DNA of 64,000 nucleotides, from positions 1 to 64,000 of IMG/VR virus record IMGVR_UViG_3300037466_002980. One strand, 5' to 3'. Below the pieces are notes generated by a model, which worked only from the letters and a program-made list of their open reading frames with translations, did no database searches and was not told the origin of the DNA. Source of the DNA: a virus (taxonomy: Duplodnaviria > Heunggongvirae > Uroviricota > Caudoviricetes). Below, piece by piece: positions 1 through 64,000 of this stretch. How positions within the stretch are numbered: position 1 is the first letter of the stretch; the number at the start of each line of letters is the position of its first letter. The translations under genes were made by a program, and so were the position numbers.

Positions 1-25
1 TTATATTGGACTCTTACTAAAATCA

Positions 26-33
26 GATAAATA
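26..33 (+). promoter_or_regulatory. T4-type late promoter box GATAAATA
   Basis: Variant of the T4 gp55 box TATAAATA; the ATG lies only 5 nt downstream. Confidence 0.7.
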
Positions 34-38
34 TCTAT

Positions 39-290
39 ATGAAAATATTTGAAATTGAAGATACATCTAAAATGCAAGGAGATTTGTTTACAAATTTCGA
101 CAAACCAACATCCTTTAATGTTTTAATTAATGGAAAGGTTTGGTGTAAGGATGGAGAACCGATGGTATTTAGGTCCGATGGAGATGCCCGAAGGGCAGCT
201 AATGCAGTTTCAAAGAAATATAATAAGATAACCCAGGTAGTACCGGCAGGAAAAATTCCACCGTCTACTAGAACTCGCCGCCGTCGATAA
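39..290 (+). CDS. Hypothetical late protein with capsid-targeting-like N-terminus (MKIFEIE)
   Basis: ORF directly after a late box. Confidence 0.6.
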   Translation: MKIFEIEDTSKMQGDLFTNFDKPTSFNVLINGKVWCKDGEPMVFRSDGDARRAANAVSKKYNKITQVVPAGKIPPSTRTRRRR

Positions 291-480
291 TACGTGTAAC
301 AGTTGGCATTGGCGGTGCTGGTCTAGATAAATCTTCTACTTTATTTTCAAGTTCCCGTATCTTTGATTCCAAGATTGAAATTTCTGTCAACAAATTCCTA
401 GCTTCAATCACAGTGATACTAAATTCAAAAACAGCCTTATTGGCATTCTGTAATCTTTTCTTTAATTTTTCAATTTCCAT
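268..480 (-). CDS. Hypothetical coiled-coil protein
   Basis: Coupled ORF with heptad pattern. Confidence 0.6.
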   Translation of the reverse strand: MEIEKLKKRLQNANKAVFEFSITVIEARNLLTEISILESKIRELENKVEDLSRPAPPMPTVTRIIDGGEF

Positions 481-832
481 TCTTCAATGTTTGAAAGAAA
501 ATAAATTCTTCAAGTTCCTTATCAAATTTCGAACTCCATTTTTGCCTAATTTTCTGAAATTCGATTTGTTTGTAATTTCTTTCTTTTTGTTTGAAACTAG
601 ATAATAGCTCAGGAGTTATAATATTTTCAGAAATTTGAAGTTTCTTACCAAAACTTCCCCAGAATTCATAGCAGGGATTTTTTAATTCTTCGTATCGTCT
701 AGTGGTAAAATTGAATTCTTTTCCAAAGGATGTTGATTTACCAGTTTCAACAAACCAACCCCAAACGGCACCCTTGCCGGAATCTTTTCTGATGCCGCAC
801 CATTGAACTTCAATAAATTTTTCAAAGTCCAT
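470..832 (-). CDS. Hypothetical protein, C-terminal EEFIFFQTLKNG motif
   Basis: Coupled ORF. Confidence 0.7.
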   Translation of the reverse strand: MDFEKFIEVQWCGIRKDSGKGAVWGWFVETGKSTSFGKEFNFTTRRYEELKNPCYEFWGSFGKKLQISENIITPELLSSFKQKERNYKQIEFQKIRQKWSSKFDKELEEFIFFQTLKNGN

Positions 833-1142
833 TCCTCAATCTTTCAACTATTTCAAATCTCTGTAATTCTTTCTTTAATTCTTCATCGATAATAAAAGAG
901 AAATCATAATAAGAATATCCTCTTCTTAGAAGTGTCTCAATATATCGTCGGGTTTGAAGTAAACTAAAACTTGATAAGGTACCGAGGCATTCTAAATTCA
1001 TAATCTTATCATGTGCTATATCAATACGAAAAGAAGACGACCGAAAATCTTTAACTATATTTCCAGTTGTACCTTTCGGGCGGGTAATAAGGACTCTTTC
1101 CACACCTTTCTTACCGGACCAGAAAACATTATATATTTCCAT
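822..1142 (-). CDS. Hypothetical protein, C-terminal EIVERLRNG motif
   Basis: Coupled ORF. Confidence 0.7.
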   Translation of the reverse strand: MEIYNVFWSGKKGVERVLITRPKGTTGNIVKDFRSSSFRIDIAHDKIMNLECLGTLSSFSLLQTRRYIETLLRRGYSYYDFSFIIDEELKKELQRFEIVERLRNGL

Positions 1143-1380
1143 TTAATTTCTTTTCTTTTATAACAAAATCTATAAGATCATGCAATGAAAGTAATTCTTG
1201 TTCTGATAATAAAGGAGAAGATTCTAATTCTGTGATTCCATTGGTACGTCTACAAAAAGAAAATGATATCTCCGGAGTATATTCACTCAACGATGTTTGA
1301 ATATATCCATTTGTAGTTTCAACGGTAATGGTGTTGATTCTTTTCTCTTGATTCTTTTCCTCTTTTATGGTATTTTTCAT
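1129..1380 (-). CDS. Hypothetical protein
   Basis: Coupled ORF. Confidence 0.6.
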   Translation of the reverse strand: MKNTIKEEKNQEKRINTITVETTNGYIQTSLSEYTPEISFSFCRRTNGITELESSPLLSEQELLSLHDLIDFVIKEKKLNGNI

Positions 1381-1871
1381 TTTATTTTTCTTTTATTTGC
1401 ACGAAGCTTTCTAAGCTCAAATTTCATTTCATCTTCGGTCTTAAAAGGACCCATATATTCGTATTGTTGAAGTGTTGCCCATTTTGGACACATAGATGGC
1501 ATCCAATTCTTCGGAAAATGTAGACAATAGTATCCTGCTACATAATAAACTTCGCTTGTCGCTTTCTTGCTAAAAAGTGGAAGTTTATTTCCCTTGATAA
1601 CCACTTCATTGGGATTATCGAAATCTACCGGATATCCATTAATGAAATAATCTTTCTTTACATTCTCTTCAATAGTCGGCGCAACATTATTGAAGATATC
1701 TTCATTGAAATATTTGTTTACTTCTTTTCTATCTAGGAAGTTTTTCTTCTCGCCTTTAATTGTTAGGATATATTTATTTTGTATTTCATTTAGAAGACCA
1801 ATTCTAAGATCGTCTGTATCACCTAACACTAACCATGAATTTTCTGTTATTGGTTTCAATCTAACTGTCAT
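1377..1871 (-). CDS. Phage hypothetical protein
   Basis: 164 aa ORF in operon with RBS. Confidence 0.75.
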   Translation of the reverse strand: MTVRLKPITENSWLVLGDTDDLRIGLLNEIQNKYILTIKGEKKNFLDRKEVNKYFNEDIFNNVAPTIEENVKKDYFINGYPVDFDNPNEVVIKGNKLPLFSKKATSEVYYVAGYYCLHFPKNWMPSMCPKWATLQQYEYMGPFKTEDEMKFELRKLRANKRKIK

Positions 1872-1872
1872 T

Positions 1873-2070
1873 CTATTCCTTATTCATATCAATAAATGCA
1901 TCTTTCTTTATACAGACTCTTCGACTGTGGGTAACCAGAACCTTTCCGTTTTTAGATTCACATTTCAAATCAAAATTTTGATAATTTTCGTCATTATTAC
2001 CAATATAGGCAAAAAGAACAAATGTTCCCACAAAGAAGGCCATAACCAAAAGAAAAATTGTATCTTTCAT
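1873..2070 (-). CDS. Small membrane protein with Cys pair
   Basis: N-terminal TM, CESKNG...VC. Confidence 0.65.
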   Translation of the reverse strand: MKDTIFLLVMAFFVGTFVLFAYIGNNDENYQNFDLKCESKNGKVLVTHSRRVCIKKDAFIDMNKE

Positions 2071-2342
2071 TTTAAATATTTTTCAATTTTCTTAATATTC
2101 ATATCTATGTCGGCAGTGGAACAATATCCAACACAGAGTGTTAACAATTGTTTATCTGTTTGATTCATAATCATAATATCGAGATGGTTATGGTCCCATG
2201 CTTCGATTGAAATAAGATTTGTCGGGGCTGGTATTGAAATTACCAATTTCCCCTTATCCTTGGATGTACTATAATGAAGATTTACCGGAGAATGATCGGC
2301 AAGGTGTTCCCAGGCATTTTCCACTAATTCAGTAAATTTCAT
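2067..2342 (-). CDS. Hypothetical protein
   Basis: Coupled ORF. Confidence 0.6.
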   Translation of the reverse strand: MKFTELVENAWEHLADHSPVNLHYSTSKDKGKLVISIPAPTNLISIEAWDHNHLDIMIMNQTDKQLLTLCVGYCSTADIDMNIKKIEKYLK

Positions 2343-2344
2343 AA

Positions 2345-2593
2345 TTAAAATCCGAAATTAGGATTATCAACAATTAGAATCTTTTCGTTTGTTAAACAAA
2401 CATCGGTTGTTCCGTTCTTATAAATTCTTCCATGAAGGCGTTCACAAGAGATAGAAAATTGTGCTCGATCCTGTGCTAATAGCTGCCTAAGATCATCGAT
2501 GAAAGCAATCTCTCCGATAAGAAAATAAATTATTGCAATCATAATAACCATTCCGATGGGTGTAAGGATATCTTTGGTGTTAAGTTTATTCAT
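2345..2593 (-). CDS. Small membrane protein with Cys pair
   Basis: N-terminal TM, CERLHG...VC; resembles 1873..2070. Confidence 0.65.
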   Translation of the reverse strand: MNKLNTKDILTPIGMVIMIAIIYFLIGEIAFIDDLRQLLAQDRAQFSISCERLHGRIYKNGTTDVCLTNEKILIVDNPNFGF

Positions 2594-3641
2594 GGTAACG
2601 CGATTTTAACATAGACATATAGGATTCTGCACTATTACCGATTCGCTTCAAATCCCATTTTCCACAAAACTTCATGAAACCCATTCCGATTTCCACCGCA
2701 GGAACATTCTTTCTAGATGTTTCTGTTGCAATAATATTTAAGCAATCAGTAACTACATCTTCGGGAATTTCTTTCAAATCAATAAGTTTCTTATTAAACT
2801 CGTACTTATCCTTTACACGATGCTCATTATCCTCGTGGTCAACCCAACGTTGAAGCATAAAATTATTCCAATTGTATCCTTGCGTGGTTCTATCAGCATA
2901 TGCTTCCATAATGCCAATTTTCTTTGTGCTTCCTTTTTCCCTAACACCAGGATATGCACTAAAGATATTATCTGTGGAATCACCACGAATGCATTTCAGA
3001 AATAATGCATATTCGTACCAGTCGGAATCAACGGAAAAATTCGGATCAGGTTTGCCCACTCTGATTTTGGCATTGGTGTCGACAACGAATGCAAGTCTCT
3101 CGCCCTTGTCGTTAAAAATGCCGTCCCGTTGAATGAGAATATCCTTCACAGGGTCATATATCTTTACATTTCCAAAACGAAGTAATTGAAAGAAATCCGA
3201 ATCGGAACTAATTAGAATATGCGTGTCCTCGGGATGAGCTTCGATCCATACTGCGATCATGTCGTCGGCCTCAGCTTTTGGATTCCTGAGCACCGTTACA
3301 TTCGTCTTCTCATCCAAATATTTTACAAATTCGTTAAAAGAATCAGTAAGTATTCGAAAGTCTTCTTGCTCTTTCTCTGTTTGTTGTGCGAATGCAATTT
3401 TTCTATTCGCCTTATATTCTGGATAATAGTCTTTTCTCCAGGAGCGACCTTCTAAGAAAAATACAGTATGTGTGCCGTTCCATGTTGAAAATTCTTTCCT
3501 CATACTATTCAATATGAGGTGAAAAGACATTCCAATCATGCTATCGATGCCCAATGCAGGATTGGTCATTCGTATTTGTCTATGAAATAAATTGTTACCG
3601 TCTGTTAATATAAAATTTCTCTTAATTTCCGCCATTGGCAT
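2586..3641 (-). CDS. rnh: RNase H / 5'-3' flap exonuclease (T4 Rnh-like)
   Basis: DGNN, SWRK..Y..YKANR, EADD, SSDSDF, GDSTDNI motifs. Confidence 0.92.
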   Translation of the reverse strand: MPMAEIKRNFILTDGNNLFHRQIRMTNPALGIDSMIGMSFHLILNSMRKEFSTWNGTHTVFFLEGRSWRKDYYPEYKANRKIAFAQQTEKEQEDFRILTDSFNEFVKYLDEKTNVTVLRNPKAEADDMIAVWIEAHPEDTHILISSDSDFFQLLRFGNVKIYDPVKDILIQRDGIFNDKGERLAFVVDTNAKIRVGKPDPNFSVDSDWYEYALFLKCIRGDSTDNIFSAYPGVREKGSTKKIGIMEAYADRTTQGYNWNNFMLQRWVDHEDNEHRVKDKYEFNKKLIDLKEIPEDVVTDCLNIIATETSRKNVPAVEIGMGFMKFCGKWDLKRIGNSAESYMSMLKSRYHE

Positions 3642-3655
3642 TTCCCTGCATTTTA

Positions 3656-3684
3656 ATTATAAGATATCAACTCTGTAAAGTCAA
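3656..3684 (-). promoter_or_regulatory. sigma70-type early promoter
   Basis: TTGACT-N17-TATAAT upstream of rnh. Confidence 0.85.
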
Positions 3685-3761
3685 GCGGTTTTAGAGTCCT
3701 TGATCTTTACTAAGGATCTACTGTAAGCTCTGATCCAACACAATGGACCTATTCGTGAAGA

Positions 3762-4394
3762 TTATCTATAACCTTTTCTATTACCCGGATACACCTCACC
3801 GTTCCAGCGTTTCCAAGTTTCAAGGTTCGCTTCCGAATCCGCAGAAAAATCTCCAGTTCCATCAAACTCTTCCATGGCAATGTTTCGACATAGTTCCATG
3901 AACCAACCGTTAACGATAGCATCTGGTGTGTTGCCTGTATAACCCTCAGCCTTTAGCTTTTCTACAAAGAATTCATTCCAGTCTAATTCAAAACTTCCCT
4001 CTAAAGAAGAACCCGAAACAAAATTCATATTAAGAACTGTAACCCAGGGTTCTTTCTTAATTGTGGCCTGCTTCTTCTGATATTCAATTTCAGTAAGTTT
4101 ACCATCCCTATTCTCTAATTCGAGTTCAGCAAGCAATCTTCTTGTTTCGTCTTTGATTAGTGTTACGAGATTTCCGTGATAAGTTCTTTCATCTATCTTT
4201 TTATATTTGAATTCTAATTCCCATACTTTCTTCTTAAACTCTTCGTCTGTATATTCATTACGATTAATTTCAAGAAGTCTTCTCTCGAGATCAAATCCTT
4301 CTAATTCGTATTCGGCCTTTGCAATTTCGCGTGTTTTTCCCTTCATTCCCCAAAATGCGGGCCACCAAGAAAACGGTATTATATTTTTTTTCAT
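3762..4394 (-). CDS. Phage hypothetical protein
   Basis: 210 aa ORF with AGGA RBS. Confidence 0.75.
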   Translation of the reverse strand: MKKNIIPFSWWPAFWGMKGKTREIAKAEYELEGFDLERRLLEINRNEYTDEEFKKKVWELEFKYKKIDERTYHGNLVTLIKDETRRLLAELELENRDGKLTEIEYQKKQATIKKEPWVTVLNMNFVSGSSLEGSFELDWNEFFVEKLKAEGYTGNTPDAIVNGWFMELCRNIAMEEFDGTGDFSADSEANLETWKRWNGEVYPGNRKGYR

Positions 4395-4535
4395 AAAATT
4401 CCTATTTTTATTTCAAATTCTGAATTCAATTCCTGTGCCAAAAACCAAATCTCAGATTCCAATTTTGGTACAGGTTTTCATCTTGAAGGTTAGATTCAGA
4501 TTTGGAATTTGAAAACCAAATCTGACCTTGTCGTT

Positions 4536-4766
4536 TTATTTTTTAGATGCAATATACTTTGAGTTATTTAGCTTGAAAAATAATGCATCTTCTGAATCTT
4601 CGAAAAACCAATAAATTCCGTCTGACATATATCGAAAAGAAAATTTATACCTGCTTGGATGTCTTTGCAGGCTAAACTTCATTCCGTTGGTATAATCTTC
4701 ATATTGCATTTTAACAATAACCCAGTCTGGTGGAATCTTCTTCTTATTTAAATATTTCATTTCCAA
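4536..4766 (-). CDS. Small paralog family member (F-E-x2-ED-x3-F-x-LK)
   Basis: FFEDSEDALFFKLN. Confidence 0.7.
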   Translation of the reverse strand: MEMKYLNKKKIPPDWVIVKMQYEDYTNGMKFSLQRHPSRYKFSFRYMSDGIYWFFEDSEDALFFKLNNSKYIASKK

Positions 4767-5036
4767 TTATGAAAATTTCAAAATAAAGAATGTTAAATCG
4801 TCGTCTGTTTTAAATCGAACACTCGATGGATATGTCTCATGATATTCGTTAACGAATTCTCCATTATATCTCCCAAGTTCGTTATTTAAAGCTATTCGAT
4901 AATTGATATAATTTTCTTTATCATCTCGAGAAACTCCATCTATATATCCATATTCCTTTTTAAATTCGCGAATGAAATTGCTCCACCAGATAGGACATTC
5001 ATGTAGACTATCAGTTTCAAATTTAATTTCAATCAT
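4767..5036 (-). CDS. Small paralog family member
   Basis: CPIWWSNF...FKTDDDLTFFILKFS. Confidence 0.75.
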   Translation of the reverse strand: MIEIKFETDSLHECPIWWSNFIREFKKEYGYIDGVSRDDKENYINYRIALNNELGRYNGEFVNEYHETYPSSVRFKTDDDLTFFILKFS

Positions 5037-5278
5037 GAGTATTTTAAGATAAAATTAGTTGCATCTTCATCATTCTCAAATTCTATAGAAGCATCGGGTG
5101 CAGTCGAGTTAGGATAATTTTCTGTATCTATAATTAATTTTCCACCTAATTTCTCCAGTCCTCGTTCTAAATCTAGTTTAGTAAAATTACCACGAGTCTG
5201 ATCCTGAATTTCATTATAGAAATTCCGATACCAGTTTGGACAACTATATAAAAAACGTCCTATATGTAGAATAATCAT
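5033..5278 (-). CDS. Small paralog family member
   Basis: CPNWYRNF...FENDEDATNFILKYS. Confidence 0.75.
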   Translation of the reverse strand: MIILHIGRFLYSCPNWYRNFYNEIQDQTRGNFTKLDLERGLEKLGGKLIIDTENYPNSTAPDASIEFENDEDATNFILKYS

Positions 5279-5280
5279 GA

Positions 5281-5550
5281 TTAAAAATATTTTAATTTAA
5301 ATATCAAAAAATCTTCTTCTGTTTCAAAAATAACTCCACCCGTACTAAATTCTGTGCCTTCATTATTTTTGTATTTCTTCGCATTATGTTCAATCTTTAA
5401 TATTTTCTGAATAAAATCTCTTCGTTCCTTACCATGGAAATTTTGTAGTCTGTATTCATTCTTTCCAATAAAATTTTGCCAAATTTTTGGACAGGTAGAC
5501 AGATGTCCAGTTAATATCAATTCAAATGTATTACAAACATTTGTTTCCAT
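5281..5550 (-). CDS. Small paralog family member
   Basis: CPKIWQNF...FETEEDFLIFKLKYF. Confidence 0.75.
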   Translation of the reverse strand: METNVCNTFELILTGHLSTCPKIWQNFIGKNEYRLQNFHGKERRDFIQKILKIEHNAKKYKNNEGTEFSTGGVIFETEEDFLIFKLKYF

Positions 5551-5749
5551 GTTTCAATTTAAACGCTAAACAATCTTCAGTTGATTCAAATACAATAACA
5601 ATGATTGGTTTTATATTACCATTTTCATTTTCGTAAATTACATCTCCATACGCATTAGGCCAATCTTCAAGATATTTTTCAACGTCTCTAAAATTAAAAG
5701 CATATTGAAGTTTGCAAACTTTACCTTCAAAATCCTTAGGAATCTTCAT
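5531..5749 (-). CDS. Small paralog family member
   Basis: FESTEDCLAFKLKHG. Confidence 0.7.
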   Translation of the reverse strand: MKIPKDFEGKVCKLQYAFNFRDVEKYLEDWPNAYGDVIYENENGNIKPIIVIVFESTEDCLAFKLKHGNKCL

Positions 5750-6624
5750 GCTAGACTAGCGTATAAATGCATTTGAAGATTAAGTCTCAATCCATGTTCC
5801 ATACAATATTTGGCTGTATATTCGTGATTCTCTTGATTTTCTTTTAGATTGAGTAACCCCGGTTCCCAAAAAGAAATAACTTCATCTACAGTTGATCTTT
5901 CTTGTAAGGTAATATTACCTTGTTTTTCAGAACGCAACATCTTGATCTTCTGTGGATATGTATTATAGATGTTCATTGGACTTACATAAATTTCTTTGTT
6001 AGGATTATTCTTTCTCCATTCATGCGCCCAATCTGGAATTTCATAATAAGGACTTTCCTTATCAGCACTCATAACAAATTTCAAACAATCTGCTCTTTCT
6101 AAAATTGTTTTGGATGGTGCAAGATACTTAATAGCAACACCATTCTTTTCGCTACATTTCGGACTGCAAACAAGTGTAACACCTTCCGGAACAACGGTAT
6201 CTAAAATACCATTGCTTTCAACTTGAACATTACCAAAATGTTTGAGCTGCCTTTCCATAAAACTACTAATGTTATCTTGCAGAAGTGGTTCGCCGCCTGT
6301 CATAACAAGCACAACACCCGGATAACTATTAAATCCATTTATGGCCCAGCCCGGTGCAGCCTTTCCTTGGTTATTCCAAAAATTACAAATAGTTTCGTAA
6401 ATCTTAGATTCGATTTGTGTTATCGTTAACCAATCTCCATCATCAAAGAAAGTATCACAGAAGGAACATGCAAGATTACATTTCGCTAAACGAACAAACA
6501 ATGCAGGTTTACCAGCATACGGTCCTTCTCCCTGAAGAGTAAAGAACATGCTGGTTACAAATAGACTATCTTTTGGTGCTTCTTTAAAATATTTCTTTCC
6601 GACAATTTCATTCGTCCCGAACAT
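5746..6624 (-). CDS. queE: 7-carboxy-7-deazaguanine synthase (radical SAM)
   Basis: TLQGEG, FVRL, CNLACSFCDT, TGGEP, ESNG, SPK, C-terminal LQMH. Confidence 0.92.
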   Translation of the reverse strand: MFGTNEIVGKKYFKEAPKDSLFVTSMFFTLQGEGPYAGKPALFVRLAKCNLACSFCDTFFDDGDWLTITQIESKIYETICNFWNNQGKAAPGWAINGFNSYPGVVLVMTGGEPLLQDNISSFMERQLKHFGNVQVESNGILDTVVPEGVTLVCSPKCSEKNGVAIKYLAPSKTILERADCLKFVMSADKESPYYEIPDWAHEWRKNNPNKEIYVSPMNIYNTYPQKIKMLRSEKQGNITLQERSTVDEVISFWEPGLLNLKENQENHEYTAKYCMEHGLRLNLQMHLYASLA

Positions 6625-6948
6625 TTATTCTTCTTCCTTATCTATAATATTGTGAATATAATCCACAATAACTTTTGGATCCATATCTTTCTTATAATTT
6701 ATTGCACCATAATAATAATTAGTGGTATGTGTAGGTTCAATAGTAATTTTTGGAAAGAATCTTAAATTGACATAATAATTATCTTTCTTATTATGCAATA
6801 TATAATCCCAGTGGGTGGGATCATTAGAATTTGGAGTAACATCAGCAATATCGAGCCATTCCTGTGCTATTCTTTTTTCTGTTAAATTGAATTCATCTAT
6901 TAGAATTCTTTTTACACAGAGTTGTTCTTCGATCGTAAATTTACTCAT
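6625..6948 (-). CDS. Hypothetical protein
   Basis: ORF abutting queE. Confidence 0.6.
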   Translation of the reverse strand: MSKFTIEEQLCVKRILIDEFNLTEKRIAQEWLDIADVTPNSNDPTHWDYILHNKKDNYYVNLRFFPKITIEPTHTTNYYYGAINYKKDMDPKVIVDYIHNIIDKEEE

Positions 6949-6990
6949 CTATCAAATCCAGAAGAGTTAAAACGGTTTCGATTTTTGCGT

Positions 6991-7620
6991 TCACTGATCA
7001 CCCTTAAGCTTCTCTAACATTTTAGATGCTTCCAACAGATAAGTCAAATCATCTGCATTCAAACTACCTTTTTCCACAGCAATCTTAATTAAATCATTGA
7101 AGATTGAATCGCGTATCTTTCTTTTTGTTGTATCATAGATACCAGCTTTCTTTTCAACTTCTAAGCCGATATAAGAACTAAAATTTTCAGCCGCTTCTTT
7201 AACATCACTTTCTATTGTTGACTGCCATATAATCTTACCATCGTTATCTACACTAAAGACTGTTTCACCCTTTCTGTTCGTTAAGGTAAAAATATATGGA
7301 GAACTATATCCGAATGTTCCGGAATTGATATTAAATGTATATGGAAGTGTATATGTGGTTGCTGTTGTGGCCGCTGTTGTGACTGTTGGTGCCACATATC
7401 CGGTTGTAGTATAGGTAGGATATGAAAATCCACCAGTGGTTACTGCCCCGGTCGGTTGCCATTTAGGAACTGTCGTATTCATTGCACTGTCGGCAGCTAC
7501 CGTTTGTTCTTTGGCTTTAGCCTTTTCGATTGCATTTTCTTTCTTTATAAGTTTTTTCATAAGTTTTCTTATCATACCTCTCCTGTTTGTGATGCATCGA
7601 ATTTTTTCTCCCAATTCCAT
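6991..7620 (-). CDS. Hypothetical protein with Thr-rich linker (start uncertain)
   Basis: Ends MLEKLKGDQ. Confidence 0.65.
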   Translation of the reverse strand: MELGEKIRCITNRRGMIRKLMKKLIKKENAIEKAKAKEQTVAADSAMNTTVPKWQPTGAVTTGGFSYPTYTTTGYVAPTVTTAATTATTYTLPYTFNINSGTFGYSSPYIFTLTNRKGETVFSVDNDGKIIWQSTIESDVKEAAENFSSYIGLEVEKKAGIYDTTKRKIRDSIFNDLIKIAVEKGSLNADDLTYLLEASKMLEKLKGDQ

Positions 7621-8543
7621 GCATGTCTCACTATATCATCGATATTATATTTTGGCGACCAATCTAAGAGATTCTGTGCCTTAGAAATATCGGCCACTAA
7701 GGTAGCCGGATCACCTGCGCGCCTTGGTCCAAAACCAAAATTTGGTTCAACACCTAATACTTTCTTAGCTGAAGATACAAGTTCTTGAACACTTATGCCA
7801 TTGCTTCCACAACCAATATTAAATGTTTCATTTGCTGTTCCATTTAGAAAATCAATTGCCTTCACATGAGCATTGGCTAAATCAGCAACATGAATATAAT
7901 CTCTTACACAAGTACCGTCTTTGGTAGGATAATCATTTCCATATATTGTAAAATGTTCTTGTTTAATAATTTTATTACAAAGAATTGGAATAACATGTGT
8001 AGCTGGACGTTGGGTATATCCAAATCTTCCATTGGGATCTGCACCTGCTGCATTAAAATATCTGAAGATAACGTGTTTCATTCCATATGCCCTGGAATAA
8101 TCCTTAATTAATAATTCTCCAGCTACCTTAGTAGATGCATATGGATTTTCTGGATCATAGAAAAGATCTTCTGTTAATGGACCATTTTTTCCTTGTCTAC
8201 CATAAACATTCCCACTTGAACTGAAAATAATATTCTTTATTCCGGATGCCGACATGATATCAAGTAATGTCTTAATTCTGATTACATTATTTTCATAATA
8301 GGATCTTGGCTTAGTAACACTTTGTTCCACTAAATGATCTGCTGCCAAATGTATTACAGTATCATATTGAATCTTATTATGAAGAAAATAATCTAAATAA
8401 TCAATTTCAATATATTTGATATTTTCAATTCTAGTTTTTATTCTTCTATCAACTACAGTTACCTCATGACCTGAATTTTTTAATGCATCTGAAACTTGTG
8501 TTCCAACAAATCCTGCTCCACCGGTTATTAAAATATTACTCAT
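7572..8543 (-). CDS. galE: UDP-glucose 4-epimerase
   Basis: TGGAGFVG, HLAA, FSSS, YASTK, RYFNAAG, DGTCVRDYIHV, RRAGD. Confidence 0.93.
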   Translation of the reverse strand: MSNILITGGAGFVGTQVSDALKNSGHEVTVVDRRIKTRIENIKYIEIDYLDYFLHNKIQYDTVIHLAADHLVEQSVTKPRSYYENNVIRIKTLLDIMSASGIKNIIFSSSGNVYGRQGKNGPLTEDLFYDPENPYASTKVAGELLIKDYSRAYGMKHVIFRYFNAAGADPNGRFGYTQRPATHVIPILCNKIIKQEHFTIYGNDYPTKDGTCVRDYIHVADLANAHVKAIDFLNGTANETFNIGCGSNGISVQELVSSAKKVLGVEPNFGFGPRRAGDPATLVADISKAQNLLDWSPKYNIDDIVRHAWNWEKKFDASQTGEV

Positions 8544-8760
8544 TATCGGTACCTATTGTTAATTTCTCTATTATTTTATATTCCTCCCATGCTTTACGCA
8601 GGGCAGGATGTTTATCTAAATCCTCTCCGGCCGGTTCAAGAAGAAAAAGTCTTTTTTCAAGATCCTGTATTCTTTTCTCTAATCCAGCGATATAATCAGA
8701 GGTTAATTTCGATCCAGGCCTCGGTGGTGGTTTGATGTCAGAAGCATTAAACCACACCAT
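8536..8760 (-). CDS. Small coiled-coil protein, paralog of 8747..8998
   Basis: LEKRL...HPALRKAWEEYKIIEKL. Confidence 0.7.
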   Translation of the reverse strand: MVWFNASDIKPPPRPGSKLTSDYIAGLEKRIQDLEKRLFLLEPAGEDLDKHPALRKAWEEYKIIEKLTIGTDNE

Positions 8761-8998
8761 TGTTACCTCCGGTAACCAATTTTTCTATTAATTTATAATT
8801 TTCATATGCTTCTTTTAGAGCTGGAAATTTTTCATGCAATTCTGGATTATCATAAAGAACACATAATCTCTTTTCTATTAGATCAAGGCGTTCGTTTACT
8901 TTCCTAAGTTCGACCGAACTTCCATCTCCTACATATGTATAACCACCCATTGTGGGTGATCTCTGCTTATACATCGAATTAAAATCATTTATCGACAT
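8747..8998 (-). CDS. Small coiled-coil protein, paralog of 8536..8760
   Basis: IEKRL...FPALKEAYENYKLIEKL. Confidence 0.7.
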   Translation of the reverse strand: MSINDFNSMYKQRSPTMGGYTYVGDGSSVELRKVNERLDLIEKRLCVLYDNPELHEKFPALKEAYENYKLIEKLVTGGNNGVV

Positions 8999-9546
8999 TA
9001 TTTTACATTCCTTAGATTTCTAATCTTTTTCTTAATTAGATTTTTCTGCACCGGACTTAAATGATCATAGAATGTAATTCCATTAAGATGATCGAGTTCA
9101 TGTTGGAAGCAAATGGCGTCTATACCATTTAGATCCATTTGAATTGTTTCACCTTTCTCATTCATTGCCTCTATCTTAATCCATGTAGGACGTTTCACAT
9201 GTGAAAAGATATTTGGAAAACTTAAACAACCTTCCTTCCATCTTTCAAGTCCACCTGTCTCTAAAATAACCGGGTTTATAAATACCCATCTCTTACTTCC
9301 ATCATTAGAAGTGTCCATTACAAAAATTTTCCTAGTTTCCCCGACCTGGTTTGCAGAAAGGCCTACCCCACCGGCTTGATACATTGTTAGAAACATATTC
9401 TGTATCAATGTTTTTATTTCACGATTAATTTCAGTTACCTCAAGGCAGGGCGTATTGAGTATTGGTTCGGGATAAAGATAGATTTCTAAGATTTTAGGTG
9501 GATCTGTCTCTAATTCTAGTTGTAGTTCTTCAGTCATATTAATCAA
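8998..9546 (-). CDS. def: Peptide deformylase
   Basis: GVGLSANQ, EGCLS, QHELDHLNG. Confidence 0.95.
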   Translation of the reverse strand: MINMTEELQLELETDPPKILEIYLYPEPILNTPCLEVTEINREIKTLIQNMFLTMYQAGGVGLSANQVGETRKIFVMDTSNDGSKRWVFINPVILETGGLERWKEGCLSFPNIFSHVKRPTWIKIEAMNEKGETIQMDLNGIDAICFQHELDHLNGITFYDHLSPVQKNLIKKKIRNLRNVK

Positions 9547-9919
9547 TTAAAAATTCTAAGTGTGCGCCATTTTCGTTATCTTCCGAAACATCAATCTTAA
9601 CTGATCTTCCAGGAAACTTGGCATTAATTTGTTGATATAAATCCTCTGCGATCATTTCGCAGGATTTATAATCCAATTGTAAGGTATTAGTGGAATAAAG
9701 ACTTTCTATCCAACGCTTAAATTGAATAAATTCAATATCCCTATCGTTATGTGTTACCTCAATGGAAACCTGAAAATAAAAAATATGCCTATGTGGATAG
9801 GCAAGAAAACTCACATCAAATTCATCACCTGTGGCTAAATTTGGATCTTCGGCTGCTCTTGGATATTTATGAATTCCTTCTTTTGTAAATTTAACCCAAA
9901 TCCATTTATTATTTGTCAT
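9539..9919 (-). CDS. QueD-paralog T-fold protein (DpdL-like putative CDG decarboxylase)
   Basis: LAYPHRHIF fits LxxxHRHxF instead of QueD CxxxHGH; SCEMIA and VSED motifs. Confidence 0.7.
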   Translation of the reverse strand: MTNNKWIWVKFTKEGIHKYPRAAEDPNLATGDEFDVSFLAYPHRHIFYFQVSIEVTHNDRDIEFIQFKRWIESLYSTNTLQLDYKSCEMIAEDLYQQINAKFPGRSVKIDVSEDNENGAHLEFLID

Positions 9920-10677
9920 TTCTTTACCTTCTTCTTACTCGCCGGCGCTGTTTTTTCTTTACCAGTGTCCTCCGTATAAATCCGGAGAATCTCGTCTCGA
10001 TTAACTTCTGTCGAAATTTTCTGAATGATTTCTTCTTCACTTTCGGTTGCTTTCATGGCTGAAATTCCAGTTGCATCGAGCCCAATATCTGGATTGTTTA
10101 TAACAGGTTCAACTCTATTTACTGGGGTATTATTTATATCCTCTTCAACAATACCATCATCTAAAACGATATCCGAAGAATATTCAAGCCAATCAGTAAA
10201 TCTGTTACTATCGGTTACTTCATGGAAAGGTAGACACCAAACTCCGGGATTAGTAGCCTGAAAATCAATATCATCAAATTTAATAGTTAGATTTGGATTT
10301 GATGTTTCTAGTTTAGGAATTCTAACACTTAGCAACGGGACAAAAATTCTTGATTGCCATACACCCGGTGTGAGCATTTTCAGAACTGTTTCGTGTTGAT
10401 GTGCTGGATAATCCAATGTAACCCAATATCCTCTATCTAGAAGATCGACAATTAATTTATTCCAAGTTTGACCAAAATATTCAGTATAATGCGTTGCATC
10501 AAACGAATGGTTAGCACCTAAAAAAATATGAGTAACCTTATGTTTTCTTGCAACTTCTAGAACATCATCTGTTTTAGCGTAATCAACTACAAATAATGTT
10601 TTCTTTGAAAAGGCTGGCGTTTTTTCTACTTCCGACCCAATAAAATATTTTACTTTTTCATGACCACTTCTTATCAT
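9916..10677 (-). CDS. Hypothetical protein in the deazaguanine/glycosylation operon
   Basis: 253 aa; HIFLGANHSF and TNPGVWC motifs; coupled to the DpdL-like gene. Confidence 0.75.
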   Translation of the reverse strand: MIRSGHEKVKYFIGSEVEKTPAFSKKTLFVVDYAKTDDVLEVARKHKVTHIFLGANHSFDATHYTEYFGQTWNKLIVDLLDRGYWVTLDYPAHQHETVLKMLTPGVWQSRIFVPLLSVRIPKLETSNPNLTIKFDDIDFQATNPGVWCLPFHEVTDSNRFTDWLEYSSDIVLDDGIVEEDINNTPVNRVEPVINNPDIGLDATGISAMKATESEEEIIQKISTEVNRDEILRIYTEDTGKEKTAPASKKKVKK

Positions 10678-10871
10678 ATTTTCCCTTTTAATCTTTTAAT
10701 CATTTCTTCTAATCGAATTTGATATGTTTTTCTTTCTATAAAAATAACTAGAACTCCACACATTCCTATTAACGATAAACCAACAAGAAAATCTCCAAGT
10801 ATTAGAAATAACATTCCGAACATAAGTGTTGCGGCCATTCCTATAAATGCTACAAATAAACTTTCCGGCAT
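10674..10871 (-). CDS. Two-TM small membrane protein
   Basis: Two hydrophobic segments; EEMIKRLKG tail. Confidence 0.7.
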   Translation of the reverse strand: MPESLFVAFIGMAATLMFGMLFLILGDFLVGLSLIGMCGVLVIFIERKTYQIRLEEMIKRLKGKI

Positions 10872-11089
10872 TATCTTTTCAACCTACCCATTAATAATTC
10901 TTCTTCAACAAGATACTGTCTATATTTTACTAGAGAAAAGCCATGGAATGCAATAGTACCAAGCATGAAAATTATACCAGCAATTGCAAGAAATGGTTTA
11001 AAAACTAATGCCGGAATTATAAAAATTTCGGCTATCATTAGAAAACCTGTAATCCAAAAAATTAGTTTCCAGATTCTGGAGTTAAGCAT
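10871..11089 (-). CDS. Two-TM small membrane protein
   Basis: EEELLMGRLKR tail. Confidence 0.7.
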   Translation of the reverse strand: MLNSRIWKLIFWITGFLMIAEIFIIPALVFKPFLAIAGIIFMLGTIAFHGFSLVKYRQYLVEEELLMGRLKR

Positions 11090-11364
11090 TATCTTGGTCC
11101 GGTATAACTGGAGGTATATTTTATGCCTTTTAACCTATTAAACAATTCGTCTTCTTTATTCCTTTTTTTCTGTGCATAGGCTAACATAATCACCCCTTCC
11201 CATATTCCGGCGGCAGTTACCAACTCAAACGAATTAAATACATCATAAGGTTCGGGAAGTATCATCAATATGATTGTGACTATAATAGATATCATCAATA
11301 GCCACACACCTGCTTGACCGATCGCATTCCCGAAGGGATCATCACACAATCTAGCGGCGGCCAT
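11089..11364 (-). CDS. Two-TM small membrane protein
   Basis: EDELFNRLKG tail. Confidence 0.7.
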   Translation of the reverse strand: MAAARLCDDPFGNAIGQAGVWLLMISIIVTIILMILPEPYDVFNSFELVTAAGIWEGVIMLAYAQKKRNKEDELFNRLKGIKYTSSYTGPR

Positions 11365-11686
11365 ATCTTAACCTATTAATAACAGCTTCTTCGATTTTAA
11401 AATGCTCTTCGGATTTACCGTGAGCAATTAAACTACCAAATGCACAAAGGGCCTGTATGAATGCCATTACAATAAATGCAAGAAAAACATAGGAATTTGA
11501 ACTGAAAAATATTACAGGAAAAGTTATTAGGCTAAAAACAAAACCTAATCTCATCATTCTTACAGAATAGATATTCCAACGTTCACTTTCAAAAACGGAG
11601 GTAGGCATAGGCCATATGAAAGAAAGAAAACCCTTCTTTCTTACAGGCCTATCTACTGGATCATTAGCATTAAGATCTGGAATCAT
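11351..11686 (-). CDS. Two-TM small membrane protein
   Basis: EEAVINRLRYG tail. Confidence 0.7.
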   Translation of the reverse strand: MIPDLNANDPVDRPVRKKGFLSFIWPMPTSVFESERWNIYSVRMMRLGFVFSLITFPVIFFSSNSYVFLAFIVMAFIQALCAFGSLIAHGKSEEHFKIEEAVINRLRYGRR

Positions 11687-12870
11687 TAATATTTTGCTTT
11701 GGTAACATGCTTTCTATAATCAACAGAATTTCTTTCCCATTGTTTATAATCGTTTGTTTCGGTGAAAATATCAAGTGTCCTATCAATAGTGCCATCTTGC
11801 CAATCACTTACCTTACCAGTTTCATAACTGGCAGGATTAACAAACATCTTTTCCAATTTTTCAGCCGCATCATCAAGGCTCCAAGGAATATACATGTTCT
11901 TCGGATTATTAGCAAATACTTCCGGAAAACTTCTATATGCCGGATACAAAGTAAGAGTACCAAACGTATCCGCTTCACTAACTGTGTTGCTAACCCAATC
12001 TTGCAATGCACAATTAAAAAGCACAACGCTATCCGCAAGCATTTCGTAATAGTCGTCCTTCCTCAAACCAGTATACACTTTGAAGTTTGCCTTATCGCTT
12101 TCTTCAAGAAATTTAGCAAATTCCAAATGGTTCTTGTTATTGCTCTTCAGTGCAGGATGACCGGTAAGAACTGCAAATTCAACTTCCGGACGTGTCTTAT
12201 ACATTCTTTGTGCAAGTTGCATAAAGAATTCCGGTTGTTTTTCATCATCCCAACGCGCAGCAAACACTACACGCTGTTCGCGTGAAGTAATCGGTTTAAT
12301 ATACGTGAGCCTGCTCAAAACTTCCTCTTTGCCAAAGGGCAGACCTGTCACATAAATCGGTGCTTTAAAGCCGGCGATTCTTAAATGTGCCACCATTTCT
12401 TCACTAGCAACCAAAATACCAGAAACGAATTTATCAATCATCAATTCATAATTTCGCATCCAATCAGACATGCCTTCGCGATTAACGAAATCATCCGGAT
12501 CAATGGATTGTGCTAAACACCGAACAAAAACCTGTGGACGGAATTTCTTAGGAATCTGATCCATAATATATGGAAGAGATTCAATTCCGGGAGTAAACAT
12601 ATCTTCATAGAAGATCACATCCTTATTGGTAATTTGACCTTCTTTCATCAACTTAACCAATTTGGCAGTTTGCATCAAACTGTAATAAGTTCTTCCATGG
12701 GCATCAAGAACACTACCAGTCACAATCTGTTTATCAGTACTTAGTTCTTCGCCGGTGATGCATTCGTATTCGATTTCTCGACGTTGAAATACACGCTCAT
12801 TCCAATCTTGCAATTGAAGTGTATAACGTGCTTCATAAGACTCCAGGCCCATGTAGAAAAGTTTACGCAT
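11686..12870 (-). CDS. GT-B glycosyltransferase (GT4/QTMAN-GTDC1-like)
   Basis: FAARWDDEKQPEFF, YYEMLADS, DWVSNTVSEA, YPAYRSFPEVF. Confidence 0.85.
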   Translation of the reverse strand: MRKLFYMGLESYEARYTLQLQDWNERVFQRREIEYECITGEELSTDKQIVTGSVLDAHGRTYYSLMQTAKLVKLMKEGQITNKDVIFYEDMFTPGIESLPYIMDQIPKKFRPQVFVRCLAQSIDPDDFVNREGMSDWMRNYELMIDKFVSGILVASEEMVAHLRIAGFKAPIYVTGLPFGKEEVLSRLTYIKPITSREQRVVFAARWDDEKQPEFFMQLAQRMYKTRPEVEFAVLTGHPALKSNNKNHLEFAKFLEESDKANFKVYTGLRKDDYYEMLADSVVLFNCALQDWVSNTVSEADTFGTLTLYPAYRSFPEVFANNPKNMYIPWSLDDAAEKLEKMFVNPASYETGKVSDWQDGTIDRTLDIFTETNDYKQWERNSVDYRKHVTKAKY

Positions 12871-12899
12871 TTGTAGATCTCCGGTTCAGGTAATGCTTA

Positions 12900-12928
12900 A
12901 TTTTAATGCAAATAAATGAATGTGTCAA
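12900..12928 (-). promoter_or_regulatory. sigma70-type early promoter
   Basis: TTGACA-N17-TAAAAT upstream of the glycosyltransferase. Confidence 0.8.
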
Positions 12929-12942
12929 ACACTCAGTTATAT

Positions 12943-13164
12943 TTAGGATTGATCGTATTTAACAATATCAAATTCTGTTTCTGCATAATCTGTATAAATG
13001 GGTTCTCCCATAAGCATCCATTCAAGTTCGTCAACTTCATTGTAATCAGGAGTATATCTGCGACGGTAAATGTGTTTCAACCAAATTCTTTTATTAGAGA
13101 TGGTAATCACAGGTTTCCACGCGAACCATTTCTTCCAAGATTTATCATTTTCCAAAGATTTCAT
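12943..13164 (-). CDS. Hypothetical protein (WKKWFAWKPV motif)
   Basis: Coupled ORF. Confidence 0.65.
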   Translation of the reverse strand: MKSLENDKSWKKWFAWKPVITISNKRIWLKHIYRRRYTPDYNEVDELEWMLMGEPIYTDYAETEFDIVKYDQS

Positions 13165-13510
13165 CTGCCAATGATAACCAAAAATTAATCTGAGATTTAA
13201 TTATATCTTTCCTGAGATGATATTCCGCAAAGGTCCGAAAAATAGCATGGTCAAAATCTTTTATTGTATTTAAGTTTACCGAAGGATCCACATTTATGGA
13301 ATCTTCATATATTGTTTCAATCCAAATTGGATAGCCTCCTAACATATAACTTCTGCAATCAATTACCACATTTTGCAATGTAAATAATGCCACCTCTGGA
13401 TTCTTTTTATAAAGTTCCAGCAAAGGAGCAAGCCCATCCTCAACTTTTTCTGATTCAAAATTATAATTGAAATTATATTTTAATTTCAAATATGTTTCGT
13501 GTTCTTTCAT
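13145..13510 (-). CDS. Paralog family with N-terminal YLKLKY
   Basis: Shares N-terminus, VALF core and W..EI end with neighbours. Confidence 0.7.
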   Translation of the reverse strand: MKEHETYLKLKYNFNYNFESEKVEDGLAPLLELYKKNPEVALFTLQNVVIDCRSYMLGGYPIWIETIYEDSINVDPSVNLNTIKDFDHAIFRTFAEYHLRKDIIKSQINFWLSLADEIFGK

Positions 13511-13872
13511 GAAAAGATCTCACCAGAAATAGAAAACCACTTATAAAAATGATCAATAATTTCTTTTGAATTTGCTTTCTTACAATAAAAAATATCCCAA
13601 GCACAACTATCTAAATCTTCAACTATATAATCAAATTCATTGCCCTCAAGATATTCATTAAAATATTCATATGTTCCAGCATGAGTGTAATCTATAGATT
13701 GTTGAAGATCTCTCTGTAGAAGAAAATCGATTTGAAGATTTAAGAATGCGAATAATGCTACATCACCATAATCTTTCAAAAGCTGATGTAATACTGTATA
13801 AGGATTATTGTCATCTTCGACATCATAATCAATTTTATATTTTAATTTCGCAAATAATAGATTATCTTTCAT
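13507..13872 (-). CDS. Paralog family with N-terminal FAKLKY
   Basis: Same layout as 13145..13510. Confidence 0.7.
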   Translation of the reverse strand: MKDNLLFAKLKYKIDYDVEDDNNPYTVLHQLLKDYGDVALFAFLNLQIDFLLQRDLQQSIDYTHAGTYEYFNEYLEGNEFDYIVEDLDSCAWDIFYCKKANSKEIIDHFYKWFSISGEIFS

Positions 13873-14309
13873 TAGAAAAATTTCTTTAATTTCGGATCTT
13901 CCAAACCAGCTAACTTATTTAAACTTTTTTCTTGTTCGGCAAATTCATATTCTTGATTAACACGCGCGGTAAGATAGTTTCGGATTGTGGCCCTATTTTC
14001 CCAAATAAAATTTTCATATCTGAATAGACCATTACAAGGACAATCTAGGACAAAAACAATTCCGTTTATTTCTCTTCCGGAAACGCAATCATAACCATAA
14101 TGGAGAATTACCTTATCTGGACCTTTTTTATTTTCTTCATCACAGTAAGATTTCCAATTATCCACATCATAGGAACAGTCTGAACCCGGACATAAATGTA
14201 ATCTTCCACACCATCCACATTCAAGTTCAGCGCTTCCTACACCAAAGGTAGAAATAGAATCAATAAACATCTCTGATGGAGGTGTCGAACTATCTCTAGG
14301 ATTACTCAT
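13872..14309 (-). CDS. Cys-rich hypothetical protein (possible Zn-binding)
   Basis: CGWCGRLH...CPC. Confidence 0.7.
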   Translation of the reverse strand: MSNPRDSSTPPSEMFIDSISTFGVGSAELECGWCGRLHLCPGSDCSYDVDNWKSYCDEENKKGPDKVILHYGYDCVSGREINGIVFVLDCPCNGLFRYENFIWENRATIRNYLTARVNQEYEFAEQEKSLNKLAGLEDPKLKKFF

Positions 14310-14656
14310 GAATTATGAATTTCTTCGCTTACTAGAATCCAGTCACCAAGTCGATTGACTACTATATCGTTGGTAACACCCGCTCTTTCCAATACAGCCA
14401 TTTCATCGGAAATAGTAGTTTCGGACATTTGAATGTGAGCTTCGTTCAAAGGATCTACATAACCTTTTAAAAGTAATTCTGTCGTTTTTTCGGGATCATT
14501 GCGATACTGTTCGTATTCTGAAAGTAAATCTGCAATAAATTGATACAATGCAAAAGATCCAATTTCTGTAGATGAAAGTGATCTAATCGTATCAAATGAT
14601 ATATTATTATCTAAATTATATCGAAGCTTTAAATAAAACTTATCTTCTTCCTTCAT
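14306..14656 (-). CDS. Paralog family with N-terminal YLKLRY
   Basis: MKEEDKFYLKLRY...WILVSEEI; start moved to the ATG matching its paralogs. Confidence 0.7.
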   Translation of the reverse strand: MKEEDKFYLKLRYNLDNNISFDTIRSLSSTEIGSFALYQFIADLLSEYEQYRNDPEKTTELLLKGYVDPLNEAHIQMSETTISDEMAVLERAGVTNDIVVNRLGDWILVSEEIHNS

Positions 14657-14790
14657 GTTTTTGATCTTTCTGCTCATCGGCAATAATATTTCTCATATAA
14701 TGACAAATTGATTGCAGATATTCAAACTCCAAATTATCAGTAATTAATTTTTCGTATAAAAGATCTTCTGACTAAGGATTTAATGGATCC

Positions 14791-15048
14791 TTATTTGGAA
14801 TGTTTGAGCACATACGCAATCGCATCCTCACCCTGTATTATAACAGATTGACTTGAATAGACCAAAAAACCACTATGAAATCGTGACTGACCTGGAGAAA
14901 CCACCTCTACAGAGATCATTTTCGGATTTAACTTTATTACCTTGCATATTTTCATTACATTATTTCTTGGAACAGCGACATAATTTCCCAATTTAACTTC
15001 GACCCCAAGAATATCAAAGTGTTTCTTTTCAATTTTTTCTGTAGTCAT
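14791..15048 (-). CDS. Hypothetical SH3/KOW-like small protein
   Basis: DILGVEVKLGNYV; ends EDAIAYVLKHSK. Confidence 0.65.
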   Translation of the reverse strand: MTTEKIEKKHFDILGVEVKLGNYVAVPRNNVMKICKVIKLNPKMISVEVVSPGQSRFHSGFLVYSSQSVIIQGEDAIAYVLKHSK

Positions 15049-15233
15049 TGTGTCCCCATAAACTCTTTTATTATTCTTGTAATTTCCTGATCTAATTCTT
15101 TTAAAATCTTATCAACCTTTCTTCTCTGACGTTCCTCCGGTGTGGTAGATAATTTATCAATAATTTTATCAGCCTCGTTAAGCTCTTCATTTGGCATTTT
15201 ATCAATATCCATAATAAAAATCTTCCTGCTCAT
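15045..15233 (-). CDS. Hypothetical protein
   Basis: Coupled ORF. Confidence 0.55.
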   Translation of the reverse strand: MSRKIFIMDIDKMPNEELNEADKIIDKLSTTPEERQRRKVDKILKELDQEITRIIKEFMGTQ

Positions 15234-15433
15234 GTTCTTTGTTTATGACGTATTTTACTCTTTTTACGTTTAGGATTGCAATAATTAGGTTTACAATCTG
15301 CAAAGATAGAATGAGCTAATATCAATCCATTATATAATCCCGATTGATATTCATTTCCACGATTTATAAAATCTTTCTGTATTGTTATACAGCTTTCAAG
15401 ATTAGATAATTTTTTTTGTAATTCGTCATTCAT
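15230..15433 (-). CDS. Hypothetical protein
   Basis: ATG overlaps the end of dpdA; YQSGLYNGLILA. Confidence 0.6.
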   Translation of the reverse strand: MNDELQKKLSNLESCITIQKDFINRGNEYQSGLYNGLILAHSIFADCKPNYCNPKRKKSKIRHKQRT

Positions 15434-16973
15434 CGATTTGAATAATATCCTCAGCACCTGGTGCTGCAAGTTCTTCCACATCTGGAATGTGTTCTGTTTC
15501 TTCAGAATCACCGAACAACGATCCAAATGTACTTGCTTTCTTCTTATCACCAAAACTTACAAAATCAAGGAATGTTTCATTTTCCTTAATCATTCCATAA
15601 GGATCTTTATTATCGGGATCTAATAACTTAGAAACAAAATCGTTAAAGTATAAAATTGTACTAGGAACAAAATCACTTAGACTCTTTTTATTTCTACTTT
15701 GATACCAATCTCTATAATCAATATTTTCCCTGGAAGCATAATCCATATCGGCTAATCTATTAATTTCCTGAATAGCTTGAATGTGATTATATACGTTATG
15801 TGCCATTACCAGTGCATAGGTAGTTGTATCCCAACTAGTCTTGCCTTCTTTGTTATGTTTATTAAGATCTCCAGGACCAAGAACACACATATCACTTGCA
15901 TACAATCTTTCCATAATCGGACCTTGAAATGGCATTGCAATTTTCTTATTCTTTAATTTCTTATCATCAATCCCCCTACCCATTGCATAGGTTAATTGTT
16001 CTGGTTTGAAATAATTATAATTGTACGAAAGTGCATAACCACCTGCAGCAACAAAAGGAGATGCAGCATCGAAACTAATATTAATATTTGGATTATAATG
16101 CTTCTTTAAATTTCTTTCAATAGAAGTCAAATAACATGCCCAATCTAATCTACCAATTCCTAAGAAGTGAATCCAATCTTTTCCAGCAAGCAGGTTGTCT
16201 TTTCGAAGATCAACTATTCTGTTTAGAACAGTAGCCATATTCTTCATGTTGATACCAGCAAATGCCCATCCTTCTAATGTTCTATCCTTGCTATATCCCA
16301 TTGCCTCTACCATTTCGGGCATACTGAAATATTTTACCCTTTCATACCATTCTTTAGAATTCTGATTATCGCTACCAGATAATACATTCAAGAACTTTGT
16401 TGCTCCCGGTACTCTATTTTTCATAAAATAATGAAGATTATGTTCGGTTACATCCAAACAGTCGGAAAATTTGGTTAATCCTGTTTTTTCACTCAATGGT
16501 GGAAGTGCTGCAAATGCTGGTACATCTAGTGTCATTGACCAATCGGAAGTTGCTTCGAGATATCTTAAAATTTCCTCTCTGAGTTTATCTCCCTCTGGAC
16601 CCTTCACTGTTTTCCAATCTAATTTAATTACACCGGTAGCAATTTGAAATCCACCCGAATCACCAATTAGTATTGTTTTCTCTCTATCTCTCTTATGTAT
16701 CATTGGTTCGCGTTCTACCATTTTAGATAAATTGCGTTCCGCATGACCAGCAGAATATAGAGCGAATTTATAATTGAAATAACTATTATCTTCGTCTAGG
16801 AAATTAAGTCCCTGTAATCCTAATTCAAAATTTTCAGGAACTCGCTCCGGTGGTACAAAATTAGGATCGGCTGCTGCCTTTCCTAAATGTGTGGCATAAA
16901 AACCACTAATGGCTGGAAGGTATTTTGCCCAGCCACCTTCAATATGTCTTTTGGTAAGATCTAATTTGGGCAT
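15426..16973 (-). CDS. dpdA: TGT-like DNA 7-deazaguanine transglycosylase (DpdA-type)
   Basis: DSGGFQ, MTLDVP, GWAFAG, HFLGIG, SFDAASP, HN motifs; lacks the tRNA-TGT Zn Cys cluster; near clamp and polymerase. Confidence 0.8.
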   Translation of the reverse strand: MPKLDLTKRHIEGGWAKYLPAISGFYATHLGKAAADPNFVPPERVPENFELGLQGLNFLDEDNSYFNYKFALYSAGHAERNLSKMVEREPMIHKRDREKTILIGDSGGFQIATGVIKLDWKTVKGPEGDKLREEILRYLEATSDWSMTLDVPAFAALPPLSEKTGLTKFSDCLDVTEHNLHYFMKNRVPGATKFLNVLSGSDNQNSKEWYERVKYFSMPEMVEAMGYSKDRTLEGWAFAGINMKNMATVLNRIVDLRKDNLLAGKDWIHFLGIGRLDWACYLTSIERNLKKHYNPNINISFDAASPFVAAGGYALSYNYNYFKPEQLTYAMGRGIDDKKLKNKKIAMPFQGPIMERLYASDMCVLGPGDLNKHNKEGKTSWDTTTYALVMAHNVYNHIQAIQEINRLADMDYASRENIDYRDWYQSRNKKSLSDFVPSTILYFNDFVSKLLDPDNKDPYGMIKENETFLDFVSFGDKKKASTFGSLFGDSEETEHIPDVEELAAPGAEDIIQIDE

Positions 16974-17157
16974 TCTTTATATATCGGTTGATGACTCTAT
17001 CATATTCAATAACATACTCTTCATATGTCCAATAATTTTCTTCTAGAGTCTTATGAAATTCTTCTATTGTCTGTCGTTTATTGTTAAATACCTTTTTTAA
17101 CAAATCTTCAAAAGTTATCTTTTTAAGTCGTTCAAAGGTCCTATCAATATCTTCCAT
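16939..17157 (-). CDS. Hypothetical protein
   Basis: MEDIDRTFERLKK start right after the clamp stop. Confidence 0.6.
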   Translation of the reverse strand: MEDIDRTFERLKKITFEDLLKKVFNNKRQTIEEFHKTLEENYWTYEEYVIEYDRVINRYIKNAQIRSYQKTY

Positions 17158-17158
17158 A

Positions 17159-17908
17159 TTATCCCTTGACAGCTGGAAGAATATATTCGTATTTTCCAAT
17201 ACCACTATCAATTTCAATCATTAATGCACCTTGATCTGAAAATTTCATAACTGTCTTTTCGGCGGTATCACTTAATTTAAGAATATTGAGTACCTGTGCA
17301 AGTGGCCACGACCAGGATAATTTCAATGTTCCGGTAATGTTTGTTGCAAACGGTACAACTGTTCTATCAGTTGGACCAGAACCAATGCTAAACATTAATG
17401 TTCCGTTGTTGACCGAAACAATAAATCTCTTTTCAAAAGATCCTAAAATTCCTTGGAAATAAGCAAGTTCGGAAATCTTTTTCTTTTCTGGTTCAAATGA
17501 AATATTCCAATTTGCACCTCTGAATGGCGGAACCTTCACAGTTTCTGTCACCATCGCTTCACTCATAAATCGATAATTGGCAGTATGACCTGTTCCACTA
17601 TCAAATTTAATTTCAGTCGGAACTACTACGTTATTTCTATTTTCAGTAATAACCGTTGTATTCGATTTGTCACTACCAAATAATGGAAAATCTAAATATC
17701 CTTTTAGAATTGCCATTCTCGAAACTCCGACTGTAGAGTCAATTCCTGTAATTGGTTGGTACATACTTCCATATAGAACTACAGTTCTATCTGCATCCAT
17801 TGCTTCAATCTTAGCATCATTCGAAGAGCCCATTAATTTAACTGCTTCAAATAACCCAAGTGAATGAGTATGCTTTATAATATCTTTGAAATCATCAACT
17901 AAACTCAT
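17159..17908 (-). CDS. DNA polymerase sliding clamp (gp45/PCNA-like)
   Basis: 249 aa beta-rich protein ending YEYILPA, next to the DNA polymerase. Confidence 0.7.
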   Translation of the reverse strand: MSLVDDFKDIIKHTHSLGLFEAVKLMGSSNDAKIEAMDADRTVVLYGSMYQPITGIDSTVGVSRMAILKGYLDFPLFGSDKSNTTVITENRNNVVVPTEIKFDSGTGHTANYRFMSEAMVTETVKVPPFRGANWNISFEPEKKKISELAYFQGILGSFEKRFIVSVNNGTLMFSIGSGPTDRTVVPFATNITGTLKLSWSWPLAQVLNILKLSDTAEKTVMKFSDQGALMIEIDSGIGKYEYILPAVKG

Positions 17909-17998
17909 TATTTTTCCTTAAAATTATTTCTTTATTTAGATCATGCCTACGCATATTGAATAAAATATTGTTACATTTTTCCTATAGAAAGTCAACTC

Positions 17999-20950
17999 TT
18001 AAATTGCTGAAAAATCAAAAAGAGTCTCTAGATGAGCATGTTCCTTATCAGTTCTGGTTAAGTCCCAATTTAAAACACCCAAGAGATTCTTTACCTTCTG
18101 ATCCACAATACCAGACATCATATCATCACTATCAAATGGAAGTTCAATAAACCAATCCGGTAAATGACTTTCATCAACTGGATATGCAATGCTAGTAAGA
18201 GTATTATCGGTTGTCTGTTTAAGTTTACAAACAATAATTTTCTGACCATCAATAATCTTCATTGAGTGCTGATCTCTATGAATTTCTTTCAATCTATTCC
18301 ATGCCAAACTTGCTCTAACGTGACCTGGCATGGTCACACCACCTGTGGCAGTTCCACTTGCCTTTCTCGAAGCATGTAATTCTTCTTTTTCCCTATAAAA
18401 GGATAGTTTATTAACTGCCCGTGGAGTACCCTGTTGCCATGGTTTCAAACTTTCAAATTTTTCCTTGAAATTTCGAATCTTTTCAATTACGAAATCCTCT
18501 CCCTTGCTTAATAAGGTATCAAGTAAAATTTCTGATAAGAATTCCTGCACAAATTTTGGTGTATCGGCCCTTTTTAAATCCAACCCCATGGCTTTTACTT
18601 TGCCTGGTTTTCCACCAACATCCAATCTAATTCCATCCTTATCATACATTAAACAAGCATAACGCTTCTTAACAATCCAAATACCGGTTTCTGAAATAGT
18701 TTCTCTGGAGCTTGCAATAACACCAGTTGATCTTTTCATTGGTACATTTAATTTCTTATCTAAGAATTCTGGAAATGTTGCTGAAACTGCCTTTGCTAAA
18801 TCATTATATAAATCAATGATACTTTCCTTGGTCCAGACAATTTCTCCTTTAGCAATTTCATCCTTTACAATTGGGTATGCTGAAAAATAACACGAGTCTG
18901 TATCACCATAGATAATAGCCTTACCATAATGATCATATTCTCCGGTAATCATTTCATTGGTCTTAGATGCCATATGTCTTGTAATAGTTCTACCAGTTAA
19001 GGTAGTTGATTGTCCAAGACGTTGATCAAAGAAACGACTTCCTGCATTTAAAAGAGCACCATATGCTGAGTTTAAGTTAATCTTTTTAACCAACTGTCTC
19101 TTATCCCAAAATGGAATAATTTTCTTTTTAAGTGTTTCCTGATCTCTATGAATTGCTTTCCCATCCTTAACCATTAAATTATGTTGGTTCATATATTGAA
19201 CAACACGCTTCTTGTGTCCTTCTTCGATAATTTCCTTTAATTTTTTTGGTTTATAGGATTCAGATTCCAAAAATGGATTAGCCTTAGTTTCTACATCGCT
19301 GATATCTTCATTTGTAAACAATTCTACCGGAACAGAAACACCCTCAATCTTTGGATTATCCTCCACATCTTGATAGTTTGTCATAATTCCCTGGAGGATC
19401 TTACGTTCGCTGTACCATCTAGTTAATAGTGATGGAATAATACCATCCTCGTCTGTTCTAAAAATAGTACCATTGGCACTGATACACCATGGCTGACCAC
19501 TTTCAAAGATTAAATCATATAATTCTTTTCCGGTAACTTCAAATACATTGCCATCTTCCATTTCAAGTGTAAGTTTGGTACCGATATCTTGACTATAAAA
19601 TTCTTCCATTTCAAGAACATTGAATCTATCGTTCCACCATGAAGCAAATGTATATTTGCTTCCGCGTGCTTCCCATTCAGCAATTGCTTGATAAGTTCTA
19701 TCCAGTTTAATCTGTCCAACAATTGTTTCTGGACTCATATTAAGGGCACGAATAACAGATGGATACAATGACTTCATATCAGTTGATGCAATCCATCTAT
19801 GAAATCCTTTCTTCGGAGTTGCAACCCACGCTCCAGCCGCACGCGATGAAGATTCATCCTTGTGCTTCTTATCTGGGCACGCCATATTCTTACTATGTGC
19901 TTCCATTAAGACAGCTTGGTCTGTAACGGCAACCGCACCCATTGTTGTTTGAATTAAAACACAATTGGCATGTGCAATCGAATTGGCCAAATCAATAAAC
20001 TGAAGCTTTCTATCTAACTTATCAAGTAATCTTGTATCCTGTATGTTATATTCTAGAAACTTCTTGAAGTCATCATTATAAAGTTCATCTAATGTTCCAT
20101 CATATGCAACCTTGCTTTCTCCCAATTCAATATCAGAGATAGCATTCAATGCATAACTATGTCTTTCTTCATAGTTATATTTTTTGTAGAGCTGAAGATA
20201 GTCAACGTGTACTCTACCGATTAAATCATATGTTGGTTGTGTCTTTCCACCACGTTCAAATTCTCTCACGCGTGGTTCTTGTTCCCAAAGGCACAATTTT
20301 CTAGCTTCGTGCTTTCCTAAGACTTTCTTGACTCTGTTCACCACATATGGAATATCATATGCCTCACTATTCCATCCACTTAATACATCAGCATCTTCAA
20401 TAACATCCATGAATGCTTGAAGCATTTCTCCTTCTGTTTTGAACAGAACAACATTTCCTACTTCTTCAGCAATAACCTGTGCTTCATCCCAGGTTAATGT
20501 TTCGGGTGGAATAGCTAAACATACAATTTCATTAATCCACTGTAAATGAACAGAAATGGATGTGATATAATTATTGGCATCTGCTGCCTCGGACCATCCT
20601 TCCTCTTTATCAAAACTAGTTTCAATATCAAAGAAGGCAATATTTAATGCCGGAGCGTCTGAGTGTTGATAATTTTGTTCTAAACAACGGAAAATGGGAT
20701 CTACATCAGTTTCCCATTTCTTCACATTGTTTGAAAGTGATTTGATTAGTTTTTGTTTTTCTCCAAATGTCCTTGGAGATACCTTCTTAACATAATCTCC
20801 ATAAATGGATTTATATGTTCCTTTTATGTCGGTGATAAAAAAATGGTAATCGGGTGTAAATTCTCTATAAACACGCTTACCATTTACTCTTTCTACAATT
20901 TTGATTACTTCCTGATCACCGCCACGTTTGAATAGTGCATCGATATAAAT
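17999..20950 (-). CDS. Family B DNA polymerase (gp43-like); probable ATT start
   Basis: ExoI DIET, ExoII WNSEAYD, ExoIII YNIQD, DMKSLYPS, KINLNSAYG, YGDTDS; frame open 75 codons upstream of the ORF-track start. Confidence 0.95.
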   Translation of the reverse strand: MYIDALFKRGGDQEVIKIVERVNGKRVYREFTPDYHFFITDIKGTYKSIYGDYVKKVSPRTFGEKQKLIKSLSNNVKKWETDVDPIFRCLEQNYQHSDAPALNIAFFDIETSFDKEEGWSEAADANNYITSISVHLQWINEIVCLAIPPETLTWDEAQVIAEEVGNVVLFKTEGEMLQAFMDVIEDADVLSGWNSEAYDIPYVVNRVKKVLGKHEARKLCLWEQEPRVREFERGGKTQPTYDLIGRVHVDYLQLYKKYNYEERHSYALNAISDIELGESKVAYDGTLDELYNDDFKKFLEYNIQDTRLLDKLDRKLQFIDLANSIAHANCVLIQTTMGAVAVTDQAVLMEAHSKNMACPDKKHKDESSSRAAGAWVATPKKGFHRWIASTDMKSLYPSVIRALNMSPETIVGQIKLDRTYQAIAEWEARGSKYTFASWWNDRFNVLEMEEFYSQDIGTKLTLEMEDGNVFEVTGKELYDLIFESGQPWCISANGTIFRTDEDGIIPSLLTRWYSERKILQGIMTNYQDVEDNPKIEGVSVPVELFTNEDISDVETKANPFLESESYKPKKLKEIIEEGHKKRVVQYMNQHNLMVKDGKAIHRDQETLKKKIIPFWDKRQLVKKINLNSAYGALLNAGSRFFDQRLGQSTTLTGRTITRHMASKTNEMITGEYDHYGKAIIYGDTDSCYFSAYPIVKDEIAKGEIVWTKESIIDLYNDLAKAVSATFPEFLDKKLNVPMKRSTGVIASSRETISETGIWIVKKRYACLMYDKDGIRLDVGGKPGKVKAMGLDLKRADTPKFVQEFLSEILLDTLLSKGEDFVIEKIRNFKEKFESLKPWQQGTPRAVNKLSFYREKEELHASRKASGTATGGVTMPGHVRASLAWNRLKEIHRDQHSMKIIDGQKIIVCKLKQTTDNTLTSIAYPVDESHLPDWFIELPFDSDDMMSGIVDQKVKNLLGVLNWDLTRTDKEHAHLETLFDFSAI

Positions 20951-20952
20951 AA

Positions 20953-21264
20953 TTATTCTCCTTGATTATATTTCATTTTAAATATTAGTTGATCTTCTTC
21001 CGTTAAGAAATATAAGATTTGTTTTCCTGAAGCTCTATGATAGGATAATAGAGCATTGTGTTGAGCTAGTTTCTTATTTACAACATTCTGTTGCCAATCA
21101 CTTATCATTATACCACGTATATCATCTTCAATAGATGCAATACTGAATCCTTTAAGTCCCGGATTCTTAGAATTAAGTGTTGGCCATAGATCGAATGTTA
21201 AAAGAAAATTTCGTAGATAAGAAGGCATCTTATCGAGCCTTCTCGAAACTCTTATTTGTACCAT
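20953..21264 (-). CDS. Small paralog family member
   Basis: MPSYLRNF...FLTEEDQLIFKMKY. Confidence 0.7.
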   Translation of the reverse strand: MVQIRVSRRLDKMPSYLRNFLLTFDLWPTLNSKNPGLKGFSIASIEDDIRGIMISDWQQNVVNKKLAQHNALLSYHRASGKQILYFLTEEDQLIFKMKYNQGE

Positions 21265-21266
21265 TC

Positions 21267-21518
21267 CTAACCCAATCCACCTGCTTTGTAAAGCTCTTCT
21301 AACTCGTCAAAGTCTTCGCGTTGGTCATTCATTGATCCCTTATGAATGGTTCGGATTAGTTTATTTAGAATTGCTGGTTTGACATCTAATTCTTCGGCAA
21401 TTGATTTAACTGTATCGTTTAATCCAGATTTTAGATCTTCGCATTCCTGAAGGACTTCAACACCATCGGCAATAAGTTGCTTCAACCTTGCAACATTTTC
21501 TGGTGATAATTTTGCCAC
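21267..21518 (-). CDS. T4 DsbA-like dsDNA-binding protein
   Basis: 83 aa helical protein, LKQLIADG...IAEELDVKPAILNKLIR. Confidence 0.6.
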   Translation of the reverse strand: MAKLSPENVARLKQLIADGVEVLQECEDLKSGLNDTVKSIAEELDVKPAILNKLIRTIHKGSMNDQREDFDELEELYKAGGLG

Positions 21519-21560
21519 TATTTTTCTCCTTGAATAACTATAATACTTAGCTAGTATTCA

Positions 21561-21589
21561 AGTATAGTTTCTTAAATCACGAAAGTCAA
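21561..21589 (-). promoter_or_regulatory. sigma70-type early promoter
   Basis: TTGACT-N17-TATACT. Confidence 0.8.
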
Positions 21590-21592
21590 ATT

Positions 21593-22234
21593 TTATGCGT
21601 TCCAGGCAGTAAATCCTACCGGAATTGCACCTGCGAATGCCGATCCGCCACAATTCAATGTGATGGAAACAGGTACTCCAGGTGATCCGAAGAACACATC
21701 GACAGGTGCCAACGCAGTGTTTGGCGTAAACATGAAAGAGGGAGTGGTCCCAGCAGCCGGGTCGCCGCCACCGGCCCATCCATCTGCAACACTGCCCAAC
21801 CATCCTTTTCCTGTAGAGAAATTGATTGCGGCCTTGAACGTATCTCCGGGAATGATGCCGGTTCCGCTAGGAGTGATAAAGGCACCATTGGTTTGTACTC
21901 TGAATACGGAATCGACCAATACCCAGCTTGTGGTGTCGCTTCCACCTTCATTTGTTGTATTCGTAGCATCGAAGGCTTCAGTTCCCACGCCAAACTCGTG
22001 CTGGCCGTCCGAGTAGTATGATGGGCCATAGGTTGGAGTTGCTTCGAAATACCGAAGGCCGGCAGACTGGAAAACCGAACCGACTACCTTGGACCAGTCG
22101 TCGAAGTTTTCTGTGGTAGCCGTGAGGTTGCCGTTCGACAAAGCGACGTGCGGACCGTGGAAGGTTGAGTTCCATGTAATACCAGAACTTGCCTGATTTG
22201 TCGAAATTGAAGCTATAAAAACATTTTGGAACAT
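21593..22234 (-). CDS. SPRY/B30.2-like beta-sandwich protein (putative tail-tip/receptor-binding)
   Basis: LSNGNLT, RYFEA, GDTFKAAINFSTGKGW, NCGG..F...PVGF. Confidence 0.7.
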   Translation of the reverse strand: MFQNVFIASISTNQASSGITWNSTFHGPHVALSNGNLTATTENFDDWSKVVGSVFQSAGLRYFEATPTYGPSYYSDGQHEFGVGTEAFDATNTTNEGGSDTTSWVLVDSVFRVQTNGAFITPSGTGIIPGDTFKAAINFSTGKGWLGSVADGWAGGGDPAAGTTPSFMFTPNTALAPVDVFFGSPGVPVSITLNCGGSAFAGAIPVGFTAWNA

Positions 22235-22245
22235 ATTAATTTACC

Positions 22246-22884
22246 TTATGCATTCCATGCTGTATAACCCGATGGAACCGCATATAAAAAGGAGGAGGCA
22301 CCGAAATTTGCAGTAGCGAAACCGGTAGTAGATGCTCCATCGCCACCAATTGAGGTGATAACATATAGAGGTGTATTTGGAGTAAATGTTGCTATCTCGC
22401 CTGTTTCTGCAGCAGGATCACCCTGCCATCCAACTGATGTTCTAAACCAAAATTTACCTGTATCGAAATCTATTGCAAGTCCTAAGGTTGGAGTTGTGGT
22501 AGCATCAATATCTTCAGTAAGTGCTGTTGGATTACCATTATAAAATAACGATGCTGGTGTACCGGGACCATTTGGCCAGATACCCCACGAGGTTAAACCA
22601 TCTCCGGGCCAACTATTGCCATCGGCTGAATTCCATCCTGATGTTGCTAATCCCAACACAAAACTATAATATCCTGTTACTTCAACATATTTTTTACCTG
22701 TGCTGACAGAAGTGTCTGAACGAGCATTATAATATATGTTGAATTGATTTGTTGATACTGTTAAATTTCCATTAGAAAATACCAATCCGGGAGTCGCTGT
22801 GGCCGGATCCCATGTTGTTGGATTACTCGGTGGTGGTGAATTTGTTCCAGGCTTTAAGGAAGCAATAAAAACATTTTGAAACAT
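22246..22884 (-). CDS. SPRY/B30.2-like protein, paralog of 21593..22234
   Basis: Same MFQNVFIAS start and TAWNA end; FSNGNLT, GKKYVEV, LAIDFDTGKFWF. Confidence 0.7.
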   Translation of the reverse strand: MFQNVFIASLKPGTNSPPPSNPTTWDPATATPGLVFSNGNLTVSTNQFNIYYNARSDTSVSTGKKYVEVTGYYSFVLGLATSGWNSADGNSWPGDGLTSWGIWPNGPGTPASLFYNGNPTALTEDIDATTTPTLGLAIDFDTGKFWFRTSVGWQGDPAAETGEIATFTPNTPLYVITSIGGDGASTTGFATANFGASSFLYAVPSGYTAWNA

Positions 22885-22892
22885 ATCTTTTC

Positions 22893-23204
22893 CTATCTTT
22901 TTTGAAATATTTGCCAAATGTTATTGGTTATAAATCCAATCATCAATGCAACTATAATCCATTGAACCTGAACCGTAGCAAATACTGAAACAAGGATTGC
23001 AATTAATTTTGACAATATCATTCCTGGAAGCACACCAATTTTATCTTGTAAAATTCTCGATATTGGATTAATTTCTACCAATCCTTTTTCTCTTCCAACT
23101 GTGGTTGAGATTATATCTAATACCTGTGTTAATAATATTAAACTAAAAGGCAAAGATGGATGCAAAAATGCTGAAAAAAATATTGCTAGAAATATTTGAA
23201 GCAT
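22893..23204 (-). CDS. Small membrane protein
   Basis: LDIIST...G..EINP, three hydrophobic segments. Confidence 0.65.
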   Translation of the reverse strand: MLQIFLAIFFSAFLHPSLPFSLILLTQVLDIISTTVGREKGLVEINPISRILQDKIGVLPGMILSKLIAILVSVFATVQVQWIIVALMIGFITNNIWQIFQKR

Positions 23205-23213
23205 TCTTATTCC

Positions 23214-23657
23214 TTATGCGCTGGTAGAACCAGAGAGAACATAAGAATCAGTTCCGACATTTAAAATACCAACTGTAGCATATTGTCCGCTTGTTTTAAA
23301 TTGCGAACTGGCGTTATTTAACGTTACACCAGCACCAGCGGCAACAGTAACCTGACCTGCTCCCATTTGGACTATAGCACAACTGAATCCAGTTGGCAAT
23401 CCGGCCGGAATGGTAACTGTGGTTGCTGATCCGGAATTAACAGCAAGTGTTAATCCAAGACTGGAGGCTGATAATGTCTGAGAAGTCGTAATTGGAGATG
23501 CTGCACTAGCTCCAGCAAAGTTTCCACCAGGAGTAGATCCGTCACCAAAACGCAATTGTGTTGTGGTTGGATCATAAAATACACTTCCGGGTTCTCCGAC
23601 ATAAGTAGATGCAGTTGAATTTACATCTTTATAATATAATTTTCTGGTATGAGCCAT
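23214..23657 (-). CDS. Tail fibre-associated structural protein
   Basis: GSVFYDP...LRFGDGSTPGG plus VTIP...QMGAGQVT domain; late box 23687-23694. Confidence 0.7.
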   Translation of the reverse strand: MAHTRKLYYKDVNSTASTYVGEPGSVFYDPTTTQLRFGDGSTPGGNFAGASAASPITTSQTLSASSLGLTLAVNSGSATTVTIPAGLPTGFSCAIVQMGAGQVTVAAGAGVTLNNASSQFKTSGQYATVGILNVGTDSYVLSGSTSA

Positions 23658-23689
23658 GATATTTTCCTTATAATATCTGATATTCGTAT

Positions 23690-24268
23690 TTATCTAAATC
23701 CATAAGCATTTCCGGTAATAGGATCATCGGATCCTTTATAAAAGTGACTATCATATCCATGTATCGGCGAAAATGTTCCTTTCTGTTGGTTGGTGTCTGC
23801 AACCTCTTGACCAAATCGATACATTTGATCTGGCATTACTCTATTAAACCAATCTGCAATTAATGGTCTCACATCTTTTCCAGGATCTGATTCCTCTAAC
23901 GATTTTAGCTGATCATTTAATTCATCATCTTCGATAATTTCAGAAATGTATATCGGAGCAATAATGGCAGGAATTGGTCTTTCCATTATCTTTTTAACAG
24001 TTTCGAAATCCTTATCAGAAAGCGGCAATTTTGTAATTGCTTCATTTAAAGAATGTGGTGGCAATGGAATTAATGTTTTGAGTTCATCGTAATCATCTTT
24101 AAGTTTTGATTTAAGGAAATCTCGACTACGTGAATTGATATTTGGGTTTAAAATTTTATCAGCATACATAGACATTCTTTTTTGCAATGCATCAATTCTT
24201 CTTACTTCGCCGGAAGAAAGGCTCTTGTCTGTAATATTTTTTGGTAATAAAATTTCAATAATTCGCAT
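23690..24268 (-). CDS. Probable internal head protein
   Basis: MRIIEILL start, internal LNEA, leaderless late box 24274-24281. Confidence 0.6.
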   Translation of the reverse strand: MRIIEILLPKNITDKSLSSGEVRRIDALQKRMSMYADKILNPNINSRSRDFLKSKLKDDYDELKTLIPLPPHSLNEAITKLPLSDKDFETVKKIMERPIPAIIAPIYISEIIEDDELNDQLKSLEESDPGKDVRPLIADWFNRVMPDQMYRFGQEVADTNQQKGTFSPIHGYDSHFYKGSDDPITGNAYGFR

Positions 24269-24307
24269 TTAACTATTTATCGCATTTTAGAAAATTTAGT
24301 CAAAAGA

Positions 24308-24330
24308 AAAGGATGCATATAGCATCCTTT
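24308..24330 (-). terminator. Rho-independent terminator
   Basis: aaaggatgc/gcatccttt stem with T-tract. Confidence 0.7.
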
Positions 24331-24348
24331 CTGTTATTAATTTAGAAT

Positions 24349-24714
24349 TTAAAGATTAAATTCTTTATACACACTCTGCGGAATAATATCAATATCGTAC
24401 TCTTTCGCTATTTTAACAATTGCAGGAAGAATAAAAATTGCTCCAGGTAATGCTAAGATAAAACCAAGACGTGCGGTTGTTAATGCAGCCTTCAATTTCT
24501 TATTTGCTAATGCAATTTCATTAACAGTGGCATCTCCTGTCATTGCTTTTTGATAGGTTTCCCACATAACCTTACTATTTTTGTATTCTGTTTCAAATAC
24601 ATTTTTCAATTTATTAAGAAATTCTTTCATTTCGGTTTCACTCTTAGGAAATTTGGTGAAAGAATCGCTAAAATTCTTATAAAATTCAACCGGGTTAAAC
24701 ATTGTTTCAAACAT
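24349..24714 (-). CDS. Helical protein with LETM1-like C-terminal segment; possibly granule-associated
   Basis: LALPGAIFILP...IIPQS; GGAG RBS before MFETMF. Confidence 0.5.
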   Translation of the reverse strand: MFETMFNPVEFYKNFSDSFTKFPKSETEMKEFLNKLKNVFETEYKNSKVMWETYQKAMTGDATVNEIALANKKLKAALTTARLGFILALPGAIFILPAIVKIAKEYDIDIIPQSVYKEFNL

Positions 24715-24779
24715 ATTTTCTCCTTTGTGCTTCTTAGCCACATTTTAAAACTATCTCACCATGAGCATAGTATGATTTG

Positions 24780-24810
24780 ATTATATGCTATAAATTGTTG
24801 CACTGCAACA
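24780..24810 (-). promoter_or_regulatory. sigma70 promoter overlapped by palindromic operator TGTTGC-N3-GCAACA
   Basis: TTGCAG-N17-TATAAT; palindrome 24796-24810. Confidence 0.7.
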
Positions 24811-24818
24811 CAACCAAA

Positions 24819-25115
24819 TTAGGTATTCTTTGGTGGTTTCGGTAATGGAGGATCGTCGTCATCCTCCTCGCTACTATCAGTTCCAGTAGGCTCAGTGCTT
24901 TCTTTAATTTTTACACCAGCTGCTCCGCCTCCTAGAAGGGCACTATAGGCTAGACCAAAACTTTCCATATCAAACTTACCAGATCGATAAATTACCTCGT
25001 ATCCACAAAATCCCAAAAAGGCAAGAATTCCAATGATCCAAAGCCAACGAGCTGGATCATGTGTCTTACCATCTGGTCCGGTAAATACATCATTCAAAAT
25101 TCTCTTAGCTAACAT
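24819..25115 (-). CDS. Two-TM holin-like protein
   Basis: Two TMs, charged tail, late box 25138-25145. Confidence 0.45.
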   Translation of the reverse strand: MLAKRILNDVFTGPDGKTHDPARWLWIIGILAFLGFCGYEVIYRSGKFDMESFGLAYSALLGGGAAGVKIKESTEPTGTDSSEEDDDDPPLPKPPKNT

Positions 25116-25145
25116 AAATTTATCCTCATTATAAGGATATTTATC

Positions 25146-26417
25146 TTATGCATAGAATCCACCGGTGGTACCATCTGCTGTTCCCGCTACTGTTCCCGGG
25201 ATATAATTTGCACCACTACCGAATGTATCAATAAGAGACATTTCGCTAACAGTATAGCGTTTACCAGTTACGGTACCCGTGATTGTATTACCAACAAAGA
25301 AAACAACAGTAGAACCGACGGCCGCATTCACAACTGCATTTCCTACAGTTGGAGTATTGTTAATAGTCAATGAATTAGCTTGGAAATTTATAATACCACC
25401 AGTGTATCCAAAAAGAAAGACATTCCAGGCCGAACCGTGAATTGTGTAATCGGTGTAATCAGCGTCAAATACCACCCCACCGTTTTCTACATTTATAAGA
25501 CTTACGTTTGAATTATTAGCTGTAAAATCCAAATATCCAATATCTGTAATCGAACCAGCATCGCCAAAAAATACCGACCCAAAATTTACTAAATTGGTAC
25601 CATCGAGTTTAAATCCTTTAATAGACCACTGACAACCAATTGCACCATTGTAAATACATTGAAAACCAGGGCTTGCCGGTGCAACAATAACAACATTCGT
25701 TGGTGTAGTGATGTTACCTAGAAGCTTTGCTTTTCCATTGACCAATTGTTTAAATTTAACCGATTCGTTATAAGTTCCATCTGCGACTTGAATTGTTACC
25801 AAATAGTTTTGTAAATCAAGTGTGTCCGAAACCACGTCAATCGCATGTTGAATTGTTGCAAACGGAGTTCCGATAGTTAGACCGTTATTATTATCATTTC
25901 CGGTAGTCGCAACATAATAGGTTGTATCTTGAGTAAGTAATGTTCGGCCGCCGCCTGTTCCATTAGATGCACTTGTAATTCTGCCTTTTGAATCAACTGT
26001 GATTGTTGCGTTTGTATAAGTTCCGGCTGTGACTGCTGTATTCGCTAAAATTGTTGCAAAACTCCCAGTACCCGTGCCGGTGACGTCCCCTGTAAGTGTT
26101 ATGGTCTGATCACCGGTGTTTGTACCGGATAAATTTGAACCTGTAACAGTTCCAGAGGCGGCAACAGAAGTCGGAGTTATATTACCAAGTGATAAATCTA
26201 TTGAAGCGGAAGATGTTGGATTTGTAACAGTTGAAATAATTCCATTATGCGCTGTAATTGCAACGTTGGTTACGGTTCCGCTACCCGGATATATAGCAGA
26301 ATTAATAAATGCTTTCTGTGTAGAATCATATATCAATACCTGACCATTAACTAAATCCTTTATAAGGATTGGCGGTACAAATTGATTAATTATAGAATTA
26401 CTTCCAACTATTGACAT
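25146..26417 (-). CDS. Tail fibre protein
   Basis: G/T-rich; ATITVDSKGRITSA; YYVATTGND...PFATIQHAID..IQVADGTY beta-helix start. Confidence 0.8.
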   Translation of the reverse strand: MSIVGSNSIINQFVPPILIKDLVNGQVLIYDSTQKAFINSAIYPGSGTVTNVAITAHNGIISTVTNPTSSASIDLSLGNITPTSVAASGTVTGSNLSGTNTGDQTITLTGDVTGTGTGSFATILANTAVTAGTYTNATITVDSKGRITSASNGTGGGRTLLTQDTTYYVATTGNDNNNGLTIGTPFATIQHAIDVVSDTLDLQNYLVTIQVADGTYNESVKFKQLVNGKAKLLGNITTPTNVVIVAPASPGFQCIYNGAIGCQWSIKGFKLDGTNLVNFGSVFFGDAGSITDIGYLDFTANNSNVSLINVENGGVVFDADYTDYTIHGSAWNVFLFGYTGGIINFQANSLTINNTPTVGNAVVNAAVGSTVVFFVGNTITGTVTGKRYTVSEMSLIDTFGSGANYIPGTVAGTADGTTGGFYA

Positions 26418-26429
26418 TAAAATATTTCC

Positions 26430-26864
26430 TTATAGGCTTAATAAGACCTTATCAATTTCACCATAGGTCCATGTATCCCATTGTGGATTGACCGGAGTTG
26501 GTTGAATGGAATCTCTATTCAAAACTGCTCTTAGGTATGTGAAATTTCCAATAAAAGAAAATGCCATTGAGCCTGTATCTCCACCATTAGATCCTGTTGG
26601 TGCCAATGGATCAATTGGATAATTGATATAATTATTGACATTATCGTTTGGATTTAATCTAATCCAAAACCAATCTTCTGGTTGTGGATTTAATGCAAGA
26701 GTACCTTGTATTCCAAAGCTTCCTACGAAATTTGAATAGATAATCTGGACTGTATGAAGTCCATCTGTATAACCGTAGAATGCATCAGCACGAATAGAAT
26801 CTCCCACAAGGTTCCAGTTTGTGCCTGTATTGGTCATCATTAAAACTGATTTTCTAAGTGCCAT
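26430..26864 (-). CDS. Virion structural protein (putative)
   Basis: Late box 26885-26892, GAGG RBS, beta-rich, upstream of the fibre gene. Confidence 0.6.
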   Translation of the reverse strand: MALRKSVLMMTNTGTNWNLVGDSIRADAFYGYTDGLHTVQIIYSNFVGSFGIQGTLALNPQPEDWFWIRLNPNDNVNNYINYPIDPLAPTGSNGGDTGSMAFSFIGNFTYLRAVLNRDSIQPTPVNPQWDTWTYGEIDKVLLSL

Positions 26865-26922
26865 TGTATTCCTCTTCTTTTTAGTATTTATCAGAAAAGA
26901 AAACATATTTGACCAAAAGAAA

Positions 26923-26938
26923 AGGTCCCGAAGGACCT
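26923..26938 (-). terminator. Rho-independent terminator after clpA operon
   Basis: aggtcc-TTCG-ggacct followed by T-tract. Confidence 0.8.
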
Positions 26939-26956
26939 CTTTTTATGATGATAATT

Positions 26957-27157
26957 TTAGGTTATCATCTCATGAACATAATCTACAACGATATGATAAG
27001 AATCACCATATGGTTGTCCACGATTTGACCAATAGTTAGAATATTTGTCCCATGCTTCGGTTTCTGAAACTGCTTCAATTATCCTAAGATCGTCAAATGA
27101 ATTTGTCTTACCCTCATAGAGGGTATGATAAACTTTACCCTTTGCAAGATAAATCAT
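26957..27157 (-). CDS. Hypothetical protein
   Basis: Coupled to the clpA stop. Confidence 0.6.
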   Translation of the reverse strand: MIYLAKGKVYHTLYEGKTNSFDDLRIIEAVSETEAWDKYSNYWSNRGQPYGDSYHIVVDYVHEMIT

Positions 27158-29373
27158 TGTATTACCGGTAAAATTTCCTGCACAGGTTCAATAGCATTTA
27201 CCGAAATATCATCATTTACCACATCGATATTTACTCTTCCACCATTGGTAAGTTTACCAAATAAGATTTCCTTGGAAAGTGGTTTCTTAACCTTCTCCTC
27301 AAAGAGTCTTTCAAACGGACGAGCACCCATCTTAGGATCATATCCCTTAACAGCAAGCCATTCTCGTGCTGCAGGTGTAACATTGATTGTAATGTTCTTG
27401 GGAGAAAGCATTACTTCTGTCTTTTCAACTTCGGCAGTAACAATAAGATTCATCTCATTGATAGTGAGTTTATTGAATTTAACAATAGCGTCTAATCTAT
27501 TTCTAAATTCGGGGGAGAAGAATCGTTTGATTTCTTGATCCACCGCGCTCGAATTATCCTGATCACCGAATCCAATCTTGAGTTTTTCAGCATCAGCTGC
27601 ACCAAGGTTGGCAGACATGATAACAACCACATTAGATGCATCAACAGTCTTACCCTTACTAGAAGTTAACCGTGCATCGTCCATAAGTTGAAGCAACACA
27701 GTAACCACATCTGGGTGTGCCTTTTCAATTTCATCAAGTAACAGAACACAATTCGGATTGGATTCAATCACATGAATTAACTGACCTTCGCCCATCTTAC
27801 CTTCGCCGTGTCCAACATAACCAGGAGGCGCACCGATAAACTTCGAAACCGTATGCTTTTCCATGTATTCAGACATATCAAATCTGGCAAAATGAACACC
27901 AAGCTGCTTCGCTAATTGCTTAGCCAGATAAGTCTTACCAGTACCGGTTGGGCCTGTAAATAAGAAGTTTCCAATTGGTTTATTCTGATTGCGCAAACCA
28001 GATTTGGACAAATAAATTGCTTCTACGAGCTTTTCAATTGCACCATCCTGGCCATAAACCTTGTCCTTCAATCTAGTTGCTAGATTGGATAAGGTATCGT
28101 TTTCCTTCATATCCATCATCTGCGAAGGAATCTTAGCAATCTTCGAAGCCTGTTCCAAGACAATTTCCGAAGTTACATTCTTTGCTTCTATTAATTTGGC
28201 TTTTGCACCAGCAGAATCAAGAAGATCTAATGCCTTATCCGGGAAAAACTTAGATTTCATATACCTATCGGCAAGGTCGACACAAAGGTCGGTAACACCT
28301 TCGTCGTATTTTACATTATGGAATGTTTCATAATGCTTAACAAGCCCTGCTAGGATTAGTTTAGTTTCTTCTGCAGAAGGTTGATTGATTTCATACTTCT
28401 GGAATCTACGAAGAAGTGCTTTGTCTTTTTCAAAGTGTTCATGAAATTCATCATACGTTGTTGCACCAATGCACATTAATTGTCCTTTGGCCAACATCGG
28501 TTTCAACAGATTACCTGCATCCATTTGACTACCGGTTGTAGAACCAGCACCAAGAATCATATGAATTTCATCAATAAACATGATGCAATTACCAAGTTTC
28601 TTAACTTGATCAAGAACACCCTTGAGGCGTTCTTCAAAATCTCCACGAAATTTAGTACCTGCAAGCAATGCACCAAGATCCAGGCTGTAAACAACCTTAT
28701 CTTGCAATGCCTTCGGTACTTCTTTCTTAACAATCTTTAATGCAAGGCCTTCGGCAAGTGCCGTCTTACCAACACCAGGTTCGCCAACGTAAATAACGTT
28801 GTTCTTCTTCCTGCGTGCTAAGATTTCAATGGTATCGATAACTTCTTTTTCTCTACCAATAACCGGATCAATGGTTCCGTCTGTCGCTTCTTTGTTGAGA
28901 TTCCTTGCAAACTGCGTTAATGGATTCTCTTCTGCGCCCTGTTTTTCGCCTGCTTTTCGAAGCTGCGTGATAACTTTTTCCTTATCAATGCCATGTTTAT
29001 GCAAGAAATGACATGCATGGCTCTGTTCCTCGCACAAAATACTAAGCAATACAGATTCATTGCTTAATTCATTCTGCCCGCTAAATACCAACTGTGTCAA
29101 AGCACGTTGAAATGTTCTATTCAATGCTGCGGTACGTTTGGCCGGAATATCTTTAAGAGTATCTGGCTTCTTAAAAGAAGGATCACCCAAAAACTGAATA
29201 AGTTCGGTTTTAATCTTTGCAGGTTGTCCGCCAGCAGACAATAGCAATTCATTGATATCTTTTTCCTGCAATAAGGAAAGGAGAATATGTTCTAATGTTA
29301 CGTATTCGTGGTTATTGTCGTTTGCAATTCCCACTGCTCGTTCGATCATCTTCTCAACTTTTTTGGTACTCAT
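27154..29373 (-). CDS. clpA: ATP-dependent Clp protease ATP-binding subunit ClpA
   Basis: Clp N domain (HEYVTLEH), two AAA modules (GEPGVGKT, GPTGTGKT), GAPPGYVG, IGF loop, no ClpB M-domain. Confidence 0.93.
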   Translation of the reverse strand: MSTKKVEKMIERAVGIANDNNHEYVTLEHILLSLLQEKDINELLLSAGGQPAKIKTELIQFLGDPSFKKPDTLKDIPAKRTAALNRTFQRALTQLVFSGQNELSNESVLLSILCEEQSHACHFLHKHGIDKEKVITQLRKAGEKQGAEENPLTQFARNLNKEATDGTIDPVIGREKEVIDTIEILARRKKNNVIYVGEPGVGKTALAEGLALKIVKKEVPKALQDKVVYSLDLGALLAGTKFRGDFEERLKGVLDQVKKLGNCIMFIDEIHMILGAGSTTGSQMDAGNLLKPMLAKGQLMCIGATTYDEFHEHFEKDKALLRRFQKYEINQPSAEETKLILAGLVKHYETFHNVKYDEGVTDLCVDLADRYMKSKFFPDKALDLLDSAGAKAKLIEAKNVTSEIVLEQASKIAKIPSQMMDMKENDTLSNLATRLKDKVYGQDGAIEKLVEAIYLSKSGLRNQNKPIGNFLFTGPTGTGKTYLAKQLAKQLGVHFARFDMSEYMEKHTVSKFIGAPPGYVGHGEGKMGEGQLIHVIESNPNCVLLLDEIEKAHPDVVTVLLQLMDDARLTSSKGKTVDASNVVVIMSANLGAADAEKLKIGFGDQDNSSAVDQEIKRFFSPEFRNRLDAIVKFNKLTINEMNLIVTAEVEKTEVMLSPKNITINVTPAAREWLAVKGYDPKMGARPFERLFEEKVKKPLSKEILFGKLTNGGRVNIDVVNDDISVNAIEPVQEILPVIQ

Positions 29374-29385
29374 CTATATGCTTCC

Positions 29386-30219
29386 TTAAATGTCGATTTT
29401 ATCTCTATGATTTACACTCTTAAGTGCAGAAAGTTCCTGCTCAGTCAAAGACTTAGGAGTTACTACAGTTAGTCTAACTAGTAAATCACCAAATCTATCA
29501 AATTCAGGATTTTTCATACCCTTACCTGCTAAACGTATCACCTGTCCGTGCTGGACATAAGGCGGTATGTTAAATTGTAGTTTAGCACTATCCAAATGCT
29601 CAAGTACAGCCTCCAGGCCGAGTATGGCTTCAATAGAGCTTATTTGAATATCAACTAAAAGATCATCGTTTGATCTTTTAAATTTCGTATCGGGCAGAAT
29701 ATCGACACGATATATTTCGTTTTCGTGATAAAATTTAGTTCCAGATCTTATTCCAGCTGGAATCCTAATTGTGGTAGTAGGAGAAACCTGTAGAGTACAA
29801 CCGGTATAAGCATTTTTCAATGAAATTGAAAATATCTTAAAACTGTTACGCTGAGTTTTTCCTGTAAATCCACCAAAGATATCTTCCATATGTGGATTAT
29901 TCTTAAAAATTTCAGCGAATACATCGTTGAACTCATTACTAGATCCGGGAGTAAATGTCCAGGTCCTTGTTCCCGATTTATTCTGGGCGTGCTGAAAATC
30001 ATCGGTGTGACCAAATTGGTCATAATGACTTCTTTTAGCAGGATCGCTAAGTGTTTCGTATGCCTCTTTCGCTTCTTTGAATTTTTCCTCGGTTGTATTA
30101 TCTCCGGGATTTCGATCAGGATGATATTTCATAGCTAACCTGCGGTAGCTTTTCTTAATTTCATCCTCAGAAGCGGTTTTAGCGAGGCCGAGGATCTCGT
30201 AATAATCCTTCTTGCTCAT
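29386..30219 (-). CDS. dnaJ: DnaJ class B (CbpA-like) co-chaperone
   Basis: DYYEILG, HPDRN, C-terminal DnaJ_C, no Zn finger. Confidence 0.92.
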
Positions 30220-30227
30220 AGTATTGT

Positions 30228-30449
30228 TTAAAATCTATAGGTAATTCTGCCGTTAGATAAATCATAGGCGCTCATTTCGACCTCGACTTCATCATCTAAC
30301 AAAATTTGAATGTTATTTTTTCTAATTTTTCCACTGATAACAGCGTTTAGTGTGTGTCCGTTTTCTAATTGGACTTTGAAACGTGCGCCGGGATTGGTAT
30401 CTGTTACCCGACCGCGCATTACAATAATATCTTCTCTATCTTTAGCCAA
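30228..30449 (-). CDS. infA: Translation initiation factor IF-1
   Basis: FKVQLENGH...[28 protein letters not shown]; TTG start. Confidence 0.95.
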
Positions 30450-30457
30450 TCTTAATC

Positions 30458-31201
30458 CTAATAGGTTAATTGTGTGTTCTTCAATAACATAATCTTATCA
30501 TCTCCATTGACAACAAGATAATTCCCTAAAGGAAGTACATCATATCCTATCATACTCTGTAGAATTTTAGCTTCATACGGAATATTTGATAGTCCGAATG
30601 CAGACTCCTTCAAAAAATTTCGTCCAACAACCGTATCATATTCACCAACATCAATAACGTCAGCTACAATACTTCGGCCATTATGACTAATTTTAATAGT
30701 ATTCTGCTCTACTGTCAAATTTGTGGCAAAGGACTCTTTGAAAAATTCCTTAATGCTTTCGTTAATGTTGTCCATTTCAAATTTATCCTTTGGTACATAT
30801 TGTTCTGGATCTAAAATTAAGAAATTTAATAAATCCGGATCGCTTAACTCAAATTCTGTCTTTCCCGAATAATAGGTTCTAATTTTCCAATCCATTGGAC
30901 CGGTTGTATTAAGAACATCGTCTAATAATGCTGCAAATTTTCCCGGAAAAGTTTCATCTCTTGACATTTCAACAAAAACAAGATATCTTCCTTCTTCATC
31001 GGTACTAGGACTTACTTCGACATCTAGTGTATCAATATAACTTCGTTGAATGAATGTATTTAAATCATCCGCCGGATCTTTATCTGTTAGATAAAAGGCA
31101 ACAACAATAACATCCTTTTCTTCACCTGCTTTTGGTTCAAATTCATCAATTGAAACTTCAGGCAATATTGTCCCATTTAGGTCACCATTCTTTAAGCTCA
31201 T
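30458..31201 (-). CDS. Phage hypothetical late protein
   Basis: Coupled to 31198..31803. Confidence 0.7.
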
Positions 31202-31803
31202 TGTTGTCCCTCAATAGGTGGTTGTCCGCCCATGGGACTCATATTTCCCATGTTACCCATTCCTTGATCAGGTGGCATTTGACCTTGCATCATATCTTGA
31301 GGTACAGATTCCTCTGGAAATTCTTCATCATAGGCATCGGAAATTTCCTGCATTGTATTTTCGATATCTTTCTGAATAATATCATCATTCTGTTGCAATC
31401 CATGATTGATATATTTAAGTGGTAATTCGATTGTTACCAACCAAACCTCACTTTCGGCCATTTTGGCGCGCTTTGTTTGTGGATCTACCCAATCTTCCGG
31501 CCCCTTTACCTTGACAGGACGTTTAAAATTACCTTTTCTGAAATTTACATTAGCTCCGAGCTTGGTTAATCTTAAACCTGCATTTGGATCGGGCATCATC
31601 TTATATGGAAACATCCATACTGTCTTATAAAAATATCTACCAATATCGGGACCTTCAACAAGTTCTCCAAGAATCCAATTCTTATAAGCAAATATTTCAG
31701 CATTATCAAGTGTGCGCTCAAATTCGAGCAATGTATCCAAAATGGTATCACCATTAGATATTGCTACAAGTGTTCTCTTGATAGAATCTAAATCAGTTGA
31801 CAT
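31198..31803 (-). CDS. Phage hypothetical late protein
   Basis: Late box 31823-31830; Q/M/G/P-rich tail. Confidence 0.7.
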   Translation of the reverse strand: MSTDLDSIKRTLVAISNGDTILDTLLEFERTLDNAEIFAYKNWILGELVEGPDIGRYFYKTVWMFPYKMMPDPNAGLRLTKLGANVNFRKGNFKRPVKVKGPEDWVDPQTKRAKMAESEVWLVTIELPLKYINHGLQQNDDIIQKDIENTMQEISDAYDEEFPEESVPQDMMQGQMPPDQGMGNMGNMSPMGGQPPIEGQQ

Positions 31804-32006
31804 GTTTTTCCTTACTTTTGATTATTTATCTAAATATTGACAGTTAGATAAAGTTTAGAAAATTAAATATAAACTATTTCTCTAGCTTTAAAATCATAAA
31901 TATTCCTGTATGCTAATACACTCGATATTATTATCGACGATTCAACCACAGAACTCTTGTTTTCAGAGAGTCTCTGCATCCATTAAAATCCATCAGGAGT
32001 ATAACT

Positions 32007-32726
32007 TTGAGAAGAAATCGTAAAGAAGCGTCAAAGACGCCTAATGTTCGTTTGTCCGATGAAACAAATGTCGTTAAATTAGGAAATAGATATAAAAAAA
32101 TTGAAATGATTCCTAGAAATGTAGCACAAGAAGATTATGTCGAAGCATTAATTGAAAAGAGAATGGTCTTTGCAGTTGGTCCAGCTGGAACTGGTAAAAC
32201 AATGTTGGCAGTTCTTCGTGCTATTCAGGCATTAAGAAATGGAGAAATAACCAAAATTGTCCTAACTCGTCCTGCTGTTAGTGTAGATGAAAAACATGGA
32301 TTTCTTCCAGGCGATTTAAATGCTAAGATGGAACCATGGACTCGTCCAATTTTTGATGTATTCGAAGAATATTATGGTTTTGCAGAAACTCAACGTATGT
32401 TGGCTGATAATATTATTGAAATTGCACCACTAGGATTTATGCGCGGTCGAACATTTAAACATGCTTACGTCTTGGTCGACGAAGCCCAGAATACCACCAT
32501 TGAACAGATGAAAATGGTATTGACTCGATTAGGTGAAGGTAGTTCGATGATTGTTACTGGTGACTTAAAACAGCATGATCGTGGATTTGAGAAAAATGGA
32601 TTAGAGGATTTTCTAAAGAAATTACCAAAAGCTGATAGCGATATTAGTGTATGTTATTTTTCTCGTTGTCATGTAGAAAGAGATCCGATTGTAGGAAAAA
32701 TTCTAGGACTCTACGGAGAAGATTAA
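32007..32726 (+). CDS. phoH: PhoH-like ATPase
   Basis: GPAGTGKT, TRPAV, GFLPG, MRGRTF, DEAQN, TRLG, GD..Q.D. Confidence 0.95.
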   Translation: MRRNRKEASKTPNVRLSDETNVVKLGNRYKKIEMIPRNVAQEDYVEALIEKRMVFAVGPAGTGKTMLAVLRAIQALRNGEITKIVLTRPAVSVDEKHGFLPGDLNAKMEPWTRPIFDVFEEYYGFAETQRMLADNIIEIAPLGFMRGRTFKHAYVLVDEAQNTTIEQMKMVLTRLGEGSSMIVTGDLKQHDRGFEKNGLEDFLKKLPKADSDISVCYFSRCHVERDPIVGKILGLYGED

Positions 32727-33445
32727 ATCCCAAATGACTTATATAAATCTTCTTTCGAGATAGACGATTTATTACTTTTCATTAAATTATATTCTGTTTC
32801 TACCAATTCAAGATTATTCCTGCTGGCTATCAGTTCGGCAGGAATTTTCATCCTCCATCCGTCTGAGATGCTAATTTTATGATCCCACTGATATCCTTCC
32901 GGCGATAATAGATTATAAAATCTCATAGTCGTTCCTGTTAATCGACGTGCTAATTTAGAATATATGAGCCAGTCTTCATCCTGTTCGGAGTAAGTAATAT
33001 TAATTTTATGTCTGAGATTATTTTCATTCAATAATCTCTGTATAAATCTTTTTCCATAGCTATATTTCTTACTCAATGCTTCAACAGAAAGTAAATTCCT
33101 TGTGTAGTCTTCTAATATTTTTTCTCTGATATGTGTATCATGTATATGACCATATCTTAGATTTATATTCTTATCCTTTAACACTTTCGAAACTGTATTT
33201 CTATCAATACCCAATTCTTCTGCTATCTTTCTTTTTGATCTTATACTTTTAGAGCATTCAATTATAGAATTAATTGTATTTTCTGATATTCTCGAATATA
33301 TCTGGTCGAAATTTTCTTTAATCAAATAACGAACGGTCGGTGGTGAAAGATTATATTTCTCGCATATATCTTTCTTAGACATTCCATTTTTAAATTCTAA
33401 GACAAGATTATTGATTAATTTAGGATCTGTAATTTTAGATGGCAT
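32723..33445 (-). CDS. HNH homing endonuclease with N-terminal HTH repeats
   Basis: HTH repeats; WDHKIS...NLELV...N..KSNK. Confidence 0.7.
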   Translation of the reverse strand: MPSKITDPKLINNLVLEFKNGMSKKDICEKYNLSPPTVRYLIKENFDQIYSRISENTINSIIECSKSIRSKRKIAEELGIDRNTVSKVLKDKNINLRYGHIHDTHIREKILEDYTRNLLSVEALSKKYSYGKRFIQRLLNENNLRHKINITYSEQDEDWLIYSKLARRLTGTTMRFYNLLSPEGYQWDHKISISDGWRMKIPAELIASRNNLELVETEYNLMKSNKSSISKEDLYKSFGI

Positions 33446-33509
33446 TTTGCATTTTATCCTATAGGTAACATTATATATTTACCAATCAGAGATAAAATGC
33501 AAAAGAATA

Positions 33510-33854
33510 TTATTGATTATTCAATTGTCTATGGCGCTGATTTAGGTCATCTAATTGGCGCTGATAGCGATCACGTAGAGCCTGGTCAATTGGAGATAAT
33601 TGTTGATTCTTATTTTGTGATTTTTTGAGGTCTAATTCAAATATCTTATCTTCAAGCATTTGCCTTCTAATAGACATTGTGTTTTCTTCGATAAATCTTT
33701 GTGTTTCGGCCTTATCTCGTTGAACATCGGCAGCATGAGCATACCTTGCATCTAATGCAAATAATGCACCCACAATGGCAATAATGGAACTAGCAGATCC
33801 AAAAAACATTTTCCACGGATTTTCTTTTATTACTGTACCTAGGATGTCTAACAT
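33510..33854 (-). CDS. Single-TM coiled-coil late protein (possibly lysis-related)
   Basis: N-terminal TM plus coiled coil; late box 33876-33883. Confidence 0.55.
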   Translation of the reverse strand: MLDILGTVIKENPWKMFFGSASSIIAIVGALFALDARYAHAADVQRDKAETQRFIEENTMSIRRQMLEDKIFELDLKKSQNKNQQLSPIDQALRDRYQRQLDDLNQRHRQLNNQ

Positions 33855-33898
33855 GATTAACCTCAATAGATAAAATATTTATCTATTAACCGGTTAAT

Positions 33899-34498
33899 TT
33901 AAATTTGATAATCTGATTTGATAATTGAAGATATTTGTTTCCAGGGACGATAATTTCCAACAATATGGAAATTATCAGTGTCGAATTCTTGATTATATGG
34001 ATGTCTAATTAAGATCGAATTTAATCCGAGTTCATATCCTGCAACAGCATTGTTGGCATGATCTTCAATCCAAAATAATCCCGAATCTTTCCATTGTTCT
34101 AAGGTTGATCTCTTATCCGACCCGGTTGGTAAACAAATTATTTCTTTAAAAATGTTACCAAAGAGATATTTAAGGTTTTCTTCTCGATATTTTTTCGATT
34201 CGGGATTGTTACTAAGGCTGGTTATTACCGTAAATTTAAATCCTTCAGCATACAATTCTTTTACTTGCTCAACCGCGTCCGATAACGGAAATAATTCACG
34301 AATTATCGGACTTTCATTAAACTCTCTTATGTATTTCCATTGCATTTCATAGGTAAGCCCGTGTCTTAGATGGATATCATATTCGTGTACCTGATCTTGT
34401 AATACAGGATGTCCTTGATCGGCCATAAATTTTTCAAAAGACCTATTCCAATTTAGAAGAACACCGTCACAATCAGTTAATATATGCTTTTCTTTCAT
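33899..34498 (-). CDS. HAD-family 5'-nucleotidase-like protein (T4 30.2-like)
   Basis: ILTDCDGVLLNW, VITS, WIEDH. Confidence 0.85.
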   Translation of the reverse strand: MKEKHILTDCDGVLLNWNRSFEKFMADQGHPVLQDQVHEYDIHLRHGLTYEMQWKYIREFNESPIIRELFPLSDAVEQVKELYAEGFKFTVITSLSNNPESKKYREENLKYLFGNIFKEIICLPTGSDKRSTLEQWKDSGLFWIEDHANNAVAGYELGLNSILIRHPYNQEFDTDNFHIVGNYRPWKQISSIIKSDYQI

Positions 34499-34887
34499 TG
34501 ATCAAAAACCGTTTTCTCTCTTGTGTTACCGAATTGATCGGTAATCACTTCGGGTTCGGTAATCGGTTCAGCTTCTTGTGTGATAACTTCTTCGGTAACT
34601 TCGGGTTCAACAACTTCCCTACCATATAATTTGTCTAGTTGCTTCATTTGTTCAGCATATTTAGAACGAACATATCCATCAAACTTAGAATAATCATCCA
34701 TTCCAAAACGAGCACCAGTAATCATCTTACTTCCAAGATAATCTGCAATCGCACTTGACGATTGATAGTGCCTATTTTTCAGTTGATTAACAAATTCAAC
34801 TGTCTCTGCCACTTCCCATTCAGTCCTAGACTTTTTCTTTAATGTATGTTTATGGGATAAAACAATATAGACTTTTTCTTTTGCCAT
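34495..34887 (-). CDS. Hypothetical protein
   Basis: ORF with RBS. Confidence 0.65.
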   Translation of the reverse strand: MAKEKVYIVLSHKHTLKKKSRTEWEVAETVEFVNQLKNRHYQSSSAIADYLGSKMITGARFGMDDYSKFDGYVRSKYAEQMKQLDKLYGREVVEPEVTEEVITQEAEPITEPEVITDQFGNTREKTVFDQ

Positions 34888-34896
34888 TTTTTCCTC

Positions 34897-35193
34897 TTAA
34901 TAAATATCTGCAACAAAATCGGAAGCATTCTTCCAAGATTCCCAATCTTCTTTAGCCAATTGTTTGGTTAATCCTTTTCCGATTAATCCATATTTTTTAC
35001 AATGAAAGCCATTCTGCGTAGCAATATCGTCTCTTGGTACCGCACAAAGCCAATATTTTCCTTCTTTCCAATATTTTAGATCCTTATCGATCCAGTTTTC
35101 TTGTGATTTATATTTAATTCTCATTACAGGACTCGATATATCTGTTAATTTGAACATCTTCTCGATTACAAAATTTAAGTTGCAGAAATGCAT
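34897..35193 (-). CDS. Hypothetical protein (start uncertain)
   Basis: ORF in operon. Confidence 0.5.
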   Translation of the reverse strand: MHFCNLNFVIEKMFKLTDISSPVMRIKYKSQENWIDKDLKYWKEGKYWLCAVPRDDIATQNGFHCKKYGLIGKGLTKQLAKEDWESWKNASDFVADIY

Positions 35194-35404
35194 CAGCTTC
35201 CTGAGAATAAACTAATAGAATTACACGCCTGGCAGTTACAGAAATAGCAGCACTTACACCGCCGACTTGAACACCACGTTCATCATATTGTGGTTTGAAC
35301 ATTTCGCGTACCTCTCGAAATACTTCCTCAGTGCTCTTATCCTGATCATATTCATATCTCGAATAGATTATTTGTTTCTTTCCTGGTATAATTTCTTTGG
35401 TCAC
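35114..35404 (-). CDS. Hypothetical protein with EADAFLQLKF motif
   Basis: Coupled ORF. Confidence 0.6.
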   Translation of the reverse strand: MTKEIIPGKKQIIYSRYEYDQDKSTEEVFREVREMFKPQYDERGVQVGGVSAAISVTARRVILLVYSQEADAFLQLKFCNREDVQINRYIESCNEN

Positions 35405-36339
35405 ATCTGTCCTCTTGCTATCATTTCTAATTCAATAAGTGTTGCAGATAAATTTATTTCTCTATCAGCGCAACTTACATCCTTTACAATACCATCCCTA
35501 ATAACAAGAATACATTTATTCTGTTGTTCTTCAGTCTCGCCCCAAATTTCTATATTATCATACATGAATCTATATAGATCTTCATATTCTTCTTGTCTAA
35601 TTTGTTTACAAATTAATTTTCGAGCATCAGTATATTTTCCTGCCTTGAATAAAGCAACCATATCTATTCTATAATCACTTACTTTTTCAGCATTCTCATC
35701 CGGCATAATAAGTTTACCGGTTAAGGAATTAGCCTGTATCATGCTAATTCCCCTTCTCAAATCGGGATAAGTCTTACTAACAATAGTTTCTAATGCATCC
35801 GGATCAATATCAATTGATTCTGAATCTAAAATTCCAACCAACCTAGAATAAAATTCACCCATTTCCAGTTTCTCAATGTGCATCATTCCTGATTCACATC
35901 TAGATTTAATAGCATCAATAATCTTATGAGGATAATTGCATGTTAAAAGAAATCTAACAACAGTAGAATATTGTTGCATTGTTCCACGCAATGCCTTTTG
36001 TGCCTCTGGAGATAAACCATCTGCCTCATCTAAGAAAACATATCTAATATCACCGAAACCATTTGTTTCAGCAAATCTAGTGATCGAATTTCTAATAAAA
36101 TCAATACCATTATCTTTCGAGGCATTAACTGTTAAAATATCAAACGGATTTATATCTAATTCTTTTAATAAAACAGTTATCAGTGTAGTTTTACCGACAC
36201 CCGGTGAACCGGATAAAAGCATGTGCGGTAAAGCACCAGTTTTTATCCATTGTTCGATTTGATTTTTTTGTTTGGGATCTTTAAAAACGTATTCGTTTAA
36301 GGTATGTGGATTATATTTGTCAACCCATAACTCTCGCAT
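35401..36339 (-). CDS. Clamp loader subunit (gp44/RFC-like)
   Basis: LWVDKY, GSPGVGKTT, NASKDNGID, LDEADGL, SRC. Confidence 0.92.
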   Translation of the reverse strand: MRELWVDKYNPHTLNEYVFKDPKQKNQIEQWIKTGALPHMLLSGSPGVGKTTLITVLLKELDINPFDILTVNASKDNGIDFIRNSITRFAETNGFGDIRYVFLDEADGLSPEAQKALRGTMQQYSTVVRFLLTCNYPHKIIDAIKSRCESGMMHIEKLEMGEFYSRLVGILDSESIDIDPDALETIVSKTYPDLRRGISMIQANSLTGKLIMPDENAEKVSDYRIDMVALFKAGKYTDARKLICKQIRQEEYEDLYRFMYDNIEIWGETEEQQNKCILVIRDGIVKDVSCADREINLSATLIELEMIARGQM

Positions 36340-36381
36340 CTTATCTCCTTTTTGTTATTGTAACAAAAAGTAGATGTAAGG

Positions 36382-36726
36382 TCAATCCCATTTTGAAAAG
36401 GTTACAACCTCGTCTTCGGGTAATTCATCGGAAACTAATATCGCACTTTCAGGATCTACGCCCCAGAGTTGAATCTTTGTTCCTTCCTTATCCTTTATTT
36501 CAAACATTCTAGTCCATCTTCCATGTTCGACCAATATCCATTGGCCAACATCAATTTCATCAATGCCATCACCAACAGAATGAACTTTCCCCCAGCGTGG
36601 TCTAATTCCTGAACTCTTTCCATTATCGTCTGGAATAATAATTCCATTAACAACTCGAGCACCACGTTCTAAATCGGAAACTAAAATCTTTCTCGGCAAT
36701 GCATTAACTTTCATCGACATCTCCAT
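36382..36726 (-). CDS. groES: GroES-like co-chaperonin
   Basis: GIIIPDD...GKVHSVGDG...VGQWILV. Confidence 0.75.
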   Translation of the reverse strand: MEMSMKVNALPRKILVSDLERGARVVNGIIIPDDNGKSSGIRPRWGKVHSVGDGIDEIDVGQWILVEHGRWTRMFEIKDKEGTKIQLWGVDPESAILVSDELPEDEVVTFSKWD

Positions 36727-36892
36727 TATATGTGATATTAATTATTGGTTCAATTCCCTCTTCTTTTAATACCGCATCCTTAATTTCCTTAATTGCATCG
36801 ATTCCGTGTAGAGTTCTTAAATCATCAATTAGAGTTTTCTCAATATTAATAGTAGAAGGATTAGGATTGCTCATTATTGTCCTCCATGACAA
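36704..36892 (-). CDS. Hypothetical protein
   Basis: Short coupled ORF. Confidence 0.5.
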   Translation of the reverse strand: MSWRTIMSNPNPSTINIEKTLIDDLRTLHGIDAIKEIKDAVLKEEGIEPIINITYNGDVDES

Positions 36893-37193
36893 TGTCGCCT
36901 GACGGAAGTTCGATTTCTTTTATTGTCTTTTTCTTAACTTCCTTAGGCTTCTGTTCAACAGTATTAATTGGTGCAGGTGCAGGTCCTTTCAATCCAGAAT
37001 TGACAATAACAGATTGAACTCGTCCCTTCTCTCTTGCTATATCATCTGCGGTTCTTGCAATTTTTCCGTTGCTGTCGAGTAAATCGCCTTTGGCATTTAC
37101 CTTCATATTTCCGACAGCCACTGTTTTTTCATTTTCTCTACGCATAGCATCCATATCAATTACAGTGCCACGATGTGTAGTATGTCGACTCAT
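36861..37193 (-). CDS. Phage hypothetical protein
   Basis: AVGNMKVNAKGD motif, GGAGG RBS. Confidence 0.7.
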   Translation of the reverse strand: MSRHTTHRGTVIDMDAMRRENEKTVAVGNMKVNAKGDLLDSNGKIARTADDIAREKGRVQSVIVNSGLKGPAPAPINTVEQKPKEVKKKTIKEIELPSGDIVMEDNNEQS

Positions 37194-37195
37194 TC

Positions 37196-37399
37196 TTATT
37201 CCTCCAACGAAATATTCATTCCATTATTTTTTGCGATATCTAGAATGTCTTCTAATGCTTCATCCGTGAATCGCATGATATTTAAATTCTGTTCATCCTT
37301 TTGAACAACCAATGTTATCTTTCTTGTTTGTAATTCTCCATCCATGAAAGATTTTACTTTATAATCAATATTTATTTTCATTATTTCCTCATATTCCAC
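37196..37399 (-). CDS. Hypothetical protein
   Basis: ORF. Confidence 0.5.
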   Translation of the reverse strand: MEYEEIMKINIDYKVKSFMDGELQTRKITLVVQKDEQNLNIMRFTDEALEDILDIAKNNGMNISLEE

Positions 37400-37689
37400 G
37401 CAATTGGGTCAAAATCGAAATTTTTACTATCTTTTTCTTTGTTTTGAAAAGCTGCCATTTCTTTTAATTCTTCCCTATTAAATTTGCCTTCATTAAATTT
37501 CATAGGATCTTCCGAATACGAATATACACACCTTGGATGAAAATTTCCATCGCCATCGGCATAAAATCCTACCATTCTACTAGATCCCCAAGAAGATAAT
37601 TGATTCCAATGATCAAACATAGCTTCAAGTGCTAATGCTTGTGCTGGAGTCACATCTAACTCTACCAACATCTTGATTTTTTCTGTCAT
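37381..37689 (-). CDS. Hypothetical protein
   Basis: GSSRMVGFYADGDGNFHP. Confidence 0.65.
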   Translation of the reverse strand: MTEKIKMLVELDVTPAQALALEAMFDHWNQLSSWGSSRMVGFYADGDGNFHPRCVYSYSEDPMKFNEGKFNREELKEMAAFQNKEKDSKNFDFDPIAWNMRK

Positions 37690-38216
37690 TTTAAATAATC
37701 GTTAATATCTAAATTATATTGAATTGAATTTACTCTATGAATTCCTATTAAGAATAAAACATATGATGAAACAGAACTTCCTCTGCCAACACCCCATATA
37801 AAATTATTCTTTCTCATGTAATCCACGATGAAGATAAACAATCTTAATACCATTAGAAGATTTCTTTCCTCGTATAATATTAATTCTTGAGTGACTCTAT
37901 CAATTTCTTCCTTTGTTTTACATTTCTCTAATAACCATTCTTTAATATCAATTTCTTGATATTCTTTCGGAAATGTCCATTGTTCAGAATGAATGTTATG
38001 AAATTCATCAACAGGGATATTGGGTTGATCTTCAAATTCAATCAATTCGGATAATAATTCTTTCTGATGCTTTTTAAATAATTCTATATCTTCAGTATCT
38101 TCTGTGGTAATACGATTTATTGATTTACCTTCAAAAATTAACCGTTTGATATTTTCATCCGAAATAATTACCTGTCCAAATTCATTAATTTTCATTCCAC
38201 TGTTTTTGGTTTCCAT
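37686..38216 (-). CDS. Stand-alone fragment of DNA polymerase III alpha (DnaE palm N-part)
   Basis: RVTQEL...IVDYMR..WGVGRGSSVSSYVLFLIGIHRVNSIQYNL; stops before PDID. Confidence 0.8.
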   Translation of the reverse strand: METKNSGMKINEFGQVIISDENIKRLIFEGKSINRITTEDTEDIELFKKHQKELLSELIEFEDQPNIPVDEFHNIHSEQWTFPKEYQEIDIKEWLLEKCKTKEEIDRVTQELILYEERNLLMVLRLFIFIVDYMRKNNFIWGVGRGSSVSSYVLFLIGIHRVNSIQYNLDINDYLK

Positions 38217-38902
38217 TTTTCAACTTGAACGATTCTTGCAGGTTCCTTTAAAGCAACCGGTTTATCTGTTTCGGCCAAGAAACGATAAAATTCATCCATA
38301 GGATCTACAATATCCTTAAAGATTTCCTCGTCGGACAAATCAGAATCTGTAGGTTTAATGAATTCAAAACAGAATCCATCATCTCGTGTCCACCAAGGAT
38401 GTTCATCACGGGCAACTCCTTCCGAATAATAATCTGTTGTTTTATCGGGTAAAGAATAATCACCATCGATACAATCAAAGGTATAATCAATAGACGAATC
38501 GCTACCTTTTAATTGTATTTCACCAACCAGAATATCATTCTTAACTAAAGAGGAAAGTTTTGAATGAATTAATCTAACTACCATATCATCACCAGAATTA
38601 CCGGGACAATACATCATAATATTAGCAGATAGATTTGCAATATACAAATCATCGTCTTTTTCAACATCGACAATAATTACATCAGGTAAATTTGTATCTA
38701 ACCAGAAATAAATCTTCTGAAATGCAAAAGTAGCCTTAGTTTCTAACTCTTCCTTTGATTTATTTTTCTTATCAGGAATGACTAAATTTATCTTGAGCTC
38801 CCAATCAACTGGGGTCAAATATCCATCAAAAATTCTTATTCCTGTAAATTCATAATTTAGAGTCATGTAGTTTCTTATTATTTGATTTCCACGCTTTACC
38901 AT
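38192..38902 (-). CDS. Phage hypothetical protein
   Basis: 236 aa ORF coupled to mini-DnaE. Confidence 0.7.
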   Translation of the reverse strand: MVKRGNQIIRNYMTLNYEFTGIRIFDGYLTPVDWELKINLVIPDKKNKSKEELETKATFAFQKIYFWLDTNLPDVIIVDVEKDDDLYIANLSANIMMYCPGNSGDDMVVRLIHSKLSSLVKNDILVGEIQLKGSDSSIDYTFDCIDGDYSLPDKTTDYYSEGVARDEHPWWTRDDGFCFEFIKPTDSDLSDEEIFKDIVDPMDEFYRFLAETDKPVALKEPARIVQVEKWKPKTVE

Positions 38903-38912
38903 GCTCTAATTC

Positions 38913-39161
38913 CTATTCTTCTAATTTACCGAGCTCAATTGGTTTTAAATTATCTGGATATTTTCTATTAAACTCATCATCCATTTGTTGCCTTAACCGT
39001 TTCTGTCTTTCATCTTCTAACGATTGAATAATTTCTTTTATACTTAAAACAGCAGGAGTATGTCCTAATGCCGACTGTACATTCATATATTGATATGCTT
39101 TTCCAAGTCTCTCAATTATTTCTTCATCTGTTAATTTACTTACATCTAAAAATGGGTGCAT
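38913..39161 (-). CDS. Hypothetical late protein
   Basis: Late box CATAAATA 39183-39190. Confidence 0.65.
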   Translation of the reverse strand: MHPFLDVSKLTDEEIIERLGKAYQYMNVQSALGHTPAVLSIKEIIQSLEDERQKRLRQQMDDEFNRKYPDNLKPIELGKLEE

Positions 39162-39223
39162 AAATTTTTTCCTTAGACCTTATATTTATGTTCAAATAAA
39201 GGTACGGAAAATAATGTTGATAG

Positions 39224-39565
39224 CTAATCTTCCATTTCCCATATAGTAAATAAGAGTGAGGAAGGATATAATTTAATTTTTGTTAATTTCATATCGGTTA
39301 TAAGATTAAAGAGTAATAAATCCTCTTCGTTTTTAAAACACCAATAAGAATGTACCGTCCAGTTAACAGAATTCAGATCGTTAAAATCTCTTATTATTTC
39401 GGGTTGAGTATATCCCCATGTTCCCGACATTTGTTTCAGGCATTTATTTCTTAGTTTAGAAAATTCTTCGGTATTTATTATAGAATAATTTTCAATCGTA
39501 TGCTTTATTCTAACAACCTTAGGATTACTAAAAAATATTCTTACACCTGTATGTAATTTTTTCAT
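39224..39565 (-). CDS. Small paralog family member
   Basis: WCFKNEEDLLLFNL. Confidence 0.65.
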   Translation of the reverse strand: MKKLHTGVRIFFSNPKVVRIKHTIENYSIINTEEFSKLRNKCLKQMSGTWGYTQPEIIRDFNDLNSVNWTVHSYWCFKNEEDLLLFNLITDMKLTKIKLYPSSLLFTIWEMED

Positions 39566-39819
39566 ATATAATTATGATGAATCCTGTAGAAATTTGTTAG
39601 ATCCTCTTTTTCAGAAAATCTAATACAAATGAATTCACCCATATCAATTTCAGCATACATACCTTTACTCTGTTCGAGACTTTCTTGGAAAATTTCAAGT
39701 CTTCTATAAAAAACAGAAGGATGCAAATGTAGTGTTAGCCATTCTGAAGTATAACTATCAATACGAACAGGATCTCCAACAAGAAAATTATTTTTTAATT
39801 TCATGATAATCCATGCCAT
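39562..39819 (-). CDS. Small paralog family member
   Basis: IRFSEKEDLTNFY. Confidence 0.6.
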   Translation of the reverse strand: MAWIIMKLKNNFLVGDPVRIDSYTSEWLTLHLHPSVFYRRLEIFQESLEQSKGMYAEIDMGEFICIRFSEKEDLTNFYRIHHNYI

Positions 39820-40073
39820 TTATGACAAATTGCTTTGAAAAGTTTATCTACATCTTCAGTGGATTTATTCTTAAAAGAAGGTTGTCCACGAACAGAAACA
39901 TTATAACGCTGTCCCGATACGGTACAAATCATGATGGTCTTATCGTCTTTTAATTTTTCTACTGTGGCTTCTTCGTTTCTTAAATTGCTCACATCTCGCA
40001 ATGATTCAATAAACTTAAAAAGAACAATAGTACCATCTGTACACACAATATAATTTGGTATAAAATGTATCAT
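39801..40073 (-). CDS. Hypothetical protein
   Basis: Coupled ORF. Confidence 0.6.
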   Translation of the reverse strand: MIHFIPNYIVCTDGTIVLFKFIESLRDVSNLRNEEATVEKLKDDKTIMICTVSGQRYNVSVRGQPSFKNKSTEDVDKLFKAICHKWHGLS

Positions 40074-40324
40074 AGTAGTGTTAAATATAATGAAGAATCT
40101 GGATTAAAATTTTCGCTGTAAATATAAATTTCCGGAGAAACTTTCTTTCCTGAACGAAGTCCTTTGAGGACTCTACCCTCCATGGTCCAATTAGATGTTC
40201 CTTTTCCGACATTTTCATTTAACCAATTAACAATTTTATAGAAGTGTGTGCGATCTCGAATGGTGATTCGAAATGAGTGCCTTGCATTTTGCTTCTTAAG
40301 ATTCGGAAATGGTTGTTTGCTCAT
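40070..40324 (-). CDS. Small paralog-like protein
   Basis: WLNENVG...W core as in 44357..44584. Confidence 0.65.
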   Translation of the reverse strand: MSKQPFPNLKKQNARHSFRITIRDRTHFYKIVNWLNENVGKGTSNWTMEGRVLKGLRSGKKVSPEIYIYSENFNPDSSLYLTLL

Positions 40325-40344
40325 AGATTTTCCATGGTTAATAC

Positions 40345-40373
40345 ATTATATATATTTCAAATATATACGTCAA
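40345..40373 (-). promoter_or_regulatory. sigma70-type early promoter
   Basis: TTGACG-N17-TATAAT. Confidence 0.8.
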
Positions 40374-40376
40374 AAT

Positions 40377-40544
40377 TCACCAGAATTTTATATGTCCGCA
40401 TGCCTTACATCGATATGCATCATCATTGTGTCCGTGTCCGATATATTCCCAGCCACTGTTATGTGGACATTTACCTTCGAGAATTCTTTGAACTTGTTCC
40501 TCTTCATTAGGAGTTAATACATCCTCGATATCCCTATTGTCCAT
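40377..40544 (-). CDS. 55-aa Zn-ribbon-like protein (not in ORF track)
   Basis: MDNRDIEDV...CPH...YRCKACGHIKFW. Confidence 0.65.
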   Translation of the reverse strand: MDNRDIEDVLTPNEEEQVQRILEGKCPHNSGWEYIGHGHNDDAYRCKACGHIKFW

Positions 40545-40998
40545 CGGGTTTACCTGTTAGAATGGTCACTCCGGCTTCCTTTAGCATTTCCTCGGAAATC
40601 TTCATATCCTCTGACCAGTGTGGTGGCATCTTATCGGCAGTAAAATTTTCATCTACTACCACTGTTTTTATTTTTTTCTGCACAATTGATTGAGCACAAA
40701 CCGAACAAGGAAAGAAAGTTACAAATATTGCACAATTCGATAAATCGCTTGTAGGTGCAAAATCTATAGCATTCTTCTCTGCATGTGCCATCCACTTATA
40801 TTTGTTAGGACGTTGATGTCGTTCGGGAACGCTATCATCAATTCCCATTGGCATTCCATTGAATCCCCAAGAAACGGGTCTTCCATCATTTGTAACAATA
40901 ACAGCACCAACTTTTGTAGATTCATCCTTTGACCACGAAGCAATATCCTTGGCCATTTTTAATATCCTACCGACCCATTTGGTTGATCTTATTTCCAT
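40534..40998 (-). CDS. dCMP deaminase
   Basis: SKD...KVGA, GFNG, HAE.NA, PCSVC. Confidence 0.92.
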   Translation of the reverse strand: MEIRSTKWVGRILKMAKDIASWSKDESTKVGAVIVTNDGRPVSWGFNGMPMGIDDSVPERHQRPNKYKWMAHAEKNAIDFAPTSDLSNCAIFVTFFPCSVCAQSIVQKKIKTVVVDENFTADKMPPHWSEDMKISEEMLKEAGVTILTGKPDGQ

Positions 40999-41197
40999 AT
41001 TTTAATTTCCAAAACGAAAGATCTTCATCATTATAAAAAACTATATCAACGTATAATTGTCTTTCTAAATCATTATAATATACCATTAGGTCATAATCAC
41101 CGGGAAATTCTCTATCTAAGAATTCCTTCATTATAACCTGAGCTTGTATTTCAGTACAATCAGGTGGAAATACAAGATACTGAGATATATCTATCAT
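40967..41197 (-). CDS. Small paralog family member
   Basis: VFYNDEDLSFWKLKYG. Confidence 0.7.
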   Translation of the reverse strand: MIDISQYLVFPPDCTEIQAQVIMKEFLDREFPGDYDLMVYYNDLERQLYVDIVFYNDEDLSFWKLKYGNKINQMGR

Positions 41198-41469
41198 CTC
41201 GACATTGATTCAGTTAAAATAATCTGTGATAATTCTTCACCGAAATTATCCATATTGGTAATAATGTACAAACGGTTTTCATCCTGCCGTGTTGACGGAT
41301 TATAAGCATGAAACTGAATTACCTTTCCACCGGTGGCATTTGTAACAGTGAAATGCATAGACTTATCTTCTTGTATGCTCTTTGATCCGACCGACGCGTG
41401 TGCTACGGCTTTAACATCATCATCTGAATATAACGCCCATCTAATAAAACTTCTAATCATTCTTTTCAT
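41194..41469 (-). CDS. Hypothetical protein
   Basis: Coupled ORF. Confidence 0.65.
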   Translation of the reverse strand: MKRMIRSFIRWALYSDDDVKAVAHASVGSKSIQEDKSMHFTVTNATGGKVIQFHAYNPSTRQDENRLYIITNMDNFGEELSQIILTESMSR

Positions 41470-41480
41470 TGTTTGTTCCT

Positions 41481-41891
41481 TTATAAATCGCCATCTTTCC
41501 TATTTTCAGAAAACCATACATCAAATGTGCCACCTGGATATCTACTCTCTAGCTTTCTTACATTTTCTGCAATGATTTCATTAGGATCCAAATTTAATGC
41601 TAAACATGCTTGTGCCCAATACCAGATAATATCTCCCAATTCTCTTTTCATATGAAAAATATTATCTTCATTATATTCCTTTCCCTGGAACATAATTTTC
41701 TTAACAATTTCATCAAATTCTCCGCCTTCGGATGCAAGGCCGATCCCTGCGGTCATTAATCTCGGTACATTAGCACCTTTTGATTCTAATTCACGAATTC
41801 TAGCAATAAGAACTTCAGTGTCCTTGCTAGCCTGACTTGTTACTCCATCAACGAATTCTTTATATTTCTTTAAATCAATATTTTCTTTCAT
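41481..41891 (-). CDS. mazG: MazG-like NTP pyrophosphohydrolase
   Basis: GLASEGGE..E..KK, RELGDIIWY, N..KL..RY. Confidence 0.9.
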   Translation of the reverse strand: MKENIDLKKYKEFVDGVTSQASKDTEVLIARIRELESKGANVPRLMTAGIGLASEGGEFDEIVKKIMFQGKEYNEDNIFHMKRELGDIIWYWAQACLALNLDPNEIIAENVRKLESRYPGGTFDVWFSENRKDGDL

Positions 41892-41899
41892 TCTTATCC

Positions 41900-43033
41900 T
41901 TATACATAATTTTCATTTTTAAGTTTCTTCACAATTTTGTAGTAAATTGAAAAATCATCGATATTCTTATATTTTGCTGGTTTTCGCCAATACGATCCAT
42001 TGTTTTCTAATATTACAATATTACCATCATTTTCGTTCATTTTTAGAACTTCAAATCCATTGATTCCTATACTCTTACTACTATAAAATCCGGGAAAATC
42101 AACTAGAAATCTATCACCTGCTGAATCTTCGAGTGCCAACTGAAATGGGTCTGGAATAGATTTAGCTTCATTGAATATATTAATTGCTTCTTCTTTAGAA
42201 ATTTCTATAAGTTCAACAGGAACAGATGAATATGCATGTGAAGAAACATGTCGAATGGTATCCCAGGAACCATAATATTTTGAACGATTCACATCTTTAT
42301 ATGGAGTGAAAAATGCAATTCCCGAAGCAATTTCATCATTCATTTCTTTAATTGATTGTTCTCTTGTTTTAGTTGTCGTTGCTTTCTCCAAGACCTTTAA
42401 GATCTTTAAATCTGTTTGATAATGATATTTTCCAGACGAAACCTTAAGTATCTGTCGGCGCAAATTCGATCTTACCTTCATGCTATCTTTATATTGATGG
42501 CCGGGTCCATATAAGGTTGCGACTCCCATATATTCACCAACTAATTCATTCTGAAGAAGAACCTTGTCGCCAATTTGTATATCTTTAAAATTAACCTTCT
42601 CTTCAAGCAATTCAGTATTTTGAACAGCAACAGAATAACTTGGTGCACTAATCGGAATCAATGTCATTTTGGTTTGAGAATTATCTCTTGCCCAGACACA
42701 TTGATCTTGTATCAATCCTTCGGTAATTCCAGTTACTCTTAAAATTTGATTTAAATTTTCGTTTGTAATTCTAACCATGAAACCACGTGGATCAATTACT
42801 AGCCAGGTTTGATCTAGGGAACCATAATTCTTCCGACTACATTCATATAATGTAAATCCCGGCAATGGTTGATTACTTAACTCTGTTGCTTGTGGAAAGG
42901 TTGATTGAAGTTTTAGAAGTTTTTTCTTTTCTGCTATCGAATCTCCTTTTGGAATAATTTCAGCTTGTGGCAATGAATTATCGGGTTTAATTGGATCATA
43001 TCCTACGTAAATATGTTTTGAAATATTGATCAT
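41900..43033 (-). CDS. Phage hypothetical protein
   Basis: 377 aa; N.PLPGF, WLVIDPRGF. Confidence 0.75.
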   Translation of the reverse strand: MINISKHIYVGYDPIKPDNSLPQAEIIPKGDSIAEKKKLLKLQSTFPQATELSNQPLPGFTLYECSRKNYGSLDQTWLVIDPRGFMVRITNENLNQILRVTGITEGLIQDQCVWARDNSQTKMTLIPISAPSYSVAVQNTELLEEKVNFKDIQIGDKVLLQNELVGEYMGVATLYGPGHQYKDSMKVRSNLRRQILKVSSGKYHYQTDLKILKVLEKATTTKTREQSIKEMNDEIASGIAFFTPYKDVNRSKYYGSWDTIRHVSSHAYSSVPVELIEISKEEAINIFNEAKSIPDPFQLALEDSAGDRFLVDFPGFYSSKSIGINGFEVLKMNENDGNIVILENNGSYWRKPAKYKNIDDFSIYYKIVKKLKNENYV

Positions 43034-43039
43034 TCTATG

Positions 43040-43255
43040 TTATAATACCTTGTTTTCGGAAATAGTTAATTTATCAAGTCTGTGCTTAATGCTAGAACGA
43101 AGAATTAATACCTGTTTCTGTTCTTCGGGATTTGAAATAACAGCCAATAGTTTTCTGTAATTTTCATCTAGGATGATGATATCATCAATCGATGAATTCT
43201 TTATGATAGTAAATCTCTGTTTCAATTCGTCGTCATTATACATATTGATCTCCAT
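43040..43255 (-). CDS. Hypothetical protein
   Basis: ORF. Confidence 0.5.
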   Translation of the reverse strand: MEINMYNDDELKQRFTIIKNSSIDDIIILDENYRKLLAVISNPEEQKQVLILRSSIKHRLDKLTISENKVL

Positions 43256-43257
43256 TT

Positions 43258-43509
43258 TTAAGCACCAATACCAAACTGAATTTTGAACCTTGTTGCATCG
43301 GTAGCATCTTCAAATCCGAATTTATTACCGCCCAACATAGTCCATTTTCCGTGAACATTTTTCGTACACCAAAGAACGATACCTTCCTCTGAAATTTTTT
43401 CATAAGGAAGGTTAATTGATGTAAATGTCCAGGATTTTTCTTTTTCGTAGATTAATTTATTCATCGGAATATAATTCGATGAATTATCTGTACCAATATC
43501 ACTATTCAT
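43258..43509 (-). CDS. Small paralog family member
   Basis: WCTKNV.G.W...FGFEDATDATRFKIQFG. Confidence 0.7.
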   Translation of the reverse strand: MNSDIGTDNSSNYIPMNKLIYEKEKSWTFTSINLPYEKISEEGIVLWCTKNVHGKWTMLGGNKFGFEDATDATRFKIQFGIGA

Positions 43510-43538
43510 TGGTTCTCTCCCTTAACACATAAGTATTA

Positions 43539-43567
43539 ATTATAAGTTGTAATATATATTATGTCAA
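43539..43567 (-). promoter_or_regulatory. sigma70-type early promoter
   Basis: TTGACA-N17-TATAAT, perfect consensus. Confidence 0.9.
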
Positions 43568-43594
43568 ACTTTGGCAAGTTTCTATAATATTCGA

Positions 43595-44323
43595 TTACTT
43601 CTTATAAGGAACCCAATTAGATTTGGTTTGAATTAATCTATTAGCGATAATATACATTGAGATAGGATTATGACCTAATCCTAAATGACTTGCGCCGGGT
43701 ATTTCAATGTTTTCGCATTGAAAATTACGGTCTTCGATACAACATTCCCAATGGACTACTCCATCAGTCTTGCTATAAATTGATGTGAAAGGAACTGGTG
43801 GTGGTGTACTAATTCTTTTCATGATTTCTGGTTCCTTATATGATTTATCTTTACTCAATAATTCATATAAGAGTGTTGCATGGGTTCCACCGGCATAGAC
43901 TTTAAATGGTGAACCCATTGAAATTACCTGTCTAATCTTTCCAGGAATTAATTTTGCTATTTCTCTAGCATAAATTCCACCTAAAGACCATCCAATGATG
44001 CTCAATTCTTCTGCCCCGTTCTGTGATAAAATAAAATCTACTCGATCAGAAAGTTGTTTCAATAAGGCATCAAATCCATTTCTTGGACCTAGGTTTCGTC
44101 CTAATCCCCAAGAATGGGCATCATAACCTATGTTATTTAGAAAATTTCGAATGAAATAAGTAGAGGTATCGGCTGTTCCAAGACCCGGAATAACCATTAT
44201 TGGATGATTATCTCCCTCTGGACAAATAAATTGAAGTGGAACATTTAAAAGCCATCCTAATCCATATTCATATATGGATCTAAAAACTTCTACACTAAGA
44301 AGTGTTTTTGATGGTACTTCCAT
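43595..44323 (-). CDS. Alpha/beta hydrolase (lipase/esterase)
   Basis: VIPG, GWSLGG, YSKTDGVV, SHLG; late box 44349-44356. Confidence 0.88.
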   Translation of the reverse strand: MEVPSKTLLSVEVFRSIYEYGLGWLLNVPLQFICPEGDNHPIMVIPGLGTADTSTYFIRNFLNNIGYDAHSWGLGRNLGPRNGFDALLKQLSDRVDFILSQNGAEELSIIGWSLGGIYAREIAKLIPGKIRQVISMGSPFKVYAGGTHATLLYELLSKDKSYKEPEIMKRISTPPPVPFTSIYSKTDGVVHWECCIEDRNFQCENIEIPGASHLGLGHNPISMYIIANRLIQTKSNWVPYKK

Positions 44324-44356
44324 TGGTTAATTCCGGATTAAGATAAGTTATTTATC

Positions 44357-44584
44357 TTAGAATGCTAAAGAATATAATAAAGCATCATTCTTGTTTTTGA
44401 AAACAGTAATTAGTTTATTATCATCATCGATGAACCAATCCCATTCCTCTTCTCTTTCGCCAACATTTTCTATCAACCAATTATGTTGGGTTTCATATTT
44501 TCCAAGCCACTCGCGCGAGACAGAATATTGTCCAAAACGACGTATTCTGTCTCTTGCCGAGTTAACCTCTTCAATGAAATTCAT
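44357..44584 (-). CDS. Small paralog family member
   Basis: WLIENVG...W...FKNKNDALLYSLAF. Confidence 0.7.
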   Translation of the reverse strand: MNFIEEVNSARDRIRRFGQYSVSREWLGKYETQHNWLIENVGEREEEWDWFIDDDNKLITVFKNKNDALLYSLAF

Positions 44585-44904
44585 TAGAATGAAACGCTAG
44601 AACCACATCCGCAAGAATTCGATATATTCGGGTTATTAAATACGAAATTCTCACCCATAATATCGCGTTTGAAGTCTATTTCGGCATTTTCAAGATACAT
44701 CATGCTCATAGGATCTACAATGAGCATTTTCTCTTCACTTAGAGGATAAATTGTATCATCCTCCTCCTTGCCTTTTTCCACCGATAGATAATATTGAAAT
44801 CCATTACAACCTCCACCTTGGAGACCGAATCTAACAATATCTAGTCCTTCATCGTATAGAATATCTATCAAACGCATCTTTGCGGCATCGGTAATTTTTA
44901 TCAT
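44584..44904 (-). CDS. IscA/ErpA-type Fe-S carrier
   Basis: [21 protein letters not shown]. Confidence 0.9.
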
Positions 44905-45503
44905 TGTCTCTTCTCTACAATATGATCAGCAAGGCCTAATTCAAGAGCCTGCGGTGCGGTTAACCATCTATCCCTGTCCATAAGTTCAACAAACTTGTCA
45001 TAAGTGACACCTCTGGAATTATGCTTTACATACAATTCAGTCATTTCTTTCTTGATACGGAGACCTTCCTGAAGATCAATTTCCATATCAGAAACTTTAC
45101 CACGTGTTCCCGATGAAGGTTGATGGATCATTGTAATTGCTCTCGGAAGCAAATATCTGTGACCTGCTTCGCCTGCTTGTGCAATAAAGGATCCCATACT
45201 TGCTGCCATTCCGGTAACATACGTATAAACCGGACACTTGATGTATTGCATCACATCATAAACAGCCAACCCATCATACACTGATCCACCTTCAGAATTA
45301 ATATACATATTTATTGGTTGATCTGGATTTTCGGCCTCTAAGAATAGCATCTGGGCCACAATAACATTCGCCATCGATTGTTCAACGGTTCCTGTAAAGA
45401 ATATCACACGTTCCTTCATAAGACGTGAATATAAATCATATGACCTTTCTCCACGCGAAGTTTGTTCCACAACCATTGGAATTAATGTTGAAGTAATAGA
45501 CAT
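44901..45503 (-). CDS. clpP: ClpP protease
   Basis: [33 protein letters not shown]. Confidence 0.96.
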
Positions 45504-45554
45504 GTTTGGTTCCTTTTAAGATAAATAAATTATAACTCCAGGAGAATTTCATTC

Positions 45555-46268
45555 GTGGCTAAACGATTTACACTCGCTGAATTTATTCAAAAAGCAAATA
45601 TAATTCATAAAGATTTATATGATTATAAAGAAGTATTATATAAAAATATGCACACAAAGGTCAAAATCATCGATCCCGAATATGGCGAATTTTGGCAGAC
45701 ACCAATGGGGCACCTCAATGGTCAAGGTCATTTGTTACGTGGAAGAATAAAATCTTCTAACAAACGTAGAATGTCTAGAGAAGAATTTATTTTATTGGCC
45801 AATAAACATCATAATTATTTCTATGATTACTCAAAAGTCGAATATATACATTGTGATAAAAAAGTTTGTATTATTGATCCCGAATATGGTGAATTTTGGC
45901 AGACACCATATAATCATTTACGAAATCATGGTTGTCCAGAAAGAACTAAACAGAAAAAATGGCTTATTCATAAAGATCACATAATTCCAATGTCTGTTAT
46001 CTGTACACAGAATAGATCTCCTGGTTGGGTTAAAAATAGACCATTATATAAATTTCTAAATTCTTCAGTAAATCTTAGAGATATCACAGCCGAAGCGAAT
46101 CAATTAAAACACGATATTGTCATTATAAATGGAGAAGAAATATTCGCAGGAAATATTAGAAATAATTACGAAATTATAAAATATCTAGCACAAACATTAT
46201 TGAATATCGATATCACAGATATCATTAAAGAAGATAAAAAATATATAAAAGAATATCTTAAACTCTAA
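45555..46268 (+). CDS. HNH homing endonuclease with two DUF723-like repeats
   Basis: Duplicated KV.IIDPEYGEFWQTP..HL; HKDHIIP...NL...N..K; late box 45520-45527. Confidence 0.7.
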   Translation: MAKRFTLAEFIQKANIIHKDLYDYKEVLYKNMHTKVKIIDPEYGEFWQTPMGHLNGQGHLLRGRIKSSNKRRMSREEFILLANKHHNYFYDYSKVEYIHCDKKVCIIDPEYGEFWQTPYNHLRNHGCPERTKQKKWLIHKDHIIPMSVICTQNRSPGWVKNRPLYKFLNSSVNLRDITAEANQLKHDIVIINGEEIFAGNIRNNYEIIKYLAQTLLNIDITDIIKEDKKYIKEYLKL

Positions 46269-46269
46269 T

Positions 46270-46491
46270 CTATCCATAAAGTAATCGAAATTTAAGTTCT
46301 CCCGAGGAATCTTTAAATTGGAAAAACCATCCCCGTGTCAAAACAGTCATCTTCAACTTACAATTAAATTCTCGTTTCAATTTCTTATTTAAAATTTTAA
46401 CAGAGGGAGAATAAGAGGAATTGGCAGTTTCTATAGTTGTTTTTATAAACTTAGGCAGATGTGTAAATTGGGTTGTTGGTACACGTTTCAT
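46270..46491 (-). CDS. Small paralog family member
   Basis: LPKF...FKDSSGELKFRLLYG. Confidence 0.55.
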   Translation of the reverse strand: MKRVPTTQFTHLPKFIKTTIETANSSYSPSVKILNKKLKREFNCKLKMTVLTRGWFFQFKDSSGELKFRLLYG

Positions 46492-46521
46492 GATAAATAG
46501 TTATATAAGGTATATTATCAA

Positions 46522-46911
46522 ATGCTCATAAAAGATATTCTAAACGAAAGTGCTACCGATGTTGTTGCTCGTTTCTATATTGAGGCATCTAAAGAAATGG
46601 ATAAATTTTATAATCCCGAAGATGCAAAATATAAAGAGAAGAATAACAAATATTATCAAGAACACTTTAAAGAATGGTTTAAGGAAGAAATTGTACCAAT
46701 TTTTCAGAAACCTGTTGATAAATCACAACCATCATTTACAAATGCCCCCAAGGAAGGAAAATTACAATCACCAGGATATCGCGGAAAACAATATGCATTG
46801 GCTAGATCAGGTCTTCCTTATGATCATAAAGTTCAACGATATCATCCAAATTTAACAAATGCGGTTGCTCCAAATGTAATGGATGGGGCTAGGAATTCGA
46901 ACGGCCAGTAA
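46522..46911 (+). CDS. Probable internal head protein
   Basis: MLIKDILNES leader; late box 46492-46499. Confidence 0.6.
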   Translation: MLIKDILNESATDVVARFYIEASKEMDKFYNPEDAKYKEKNNKYYQEHFKEWFKEEIVPIFQKPVDKSQPSFTNAPKEGKLQSPGYRGKQYALARSGLPYDHKVQRYHPNLTNAVAPNVMDGARNSNGQ

Positions 46912-47140
46912 ATTTTAGTTTTGCCAACGTAATAGAGTGCATATCTTCGTCATTTAATTGAACTATATCAATATTATCTCGACCATAAATTATTTCTAAT
47001 TTATTTCTACGAGATTCTGCATCAATCTTATTTGAAAATAACAAAATATTATACGCTTCGTCTAATACCTTCCAGCCGGCATCCCCCATTGAATAAAACC
47101 AATCACATTTGAATCTACCTTTAAATCTCAAAGCATACAT
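46889..47140 (-). CDS. Hypothetical protein with C-terminal LAKLKF
   Basis: Coupled ORF. Confidence 0.6.
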   Translation of the reverse strand: MYALRFKGRFKCDWFYSMGDAGWKVLDEAYNILLFSNKIDAESRRNKLEIIYGRDNIDIVQLNDEDMHSITLAKLKFTGRSNS

Positions 47141-47907
47141 CAGTTTATAATATGCATTATACTAGCAAATAAATCGGGATCAAAGTTATCAGCGGATTCA
47201 TTGAACCAATGAGTATTATCCATTGCCCAGGACCAATAACTTGCTGGAATTTCTGTCATTAATTCACCTTTATATTTTCCAAAGGGCATCCTTTCAAAAA
47301 TAATAGGTTTCGATAGCCAATCATTAATTTGTGGTCCGTAAGATTTATTCTTATCGACGACATCTATTTCTTCTAATATCGAAACAAATGCTTCTAATAG
47401 TTTAGCAGTTATGAAAGAATCATTTCCGGCTCTATGACACATCATTTCAATTGGTATATCTAATTTCAAAGCAAATCTTAAATAAGGAAGATTGGTTTCT
47501 TGAATGTCTGTTGCACCATTAAATAATTTCTTCGCCATTCTCCATGTGCAAATCCAATTGTGATCAAATTTTATACCATGATTTTCCAGAACTCTCATAT
47601 CAAAGAAATAATTATGGCCAACAAGATAACCATTTTTATATCCATCAACAACAGTTTGGAAAATATCCTTGGATTCAACAAACGTTGGTTTATCATCGAC
47701 CATTTCGTTTGTGATATAGCAAATTGATTCCACTTTTGGAGGAATAATAGAATTTACCGGTTTGTGCAATTCTTGGAATATTGTCCAATTATTATCTTCC
47801 CTAATGACAAAACCAGTCTCAATAATCTCAGCTATCTTATAATCATCTGAATTAGTTTCGGTATCTAATACAAGACAACTTTTTAAAAAATCTTCTCTAA
47901 AGGTCAT
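47140..47907 (-). CDS. DEDDh 3'-5' exonuclease (ExoX-like)
   Basis: LDTET, GHN.FFD, HRA.ND, C-terminal MPFGKYKG. Confidence 0.88.
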   Translation of the reverse strand: MTFREDFLKSCLVLDTETNSDDYKIAEIIETGFVIREDNNWTIFQELHKPVNSIIPPKVESICYITNEMVDDKPTFVESKDIFQTVVDGYKNGYLVGHNYFFDMRVLENHGIKFDHNWICTWRMAKKLFNGATDIQETNLPYLRFALKLDIPIEMMCHRAGNDSFITAKLLEAFVSILEEIDVVDKNKSYGPQINDWLSKPIIFERMPFGKYKGELMTEIPASYWSWAMDNTHWFNESADNFDPDLFASIMHIIN

Positions 47908-47965
47908 AAAAAATCTCCAATACAACTAGTGTAACACATCGTTATATTGGAGATCAAGTTTTCTT

Positions 47966-48256
47966 TTACTTACCTACGTTTGGTGTTCCTTTAGGGACCT
48001 TCACATATTTGAAGAAGCAATGTGTGGTAGCTGTTGTCTTACCGCATACATCATCAACTGATGCATTTGGATGACTCTTAAGATATGCTTCGGCTTCTTC
48101 TTGTAATGGAGCTTTATTGCACCACCATTTTTCAAATTCTTCAAGACCTTTTCTTAATTCTTCGGCAAATTTCTTATTTCTATTAAGAGCTTCATCGACA
48201 CCTTTAAGGGATTTATGTGATTTATTTTTGCTTTCGTTGATATCAGTTAGTCTCAT
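47966..48256 (-). CDS. Probable internal head protein
   Basis: MRLTDINES leader. Confidence 0.55.
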   Translation of the reverse strand: MRLTDINESKNKSHKSLKGVDEALNRNKKFAEELRKGLEEFEKWWCNKAPLQEEAEAYLKSHPNASVDDVCGKTTATTHCFFKYVKVPKGTPNVGK

Positions 48257-48259
48257 TTT

Positions 48260-48697
48260 TTATCCTAATCTATCAAATCTTTTCATCCAAGAAATAATTT
48301 CCGGATCTGGTTGATTATGCTCGCTTAGAGCGGAAGAATCTCGAAGTATTTTCCTAAGTGTTTCTACTTGAATAGCATATAGCTGATCAAGGTCTCCTAG
48401 AAACATATCTGGAAGATTATACATATCAGATCCATCATAGAATGCATGTTCTGCAAGATCAGCCTCCAACGGTGTCAGTTTTCTTCCTAATTTTGATTGT
48501 TCTAAAATTTCTTTTCTAAATGAAGCAGCCGGTATTTCATATTTACTCAACATCCTTAACATTTCCGGTGAATTAGAATATGTATCCATTGTGTGTTCAC
48601 CATTGGGATCATCGCCGAGTATATCTGTAAAGATATTCAATTGTAATAAATTATCAATCGAATCTCCTGCATAAAAGAAATTTTCATCTAATTTCAT
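48260..48697 (-). CDS. Probable internal head protein
   Basis: MKLDE leader; ends PDPEIISWMKRFDRLG. Confidence 0.6.
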   Translation of the reverse strand: MKLDENFFYAGDSIDNLLQLNIFTDILGDDPNGEHTMDTYSNSPEMLRMLSKYEIPAASFRKEILEQSKLGRKLTPLEADLAEHAFYDGSDMYNLPDMFLGDLDQLYAIQVETLRKILRDSSALSEHNQPDPEIISWMKRFDRLG

Positions 48698-48699
48698 TT

Positions 48700-48897
48700 T
48701 TATCCTAATTTAAAATAATTCTTAAATCTTGTTATCATAGTTATAATTACTGATACGTCACTCAATGGAAGATTAGAATGTGACATTCTTTGAACTACTT
48801 CCTCAGCTCTCATAATTAATTCATCATCGCTCATATTGAGTGAAGAATCATTTTCTTTGAGCTCTTGATTATTGGTTTTGATTTCAGATAATTTCAT
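48700..48897 (-). CDS. Probable internal head protein
   Basis: MKLSEI leader; ends RF...KLG. Confidence 0.55.
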   Translation of the reverse strand: MKLSEIKTNNQELKENDSSLNMSDDELIMRAEEVVQRMSHSNLPLSDVSVIITMITRFKNYFKLG

Positions 48898-48898
48898 C

Positions 48899-50587
48899 TT
48901 AACCTAATTTAGAAAATCTTTTCATCCATGAAATAATTTCAGCATCTGGTTCTTGTGTTTCTTCTAATTTGCCTGCTGCTGCCATCTTAGCACGAACTGC
49001 ACCAGCAACACGTTCTCCAGCTTCTTTACTACCATATTCTTTTGCAGCATTTTTAGCAACAGCCTTAAATCCGGTGGTAGTTCCGTTATTATGCTTACCT
49101 TCGTCTTTTTCTTCTAGTTTTTCCGAATCTTCCATATCATCGACATCGCCATCGGAATCAGTTTCTTCTCTTACTCCAGTCTTAGATTTTAAATCTTCAA
49201 GACCTTTCTTGCTGCTAATATTATCCTTCTCTTTGTCTTCAAGGTCCTTCTTCGAAACTTTCCAATCATCTTTTCCGGATTCTTTTCTCTTATAAGCGGG
49301 AATTTCATCTTTCTTTGGTTCTTCTTCGAGCTTCCTTCTTTGAAGAACAGGTGCAACTGATTCAACTAATTTATCATATTTCTTTAATGATTGAATCATT
49401 GCTGCAATATCTTTATCAATATTTTCCATAAACATTTCTCCGATTTGTTCCGGTGGATTTTCCGGTGGGTTGGAATCCGACGAAGATGGTTGAGTTTCAC
49501 TACCTTCAGGATTTTCTACAGGTTTTGGTTGCGGACGCCTCTTATCAGTAAAGTATCCTCTATCTTTTAATGCAACAAGTTTCTTAATTTCATTATCAAT
49601 ATCATAATCATTAATTCTTGTAGCAGGATCTTTTTGAATTACCGGATCCTTAGCAAGTTCATCTAAGGTACTCTGAATCTGTTCCTTATGTTCTTTCAGT
49701 CCTTTGACTATATCATAATAAAGATACGGAAATTTTTCTTTAATTTTTTCTTTATCAGCCGGATCATCTGCAAGATCATGAAAACAAGGAGTTCCAGCAT
49801 CGAATTGATACTTTTCTGTTCCTTCGGCTTTCTTTTGAACAACAGCACCTACTTTATTAACATATTCTGGATTTTTCGGATAAACCTGAAATAACATTGC
49901 CCTTCCAGAATAAATTTTATAATTGGTATCACTTTCTGAATTGGCGGTACACCACTGTGTACCTAATCCTAAAACTCTAGCTCCTGCCCAATTGAAAACC
50001 GTATAGATTTTATAATCATCATTATCAACAATTTTGGCAGTTTTTGCTAATTTCTTAAGTGCCGCTTCTCTAGCTGCATTTCGTACATCTCTCAATTTAT
50101 CTTGATAATGAGTAGACATATATTTTCCAACGTCACGAACACCATTAAATCTAAATAAATCTCTATGAGTAGGTTCGAGTAATTCTTGCTGGTCAGGTCC
50201 GCGCCTATTTCTTAACGCATACCAGTCGCGAAGGTTCATGTTCATAACACCAATAAGATCTTCCCAGGTATGGCTACCTGCAATATATCTTCTTACAATC
50301 CATTCGTTATTAACACCTTCTCTTGAATAGACTGTTCCTTCGTATCCAATTCTTTCAATTTCATCTAGTTGTTCTAGAAACCACTTTGCCAATTGTTCGT
50401 CGGGCATCTTTGGGAAGGTCTTAGCAGCACCGGCTGGAAAAACTTTTGGATTGGTACGAACATCATCTCGGATTGCATCTGCTAGATCTGAAACCATTTT
50501 CTTATTCGCAAGAACGCGCTGGCTCCCCTTTGAAAGTTGAGCCTCTGTAAGAAATGTTCTAAGTAAGCTACGAAATAGACTTTTCAT
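48899..50587 (-). CDS. Probable head/core protein
   Basis: FLTEA leader, GTQWCT motif, many LxE sites, ends PDAEIISWMKRFSKLG. Confidence 0.65.
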   Translation of the reverse strand: MKSLFRSLLRTFLTEAQLSKGSQRVLANKKMVSDLADAIRDDVRTNPKVFPAGAAKTFPKMPDEQLAKWFLEQLDEIERIGYEGTVYSREGVNNEWIVRRYIAGSHTWEDLIGVMNMNLRDWYALRNRRGPDQQELLEPTHRDLFRFNGVRDVGKYMSTHYQDKLRDVRNAAREAALKKLAKTAKIVDNDDYKIYTVFNWAGARVLGLGTQWCTANSESDTNYKIYSGRAMLFQVYPKNPEYVNKVGAVVQKKAEGTEKYQFDAGTPCFHDLADDPADKEKIKEKFPYLYYDIVKGLKEHKEQIQSTLDELAKDPVIQKDPATRINDYDIDNEIKKLVALKDRGYFTDKRRPQPKPVENPEGSETQPSSSDSNPPENPPEQIGEMFMENIDKDIAAMIQSLKKYDKLVESVAPVLQRRKLEEEPKKDEIPAYKRKESGKDDWKVSKKDLEDKEKDNISSKKGLEDLKSKTGVREETDSDGDVDDMEDSEKLEEKDEGKHNNGTTTGFKAVAKNAAKEYGSKEAGERVAGAVRAKMAAAGKLEETQEPDAEIISWMKRFSKLG

Positions 50588-53044
50588 TTATTTTGCAGTA
50601 ACAAAGGCATCTCTTAGTGCATCTAAAACAGGACGTAATGCCATTGCATTTCCTTGTGCTGCCGAATGTAACCATTCCAAAGCCTTTTCGTCATGGATAC
50701 TATCGGTATTGGTAGCATTCATAACCGCCTTAGCAATTGTTCTAGAAATGGCATCTTGACCCACTGGTGATACATTAATTGCACCTTGTTTATCAAGTTC
50801 AATATTGATTCTTTGAATATTAGCACCGGATGCCATTAATTGCTGTGCCTTTTCAAAGTTACCACCCTGCATCATTCTTTGAGCACTCTTGTGAATGTTA
50901 CTTAATGCTTGGTGTGCAAGTGTACGAAGAACTGGTCTAACTCTTTCAAAGACTCTCTTAAAATCTTGATCTAGATTTGGTTCTCCAGCATTACCTGCCT
51001 TCATTTGCTTTCTTTGATCCATTTTGTCTCTTTCAACAGCACTGTTAGAAACATAAACTGTACGAAGTCTACCAATCTGGTCAGCAAGAAGATTGAAAAC
51101 ATTATCTGGATTTTGCATATCTTTTCCATGATGAAGGCCCATACGAGCTTTCATAACTGTTGGATCAGACCATCTTTCTTCTTCTCCGTCGTCATCATCG
51201 ACTTTCTTTGGACGAAGTAATTCTGGATCAACCTGTTCACCATCGTCCTTAAAAGCAATAATCTGATATGGCAATGTACTATCTCCACCTGGATCGTATG
51301 GCTGATTTTTCTTTGCCTTCGCTGCCATTCTGTCCTTAATATGTTTTTCATAAGGCTTAATACCAGCAACTCCGTTTTCAGCTGATACAATAATAAAGTT
51401 ATCTGGATTTCTCTTGTATTCTTTCCATAATAATCTTTCACTAAATGGTGCTGGTTGAAGATCTGCATCATTGCTTAGTTTATGCATTCTATGTAACCAA
51501 CGAACTAATTTCTGTCCACCTTTCTGCTTTCCAATTAATCTACTCAATGAACTTTCTTCAATATAAGATTCATAAATTTCGTCGTCCCACTTGAGCTGCT
51601 CAAAGAGCGATGCTTGTGAAGTTAGGCCGGATGTTTCGGCTAATCTAGGCATATCTTCATTACCTCCAATGGCGTCTTGTGCGTTATTGCCTTGTAATTT
51701 TGCATCTTTATCTGGATAGGCATAGATATATTCTCCCATTGGATCTCTTACCACATGGAATCTCATACCATCCTTTCTATATTCCTTAACATCGGGTTTA
51801 TATCCCGGAATTGCTAAACCATGGCTGACATCCATTGTACCGAGATCCTCGGCATTCTTCTGTAACCAAGCTGCCACTGCTCTCACCTCAGAAGATGAAT
51901 TTGGACCTTGTCCATTTACGTTAGCAATTGTCTTGATTCCTTCTAATGGAGTCGATGTGAATAGACCAAATACTTGTCTGCCCATTCCTCTCACATTTCT
52001 ATCACGATATCCAGGCAAGTCACCTACGGTATGCCATTCGGGATATTCCATTCCCGATGTTCTTAATTCTCTGCTAATTAATGCAGGAACATCTTGCATA
52101 TTTCTTAATACAACGTCCCTGGTAGGATCTAATTCTGGTTCGTCGCCACCGGCCTCTGGATCAATTCTATTCATGAAATCTCTCATTTGGTCTGTAGGAC
52201 GCATTTGAGATAATCTGCCCTGAATAGATGATTTAGATGCAGATGGTAAATCCATCGGTGAATCGGAATGAAATCCGTCATCTGATCCTGCTGGTTGAAC
52301 TGGCAAGTTACCTTTTTTCTGTCCAAGTATGTCACCGAAATCCATGTCGTCGGGCATATCATCTGTCTTGGTTTTTTGTGGCCTTGATGGTGGTTCAGGC
52401 ATATCAACTTCTGCCTCTACAACTTCACCCATAACTTTACTATAGCAAGATTTTAGATCTTCCGGAGAAAGATTGTATAAATCGCTTTCGTTGTGGTATT
52501 GACTGTCTTTTGTAAGACCCATATTCTGCATAGAAAGGATACTATGAATCATATTCTCCGGTGATTCGTCCTCTGGTGCTTCTTCTAATTCATCACCATG
52601 AGTTAACGGTGATTCTTGTCCGACTTTTCTAAATTCAGTCTTGTGAACGATATCGCCTAATTTAACACCCTTTCCGGAACGTGGACGTTCCGTCTGATGA
52701 AATTCTGTTTCTTCTTCGTCGACTGCAAATGAACCAGCGCCCATACCACCTACAGAACCTTCCTCTTCCATATCATTAAATGGAATTTCAACTTCAACTT
52801 CACCCGTGTGTCCTTCGTGGCCTATGCATTCTTGTCCACACATTGGGCAAACTTCATCATTCATTCCGGGATTCATTCCAGGATTCATTTCTGGTTGCAT
52901 TTGTCCTTGTGGATCTGGAAAACATGTTTGACAATCCCAATTTCCACATCCACATTCAATATTTTCTTCGATTTCTTTACCTTCGCCGTTGAGTGCTTCT
53001 TCAACTGTCGAAAGCCATTTTGAAAAACTATCTTTTTGATCCAT
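50588..53044 (-). CDS. Large acidic probable head/core protein
   Basis: 818 aa; late box 53082-53089; multiple (L/I/V)EE sites. Confidence 0.65.
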   Translation of the reverse strand: MDQKDSFSKWLSTVEEALNGEGKEIEENIECGCGNWDCQTCFPDPQGQMQPEMNPGMNPGMNDEVCPMCGQECIGHEGHTGEVEVEIPFNDMEEEGSVGGMGAGSFAVDEEETEFHQTERPRSGKGVKLGDIVHKTEFRKVGQESPLTHGDELEEAPEDESPENMIHSILSMQNMGLTKDSQYHNESDLYNLSPEDLKSCYSKVMGEVVEAEVDMPEPPSRPQKTKTDDMPDDMDFGDILGQKKGNLPVQPAGSDDGFHSDSPMDLPSASKSSIQGRLSQMRPTDQMRDFMNRIDPEAGGDEPELDPTRDVVLRNMQDVPALISRELRTSGMEYPEWHTVGDLPGYRDRNVRGMGRQVFGLFTSTPLEGIKTIANVNGQGPNSSSEVRAVAAWLQKNAEDLGTMDVSHGLAIPGYKPDVKEYRKDGMRFHVVRDPMGEYIYAYPDKDAKLQGNNAQDAIGGNEDMPRLAETSGLTSQASLFEQLKWDDEIYESYIEESSLSRLIGKQKGGQKLVRWLHRMHKLSNDADLQPAPFSERLLWKEYKRNPDNFIIVSAENGVAGIKPYEKHIKDRMAAKAKKNQPYDPGGDSTLPYQIIAFKDDGEQVDPELLRPKKVDDDDGEEERWSDPTVMKARMGLHHGKDMQNPDNVFNLLADQIGRLRTVYVSNSAVERDKMDQRKQMKAGNAGEPNLDQDFKRVFERVRPVLRTLAHQALSNIHKSAQRMMQGGNFEKAQQLMASGANIQRINIELDKQGAINVSPVGQDAISRTIAKAVMNATNTDSIHDEKALEWLHSAAQGNAMALRPVLDALRDAFVTAK

Positions 53045-53116
53045 TACTGGCTCCTATTCCTAACTAGGTATTCAATATACTTATTTATCAAGAAGTATAA
53101 AGTTTTAAAGCCAATA

Positions 53117-53141
53117 AGAAAGGCGCTTAAAGCGCCTTTCT
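53117..53141. terminator. Hairpin terminator (bidirectional-looking)
   Basis: agaaaggcgct-taa-agcgcctttct. Confidence 0.8.
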
Positions 53142-53157
53142 ATTATTTAAAATTAAT

Positions 53158-53307
53158 TTATTGTCTACATGCATTTTTCGCTTGTTCAGCTGACGCAGTT
53201 TTCGAAACTTCTTTTACACAAGAAGCAACATTATAAGAACAACTGCCTACCATAATGGTTGCACAAATCACCGCCGCAACTGCAAAATAAAAGGTATTTT
53301 TATCCAT
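53158..53307 (-). CDS. 49-aa membrane peptide with Cys residues (not in ORF track)
   Basis: AGGAG RBS; MDKNTFYFAVAAVICATIMVGSCSY...C...CRQ. Confidence 0.6.
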   Translation of the reverse strand: MDKNTFYFAVAAVICATIMVGSCSYNVASCVKEVSKTASAEQAKNACRQ

Positions 53308-53309
53308 AA

Positions 53310-53474
53310 TTATCTCCTACAAATTTTAGAAATATCTTCGGCCTTCATGCCAGATTTAATTGCTTCTATCCGACATTCCTGAATTCTCTTTGAAGTTTGT
53401 GATGCTGAAAATCCTATCGTAAGAAAGAACATGCAGGCAACCAAAGAGGCAGCAATCAATTGTTCTCGGTTCAT
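53310..53474 (-). CDS. 54-aa membrane peptide with Cys pair (not in ORF track)
   Basis: ATGA-coupled to ligase; TM then CRIEA...ICRR. Confidence 0.6.
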   Translation of the reverse strand: MNREQLIAASLVACMFFLTIGFSASQTSKRIQECRIEAIKSGMKAEDISKICRR

Positions 53475-54790
53475 TTTATTTCCTTTGAAGAATTAGCTAC
53501 AGTTTTATCAGTTCGAAATTCGGCAAATCTTGGTAGAAAAAGTGAATCGATACCCTTTCTATCTTTGCTCTTGATTCTTTCATTATAAATCACAGCCACA
53601 ATTGTTCCTATTAAGGAATTGATTTCTTCTGTAATTTGTTTTCTAAGATCGATGGAAAATCCACTAATTGCTACCTCAACCGTTCTATCGCTTGAAGCAC
53701 AAATTAGACTACCGACCATGTCGGTAAATTGACCGGTCCCGGGATTCCATCCGATAATTTCTAAATCACAATCCTTTTCTGCCTTCATCTTAACAAGATG
53801 TTTACTTCTTCCGTCTTCCCAGAAGGCATTGAAGTTTTTAAGAATTGTTCCTTCTTCACCCTGTTCCAAAAGGAACTCAAAATGTTCTATCGCCTCTTCA
53901 AGTGAATTTACAATTCTATATGGGATTACCCAAAAACAAGGTGCAACTAATTTCTTATAAGTTTTTTCTACCGCATCTAATAATGTTTCGAATCTATCCT
54001 TATAAGATATATTACCTTGTCCAATTTTGAAGTAATTTAGTGGAATGACATCCCAGACTTGAAATCGAACCGCCATCGCTTCAATTGGAGAAATTGTACC
54101 TTTAATGGCTTTATTAATAATTCCGTTTCCTGTTTTTCTATCAACAATGACATTCTTATCTTCACAGACAACAAATTCACCATCGAACACCACAGGATAC
54201 GGAAAATGACTTGCTAATTCAATTAAATCAGCATCCATTAAACCAAGCAAATCAATTTCTCTTCCACTTCTTCCACAAAGTGTAACCTTACCATTTTCGA
54301 CAATTGCATTGGCACGGAGTCCATCTGCCTTCAATTGACTATATGCAGGAAACTTAATATTCTTGATATTTTTCTCATCATACGGTCGAGCAAGAAGACA
54401 GGGATATGAAGGAATGTATTCTCCTACAACAGCATTTACAATACCTTCCGCCATACCGCATCGTAAATCCTTACCAATAATGCGCTCAATAACAATAGCA
54501 TCATCACGAGACAACTCACTAAGAATATGACGCAAATGCTCAATACCTGCGTGACCAGTGAATTCTCTCTTCGCCAATCTGTCAAGTTCAACCAATGCCC
54601 AGTGGAGGGTCTTTTGATTTTTTGGTTCATAATCCGGAATCTTCCTGATATAAAAATTCACGAAGGGATCTAATGCCAGCTTTACCGTCTTCATGAATAA
54701 ATCATTACTTAGGTGGAGACGTAATGTCTCCACCTTGTGCGTTCGGCTAGAATCAGATCCGATATCTTCTAAAATTTTCAATACAGACAT
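53471..54790 (-). CDS. lig: ATP-dependent DNA ligase
   Basis: KADGLR, FDGEF, EGTILK, VKMK, SLFLPRF. Confidence 0.95.
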   Translation of the reverse strand: MSVLKILEDIGSDSSRTHKVETLRLHLSNDLFMKTVKLALDPFVNFYIRKIPDYEPKNQKTLHWALVELDRLAKREFTGHAGIEHLRHILSELSRDDAIVIERIIGKDLRCGMAEGIVNAVVGEYIPSYPCLLARPYDEKNIKNIKFPAYSQLKADGLRANAIVENGKVTLCGRSGREIDLLGLMDADLIELASHFPYPVVFDGEFVVCEDKNVIVDRKTGNGIINKAIKGTISPIEAMAVRFQVWDVIPLNYFKIGQGNISYKDRFETLLDAVEKTYKKLVAPCFWVIPYRIVNSLEEAIEHFEFLLEQGEEGTILKNFNAFWEDGRSKHLVKMKAEKDCDLEIIGWNPGTGQFTDMVGSLICASSDRTVEVAISGFSIDLRKQITEEINSLIGTIVAVIYNERIKSKDRKGIDSLFLPRFAEFRTDKTVANSSKEIK

Positions 54791-55969
54791 TTATGCCTCA
54801 TACCAACAAGTTAATCCAAATGGAGAAACAATATGATGCGAAGGATCACTATGAATAACATAAACAGTATCACAGTAATTAGGATCACCAAATCCGAGTC
54901 CACAATCATATCCATCGGTAAAGTGAATAAACACTTCAGGCACGATATCGTTTTCCTTCATGTAATTCCAGTTACAATTGAAGTCGTTACCACCACGACC
55001 CATCACTTCATATTCATCGATTTCATGAATATTATCGGGAGTATAGATTTGTTCGTTATAAACCTGAGTATCTGAACACCAAAGTCTAATTTCGAAATCA
55101 GTGAACTGTTCCATGATTCCCCGAACTTCACCGAGAAAGTCCTGAATCATCTTATCGGAAATCGAACCAGAACTATCCATGCCGATTGCAACAGAGACTT
55201 TTTGTCCACGCTTTACAGCAGGAAGGAAGAATCCACCGGCTTGCGCCTTTCTGGAACAACGCATCCATGTATAATCATCAGAGAAGACAGATTGAATTCT
55301 CATATTAAGAATTTCTCTCCAATCCATCTGTGGATCAGTGATATCCTTAAGCATTCTTTTCACATTAGCCGGAGCATGACCGACGTTAGATTTCAATGCT
55401 GTCATAACCGCAGAACGAATTTCATCAGAAAGTTGTCTGCGTTCTTCATCAGTCATCGGAACACCCTTGCCGTCGCCGGGTTCGATGTGAATATCAAACT
55501 GCGGATAACCCGCATCGGGATTTTCCTTCTTTAACTTTTCGTAGAGCTCTTCAGTAAACATTCCCTTGTATTTCGGATCAAAACAAGGTTCCACACCCGA
55601 AGTTTTCGGATTAGGAAGTTTACCGACATTGTGTTCGTGCAATTCCCAATTGATAACAAAATCTGCGGCCGCGTTCCACAATTTCGGATCTCGTCCGCCT
55701 CGACGACTCATGTGGTCATAAACGCAGTGTTCCACTTCGTGACCAATAAGGAAAACAGTTTCTTCTTTTGTTAATTTTTCGATGAAATTACGATTATAAT
55801 ACATATATCGTCCATCGGTTGCTGCTGTCGTGCACCAACCATCGGGATCATCGGTTGCATCTTTCAAAATAAGACGTGTTGCTAGAGTTCCCCAAAATGG
55901 TTGCCTCAGCAACAATGAAATACGTGCTCGGGTGAGTTGTTCGATAACTTTTTCGGACTGTGTAGGCAT
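54791..55969 (-). CDS. Metallopeptidase-vWA protein (DUF2201-like)
   Basis: TAATDG, HEVEH, WNAAAD, DSSGS MIDAS, GGND, FTDGY. Confidence 0.85.
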   Translation of the reverse strand: MPTQSEKVIEQLTRARISLLLRQPFWGTLATRLILKDATDDPDGWCTTAATDGRYMYYNRNFIEKLTKEETVFLIGHEVEHCVYDHMSRRGGRDPKLWNAAADFVINWELHEHNVGKLPNPKTSGVEPCFDPKYKGMFTEELYEKLKKENPDAGYPQFDIHIEPGDGKGVPMTDEERRQLSDEIRSAVMTALKSNVGHAPANVKRMLKDITDPQMDWREILNMRIQSVFSDDYTWMRCSRKAQAGGFFLPAVKRGQKVSVAIGMDSSGSISDKMIQDFLGEVRGIMEQFTDFEIRLWCSDTQVYNEQIYTPDNIHEIDEYEVMGRGGNDFNCNWNYMKENDIVPEVFIHFTDGYDCGLGFGDPNYCDTVYVIHSDPSHHIVSPFGLTCWYEA

Positions 55970-55993
55970 CGTTTTACTTTCAAGTGTTTGTGT

Positions 55994-56023
55994 ATTATAT
56001 CGTAGATATAGCTGGGTTGTCAA
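55994..56023 (-). promoter_or_regulatory. sigma70-type promoter
   Basis: TTGACA-N18-TATAAT. Confidence 0.8.
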
Positions 56024-56040
56024 ATGATTATTTGAAATAC

Positions 56041-56174
56041 GTTCCCAAGGTGGAACACATCAAACCACCGTCCTTCTAGTTAAGTGCTAGGTGCTCTATG
56101 TAACTCGAATAATATGACTTCGCCGGCGCCGGCTCTAACGTCAGCAATCATTGGTCTTTCTGAGCTATTGGGAA
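56041..56174 (-). ncRNA. tRNA-like RNA (anticodon CTT, Lys) with expanded D and T loops
   Basis: TTCCCAA/TTGGGAA acceptor, GCTC/GAGC D stem, CTAG-CACTTAA-CTAG anticodon arm, GGTGG/CCACC T stem. Confidence 0.7.
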
Positions 56175-56179
56175 TTCTT

Positions 56180-56497
56180 TTATTCTTTAGGAAGATGTTC
56201 TAGAATGACTCTATCGTATCCATATTCGATAGCATATTCTACAATATCCATTAAAGGAAATGTATCTTCGGGAGTAGTGTACCACAGCACCTTTAATGGA
56301 TCGATCTTCTCAAATCCAGTAAGTGCCGAAGTTGATTTCTTTAAATAGTCCTTAAATGATTTGAATTCTGTTTCGTTATAAGGACCAACTGTAGCATTTA
56401 AAATTTCTTCGTATGGGATTATCTGTATATTTTTAATAAATTTTCTTGATTCATCGGCAACTGTATATTCTTTTCCTAAACTAGCAACATCTGTCAT
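56180..56497 (-). CDS. Hypothetical protein
   Basis: Coupled to SOD. Confidence 0.6.
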   Translation of the reverse strand: MTDVASLGKEYTVADESRKFIKNIQIIPYEEILNATVGPYNETEFKSFKDYLKKSTSALTGFEKIDPLKVLWYTTPEDTFPLMDIVEYAIEYGYDRVILEHLPKE

Positions 56498-56498
56498 T

Positions 56499-57047
56499 TT
56501 AATTTAACCTCGTATTAATAATATCCCAATTAATAATTTTCCAAATATTCTTCAAATATTTTTCTTTATCGGATCCGTAATCAGTCAAGAATGCATGCTC
56601 CCACATATCTATAATCACTGCTACATTTGTGAGAATTTTATGATTTTGAATTGTTTGAATAGAACCTGATTTGGTTAGATAAACCCATCCAGAACCATGT
56701 ATTCCTAATGCTTCCTCTTTAATTGAATCTTTAAATTTGTCAAACGAACCAAATTTAGTATCGATTAAAGTTTTTATTTCACCGGTTGGATTATTTGAAT
56801 TTTTTGGTATTTGAAATTGTTCAAAGAACAATGTATGAAGTTTTGCTCCTGCAACCTGAAATTCACCTTCGCCTGCGTGAGCTTTCTCTACATAACGTTT
56901 ATATAGTATTCCATAATGCAGATCAATGTTTTCCTTAGAAAGGACTGGTGATAATTGATCAGATTTAACAGGAAGTTTTATTTGTTTGACTTCTATTTCG
57001 GCTGAGACTTTTTCTAATAATTTTCTAAATTCGCCTGGTGTATTCAT
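56499..57047 (-). CDS. sod: Fe/Mn superoxide dismutase
   Basis: L.PVLS, LHYG, LHTLFF, GSGWV, DMWEHA. Confidence 0.88.
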   Translation of the reverse strand: MNTPGEFRKLLEKVSAEIEVKQIKLPVKSDQLSPVLSKENIDLHYGILYKRYVEKAHAGEGEFQVAGAKLHTLFFEQFQIPKNSNNPTGEIKTLIDTKFGSFDKFKDSIKEEALGIHGSGWVYLTKSGSIQTIQNHKILTNVAVIIDMWEHAFLTDYGSDKEKYLKNIWKIINWDIINTRLN

Positions 57048-57051
57048 ATAA

Positions 57052-58089
57052 TTATTTATTGAAAATCAAGAAGTTTTTCTTATTTTCGTAGAATCTCCTA
57101 ACACCTATCATTCTTTCTAATGTGAATCTATCCAATAGGTCATCAGCAAAACTCTTTATATCGAAATTTCGATCTTTTCTATCTTTTTCATCAATCGAAA
57201 TATTTGTAATAGATATATCAGAATTAGATTCTGTTTTATTACCAACAATTACAGGATAGAATGTAATATTTGAACCTTTATAATTTATATTTCTATAATC
57301 AACCAAAACTGAAAATTGTTCAGTTACCGGATGAACATATAGAATACTATGAAAATCTTGTCCTTTAGAGTCTATGATTCCCATAAATTCAGAAGAAGAT
57401 CCCGGGTAGCAAACAATTTTATTTTCATCAATGATATTTGATGAACCTTTACCAAACACCATATGGCTGAAGTTTGATTCAATTTCTGTGATAATATTTC
57501 GTAATACAAAAGAAATACCCGAAAGATTATTCTTATAAAAGGTGCTTAGTTTTATTTCAGCTGTGGGATGAATAATATAATTCATTACAGCATTTAATGC
57601 ACTCGTACTTTCGATTTCTTCTACAATTTCAATTGAAATATTATCGAGAACTTCAAATGCAGCAACCGAATTATAAAATGTTTCATAATCACATTTGTAC
57701 CTTACATATATCGGTTCATCGATATTTCCTGTAATTTGAAATAAGGTATGATTATGACAAATCAGATATGCGATTGTTGAGAATGTTTCGGGGTTATATA
57801 AACTCACAGAATTCGTCTTTTCAGAATTTTCTAAAGAATTTACAATTGTGATATTTGGATGATCATATAGTTCCTTACTTACATGAATTTCATTTCCAGA
57901 AATAATCGCAATTAATCCCGATAATCCATTATCGACAATCATCTGCGTCTTATTATTTTGAATATGAAATCTCTGCTCAAAAATAGTATCCAGATTGGTA
58001 TTCTTATATTTCTCTTGAATAGAAGAATAATTTAATTCTGGAAAATATTTCCCAAGGAAATTCTTAATTGAAATTAAATCGTTGGTCAT
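57052..58089 (-). CDS. Divergent SufB/SufD-like beta-helix protein
   Basis: EKYKNTNL N-terminal motif, EPIYV, IEIVEE repeats; late box 58110-58117. Confidence 0.45.
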   Translation of the reverse strand: MTNDLISIKNFLGKYFPELNYSSIQEKYKNTNLDTIFEQRFHIQNNKTQMIVDNGLSGLIAIISGNEIHVSKELYDHPNITIVNSLENSEKTNSVSLYNPETFSTIAYLICHNHTLFQITGNIDEPIYVRYKCDYETFYNSVAAFEVLDNISIEIVEEIESTSALNAVMNYIIHPTAEIKLSTFYKNNLSGISFVLRNIITEIESNFSHMVFGKGSSNIIDENKIVCYPGSSSEFMGIIDSKGQDFHSILYVHPVTEQFSVLVDYRNINYKGSNITFYPVIVGNKTESNSDISITNISIDEKDRKDRNFDIKSFADDLLDRFTLERMIGVRRFYENKKNFLIFNK

Positions 58090-58118
58090 TTATTTCCTGT
58101 GTTACAGGATATTTATAT

Positions 58119-58424
58119 TTAAATTTCTTCAGCGATGGCTGTTAAAGGAAAGCCATTTGAACGGGAATAATTGATTGTTTCCGAAACCTTTTCGTCAGCA
58201 ATTTCTTTTGTGTATGGTCCACCAGCAATGCCTTGTCCGGCATTATGGATGTTAACAGTAATTTCATAAGCCTCTTCAAATGTCTTATGAAAAATTCCTA
58301 CTAAAATTCCGATAACAAATTCAAAGGTTGTTCTATCATCATTGAACAAGATAACCTGATATTTCTTCGGCTCTTGTACTTGAATGTTTTCCTCAATCTT
58401 TTCAATAACGTTTGTTTCAGACAT
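58119..58424 (-). CDS. clpS: Clp adaptor ClpS
   Basis: PKKYQVILFNDDRTTFEFV..IL..IF, IHNAG, FPL. Confidence 0.93.
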   Translation of the reverse strand: MSETNVIEKIEENIQVQEPKKYQVILFNDDRTTFEFVIGILVGIFHKTFEEAYEITVNIHNAGQGIAGGPYTKEIADEKVSETINYSRSNGFPLTAIAEEI

Positions 58425-58486
58425 ATCATTAATCCCGTGTAGTGCAGAACGTTATTCTATACTACACGGGCCCTATTAGTCAAGAA

Positions 58487-58900
58487 TTATTTTATGGGGA
58501 TTAACTTAGGCTTTTCTTCTTCGGGAATGTTTTTCTCGAACCTAATTACCAAGAGCCCATCTTCGATTTTGGCAGAAACTGTTTCATAATGTTCAGCAAG
58601 CTGAAATCTTTTTATAAAGCTTCGATTAGCAATACCCTGATAGGAATATGCTTGTCGTTGATTTTCGGGCTTGACTCCTTGAATTGTAATTTCACCATTG
58701 TGTTCTCTAATTTCAATTTCATCTTTCTTGAAACCAGCAACAGCAATTTCTAATATGATTTCGTTTTCATTCTCACCCTTATAGATATTATGAGGCGGAT
58801 AATTTGTGCCAGATAGGGTGAAGTTTCTGAAAACTGGTGCGAATCCAATTGATAAGGATTCGAGTTGATCAAATAGTCGTTGAAAGTCATGATTTGCCAT
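58487..58900 (-). CDS. Small heat shock protein (IbpA-like)
   Basis: YPPHNI, AVAGF, GIANRSF, DGLL, PEEEKP..I.I. Confidence 0.92.
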   Translation of the reverse strand: MANHDFQRLFDQLESLSIGFAPVFRNFTLSGTNYPPHNIYKGENENEIILEIAVAGFKKDEIEIREHNGEITIQGVKPENQRQAYSYQGIANRSFIKRFQLAEHYETVSAKIEDGLLVIRFEKNIPEEEKPKLIPIK

Positions 58901-58975
58901 GATTACTCCTTTTTTAAGCAAGTTTAAATTTGTGCCCAATGCACGTTTCACAAGACCCAATTTAGGCGTTCTTGT
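58901..58975 (-). promoter_or_regulatory. ROSE-like RNA thermometer 5' UTR
   Basis: Two upstream hairpins then CUUGCUU-AAAA-AAGGAG pairing the SD; late box 58981-58988. Confidence 0.6.
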
Positions 58976-59038
58976 AAAATTATTTATCTCTGGTATTATA
59001 GAGACTTTTTAAGATTTAATCAATATTCTATAAAGCTA

Positions 59039-59296
59039 TCAATAATTACGATCTCTGTGCCAAAGTCCAAGATCCATCATTTCTTCAACTTGTCTTTCCC
59101 AACGTCTACGCGCCTGTTTACGCATTCTTTGTTTCTTAACAGCAGGTTTCTCAAAGGCACCTCTATCTTTAATTTCTTTTAATAATCCAGAATCCTGAAC
59201 TTTCTTTGACCAGGTACGTAATGCTCTTCCGAGATCATCTTTTACCTCTACTGATATTCCTCTTCTCTTTGGCTTAGAATCTCTATACTTACTCAT
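59039..59296 (-). CDS. rpsU: Ribosomal protein bS21
   Basis: ALR..KK..G.L.EIK.R..FEKP..K.R.K.A.RR. Confidence 0.88.
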   Translation of the reverse strand: MSKYRDSKPKRRGISVEVKDDLGRALRTWSKKVQDSGLLKEIKDRGAFEKPAVKKQRMRKQARRRWERQVEEMMDLGLWHRDRNY

Positions 59297-60515
59297 TATT
59301 TGCTCTTTTCTTTGCTTTATAGACATATTTCATACTTCCATTCGCATCAACAAAGATTTTGTTGACACCTTCTTTTGATAATCGTGGTAGAACAAATTGT
59401 GTATTTTGCAAATCTTTCTCCATTATTGAACGGAGTCCTCTTGCACCAACTTTCTGTTTCAAACACTTATCTGCCACATTAAGTAGGTATTTATCATCAA
59501 ACTCTAATGCAATACCTTCAAATTTAAATAATTCTTTATATTGACTTACAATGCTATTTTTTGGTTCCTTTAAGATCCTAATCATCATATCAGGTGTTAA
59601 ATCGTCAAATACTACAACCACTGGACAACGTCCCACAAACTCCGGTATCAGTCCATATTTAATAAAATCTTCAGGAGTTGCATCTTTAACAGTCTGTGAG
59701 AAAGGAGATACAACATTTAATTGAGCACCAATTCCAATGCTTGTTTTAGATCTATTTTTCTTAATAATTTCATCAAGTCCAACAAATGCACCACTACATA
59801 TAAACAAAACATTCTTGGTATCGAATTCACATATTTCGTCATACATATCTTCAATCTTAACTGTTGTTCCTTCGATTAATTTAAGAAGTGCCTGTTGCAC
59901 TCCTTCACCCGAAACATCACGCGTGGACGAGGATAATTCTGTCTTTTTACTCTTCTTATCAATTTCATCTAAGAAGATTATTCCTTGTTGAGCTTTTTCA
60001 ACATCATCATTTGCATTTTGAATTAATCTTCTAATGAGATTTGTAACATCCTCGCCAACATATCCTGCTTCTGTTAATGATGTTGCATCTGCCACCACAT
60101 AAGGAATATCAAATAATTTAGCTATGGTTTTGACTGTTAGTGTTTTTCCCGAACCACTAGATCCTACCATTAATAAATTTGATTTTTCAATCTCGGTATC
60201 AGTTTTTCCATTTATTCTTTTATAGTGATTATATACTGCTACCGAAATTGCAATTTTTGCATCATCTTGACCAATTATATATTCATCAAGGTGTTTTTTA
60301 ATTTGTTCTGGGGATGGAATCTTTTCTCGTTTTTTCTTAGTCGTTAATGGCTCTTCTTTATGTAAGATATCATATGTAACATCAACGCATTCATTACAAA
60401 TATAGATGTTCTTACCGTGAAATTCTGGTCCCTCAATCATTTGTTCAACTTCGTGACGTCCTTTGTTACAGAAAGAACAATTGATTACTTTTTTTAGATT
60501 ATCTTCGGTTCCCAT
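59289..60515 (-). CDS. clpX: ClpX unfoldase
   Basis: CSFC..C..C Zn finger, YIIGQ, KSN, GSSGSGKT, GYVGEDV, DEIDK, RDVSGEGVQQ, GARGLRS. Confidence 0.95.
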   Translation of the reverse strand: MGTEDNLKKVINCSFCNKGRHEVEQMIEGPEFHGKNIYICNECVDVTYDILHKEEPLTTKKKREKIPSPEQIKKHLDEYIIGQDDAKIAISVAVYNHYKRINGKTDTEIEKSNLLMVGSSGSGKTLTVKTIAKLFDIPYVVADATSLTEAGYVGEDVTNLIRRLIQNANDDVEKAQQGIIFLDEIDKKSKKTELSSSTRDVSGEGVQQALLKLIEGTTVKIEDMYDEICEFDTKNVLFICSGAFVGLDEIIKKNRSKTSIGIGAQLNVVSPFSQTVKDATPEDFIKYGLIPEFVGRCPVVVVFDDLTPDMMIRILKEPKNSIVSQYKELFKFEGIALEFDDKYLLNVADKCLKQKVGARGLRSIMEKDLQNTQFVLPRLSKEGVNKIFVDANGSMKYVYKAKKRANNE

Positions 60516-60516
60516 A

Positions 60517-61764
60517 TTATTTCCCCACAAATTCTTTCAGCCAACTTAGTGGCCTAGGGTATTTATTTGAATTTGTGTTTTGATTTTTATTTTCAGGAGA
60601 AGATTCTTTATTCTTAACTAAAAGATCCCCATCTTTTAATTTTTGCGGAATAAAATGTGGTTCATTGGAATAATCTAAATCTTTACTCCGTATTTCCTGA
60701 GTCTCTGGTTGATTAAATTCCGAATCGATTTTATTTTCTTCTTCCGACTGTCGTGTCTCACCGAACTCGGAATCCTGTCTGGATATTTCACTGGATTTCG
60801 ATACGATTTCAGATTCCTCACTCCGTGGTAAAACGGACCGTTCTTCCTCCAAAGTTTCCGTCTCTTCTTCATCTATTACCTCTTGTGGGCCCGTTTCCGT
60901 ATCTTCATCATATCGTAAGTTTCCTGTCTGGAATACGATTTTCCTATTCTTCTTAGAGCCGACATGCTGCGAATCGGTAGTTTTTTCCGATTCTTTAGTC
61001 TCCTGACTAACTTCTTTTTCATTCGTGAGTCTTAAAAATGTGTGATTTGCTGCGAGTAATAGTATAACTGCCAAAGGTTCAAGTGTTAAGGAAATTATTA
61101 AGGTAAAAATCTTTACCGCAGATTCGATATTCTTATTAGCATCATCTGAAGAATATATTAATTCAGCAATATATCTAATAGGTCCAACCTCCAATTGTAC
61201 CTTTCTTAATTCGGATTCTAACTTAAATTTATCCGAAGAAAGTTCATCGATTCTTTTCTGTGAAGCATCGATATTATCCCTAAGTTCTTTTCTCTGCGAC
61301 GCCTGGGATTTTCTTATTGACACTGATTTATCTGTTCTATCTTTTCCAAGATATGAATTTACTGTAGCATCAAGTTGATTGATAATTTTCTGATTATCAG
61401 CTATTGAAGATTTCTCTCGATCGATTTGTTCATTTAAACTTTCAATCTTTGCTGAATTATCAATTGTTGATGCATTCTGTTCTAGATGTGCTTTTGAAAG
61501 AAATCCAAAAACACCAATACTGGTAATCAATGATAATACTATTGTTAGAAATATCAATGGAAGTTTAAGTTTCCATGTTGAAAACTGCCAATTTCTATAT
61601 AACCAGCTAGTTGTAACTAGTTTTCCACCTTCGAGAACTAATCCCATTATGAGTGCATGAAATGCTGCACCTGCGTAAATGGTCATAATTCCTATAATGG
61701 AAAACCAGCCAGAAACAAAACCTAAAGATAACGCTGACAAGAGCGTCAATAATGCAAATATCAT
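60517..61764 (-). CDS. Multi-TM coiled-coil membrane protein
   Basis: Three N-terminal TMs, coiled coil, EVGPIRYIA, TM, acidic tail. Confidence 0.75.
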   Translation of the reverse strand: MIFALLTLLSALSLGFVSGWFSIIGIMTIYAGAAFHALIMGLVLEGGKLVTTSWLYRNWQFSTWKLKLPLIFLTIVLSLITSIGVFGFLSKAHLEQNASTIDNSAKIESLNEQIDREKSSIADNQKIINQLDATVNSYLGKDRTDKSVSIRKSQASQRKELRDNIDASQKRIDELSSDKFKLESELRKVQLEVGPIRYIAELIYSSDDANKNIESAVKIFTLIISLTLEPLAVILLLAANHTFLRLTNEKEVSQETKESEKTTDSQHVGSKKNRKIVFQTGNLRYDEDTETGPQEVIDEEETETLEEERSVLPRSEESEIVSKSSEISRQDSEFGETRQSEEENKIDSEFNQPETQEIRSKDLDYSNEPHFIPQKLKDGDLLVKNKESSPENKNQNTNSNKYPRPLSWLKEFVGK

Positions 61765-61777
61765 TTATTGTTTATTT

Positions 61778-62080
61778 TTAGATAAGCCCTTTTATTTTAA
61801 GGGACAAGGCATCTACACCTGCAATTTCATATATGTTTACATCTGCCCCAATTAATAAGGCAGTCTTGCCTTCGGGAAGTATCTTACTAAGAGTTTCCCT
61901 TGTGTGTTCCAGATATGCTGTTGAAAGAAATTTTGTTTCTCTAGGAAGCTGAACAATTAGAACAGTATTCGGATCACTTTCCATTTCGTGAAGGAAACCA
62001 ATTGTACCTTCCGTAGGACTTTTGATTTCTTTCATATTAATATCCTTCGAAAAGATCTTCGTTATCTTCCCTGTGTCCAA
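61778..62080 (-). CDS. Hypothetical protein ending DALSLKIKG
   Basis: ORF in operon. Confidence 0.6.
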   Translation of the reverse strand: MDTGKITKIFSKDINMKEIKSPTEGTIGFLHEMESDPNTVLIVQLPRETKFLSTAYLEHTRETLSKILPEGKTALLIGADVNIYEIAGVDALSLKIKGLI

Positions 62081-62525
62081 CCCTCATAGCCATATTTGAA
62101 TCGGTTTCTCTCACTTCAACTTTACAACACCAAATTCTCTTTGCTTCTTCTGTACCATATTGTGGTAAGAAAATACCATTTATATATTTGTATAAGAAAT
62201 CTGAAATTCCTTCACAACCAGTTTTTTCAACTTCTGTTACCTTGGCTAAACCTAATTCTCCAAGTTTTTTAATATCATCATAATTCGGATCGTCCTGTGC
62301 CAATAGAAGACAATGATCAAACTTATCTTCTAGAAATTCCTTTAATGGTTTCAATCCACCAAAGTCCATTGCCCAATTTCTTGCATCTAATGTATCGCAT
62401 TCAAATTCAAAATGAAATGATAATGCATAACCATGAATCAAATTACAATGACTATCTGCTCTCCATTGTCTATATGCTACTGGAGCAATTTGTCTATAAG
62501 TTTTTGTCGATATATATTTCGCCAT
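62037..62525 (-). CDS. queD: 6-carboxytetrahydropterin synthase
   Basis: SHCNLIHGY, DFGGLK, FDH, GCE, VEVRET. Confidence 0.88.
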   Translation of the reverse strand: MAKYISTKTYRQIAPVAYRQWRADSHCNLIHGYALSFHFEFECDTLDARNWAMDFGGLKPLKEFLEDKFDHCLLLAQDDPNYDDIKKLGELGLAKVTEVEKTGCEGISDFLYKYINGIFLPQYGTEEAKRIWCCKVEVRETDSNMAMRVGHREDNEDLFEGY

Positions 62526-62526
62526 T

Positions 62527-63018
62527 TTATTCCTGTTCATTCTTAGGTGGTAATATTTCAGTTAAAGGTGTTTCTTCAATGTTGAGTTTATAATTGCTTC
62601 CGGAGCCGGGTCGACCAGACCCTTTTCTATCTCCCTTAAATTCGCCCTTCATTTTTGCACCTTTCCTTGTTTTTCCTTTTGCTGTTGCAAGTTGCTGTTC
62701 AAATTCTGGATCATATTTGAAAACATACAATCTGGATTCTTTATTCTGAATTACCCATAATTCAATTTTCTTTTCAGATTCAGAAACAACTCGATAATCT
62801 TTGAATTCGAATTGTCCTTGTGGTACACCAGGATATGGTCTTCCAAATAGGTTTTCACCATCCATTACTAATACAAAAGTAATTGCTATAATAAACGGAA
62901 TTGTTGTAAATTTCAACCAATATCCGAATGGTAATCTTATAATCAAGAAACAACATAAGGCAGCCAATCCGATATTTAAGAACATCAGAACATTAAGAAA
63001 TGGAAGTAATGATAACAT
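62527..63018 (-). CDS. Two-TM protein of the MotA/B-like module
   Basis: Two TMs then G.P and IELWV...RLY. Confidence 0.65.
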   Translation of the reverse strand: MLSLLPFLNVLMFLNIGLAALCCFLIIRLPFGYWLKFTTIPFIIAITFVLVMDGENLFGRPYPGVPQGQFEFKDYRVVSESEKKIELWVIQNKESRLYVFKYDPEFEQQLATAKGKTRKGAKMKGEFKGDRKGSGRPGSGSNYKLNIEETPLTEILPPKNEQE

Positions 63019-63680
63019 TATGGATGTTCTCCACTTACATAGTCTTGATAATGACTTCGAATTTTTTCATCTGCATTTTTATCAATTTCAGTTACCTTAT
63101 CGTCCGAAATAATAAAAGAAAATGCAGTTTCTTCCTGCCCCGGATCAGTTAATATAATATCCTTCTTGGAAAGAATCTCATATGTAGGATTTACCTGTAT
63201 TAATTCAACTGTGACAGGAACCGGAACACCGTCCCAACCTACACTTCCATCTTTTTGTTTTGCCATAAAAAAATGTACGTTAGCGACATATCTGCCGTCC
63301 CGTTTTCCACGAAATACAATTACTTCTCGCCTAGCAGAAATTTCTGCCTGATCTTTACTCTTTCCGGGTACAAAATTATTTGTGATACCCAAATCATCTC
63401 TTTCTAAGTGAACATAAGTATTTTCCCTATGTGGATATCCAATAATATCATCGGGAGTCTTTAACCATAAATCTATATCATGTGGACTATTATCGGGCCA
63501 CGTCAATATAACCAACATTTCGGCCTTAGATTCAATATCTTTCTTCTTGGCTTGTGGGTTAATTAATAAGAAAGCTCCAATGAAGAGTAACACAAATAAC
63601 ATATTGATATTGAAAAGCATATCAATAAAACTAATACTACTGGCATGATACGTATTATTTTTACGTCTTAGAATTTTCAT
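63018..63680 (-). CDS. MotB/ExbD-like TM (Asp) fused to a YfaP-like periplasmic domain
   Basis: SFIDMLF TM; W...DIDLW..P, LERDD.G, E......GRY..NVH. Confidence 0.6.
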   Translation of the reverse strand: MKILRRKNNTYHASSISFIDMLFNINMLFVLLFIGAFLLINPQAKKKDIESKAEMLVILTWPDNSPHDIDLWLKTPDDIIGYPHRENTYVHLERDDLGITNNFVPGKSKDQAEISARREVIVFRGKRDGRYVANVHFFMAKQKDGSVGWDGVPVPVTVELIQVNPTYEILSKKDIILTDPGQEETAFSFIISDDKVTEIDKNADEKIRSHYQDYVSGEHP

Positions 63681-64000
63681 TCTTCATTCTCTAATGATAT
63701 TTCGAGACTAACAAGCTGTATCTTCAAAAGCTGACTAGCGATTAATCCAGATAATGTAGCATAAATCGCTGTTCCCATACCGGCTGCCATTGAGAATATT
63801 CCTGTTTTGGTTGCAGCGATATTAGCAAAATCTAATCCAACCAAGGAACCCAACATTAATGAAAATCCTATTAAGGTACCCATCATACCGAGTGCCATTA
63901 ATAATTCGGAACTATACCAACATGCATCGAGATATCTAATATAGGTAGAACGATCTTCATCACTTAGATTTTCTTTATTCAATCTATGTGTGATTACACC
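63677..64000 (-). CDS. MotA/TolQ/ExbB family protein (5' end outside window)
   Basis: LGMMGTLIG...GMGTAIYATLSGL. Confidence 0.8.
   Translation of the reverse strand, partial: GVITHRLNKENLSDEDRSTYIRYLDACWYSSELLMALGMMGTLIGFSLMLGSLVGLDFANIAATKTGIFSMAAGMGTAIYATLSGLIASQLLKIQLVSLEISLENEE

Follow-up and report, generated by a model that had tools for sequence, protein, structure and literature searches.

A terminal helix shared by diversifying small-protein families of an uncultivated jumbo phage and its possible role as a docking handle

Main finding

A helix of about 12 residues, in which an acidic cap ([ED][ED][ED]) and a hydrophobic stripe are combined with the core [KR]-L-[KR] and a following aromatic residue or glycine, is found at the extreme N- or C-terminal end of small accessory proteins (55-125 aa) of an uncultivated phage with a 363-kb genome. 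The carriers belong to a handful of much-expanded and fast-diverging paralog families, which by a rough count make up 100-140 of the approximately 570 genes. Within every family, the helix stays constant and the remainder varies. Tentatively, we regard it as a portable helix by which diversifying families of effectors would dock, possibly onto a putative common partner. The window referred to below is the whole analysed stretch of 64,000 nucleotides, and genome-wide counts are based on 567 greedy ORF calls.

Enrichment of the motif at protein termini

The preliminary description of this DNA had reported one portable terminal tag on more than 25 unrelated small proteins. The terminal enrichment clearly exceeds the shuffled background. 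In 26 proteins (3.4 expected), the pattern [KR]L[KR][YGFH] occurs no more than 12 residues from the C-end, the stricter pattern of the preliminary description occurs at the C-end in 8 proteins against 0.6 expected, and a weight matrix of 12 columns representing the helix matched 69 proteins compared with 2.8 in shuffled proteins. The helix matrix is also enriched in a related phage of 385 kb and 43% GC (38 proteins versus 1.3 expected), hence the AT-richness of the genome is not the cause of the motif. In proteins of at most 130 aa, [KR]L[KR] is approximately 3x denser in the first 20 plus last 15 residues than in the interiors, and large proteins display no N-terminal enrichment of it. The matrix and density counts agree that, chance-level matches aside, large core and structural proteins lack the motif, as had been claimed.

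The number of unrelated carriers had been overstated. In the window they comprise 10 members of one family (family A), three members of another (fam3) and some weakly similar groups, altogether about 10 lineages; paralogy inflates the apparent number of shared tags on unrelated proteins. The peptides originally quoted as tags were all recovered at the 3' end of the named minus-strand ORFs, but they are near-terminal and not terminal, being followed by 1-6 residues in most cases and by 18 residues at 35114.

Family A

Family A includes 46 ORFs in the genome at E<1e-3 in HMM searches. Its homology spans the full length, with the iterated HMM covering positions 1-70 of 84 in most members (alignment A1). 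The 10 window members (E 1e-10 to 5e-16) and one marginal relative are the following.

4536..5749, minus strand: five-gene family-A tandem array (4536-4766, 4767-5036, 5033-5278, 5281-5550, 5531-5749), matched near full length at HMM E 1e-10 to 5e-16 (alignment A1)
20953..21264, minus strand: dispersed family-A member, 103 aa (HMM E 1.5e-11; C-terminal module E 1.3e-5)
39224..39565, minus strand: family-A member in which a 25-residue extension follows the helix (helix 25 residues from the C-end; HMM E 1.5e-13)
40967..41197, minus strand: family-A member, 76 aa (HMM E 2.6e-12)
44357..44584, minus strand: family-A member, 75 aa, with a degenerate helix (HMM E 2.8e-11)
46270..46491, minus strand: family-A member, 73 aa (HMM E 1.7e-10)
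43258..43509, minus strand: marginal family-A-like protein (HMM E 0.037)

Each of the five array genes encodes a terminal beta strand followed by the acid-capped helix. The AF2 model of family A is a beta-alpha-alpha-beta-beta-alpha domain, in which the helix represents the last secondary-structure element (pLDDT 81-88; residues 78-88 in the model of 5281-5550) and not a floppy tag. Two-domain family-A fusions carry the motif after each domain, and a protein of the relative G001 has an ending near-identical to that of the marginal protein at 43258..43509 (14.9 bits).

Family A is widespread among metagenomic phage contigs, with 465 cluster representatives at E<=1e-3, the best 150 of which are all 57-144 aa long, and tandem arrays also exist in the phage contigs L008 and L010. 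The cluster look-up returned no names for these relatives, a word-indexed protein search retrieved nothing beyond copies from this genome, and tblastn of a family-A relative against cultured phages gave no match. Cultured phages also gave no match to the region 48899-53044 by megablast or to its 818-aa protein (50588-53044) by tblastn. The order of secondary-structure elements in family A is presumably that of KH type I domains; however, Foldseek comparisons with KH and RRM-like alpha+beta folds remained at E>=0.44 (best VIA Z 4.7), a conserved G-x-x-G was not seen by eye in alignment A1, and fold searches with the family-A and fam3 models yielded no clear match in PDB or BFVD.

A rather unlikely explanation is that the helix has no shared function at all, and that the pattern reflects a combination of paralogy, where a family's own terminal helix serves as folding nucleus, generic helix chemistry (acidic N-cap, Lys-rich C-end, Schellman-type Gly C-cap) and in-frame ribosome-binding sites read as K-G. 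In favour of it, the 46 carriers are one family with full-length homology, and their helix is modelled within the fold. As a regular part of a compact modelled domain it would fit a purely structural role as well as a docking role.

Families with the helix at the N-terminus

The preliminary description had also placed the motif at some N-termini in the window. These occurrences are present, and far more N-terminal copies exist outside the window.

13145..13872, minus strand: two fam3 members (13145-13510 and 13507-13872) with the N-terminal helix (alignment A2; AF2)
14306..14656, minus strand: third fam3 member of the window, with the likely start at 14656 and not at 14683 (alignment A2)
16939..17157, minus strand: f1 member with an N-terminal helix variant of the E-E-D-T-F-x-K-L-K-R type, likely start at 17157 (translation, f1 N-termini)

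The all-helical family fam3 has 20 copies, three of them in the window, with the motif at the N-end. In alignment A2, L10 is invariant while K11 and Y12 show conservation of 90% or more, and the AF2 model shows a helix at residues 2-12, a loop and then four long helices. An origin of fam3 by circular permutation of family A was dropped because the fam3 model is all-helical. In five relatives no fam3 match was found. The family f1 has 31 copies.

A helix common to six families

Similarity among the motif-bearing families is confined to the motif. In hhalign comparisons, family A, fam3, N336, f291, f1 and f299 share only 12-23 profile columns, which correspond to the helix (E between families 1e-4 to 5e-5, restricted to the helix), and the predicted secondary-structure classes of family A and fam3 differ. 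The most conserved 8-column window coincides with the helix in all six families, with pairwise identities of 0.40-0.71 versus 0.19-0.39 overall. Moreover, weight matrices derived from family A and from f1 each pick up the remaining families, with cross-family scores of 15-23 bits. Taken together, the cross-family scores and the helix-only hhalign matches exceed what generic helix features would give, which argues against the absence of a shared function. The same can be said of the occurrence of one sequence on alpha/beta and all-alpha predicted folds at opposite termini, and of family f291, which consists of an 11-residue N-terminal helix plus the body of f338 (alignment A3; hhalign prob 89%). 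Hence, the helix can be present or absent on one homologous body. The initial proposal of a shared signal can be retained insofar as a short, portable and selected helix occurs at the termini of families with different predicted folds, but most of its carriers are paralogs.

None of 20 carrier proteins matched Pfam-A or PHROGs above the curated threshold, and family A, fam3, f1 and other families were matched by no Pfam or PHROG model. Three N-terminal carriers of genome G001 have no significant match to the HMMs of fam3, N336, f291 or f1. In the same genome, C-terminal copies mostly end in F and N-terminal copies in Y. In alignments A1 and A2, the L/L and the F/Y positions of the helix form two hydrophobic stripes separated by Lys. 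For f299 and several singletons, the matrix matches lie 17-39 residues from the C-end and not at the end.

Selection at the protein level

Selection acts on the protein and not on the DNA. Leu codons in the helix vary, the preference for AAA among its Lys codons is no different from the context bias of the genome itself, and residues in the motif are exchanged conservatively (K/R, Y/F/W, L/I/M). It is hardly credible that the motif represents a DNA- or RNA-level signal near gene boundaries, such as a promoter, a translational operator or a recombination site, which would be translated only incidentally. Such a signal would be in line with the position of the motif near gene starts, where it lies in the 5' codons of the own gene or the 3' end of the upstream gene, and with its AT-rich coding sequence, in which non-YTR Leu codons are somewhat rare (CTC 3 and CTT 1 of 40). 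However, of 32 occurrences of the DNA pattern, 23 are in frame 0 and only three fall in non-coding DNA, the codon choice fits the context-dependent usage of the genome, and the motif is kept in the relative with 43% GC and in orthologs with synonymous changes. In view of the codon and frame analysis, a DNA- or RNA-level origin of the core motif was rejected, and this explanation is largely refuted.

A looser K-L-K-G ending

Several soluble proteins and four membrane proteins had been described as carrying the same helix. Most of the soluble examples fall off the family-A helix profile (-6.8 to 7.8 bits), and what they have is only a looser K-L-K-G ending. This second pattern, hydrophobic-x-[KR]-L-[KR]-(x)-G-x0-3-stop, was observed 10 times compared with 0.21 expected by column-wise shuffling, which preserves the position-specific composition including any ribosome-binding-site effect.

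470..1380, minus strand: three adjacent genes (470-832, 822-1142, 1129-1380) ending in L-[KR]-N-G-x or L-N-G-x-x (sequences)
6991..7620, minus strand: 209-aa protein with a K-L-K-G-x-x ending (orthologs)
10674..11686, minus strand: four small membrane proteins (10674-10871, 10871-11089, 11089-11364, 11351-11686) with a looser R-L-K-G type ending (sequences)
14791..15048, minus strand: 85-aa protein, mostly beta by eye, with a strand and then a short helix of the motif type at the end; a weak example (matrix 7.8 bits)
35114..35404, minus strand: example from the preliminary description with a motif-like stretch 18 residues before the stop, which does not score (0.3 bits)
46889..47140, minus strand: example from the preliminary description, not significant as family A (HMM E 1.8)
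61778..62080, minus strand: 100-aa protein with a K-I-K-G-x-x ending, a weak example (helix matrix -6.1 bits)

Part of what was taken for a tag in the K-G-x-x-stop endings is a by-product of the ribosome-binding site of the following gene. Gly at position -3 occurs 28 times versus 11.9 expected where the next start codon lies -14 to +7 nt from the end of the stop codon, and 21 times versus 19.5 expected elsewhere; K/R at -4 follows the same trend and is enriched when the next start is near. Several K-G codons stand 5-8 nt ahead of an overlapping ATG. For example, the K-G codons at 10674 form a ribosome-binding site that precedes the overlapping ATG by 5 nt. In 470-832 and 822-1142, the start codon (ATG) of the overlapping gene that follows lies within the N-G codons. 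These observations again speak for the absence of a shared function; however, the excess of 10 over 0.21 persists despite the composition-preserving shuffling. Ribosome-binding-site overlap was rejected as the whole cause, since it accounts for Gly at -3 and K/R at -4 but not for the correlated pattern. The looser K-L-K-G-x-x-stop ending is a mixture, being in part the motif, in part a Gly helix cap and in part a downstream Shine-Dalgarno sequence read in frame.

For the protein at 6991..7620, five related phages have orthologs (33-41% identity), and every one of these retains E/D-K-L-K-G followed by 2-3 residues; the codons of this ending show synonymous changes, and the downstream contexts differ. 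In relative L015, an 82-aa ORF has an ending similar to that of 14791..15048. The trio at 470, 822 and 1129 shows weak mutual similarity and is also similar to 358809/359131 at the other end of the genome. Likewise, the four membrane proteins are weakly similar to each other and to the membrane pair 77005/77286, and they are absent from the syntenic place in relatives. Schellman or alpha-L C-capping with Gly at C' would fit the membrane and soluble examples, whose endings read hydrophobic-x-[KR]-L-[KR]-G-x-hydrophobic; however, such capping leaves the conserved acidic cap, the L-x-F-K-L-K-Y core and the N-terminal copies unexplained.

Possible functions of the helix

The helix may serve as a common handle that would dock variable small proteins onto one shared putative partner of host or phage origin, and the carrier families might then represent collections of adaptors or effectors whose docking end is constant. 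This possible role is supported by the terminal enrichment here and in the relative with 43% GC, by the restriction of similarity between six families to their most conserved segment, by the presence of the helix on two predicted folds and as an add-on in f291 compared with f338, by the protein-level selection including the endings kept in the orthologs of 6991-7620, and by the three N-terminal carriers of G001 without a significant match to the HMMs of fam3, N336, f291 and f1. On the other hand, an acidic N-cap, a basic C-end and a Gly cap are generic helix stabilisers, some matches in f299 and singletons are internal, and the carriers are paralogs, so that the family counts are not independent events. 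In addition, the limited comparison with G001 revealed no concerted motif change across families between genomes.

The phage encodes its own Clp machinery, for which the helix had been suggested to be a degron or localisation signal.

27154..29373, minus strand: phage ClpA/ClpB-like double AAA+ unfoldase (Pfam AAA_2 3e-56, Clp_N, ClpB_D2-small)
44901..45503, minus strand: phage ClpP (Pfam CLP_protease 1.9e-68)
59289..60515, minus strand: phage ClpX with an N-terminal zinc finger, likely ATG start at 60515 (Pfam zf-C4_ClpX, AAA_2)

We consider it improbable that the helix serves phage ClpX/ClpA and ClpP as a degron or tether, by which early small proteins would be cleared, or would deliver targets, once the phage Clp proteins are made. 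With similarly low probability, it would hand about one-fifth of the phage genes, encoding diversifying small early proteins, to ClpX/ClpA-ClpP as timed-clearance substrates or as adaptors delivering host targets. Apart from the three Clp genes themselves, the restriction of the motif to free termini at either end is consistent with such a role, as signals for AAA+ unfoldases need free termini, and ClpX recognises N- and C-terminal motif classes. The helix also resembles known ClpX/ClpA signals (the ssrA tag, the basic C-end of the MuA type, N-terminal classes and the SspB tail) in being short, hydrophobic/basic and found at either terminus; the SspB tail binds the ClpX zinc finger, and the alternating hydrophobic/basic core loosely recalls it. 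However, the classical ClpX signal is an ssrA-type L-A-A carboxy end, whereas the carriers listed end in K-Y-S, K-F-S, L-L-N, K-G-x-x and similar residues. Furthermore, the family-A motif is modelled as a folded helix and not as a disordered tail, the copies in f299 and several singletons are set back from the C-end by 17-39 residues, and family A with its helix is widespread in metagenomic phage contigs. When a family-A protein was modelled in complex with two copies of the phage ClpX zinc-finger domain, the prediction, run without controls, reached a score of 0.01, which carries no weight for or against this role. Some jumbo phages encode ClpP, ClpA and ClpX, the targets of which are unknown there (PMC7824862).

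It is likewise doubtful to a high degree that the helix serves in self-association or localisation, acting in homo- or hetero-oligomerisation of the carriers, in membrane-surface binding or in virion loading. Its two hydrophobic stripes with Lys between them would permit two-sided packing, and several carriers are small membrane proteins, but the acidic cap disfavours binding to membranes and the packaging of at least 100 protein species seems implausible. In phage T4, the internal proteins IPI-III and Alt share a short N-terminal capsid targeting sequence that is cut by the prohead protease. The phage helix is comparable to it as a short shared terminal peptide that would act as portable address on several small phage proteins. 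However, T4-type capsid-targeting signals are N-terminal only, whereas the helix occurs at either terminus of about 100 or more proteins, with most copies being C-terminal.

Large phages also have other multigene families of small accessory proteins in which one part is constant and another variable. Small proteins have undergone lineage-specific expansion into tandem arrays in jumbo phages, as in the approximately 35-copy zinc-ribbon expansion of Bacillus phage G (PMC7824862). Unlike the zinc-ribbon proteins, family A, fam3, f1 and the other families, which lack any Pfam or PHROG match, are linked by one terminal helix.

Implications

In tightly packed genomes, the ribosome-binding site of the next gene shapes the last few residues of the upstream protein, which deserves consideration when terminal motifs are compared. 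Large phages carry hundreds of small genes without known function, and in the present case up to one-fifth of the gene set falls into a few expanding families that are connected by one conserved terminal helix. Should this helix act as a docking handle, one pull-down could name the hub through which these proteins work. If true, this would offer an initial functional entry into a large block of phage 'dark matter' in a clade of jumbo phages that is uncultivated but widespread.

Genomic setting

The phage, an uncultivated jumbo phage with many IMG/VR relatives of 210-385 kb, is represented by a single contig of 362,810 bp with 36% GC, whose first 64 kb form the window and whose minus strand holds approximately 90% of the genes. 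The window encodes a family-B DNA polymerase, an ATP-dependent DNA ligase, a ClpA/ClpB-like unfoldase, ClpP and ClpX. For the ClpX ORF (59289-60530) a TTG start is given, but the ATG located five codons further in (60515), directly before the zinc-finger domain, is more likely the true start as judged from the sequence. Two pairs of paralogs were also noticed in the window. The adjacent genes 21593-22234 and 22246-22917 (213 and 223 aa) both end with G-[FY]-T-A-W-N-A and may encode structural or fibre proteins. The genes 8536-8760 and 8747-8998 (74 and 83 aa) have similar C-terminal helices (Y-K-[IL]-I-E-K-L-x-x-G) and apparently represent another small tandem duplication.

Terminal enrichment and level of selection

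The preliminary description had proposed that one short terminal tag is shared by more than 25 unrelated small proteins. Each of the peptides quoted there was found at the 3' end of the named ORF, but none is strictly terminal, since usually 1-6 residues follow, and 18 in the case of 35114. Among 567 genes called greedily by coding potential over the whole genome, the strict pattern was found at 8 protein ends compared to 0.6 expected from the interior rate, and [KR]L[KR][YGFH] at 26 compared to 3.4. With a cutoff of 10 bits, a 12-column weight matrix of the helix detected 69 proteins versus 2.8 among shuffled proteins. Applied to a relative of 385 kb and 43% GC, the same matrix found 38 proteins versus 1.3, hence AT-richness is ruled out as cause of the enrichment. 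Moreover, in proteins of up to 130 aa the density of [KR]L[KR] is about threefold higher over the 20 N-terminal and 15 C-terminal residues than in the interior, while the N-ends of larger proteins showed no enrichment. Collectively, these data show that the terminal enrichment is real and confined to small proteins, in agreement with the preliminary description.

Several observations show that selection acts on the peptide. The codons of the core Leu vary (TTA 16, TTG 10, CTA 8, and others), and the marked preference for AAA as Lys codon equals what the genome uses before Leu and Tyr codons. Of 32 occurrences of the nucleotide pattern, 23 are in frame 0 and only three fall in non-coding DNA, and conservative replacements (K/R, Y/F/W, L/I/M) are common. 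For the Phe preceding Lys in the motif, 11 of 20 codons are TTC, compared to 32% genome-wide, which may reflect avoidance of TTTAAA.

Family A

An all-against-all BLAST revealed several large paralog families among the carriers. Family A, ending with F-x-F-E-x-E-E-D-x-L-x-F-K-L-K-Y, comprised 24 members in the BLAST component and 43 after HMM iteration, matched over profile positions 1-70 of 84; 46 ORFs were obtained at E<1e-3, 10 of them within the window. For these carriers the notion of a tag on unrelated proteins does not hold, because the motif is the signature of 46 paralogs that match far beyond it. The AlphaFold model (32-row alignment, pLDDT 76) predicts a small beta-alpha-alpha-beta-beta-alpha domain with the motif as last helix. 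Structure searches gave no convincing fold match, Pfam and PHROG gave no match, and the 10 clusters looked up had no informative names. A search of 1.8 billion library proteins gave 465 cluster representatives as relatives, of which the 150 best-scoring are all 57-144 aa long. In other phage contigs they form long tandem arrays, the members of which nearly always stop one residue past the aromatic residue, and in two-domain fusions the motif follows each domain.

The helix on other families

Without the preceding strand, the helix was also found at the extreme N-terminus of four other families.

Families with an N-terminal helix
fam3: 20 copies, three of them at 13145-14656; helix N-terminal
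N336: at least nine copies; helix N-terminal
f291: three copies; helix N-terminal
f1: 31 copies, one of them at 16939; helix N-terminal, variant register

In f299 it is found in the C-terminal half, separated from the end by 10-39 residues, and in f176 at the C-end. Profile-profile comparisons of the helix families aligned only 12-23 columns, which always corresponded to the helix, and the most conserved 8-column window coincided with the motif in all six families. The fam3 model (pLDDT 76) has five helices, the motif being helix 2-12, after which comes a loop of 11 residues, and is therefore of a secondary-structure class unlike family A. The matrices of family A and f1 each detect the families of the other. 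The bodies of f291 and its sister family f338 align (hhalign probability 89%), with f291 carrying an additional N-terminal helix of 11 residues; f338, which is devoid of this add-on, has a related helix E-E-L-x4-K-L-M-G at its C-end. Three N-terminal carriers in the related phage G001 showed no significant match to the HMMs of the four N-terminal families.

The f1 proteins (about 31 copies of 57-123 aa, at 120-357 kb of the contig and at 16939-17157 of the window) share a near-invariant N-terminus, M-T-E-E-D-T-F-x-K-L-K-R-x-P, together with a G-W-T-x-x-E-Y motif close to the C-end; G001 contains eight homologs, and no match was found in Pfam or PHROG. A protein of 90-91 aa, encoded at 14818-15090 of phage contig L008 and at 328388-328663 of the present contig, retains the helix (E-E-D-A-x-A-M-K-L-K-G-I-P-E) at a distance of 12-15 residues from its end and exemplifies an orthologous non-array carrier in two distantly related phage contigs.

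The looser ending

The seven soluble proteins and four membrane proteins initially thought to carry the same helix mostly do not match the family A matrix: ten of the eleven scored -6.8 to 8.9 bits, and only 11089 reached 11.8. They do have a common ending, hydrophobic-x-[KR]-L-[KR]-(x)-G-x0-3-stop. With family A left out, the last 12 residues of proteins contained [KR]L[KR].?G 13 times against 1.3 expected. Genome-wide, Gly at position -3 (in the window at 10674, 822 and 470) is 2.4 times more frequent than expected, only where the next start is close or overlapping: with the start within -14 to +7 nt of the stop-codon end, 28 cases compare to 11.9 expected, whereas elsewhere 21 compare to 19.5. 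K/R at -4 is likewise enriched only within this range. Several K-G codons (AAAGG, AGAGG, AAGGG) are situated 5-8 nt upstream of an overlapping ATG, and at 470 and 822 the ATG of the next gene lies within the N-G codons. Hence, Gly at -3 is the footprint of a downstream Shine-Dalgarno sequence on the tail of the upstream protein.

Nevertheless, the looser ending is only partly a by-product of the next ribosome-binding site and partly real. When C-terminal residues were shuffled within positions, which preserves ribosome-binding-site effects, the full pattern was observed 10 times versus 0.21 expected. In five relatives the orthologs of 6991-7620 retain E/D-K-L-K-G and 2-3 residues after it, although the overall identity is 33-41%, synonymous changes are present and the downstream contexts differ. 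About seven lineages account for the carriers, namely a small membrane family, an array that spans the genome ends, and singletons.

Another shared ending was seen in three neighboring genes of the window:
48260-48697, minus strand: protein of 145 aa
48700-48897, minus strand: protein of 65 aa, ending with F-K-x-Y-F-K-L-G
48899-50587, minus strand: protein of 562 aa

The last 16 residues of the first and third are nearly identical (E-I-I-S-W-M-K-R-F-x-[RK]-L-G), the two are linked by BLAST, and the second has a related ending. This looks like a second, different C-terminal tail common to proteins of very unequal size.

Possible function of the helix

The combined data support a portable helix, selected at the protein level, that occupies the free ends of small-protein families undergoing diversification. 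Precedents exist both for portable terminal peptides and for expanded families of small proteins, while the motif, its carrier families and their linkage through the motif had no counterpart in the curated libraries searched. As main rival explanation, paralogy, helix-capping chemistry and the ribosome-binding-site effect could jointly yield the pattern in the absence of any common function, which we regard as less likely than a shared docking handle. It was also suggested that the phage Clp machinery acts as hub for the tagged proteins. The phage does encode such a machinery, and targets of jumbo-phage Clp proteins are not known (PMC7824862); however, the endings are not ssrA-like and the helix is modelled as folded, which makes this role improbable. 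A shared docking handle is possible and tentatively proposed here, because six otherwise unrelated families are each best conserved at the charged and hydrophobic residues of the helix, because it works at the N-end as well as at the C-end, and because a body can acquire it as an add-on. The helix would then provide these small phage proteins with a constant end on variable bodies.

Follow-up and report, generated by a model that had tools for sequence, protein, structure and literature searches.

A conserved phage gene module that may place a sugar-bearing 7-deazaguanine in virion DNA

The DpdL/DpdA3 system of Cellulophaga phage phiST produces 2'-deoxy-7-deazaguanosine (dDG) (Cui, Hutinet et al., NAR 2023, PMC10516641). 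The activity proposed for DpdL in that study, and for the type members too a proposal only, is the decarboxylation of 7-carboxy-7-deazaguanine (CDG); the protein is marked by the signature LxxxHRHxF, which replaces the CxxxHGH of QueD. When dpdL and dpdA of phage ACP17 were expressed in E. coli no dDG was obtained, and the authors suggested that further enzymes may be needed (PMC10516641). The DNA of the Pseudomonas jumbo phage PA5oct resists cleavage at G-containing restriction sites and carries a modified G; the phage is attacked by nucleases that sense hypermodified DNA (PMC12191111). Outside phages, in the case of huimycin/dapiramicin, the glycosyltransferase HuiG glycosylates a free 7-deazapurine at its 2-amino group (PMC7439116).

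We analysed a window of 64,000 nt, the whole stretch of DNA given to us, from the 363-kb genome of an uncultured phage that carries genes for deazaguanine in DNA. An earlier note had proposed that a run of genes in it makes a sugar-decorated deazaguanine, and each gene that it named was found where the note had placed it, on the minus strand, which is the strand of all the window features given below. The run from the glycosyltransferase gene to the gene for QueE is tightly packed, and its 13 junctions are overlaps or gaps of no more than 42 nt. A gap of 72 nt precedes the glycosyltransferase gene and contains a promoter-like site, TTGACA-17-TAAAAT, at 12928-12900 (11 of 12 consensus matches). 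The note had made this site the promoter of the run; the sequence match is there, but 57 such sites occur in the region versus 55.2 in shuffled sequences, so the site has no statistical weight.

Upstream lies the gene of a 515-aa protein (15426..16973), next to PCNA (17159-17908) and in one block with PCNA and the DNA polymerase (17999-20725). Pfam TGT (PF01702) did not match this protein or any other in the genome, and it reached only 12 bits with the homologue from BCSR5. The AF2 model of the protein (pLDDT 91.7, pTM 0.91) was compared with the PDB using Foldseek; the best 50 matches were all tRNA-guanine transglycosylases (probability 1.00, E 1e-6 to 7e-5), and on this model we confidently predict a (beta/alpha)8 barrel of the TGT type. 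Viral matches in BFVD included DpdA/TGT proteins of phages. The motif of the catalytic Asp is present as LIGDSGGFQ at 102-110, fitting DSGG[FY]Q. In an alignment of 69 DpdA-like sequences, with identities down to 27%, there is no variation at D105, S106 and G108, and conservation reaches at least 90% at G107 and Q110; H269, G272 and D302 are also invariant. Candidates for the second catalytic Asp (the nucleophile) and for the base-binding Asp/Gln/Gly positions are D150, N196, G200, G235 and D302, all of them fully or almost fully conserved and set in motifs that look TGT-like at the sequence level. No Cys of a TGT zinc site was seen in the invariant or near-invariant columns. The protein belongs to a long, divergent TGT-fold family, and the fold and the motif bear out the DpdA-type transglycosylase that the note had seen near the clamp and polymerase. 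From its context (PCNA, polymerase, DpdL, QueE, QueD and FolE) we infer that it exchanges guanine for a 7-deazaguanine in DNA.

The 126-aa T-fold protein related to QueD (9539..9919), which the note had called DpdL-like, proved to be a true DpdL. It carries the signature as LAYPHRHIF, matches phrog_17812 and is 51% identical to the DpdL of ACP17 (E 9e-34) and 37% to that of phiST (E 4e-11) in tblastn; among its homologues H17, H43, H45, H57, E63 and E113 are invariant. The 292-aa QueE-like radical SAM enzyme (5746..6624) was identified by phrog_2076 ('QueE-like', E 3.4e-50) and by its cluster motif CxxxCxxC, here CNLACSFC; the NCBIfam equivalog models for QueE all stayed below their cut-offs, the best with 70.6 bits vs 200. 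QueD (167 aa, 62037..62540) passed the cut-off of PF01242 with 56.7 bits. That QueC, QueF and FolE are missing from the window, as noted earlier, is true, and FolE lies just beyond it (genome 65285-65821). A PP-loop protein resembling QueC, encoded at about 202 kb, scored 18 bits against the TIGR00364 cut-off of 150, and Pfam QueC matched only its C-terminal 55 residues (32.9 bits). FolE, QueD and QueE without a true QueC is the pattern expected of a genome with DpdL.

The gene at 11686..12870 encodes a 394-aa GT4-like glycosyltransferase, which we call type 1, acidic (pI 5.3) and without a membrane segment. With PF00534 (Glycos_transf_1) it scored 18.8 bits, below the cut-off of 26.4; the same model matched eight of eight members of its family (best E 8e-12), and the family profile matched the GT4 enzymes WlaC (1.2e-6), PimA, MshA and GlgM in the PDB. 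R206, K211 and E299 are invariant in the family and, as candidates for the donor-binding R/K motif and the E-x7-E motif, align with GRLxxxKN and ExxxxxxxE of WlaC. In the glycosyltransferase of the window E-x7-E is replaced by D-x7-E, the first acid being Asp (LQDWVSNTVSE). Two subtypes of the enzyme, about 22% identical, are swapped among phages whose DpdL proteins are about 70% identical. GalE (323 aa, 7572..8543) is a UDP-glucose 4-epimerase by equivalog TIGR01179 (326.3 bits vs a cut-off of 262.3) and has the motifs GGAGFVG (GxxGxxG) and YASTK (YxxxK).

In a search seeded with DpdL, the glycosyltransferase gene was found beside those for the DpdA-like protein and DpdL in 70 of 80 viral contigs. 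Of the ten that remain, nine break off no more than 1.25 kb from DpdL; counted over untruncated contigs of related viruses, the three genes stay together in 70 of 71. The note had considered that the glycosyltransferase might occur independently of dpdA; when it served as the seed, DpdL was present in 75, the DpdA-like protein in 74 and GalE in 71 of the 80 loci. A genome collection gave 24 untruncated loci with this type of DpdA-like protein, some of them in cultivated Magnetospirillum, Aurantimonas and Methylobacterium, and in every one the glycosyltransferase adjoined DpdL. The triad is likewise found in six lineages of cultured phages (PA5oct-like, ACP17, Phosso, X1, BCSR5 and BUCT-ZZ01), and its members stay linked in bacterial contigs that lack the polymerase block and under three different arrangements of the genes. 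Hundreds of related phages carry the glycosyltransferase, with the UDP-sugar epimerase, alongside the deazaguanine genes. The glycosyltransferase is locked into one module with the DpdA-like protein and DpdL, with a neighbourhood that would look alike for a DNA acceptor and for a small-molecule acceptor.

Of the three genes whose co-occurrence with dpdA the note had wanted tested, the glycosyltransferase comes near to totality. A GalE-type SDR adjoins the type 1 glycosyltransferase in the 71 loci given above and in 16 of 20 loci. Among the closest relatives, several loci of full length lack GalE (L102, L104, L107 and L177); it is a frequent neighbour of the glycosyltransferase, not an obligatory one. 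Other sugar-nucleotide genes are found within the module of relatives: GalE equivalogs, GFO/IDH/MocA and ADH-like oxidoreductases, and a cytidylyltransferase-like/mannose-6-phosphate isomerase C-terminal (cupin) protein. The 253-aa protein (9916..10677), with 910 homologues, is a frequent accessory, its gene lying beside DpdL in 67 of 80 DpdL-seeded and 55 of 80 glycosyltransferase-seeded loci; the homologue in ACP17 is gp122. An alpha/beta domain of about 170 aa at its N-terminus is followed by a variable tail; its AF2 model has a pLDDT above 90 for residues 10-120 and gave no convincing fold match.

Four tandem small membrane ORFs (10674..11686), recognized by their hydrophobic segments and sharing a C-terminal tail, and the peptide deformylase Def (8998..9546; PF01327, 170.9 bits) had been listed as part of the pathway run. 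We rejected the membrane ORFs as members of the module, with no BLAST match in 160 related loci, and likewise Def and a 209-aa ORF, which are confined to close relatives and occur there in a minority of loci (Def in 0 of 80 and 13 of 80). A 107-aa ORF is absent from the related loci. Def is an embedded auxiliary gene and, like the membrane ORFs and the 107-aa and 209-aa ORFs, a passenger.

We regard the locus as a phage DNA-modification module that most likely places a sugar-bearing 7-deazaguanine in virion DNA, a reading that we hold with about even confidence. Judged by the families of the enzymes, FolE, QueD and QueE would convert GTP to CDG, DpdL would turn CDG into 7-deazaguanine or a close derivative, and the 515-aa enzyme would exchange guanine in DNA for the base made by DpdL. 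Judged by conserved neighbourhood only, the GT4-like enzyme may transfer a hexose from a UDP-sugar to the deazaguanine, either as the free base before insertion or in DNA, and GalE may balance the UDP-glucose and UDP-galactose pools for it; one precedent for the acceptor would be N2, as in huimycin and dapiramicin. Of the earlier reading, the identities of the DpdA/TGT-fold enzyme and of DpdL stand, and so does the conserved linkage of the glycosyltransferase and GalE to them, whichever of the two, DpdL or the glycosyltransferase, seeds the search; an obligatory GalE, and the membrane ORFs and def as members, do not. Besides the enzyme identities and this linkage, the diverse sugar-nucleotide genes inside the module of relatives speak for our reading, as do the modified G of PA5oct with its resistance at G-containing sites (PMC12191111), the insufficiency of ACP17 dpdL and dpdA in E. 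coli (PMC10516641) and, by analogy, the existence of a glycosyltransferase that N-glycosylates a free 7-deazapurine (PMC7439116). Against it count the loci of close relatives without GalE, and the weak Pfam score and D-x7-E of the glycosyltransferase. Should DpdL yield plain 7-deazaguanine, which is its proposed product in phiST, the base would offer no obvious hydroxyl to receive the sugar in a typical GT4 reaction, and this also counts against our reading. We found no paper describing a sugar-bearing 7-deazaguanine in DNA; if the reading is true, the linkage predicts such a purine, absent from the papers found.

That phiST, which has DpdL and not this glycosyltransferase, makes unglycosylated dDG counts against our reading too, and speaks at the same time for the foremost alternative, that the DNA contains sugar-free deazaguanine (dDG or dCDG) and that the substrate of the glycosyltransferase is a soluble intermediate or helper molecule, so that no sugar reaches virion DNA. 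Examples would be a transient free-base glycoside, removed at or before insertion, or a step required for the activity of DpdL or the DpdA-like protein. The sole known glycosyltransferase on a 7-deazapurine indeed uses the free base, and the inactivity of ACP17 dpdL and dpdA alone fits a missing helper step as well; the acidity of the glycosyltransferase points the same way, weakly, since the DpdA-like protein is acidic too. A transient sugar would, however, be an unusual cost, and the swapped subtypes of the enzyme together with the varied sugar-nucleotide genes resemble a diversified, exposed end product, as with the T-even glucosyltransferases. We consider this alternative rather unlikely. 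Less likely still is a different target for the glycosyltransferase within the modification or anti-defence programme, such as a protein, the DpdA-like enzyme itself or some other base of the DNA; its one link to dpdA and dpdL would then be that all are regulated together in an anti-restriction operon, early or tied to replication. Unrelated genes (Def and the membrane ORFs) do share the operon, which lies within the replication gene block beside PCNA and polymerase, but the triad is intact away from that block and in changed gene orders, and the glycosyltransferase is conserved while the passengers are not. Nor was a dCMP/dUMP hydroxymethylase found; the only gene of the ThyA family is a true thymidylate synthase (TIGR03284, 238.8 bits vs a cut-off of 108.35). 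It is highly improbable that the glycosyltransferase and GalE have no connection with DNA and are ordinary auxiliary genes whose task is to alter the polysaccharide or LPS of the host surface, for instance in superinfection exclusion. For this speak the enzyme's GT4 relatives in the PDB, which work on polysaccharides and glycolipids, the JGI label 'glycosyltransferase involved in cell wall biosynthesis' for some members, and the membrane ORFs directly downstream. Against it, these ORFs are missing from all 160 related loci, the enzyme lacks a membrane segment and co-occurs almost totally and reciprocally with DpdL and the DpdA-like protein, and neither polyprenol-linked nor export genes turned up in the module.

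Compared with described systems, the locus resembles phiST in having FolE, QueD, QueE, a DpdL with the same signature and a distant DNA transglycosylase of the TGT family, and in lacking a real QueC. It differs in its transglycosylase, which in phiST is the 259-aa DpdA3 (CGPG_00065), weakly related to the 515-aa family (hhalign probability 72.9% over 84 columns; Foldseek E 1.9e-3), and in the glycosyltransferase, GalE and 253-aa homologue that phiST does not have. Far nearer to the 515-aa protein, in terms of probability, are ACP17 gp123 (96.9%) and a 416-aa protein of BUCT-ZZ01 (95.4%). PA5oct and its relatives (Wroclawvirus) share syntenic polymerase, PCNA, DpdA-like protein (50% identical), glycosyltransferase, DpdL (61%) and QueE with the window, but their glycosyltransferase is of the other subtype, about 22% identical to that of the window, and a purine phosphoribosyltransferase and a truncated epimerase-like gene take the place of GalE. 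Compared by function, the huimycin cluster likewise has a glycosyltransferase gene beside FolE/QueD/QueE homologues and puts a sugar on a base derived from 7-deazaguanine; its product is, however, a secondary metabolite of actinomycetes built from O-methylated preQ0, and neither DpdA nor a nucleic acid target is involved.

In animal tRNA, mannosyl- and galactosyl-queuosine are made by QTMAN/GTDC1, so that a sugar is joined to a 7-deazaguanine base already in nucleic acid. In that case the sugar is received by the cyclopentenediol hydroxyl of queuosine, and we saw no specific sequence similarity to QTMAN/GTDC1: the N-terminal Pfam domain of GTDC1 was absent among Pfam matches of eight family members at E up to 1, and no chain of the QTMAN/GTDC1 type was among PDB sequence matches of the family profile at E up to 10. 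In T-even phages, alpha- and beta-glucosyltransferases decorate hmC, a pyrimidine whose hydroxymethyl handle is installed ahead of replication, whereas here the enzyme is GT4-like by sequence, the acceptor would be a purine and no hydroxymethylase was found. The likeness is that in both cases a phage sugar transferase would decorate a non-canonical DNA base with a UDP-sugar, and that the types of transferase are swapped between relatives.

Related loci were retrieved with two seeds, an alignment of DpdL and the window's single glycosyltransferase (GT) protein. On the 80 DpdL-seeded viral contigs the usual gene order was polymerase, PCNA, DpdA-like enzyme, 253-aa protein, DpdL and GT; the GT was detected by HMM in 70 of these loci, and nine of the remaining ten contigs end no more than 1.25 kb from DpdL. 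Similarly, the 80 GT-seeded viral contigs (63–83% identity) carried DpdL in 75 cases, the DpdA-like gene in 74 and GalE in 71, arranged in three different gene orders, with the order of the window common to its closest relatives. In the genome collection, the GT was found beside DpdL in all 24 untruncated loci with the window's type of DpdA-like gene. The three independent samplings agree, and this linkage of a long DpdA-like gene, DpdL and a GT4-like GT, referred to here as the triad, is our main result. The 253-aa protein is a frequent member of the module (67 and 55 of the 80 loci in the DpdL- and GT-seeded samples, respectively). The earlier note had put forward the co-occurrence of GT, GalE and the 253-aa gene with dpdA as a check.

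The triad was present in six cultured phage lineages (PA5oct-like, Phosso, ACP17, X1, BCSR5 and cyanophage BUCT-ZZ01), and the module is abundant, with thousands of metagenomic homologues. We did not find the GT in the DpdL phages phiST, RHph_I1_18, Bakedbeans, D479 and Ahp1 by whole-record searches, although these negatives are soft, as the same method missed the DpdA-like protein of BUCT-ZZ01; local HMM searches reaching no further than 10 kb from DpdL gave no GT either. Their long DpdA-like gene is of another kind, or none is detectable. Since the GT is absent where DpdL lacks this long DpdA-like gene, it goes with the latter and not with DpdL alone. The genome-collection loci with the triad include contigs of cultivated bacteria, namely Magnetospirillum aberrantis SpK, Aurantimonas sp. 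VKM B-3413 and Methylobacterium frigidaeris, and in two copies in Methylobacterium sp. EM32; on the bacterial contigs (L200, L209, L211, L212 and L213) neither FolE nor QueE was seen within 10 kb of it.

The window makes up the first 64 kb of a viral record of 362,810 bp, which has direct terminal repeats and a G+C content of about 34%. At the DNA level, megablast gave no match to the region among phage records, and there is no close cultured phage; by protein comparison, the replication block has its nearest cultured relatives in the PA5oct-like Pseudomonas jumbo phages (DNA polymerase 56%, PCNA 49% and 515-aa protein 50% identity). All genes from 5.7 to 21 kb lie on the minus strand, and the genes named in the earlier note were confirmed in this one tightly packed run. 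In the order of transcription, DNA polymerase (17999-20725) is followed by PCNA (17159-17908), the 515-aa protein (15426-16973), eight small ORFs and a 72-nt gap, and then by the 394-aa GT (11686-12870), four small membrane ORFs of 111, 91, 72 and 65 aa (10674-11686), the 253-aa protein (9916-10677), the 126-aa DpdL (9539-9919), the peptide deformylase Def (8998-9546), two small ORFs, GalE (7572-8543), a 209-aa and a 107-aa ORF, and finally a QueE-like radical SAM enzyme (5746-6624). Along the run from the GT to QueE, neighbouring genes either overlap or lie no more than 42 nt apart. The promoter of the earlier note corresponds to a promoter-like site in the 72-nt gap, scoring 11/12, but such sites were equally common in shuffled sequence.

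The 515-aa protein matched nothing in Pfam, PHROGs or NCBIfam, and neither the single sequence nor a profile gave more than noise against PDB sequences. It contains LIGDSGGFQ, the hallmark of guanine transglycosylases, and clustering its family at 50% identity leaves at least 788 clusters; in a 69-member alignment reaching down to 27% identity, D105, S106, G108, P152, H269, G272 and D302 are invariant. It was the fold search alone that resolved its identity, sequence searches having given nothing: the AlphaFold model (pLDDT 91.7) had tRNA-guanine transglycosylases as all of its best 50 PDB structural matches. In a viral structure library it matched phage TGT/DpdA proteins, including that of nt-1, and weakly DpdA3, the transglycosylase of the Cellulophaga phage phiST. 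Profile comparison gave ACP17 gp123 at 96.9%, the 416-aa protein of BUCT-ZZ01 at 95.4% and, weakly, phiST DpdA3 at 72.9%. The protein lies outside the Pfam TGT model and has no conserved cysteine cluster. In our reading it is an enzyme of the DpdA type, long and divergent, in line with the DpdA-type transglycosylase that the earlier note placed just upstream.

The 126-aa protein, previously described as a DpdL-like T-fold protein, carries LAYPHRHIF, which corresponds to the published DpdL signature LxxxHRHxF (PMC10516641), and is 51% identical to the DpdL of ACP17 and 37% to that of phiST. QueD (62037-62540) is in the window and FolE lies 1.3 kb past its end. A PP-loop, QueC-like protein at about 202 kb was the candidate for QueC, and its match was too weak to call; in having FolE, QueD and QueE but no real QueC, the genome fits the published DpdL pattern. 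The decarboxylase activity of DpdL is a proposal whose authors did not succeed in reconstituting it (PMC10516641). In two phages DpdL is part of a longer ORF, of which it makes up the C-terminal third; this ORF has 383 aa in Vibrio phage Bakedbeans (gp176, L010:9212-10363) and 293 aa in Chryseobacterium phage MA9V-3 (L015:9431-10312); these may be fusions with an uncharacterised N-terminal domain.

Alone, the 394-aa GT gave a weak Pfam match; Glycos_transf_1 was matched by eight of the eight family members searched, and the family profile matched GT4 enzymes of solved structure in alignments that pair the GRLxxxK-type and E-x7-E-type motifs. GalE scored above the TIGR01179 equivalog cut-off. 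Two GT subtypes with about 22% mutual identity alternate among phages whose DpdL proteins are about 70% identical. Of 20 loci in the DpdL-seeded sample with the window's subtype, 16 have a GalE-type SDR directly after it, and two of three such SDRs tested passed the GalE cut-off. A second GT paralogue of 445–447 aa, seen in BUCT-ZZ01 (L001:9010-10353) and two viral contigs (L077:15494-16831 and L096:12389-13732), could add a second sugar. The GT4 matches of the PhiXhv type were rejected as the module GT, as they cover the C-terminal domain only and lie in a different context, beside GlmS and a deacetylase. Xanthomonas phage PhiXhv-12 (L016:6621-9855, L018) has a 573-aa long DpdA-like ORF at 217 kb and, apart from it, the GT4 at 123 kb beside GlmS and an LmbE-type deacetylase; these genes may represent another sugar-linked DNA modification.

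An alpha/beta domain of the 253-aa protein was modelled confidently. We found no PDB sequence match and no convincing fold for it: the best Foldseek E-value was 0.02, and the best VIA Z of 7.4, to STAS domains, is inside the tool's stated noise range. Its counterpart in ACP17 is gp122, and it proved to have no relation to phiST CGPG_00066.

The earlier note had also counted the membrane proteins and def in the pathway run. They are indeed present in it, but the four membrane ORFs, like the 107-aa ORF, had no counterpart in the 160 related loci, and Def (13/80) and the 209-aa ORF (17/80) were confined to loci of the closest relatives; all of these are passengers and none is a module member. Each membrane ORF has one or two hydrophobic segments. 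As the four have a C-terminal tail in common, in which RLK or RLR comes after acidic residues, they resemble tandem paralogues. Def adjoins deazaguanine genes in the window and in 13 loci of the GT-seeded sample, in two different architectures, and in Rhizobium phage RHph_I1_18 (L009:6341-6922), a recurrence that could reflect chance or shared early expression.

In relatives, the module also contains inserted tailoring genes (L092:9550-17394, L053:7686-9465, L089:8722-9450 and L096:4414-5193), which suggests that the end products vary from relative to relative. They encode a cytidylyltransferase-like/mannose-6-phosphate isomerase C-terminal (cupin) protein, GFO/IDH/MocA and ADH-like oxidoreductases, radical SAM/SPASM enzymes, a 2OG-type (Asp/Arg-hydroxylase-like) oxygenase, a methyltransferase, GMP reductase/IMPDH and a second GT. 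Throughout the window's genome we detected no homologue of the 2OG hydroxylase, IMPDH/GMP reductase or phosphoribosyltransferase, and the only match to the radical SAM/SPASM enzymes was a radical SAM gene far from the module, at about 237 kb. A purine phosphoribosyltransferase adjoins QueE in PA5oct-like phages (L002:13922-14356) and BUCT-ZZ01 (L001:7093-7554), a hint that the pathway may branch at the nucleotide level.

We thus show the identities of the enzymes at the family level and the linkage of their genes. From what is known of these families, GTP would be converted to 7-carboxy-7-deazaguanine, the presumed substrate of DpdL, and the product of DpdL would be put into DNA by the DpdA-like enzyme; to judge from the gene neighbourhood, the deazaguanine, before or after its insertion, would receive a UDP-hexose-derived sugar through the GT. 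Plain 7-deazaguanine has no hydroxyl. Glycosylation at N2 of a free 7-deazapurine is known from the huimycin glycosyltransferase (PMC7439116). A hydroxymethyl-pyrimidine route is unlikely, because the sole ThyA-family gene of the genome is a true thymidylate synthase. The sugar-deazaguanine reading of GalE and GT in the earlier note is supported in part: it keeps its enzyme families and their linkage to DpdA-like and DpdL genes and loses the membrane ORFs and Def. That the DNA holds a sugar-bearing deazaguanine we consider about an even chance. Tentatively, and with slightly less confidence, we propose that the three-gene core in several unrelated phage lineages and some bacterial chromosomes writes glycosylated 7-deazaguanine into DNA, with swapped GT subtypes and sugar-nucleotide genes giving phage-specific sugars.

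This reading is directly testable, since at least six triad lineages are in culture. The DNA of PA5oct contains a modified G of undetermined structure (PMC12191111), which such a base would account for in this therapy-relevant jumbo phage. The reading may also account for the failure of dpdL and dpdA alone in E. coli and, if true, bears on restriction, CRISPR and modification-sensing nucleases, and matters for sequencing chemistry and the supply of DNA-modifying enzymes. The earlier note regarded the base as undescribed in DNA, and we likewise found no description of a glycosylated deazaguanine in DNA in the literature. To our knowledge, the sugar decorations of phage DNA known so far are all on pyrimidines, and the deazaguanines known in DNA are all without sugar; a deazapurine with a sugar attached would add a new chemical class to the DNA bases and would be the first sugar-decorated purine to occur naturally in DNA.
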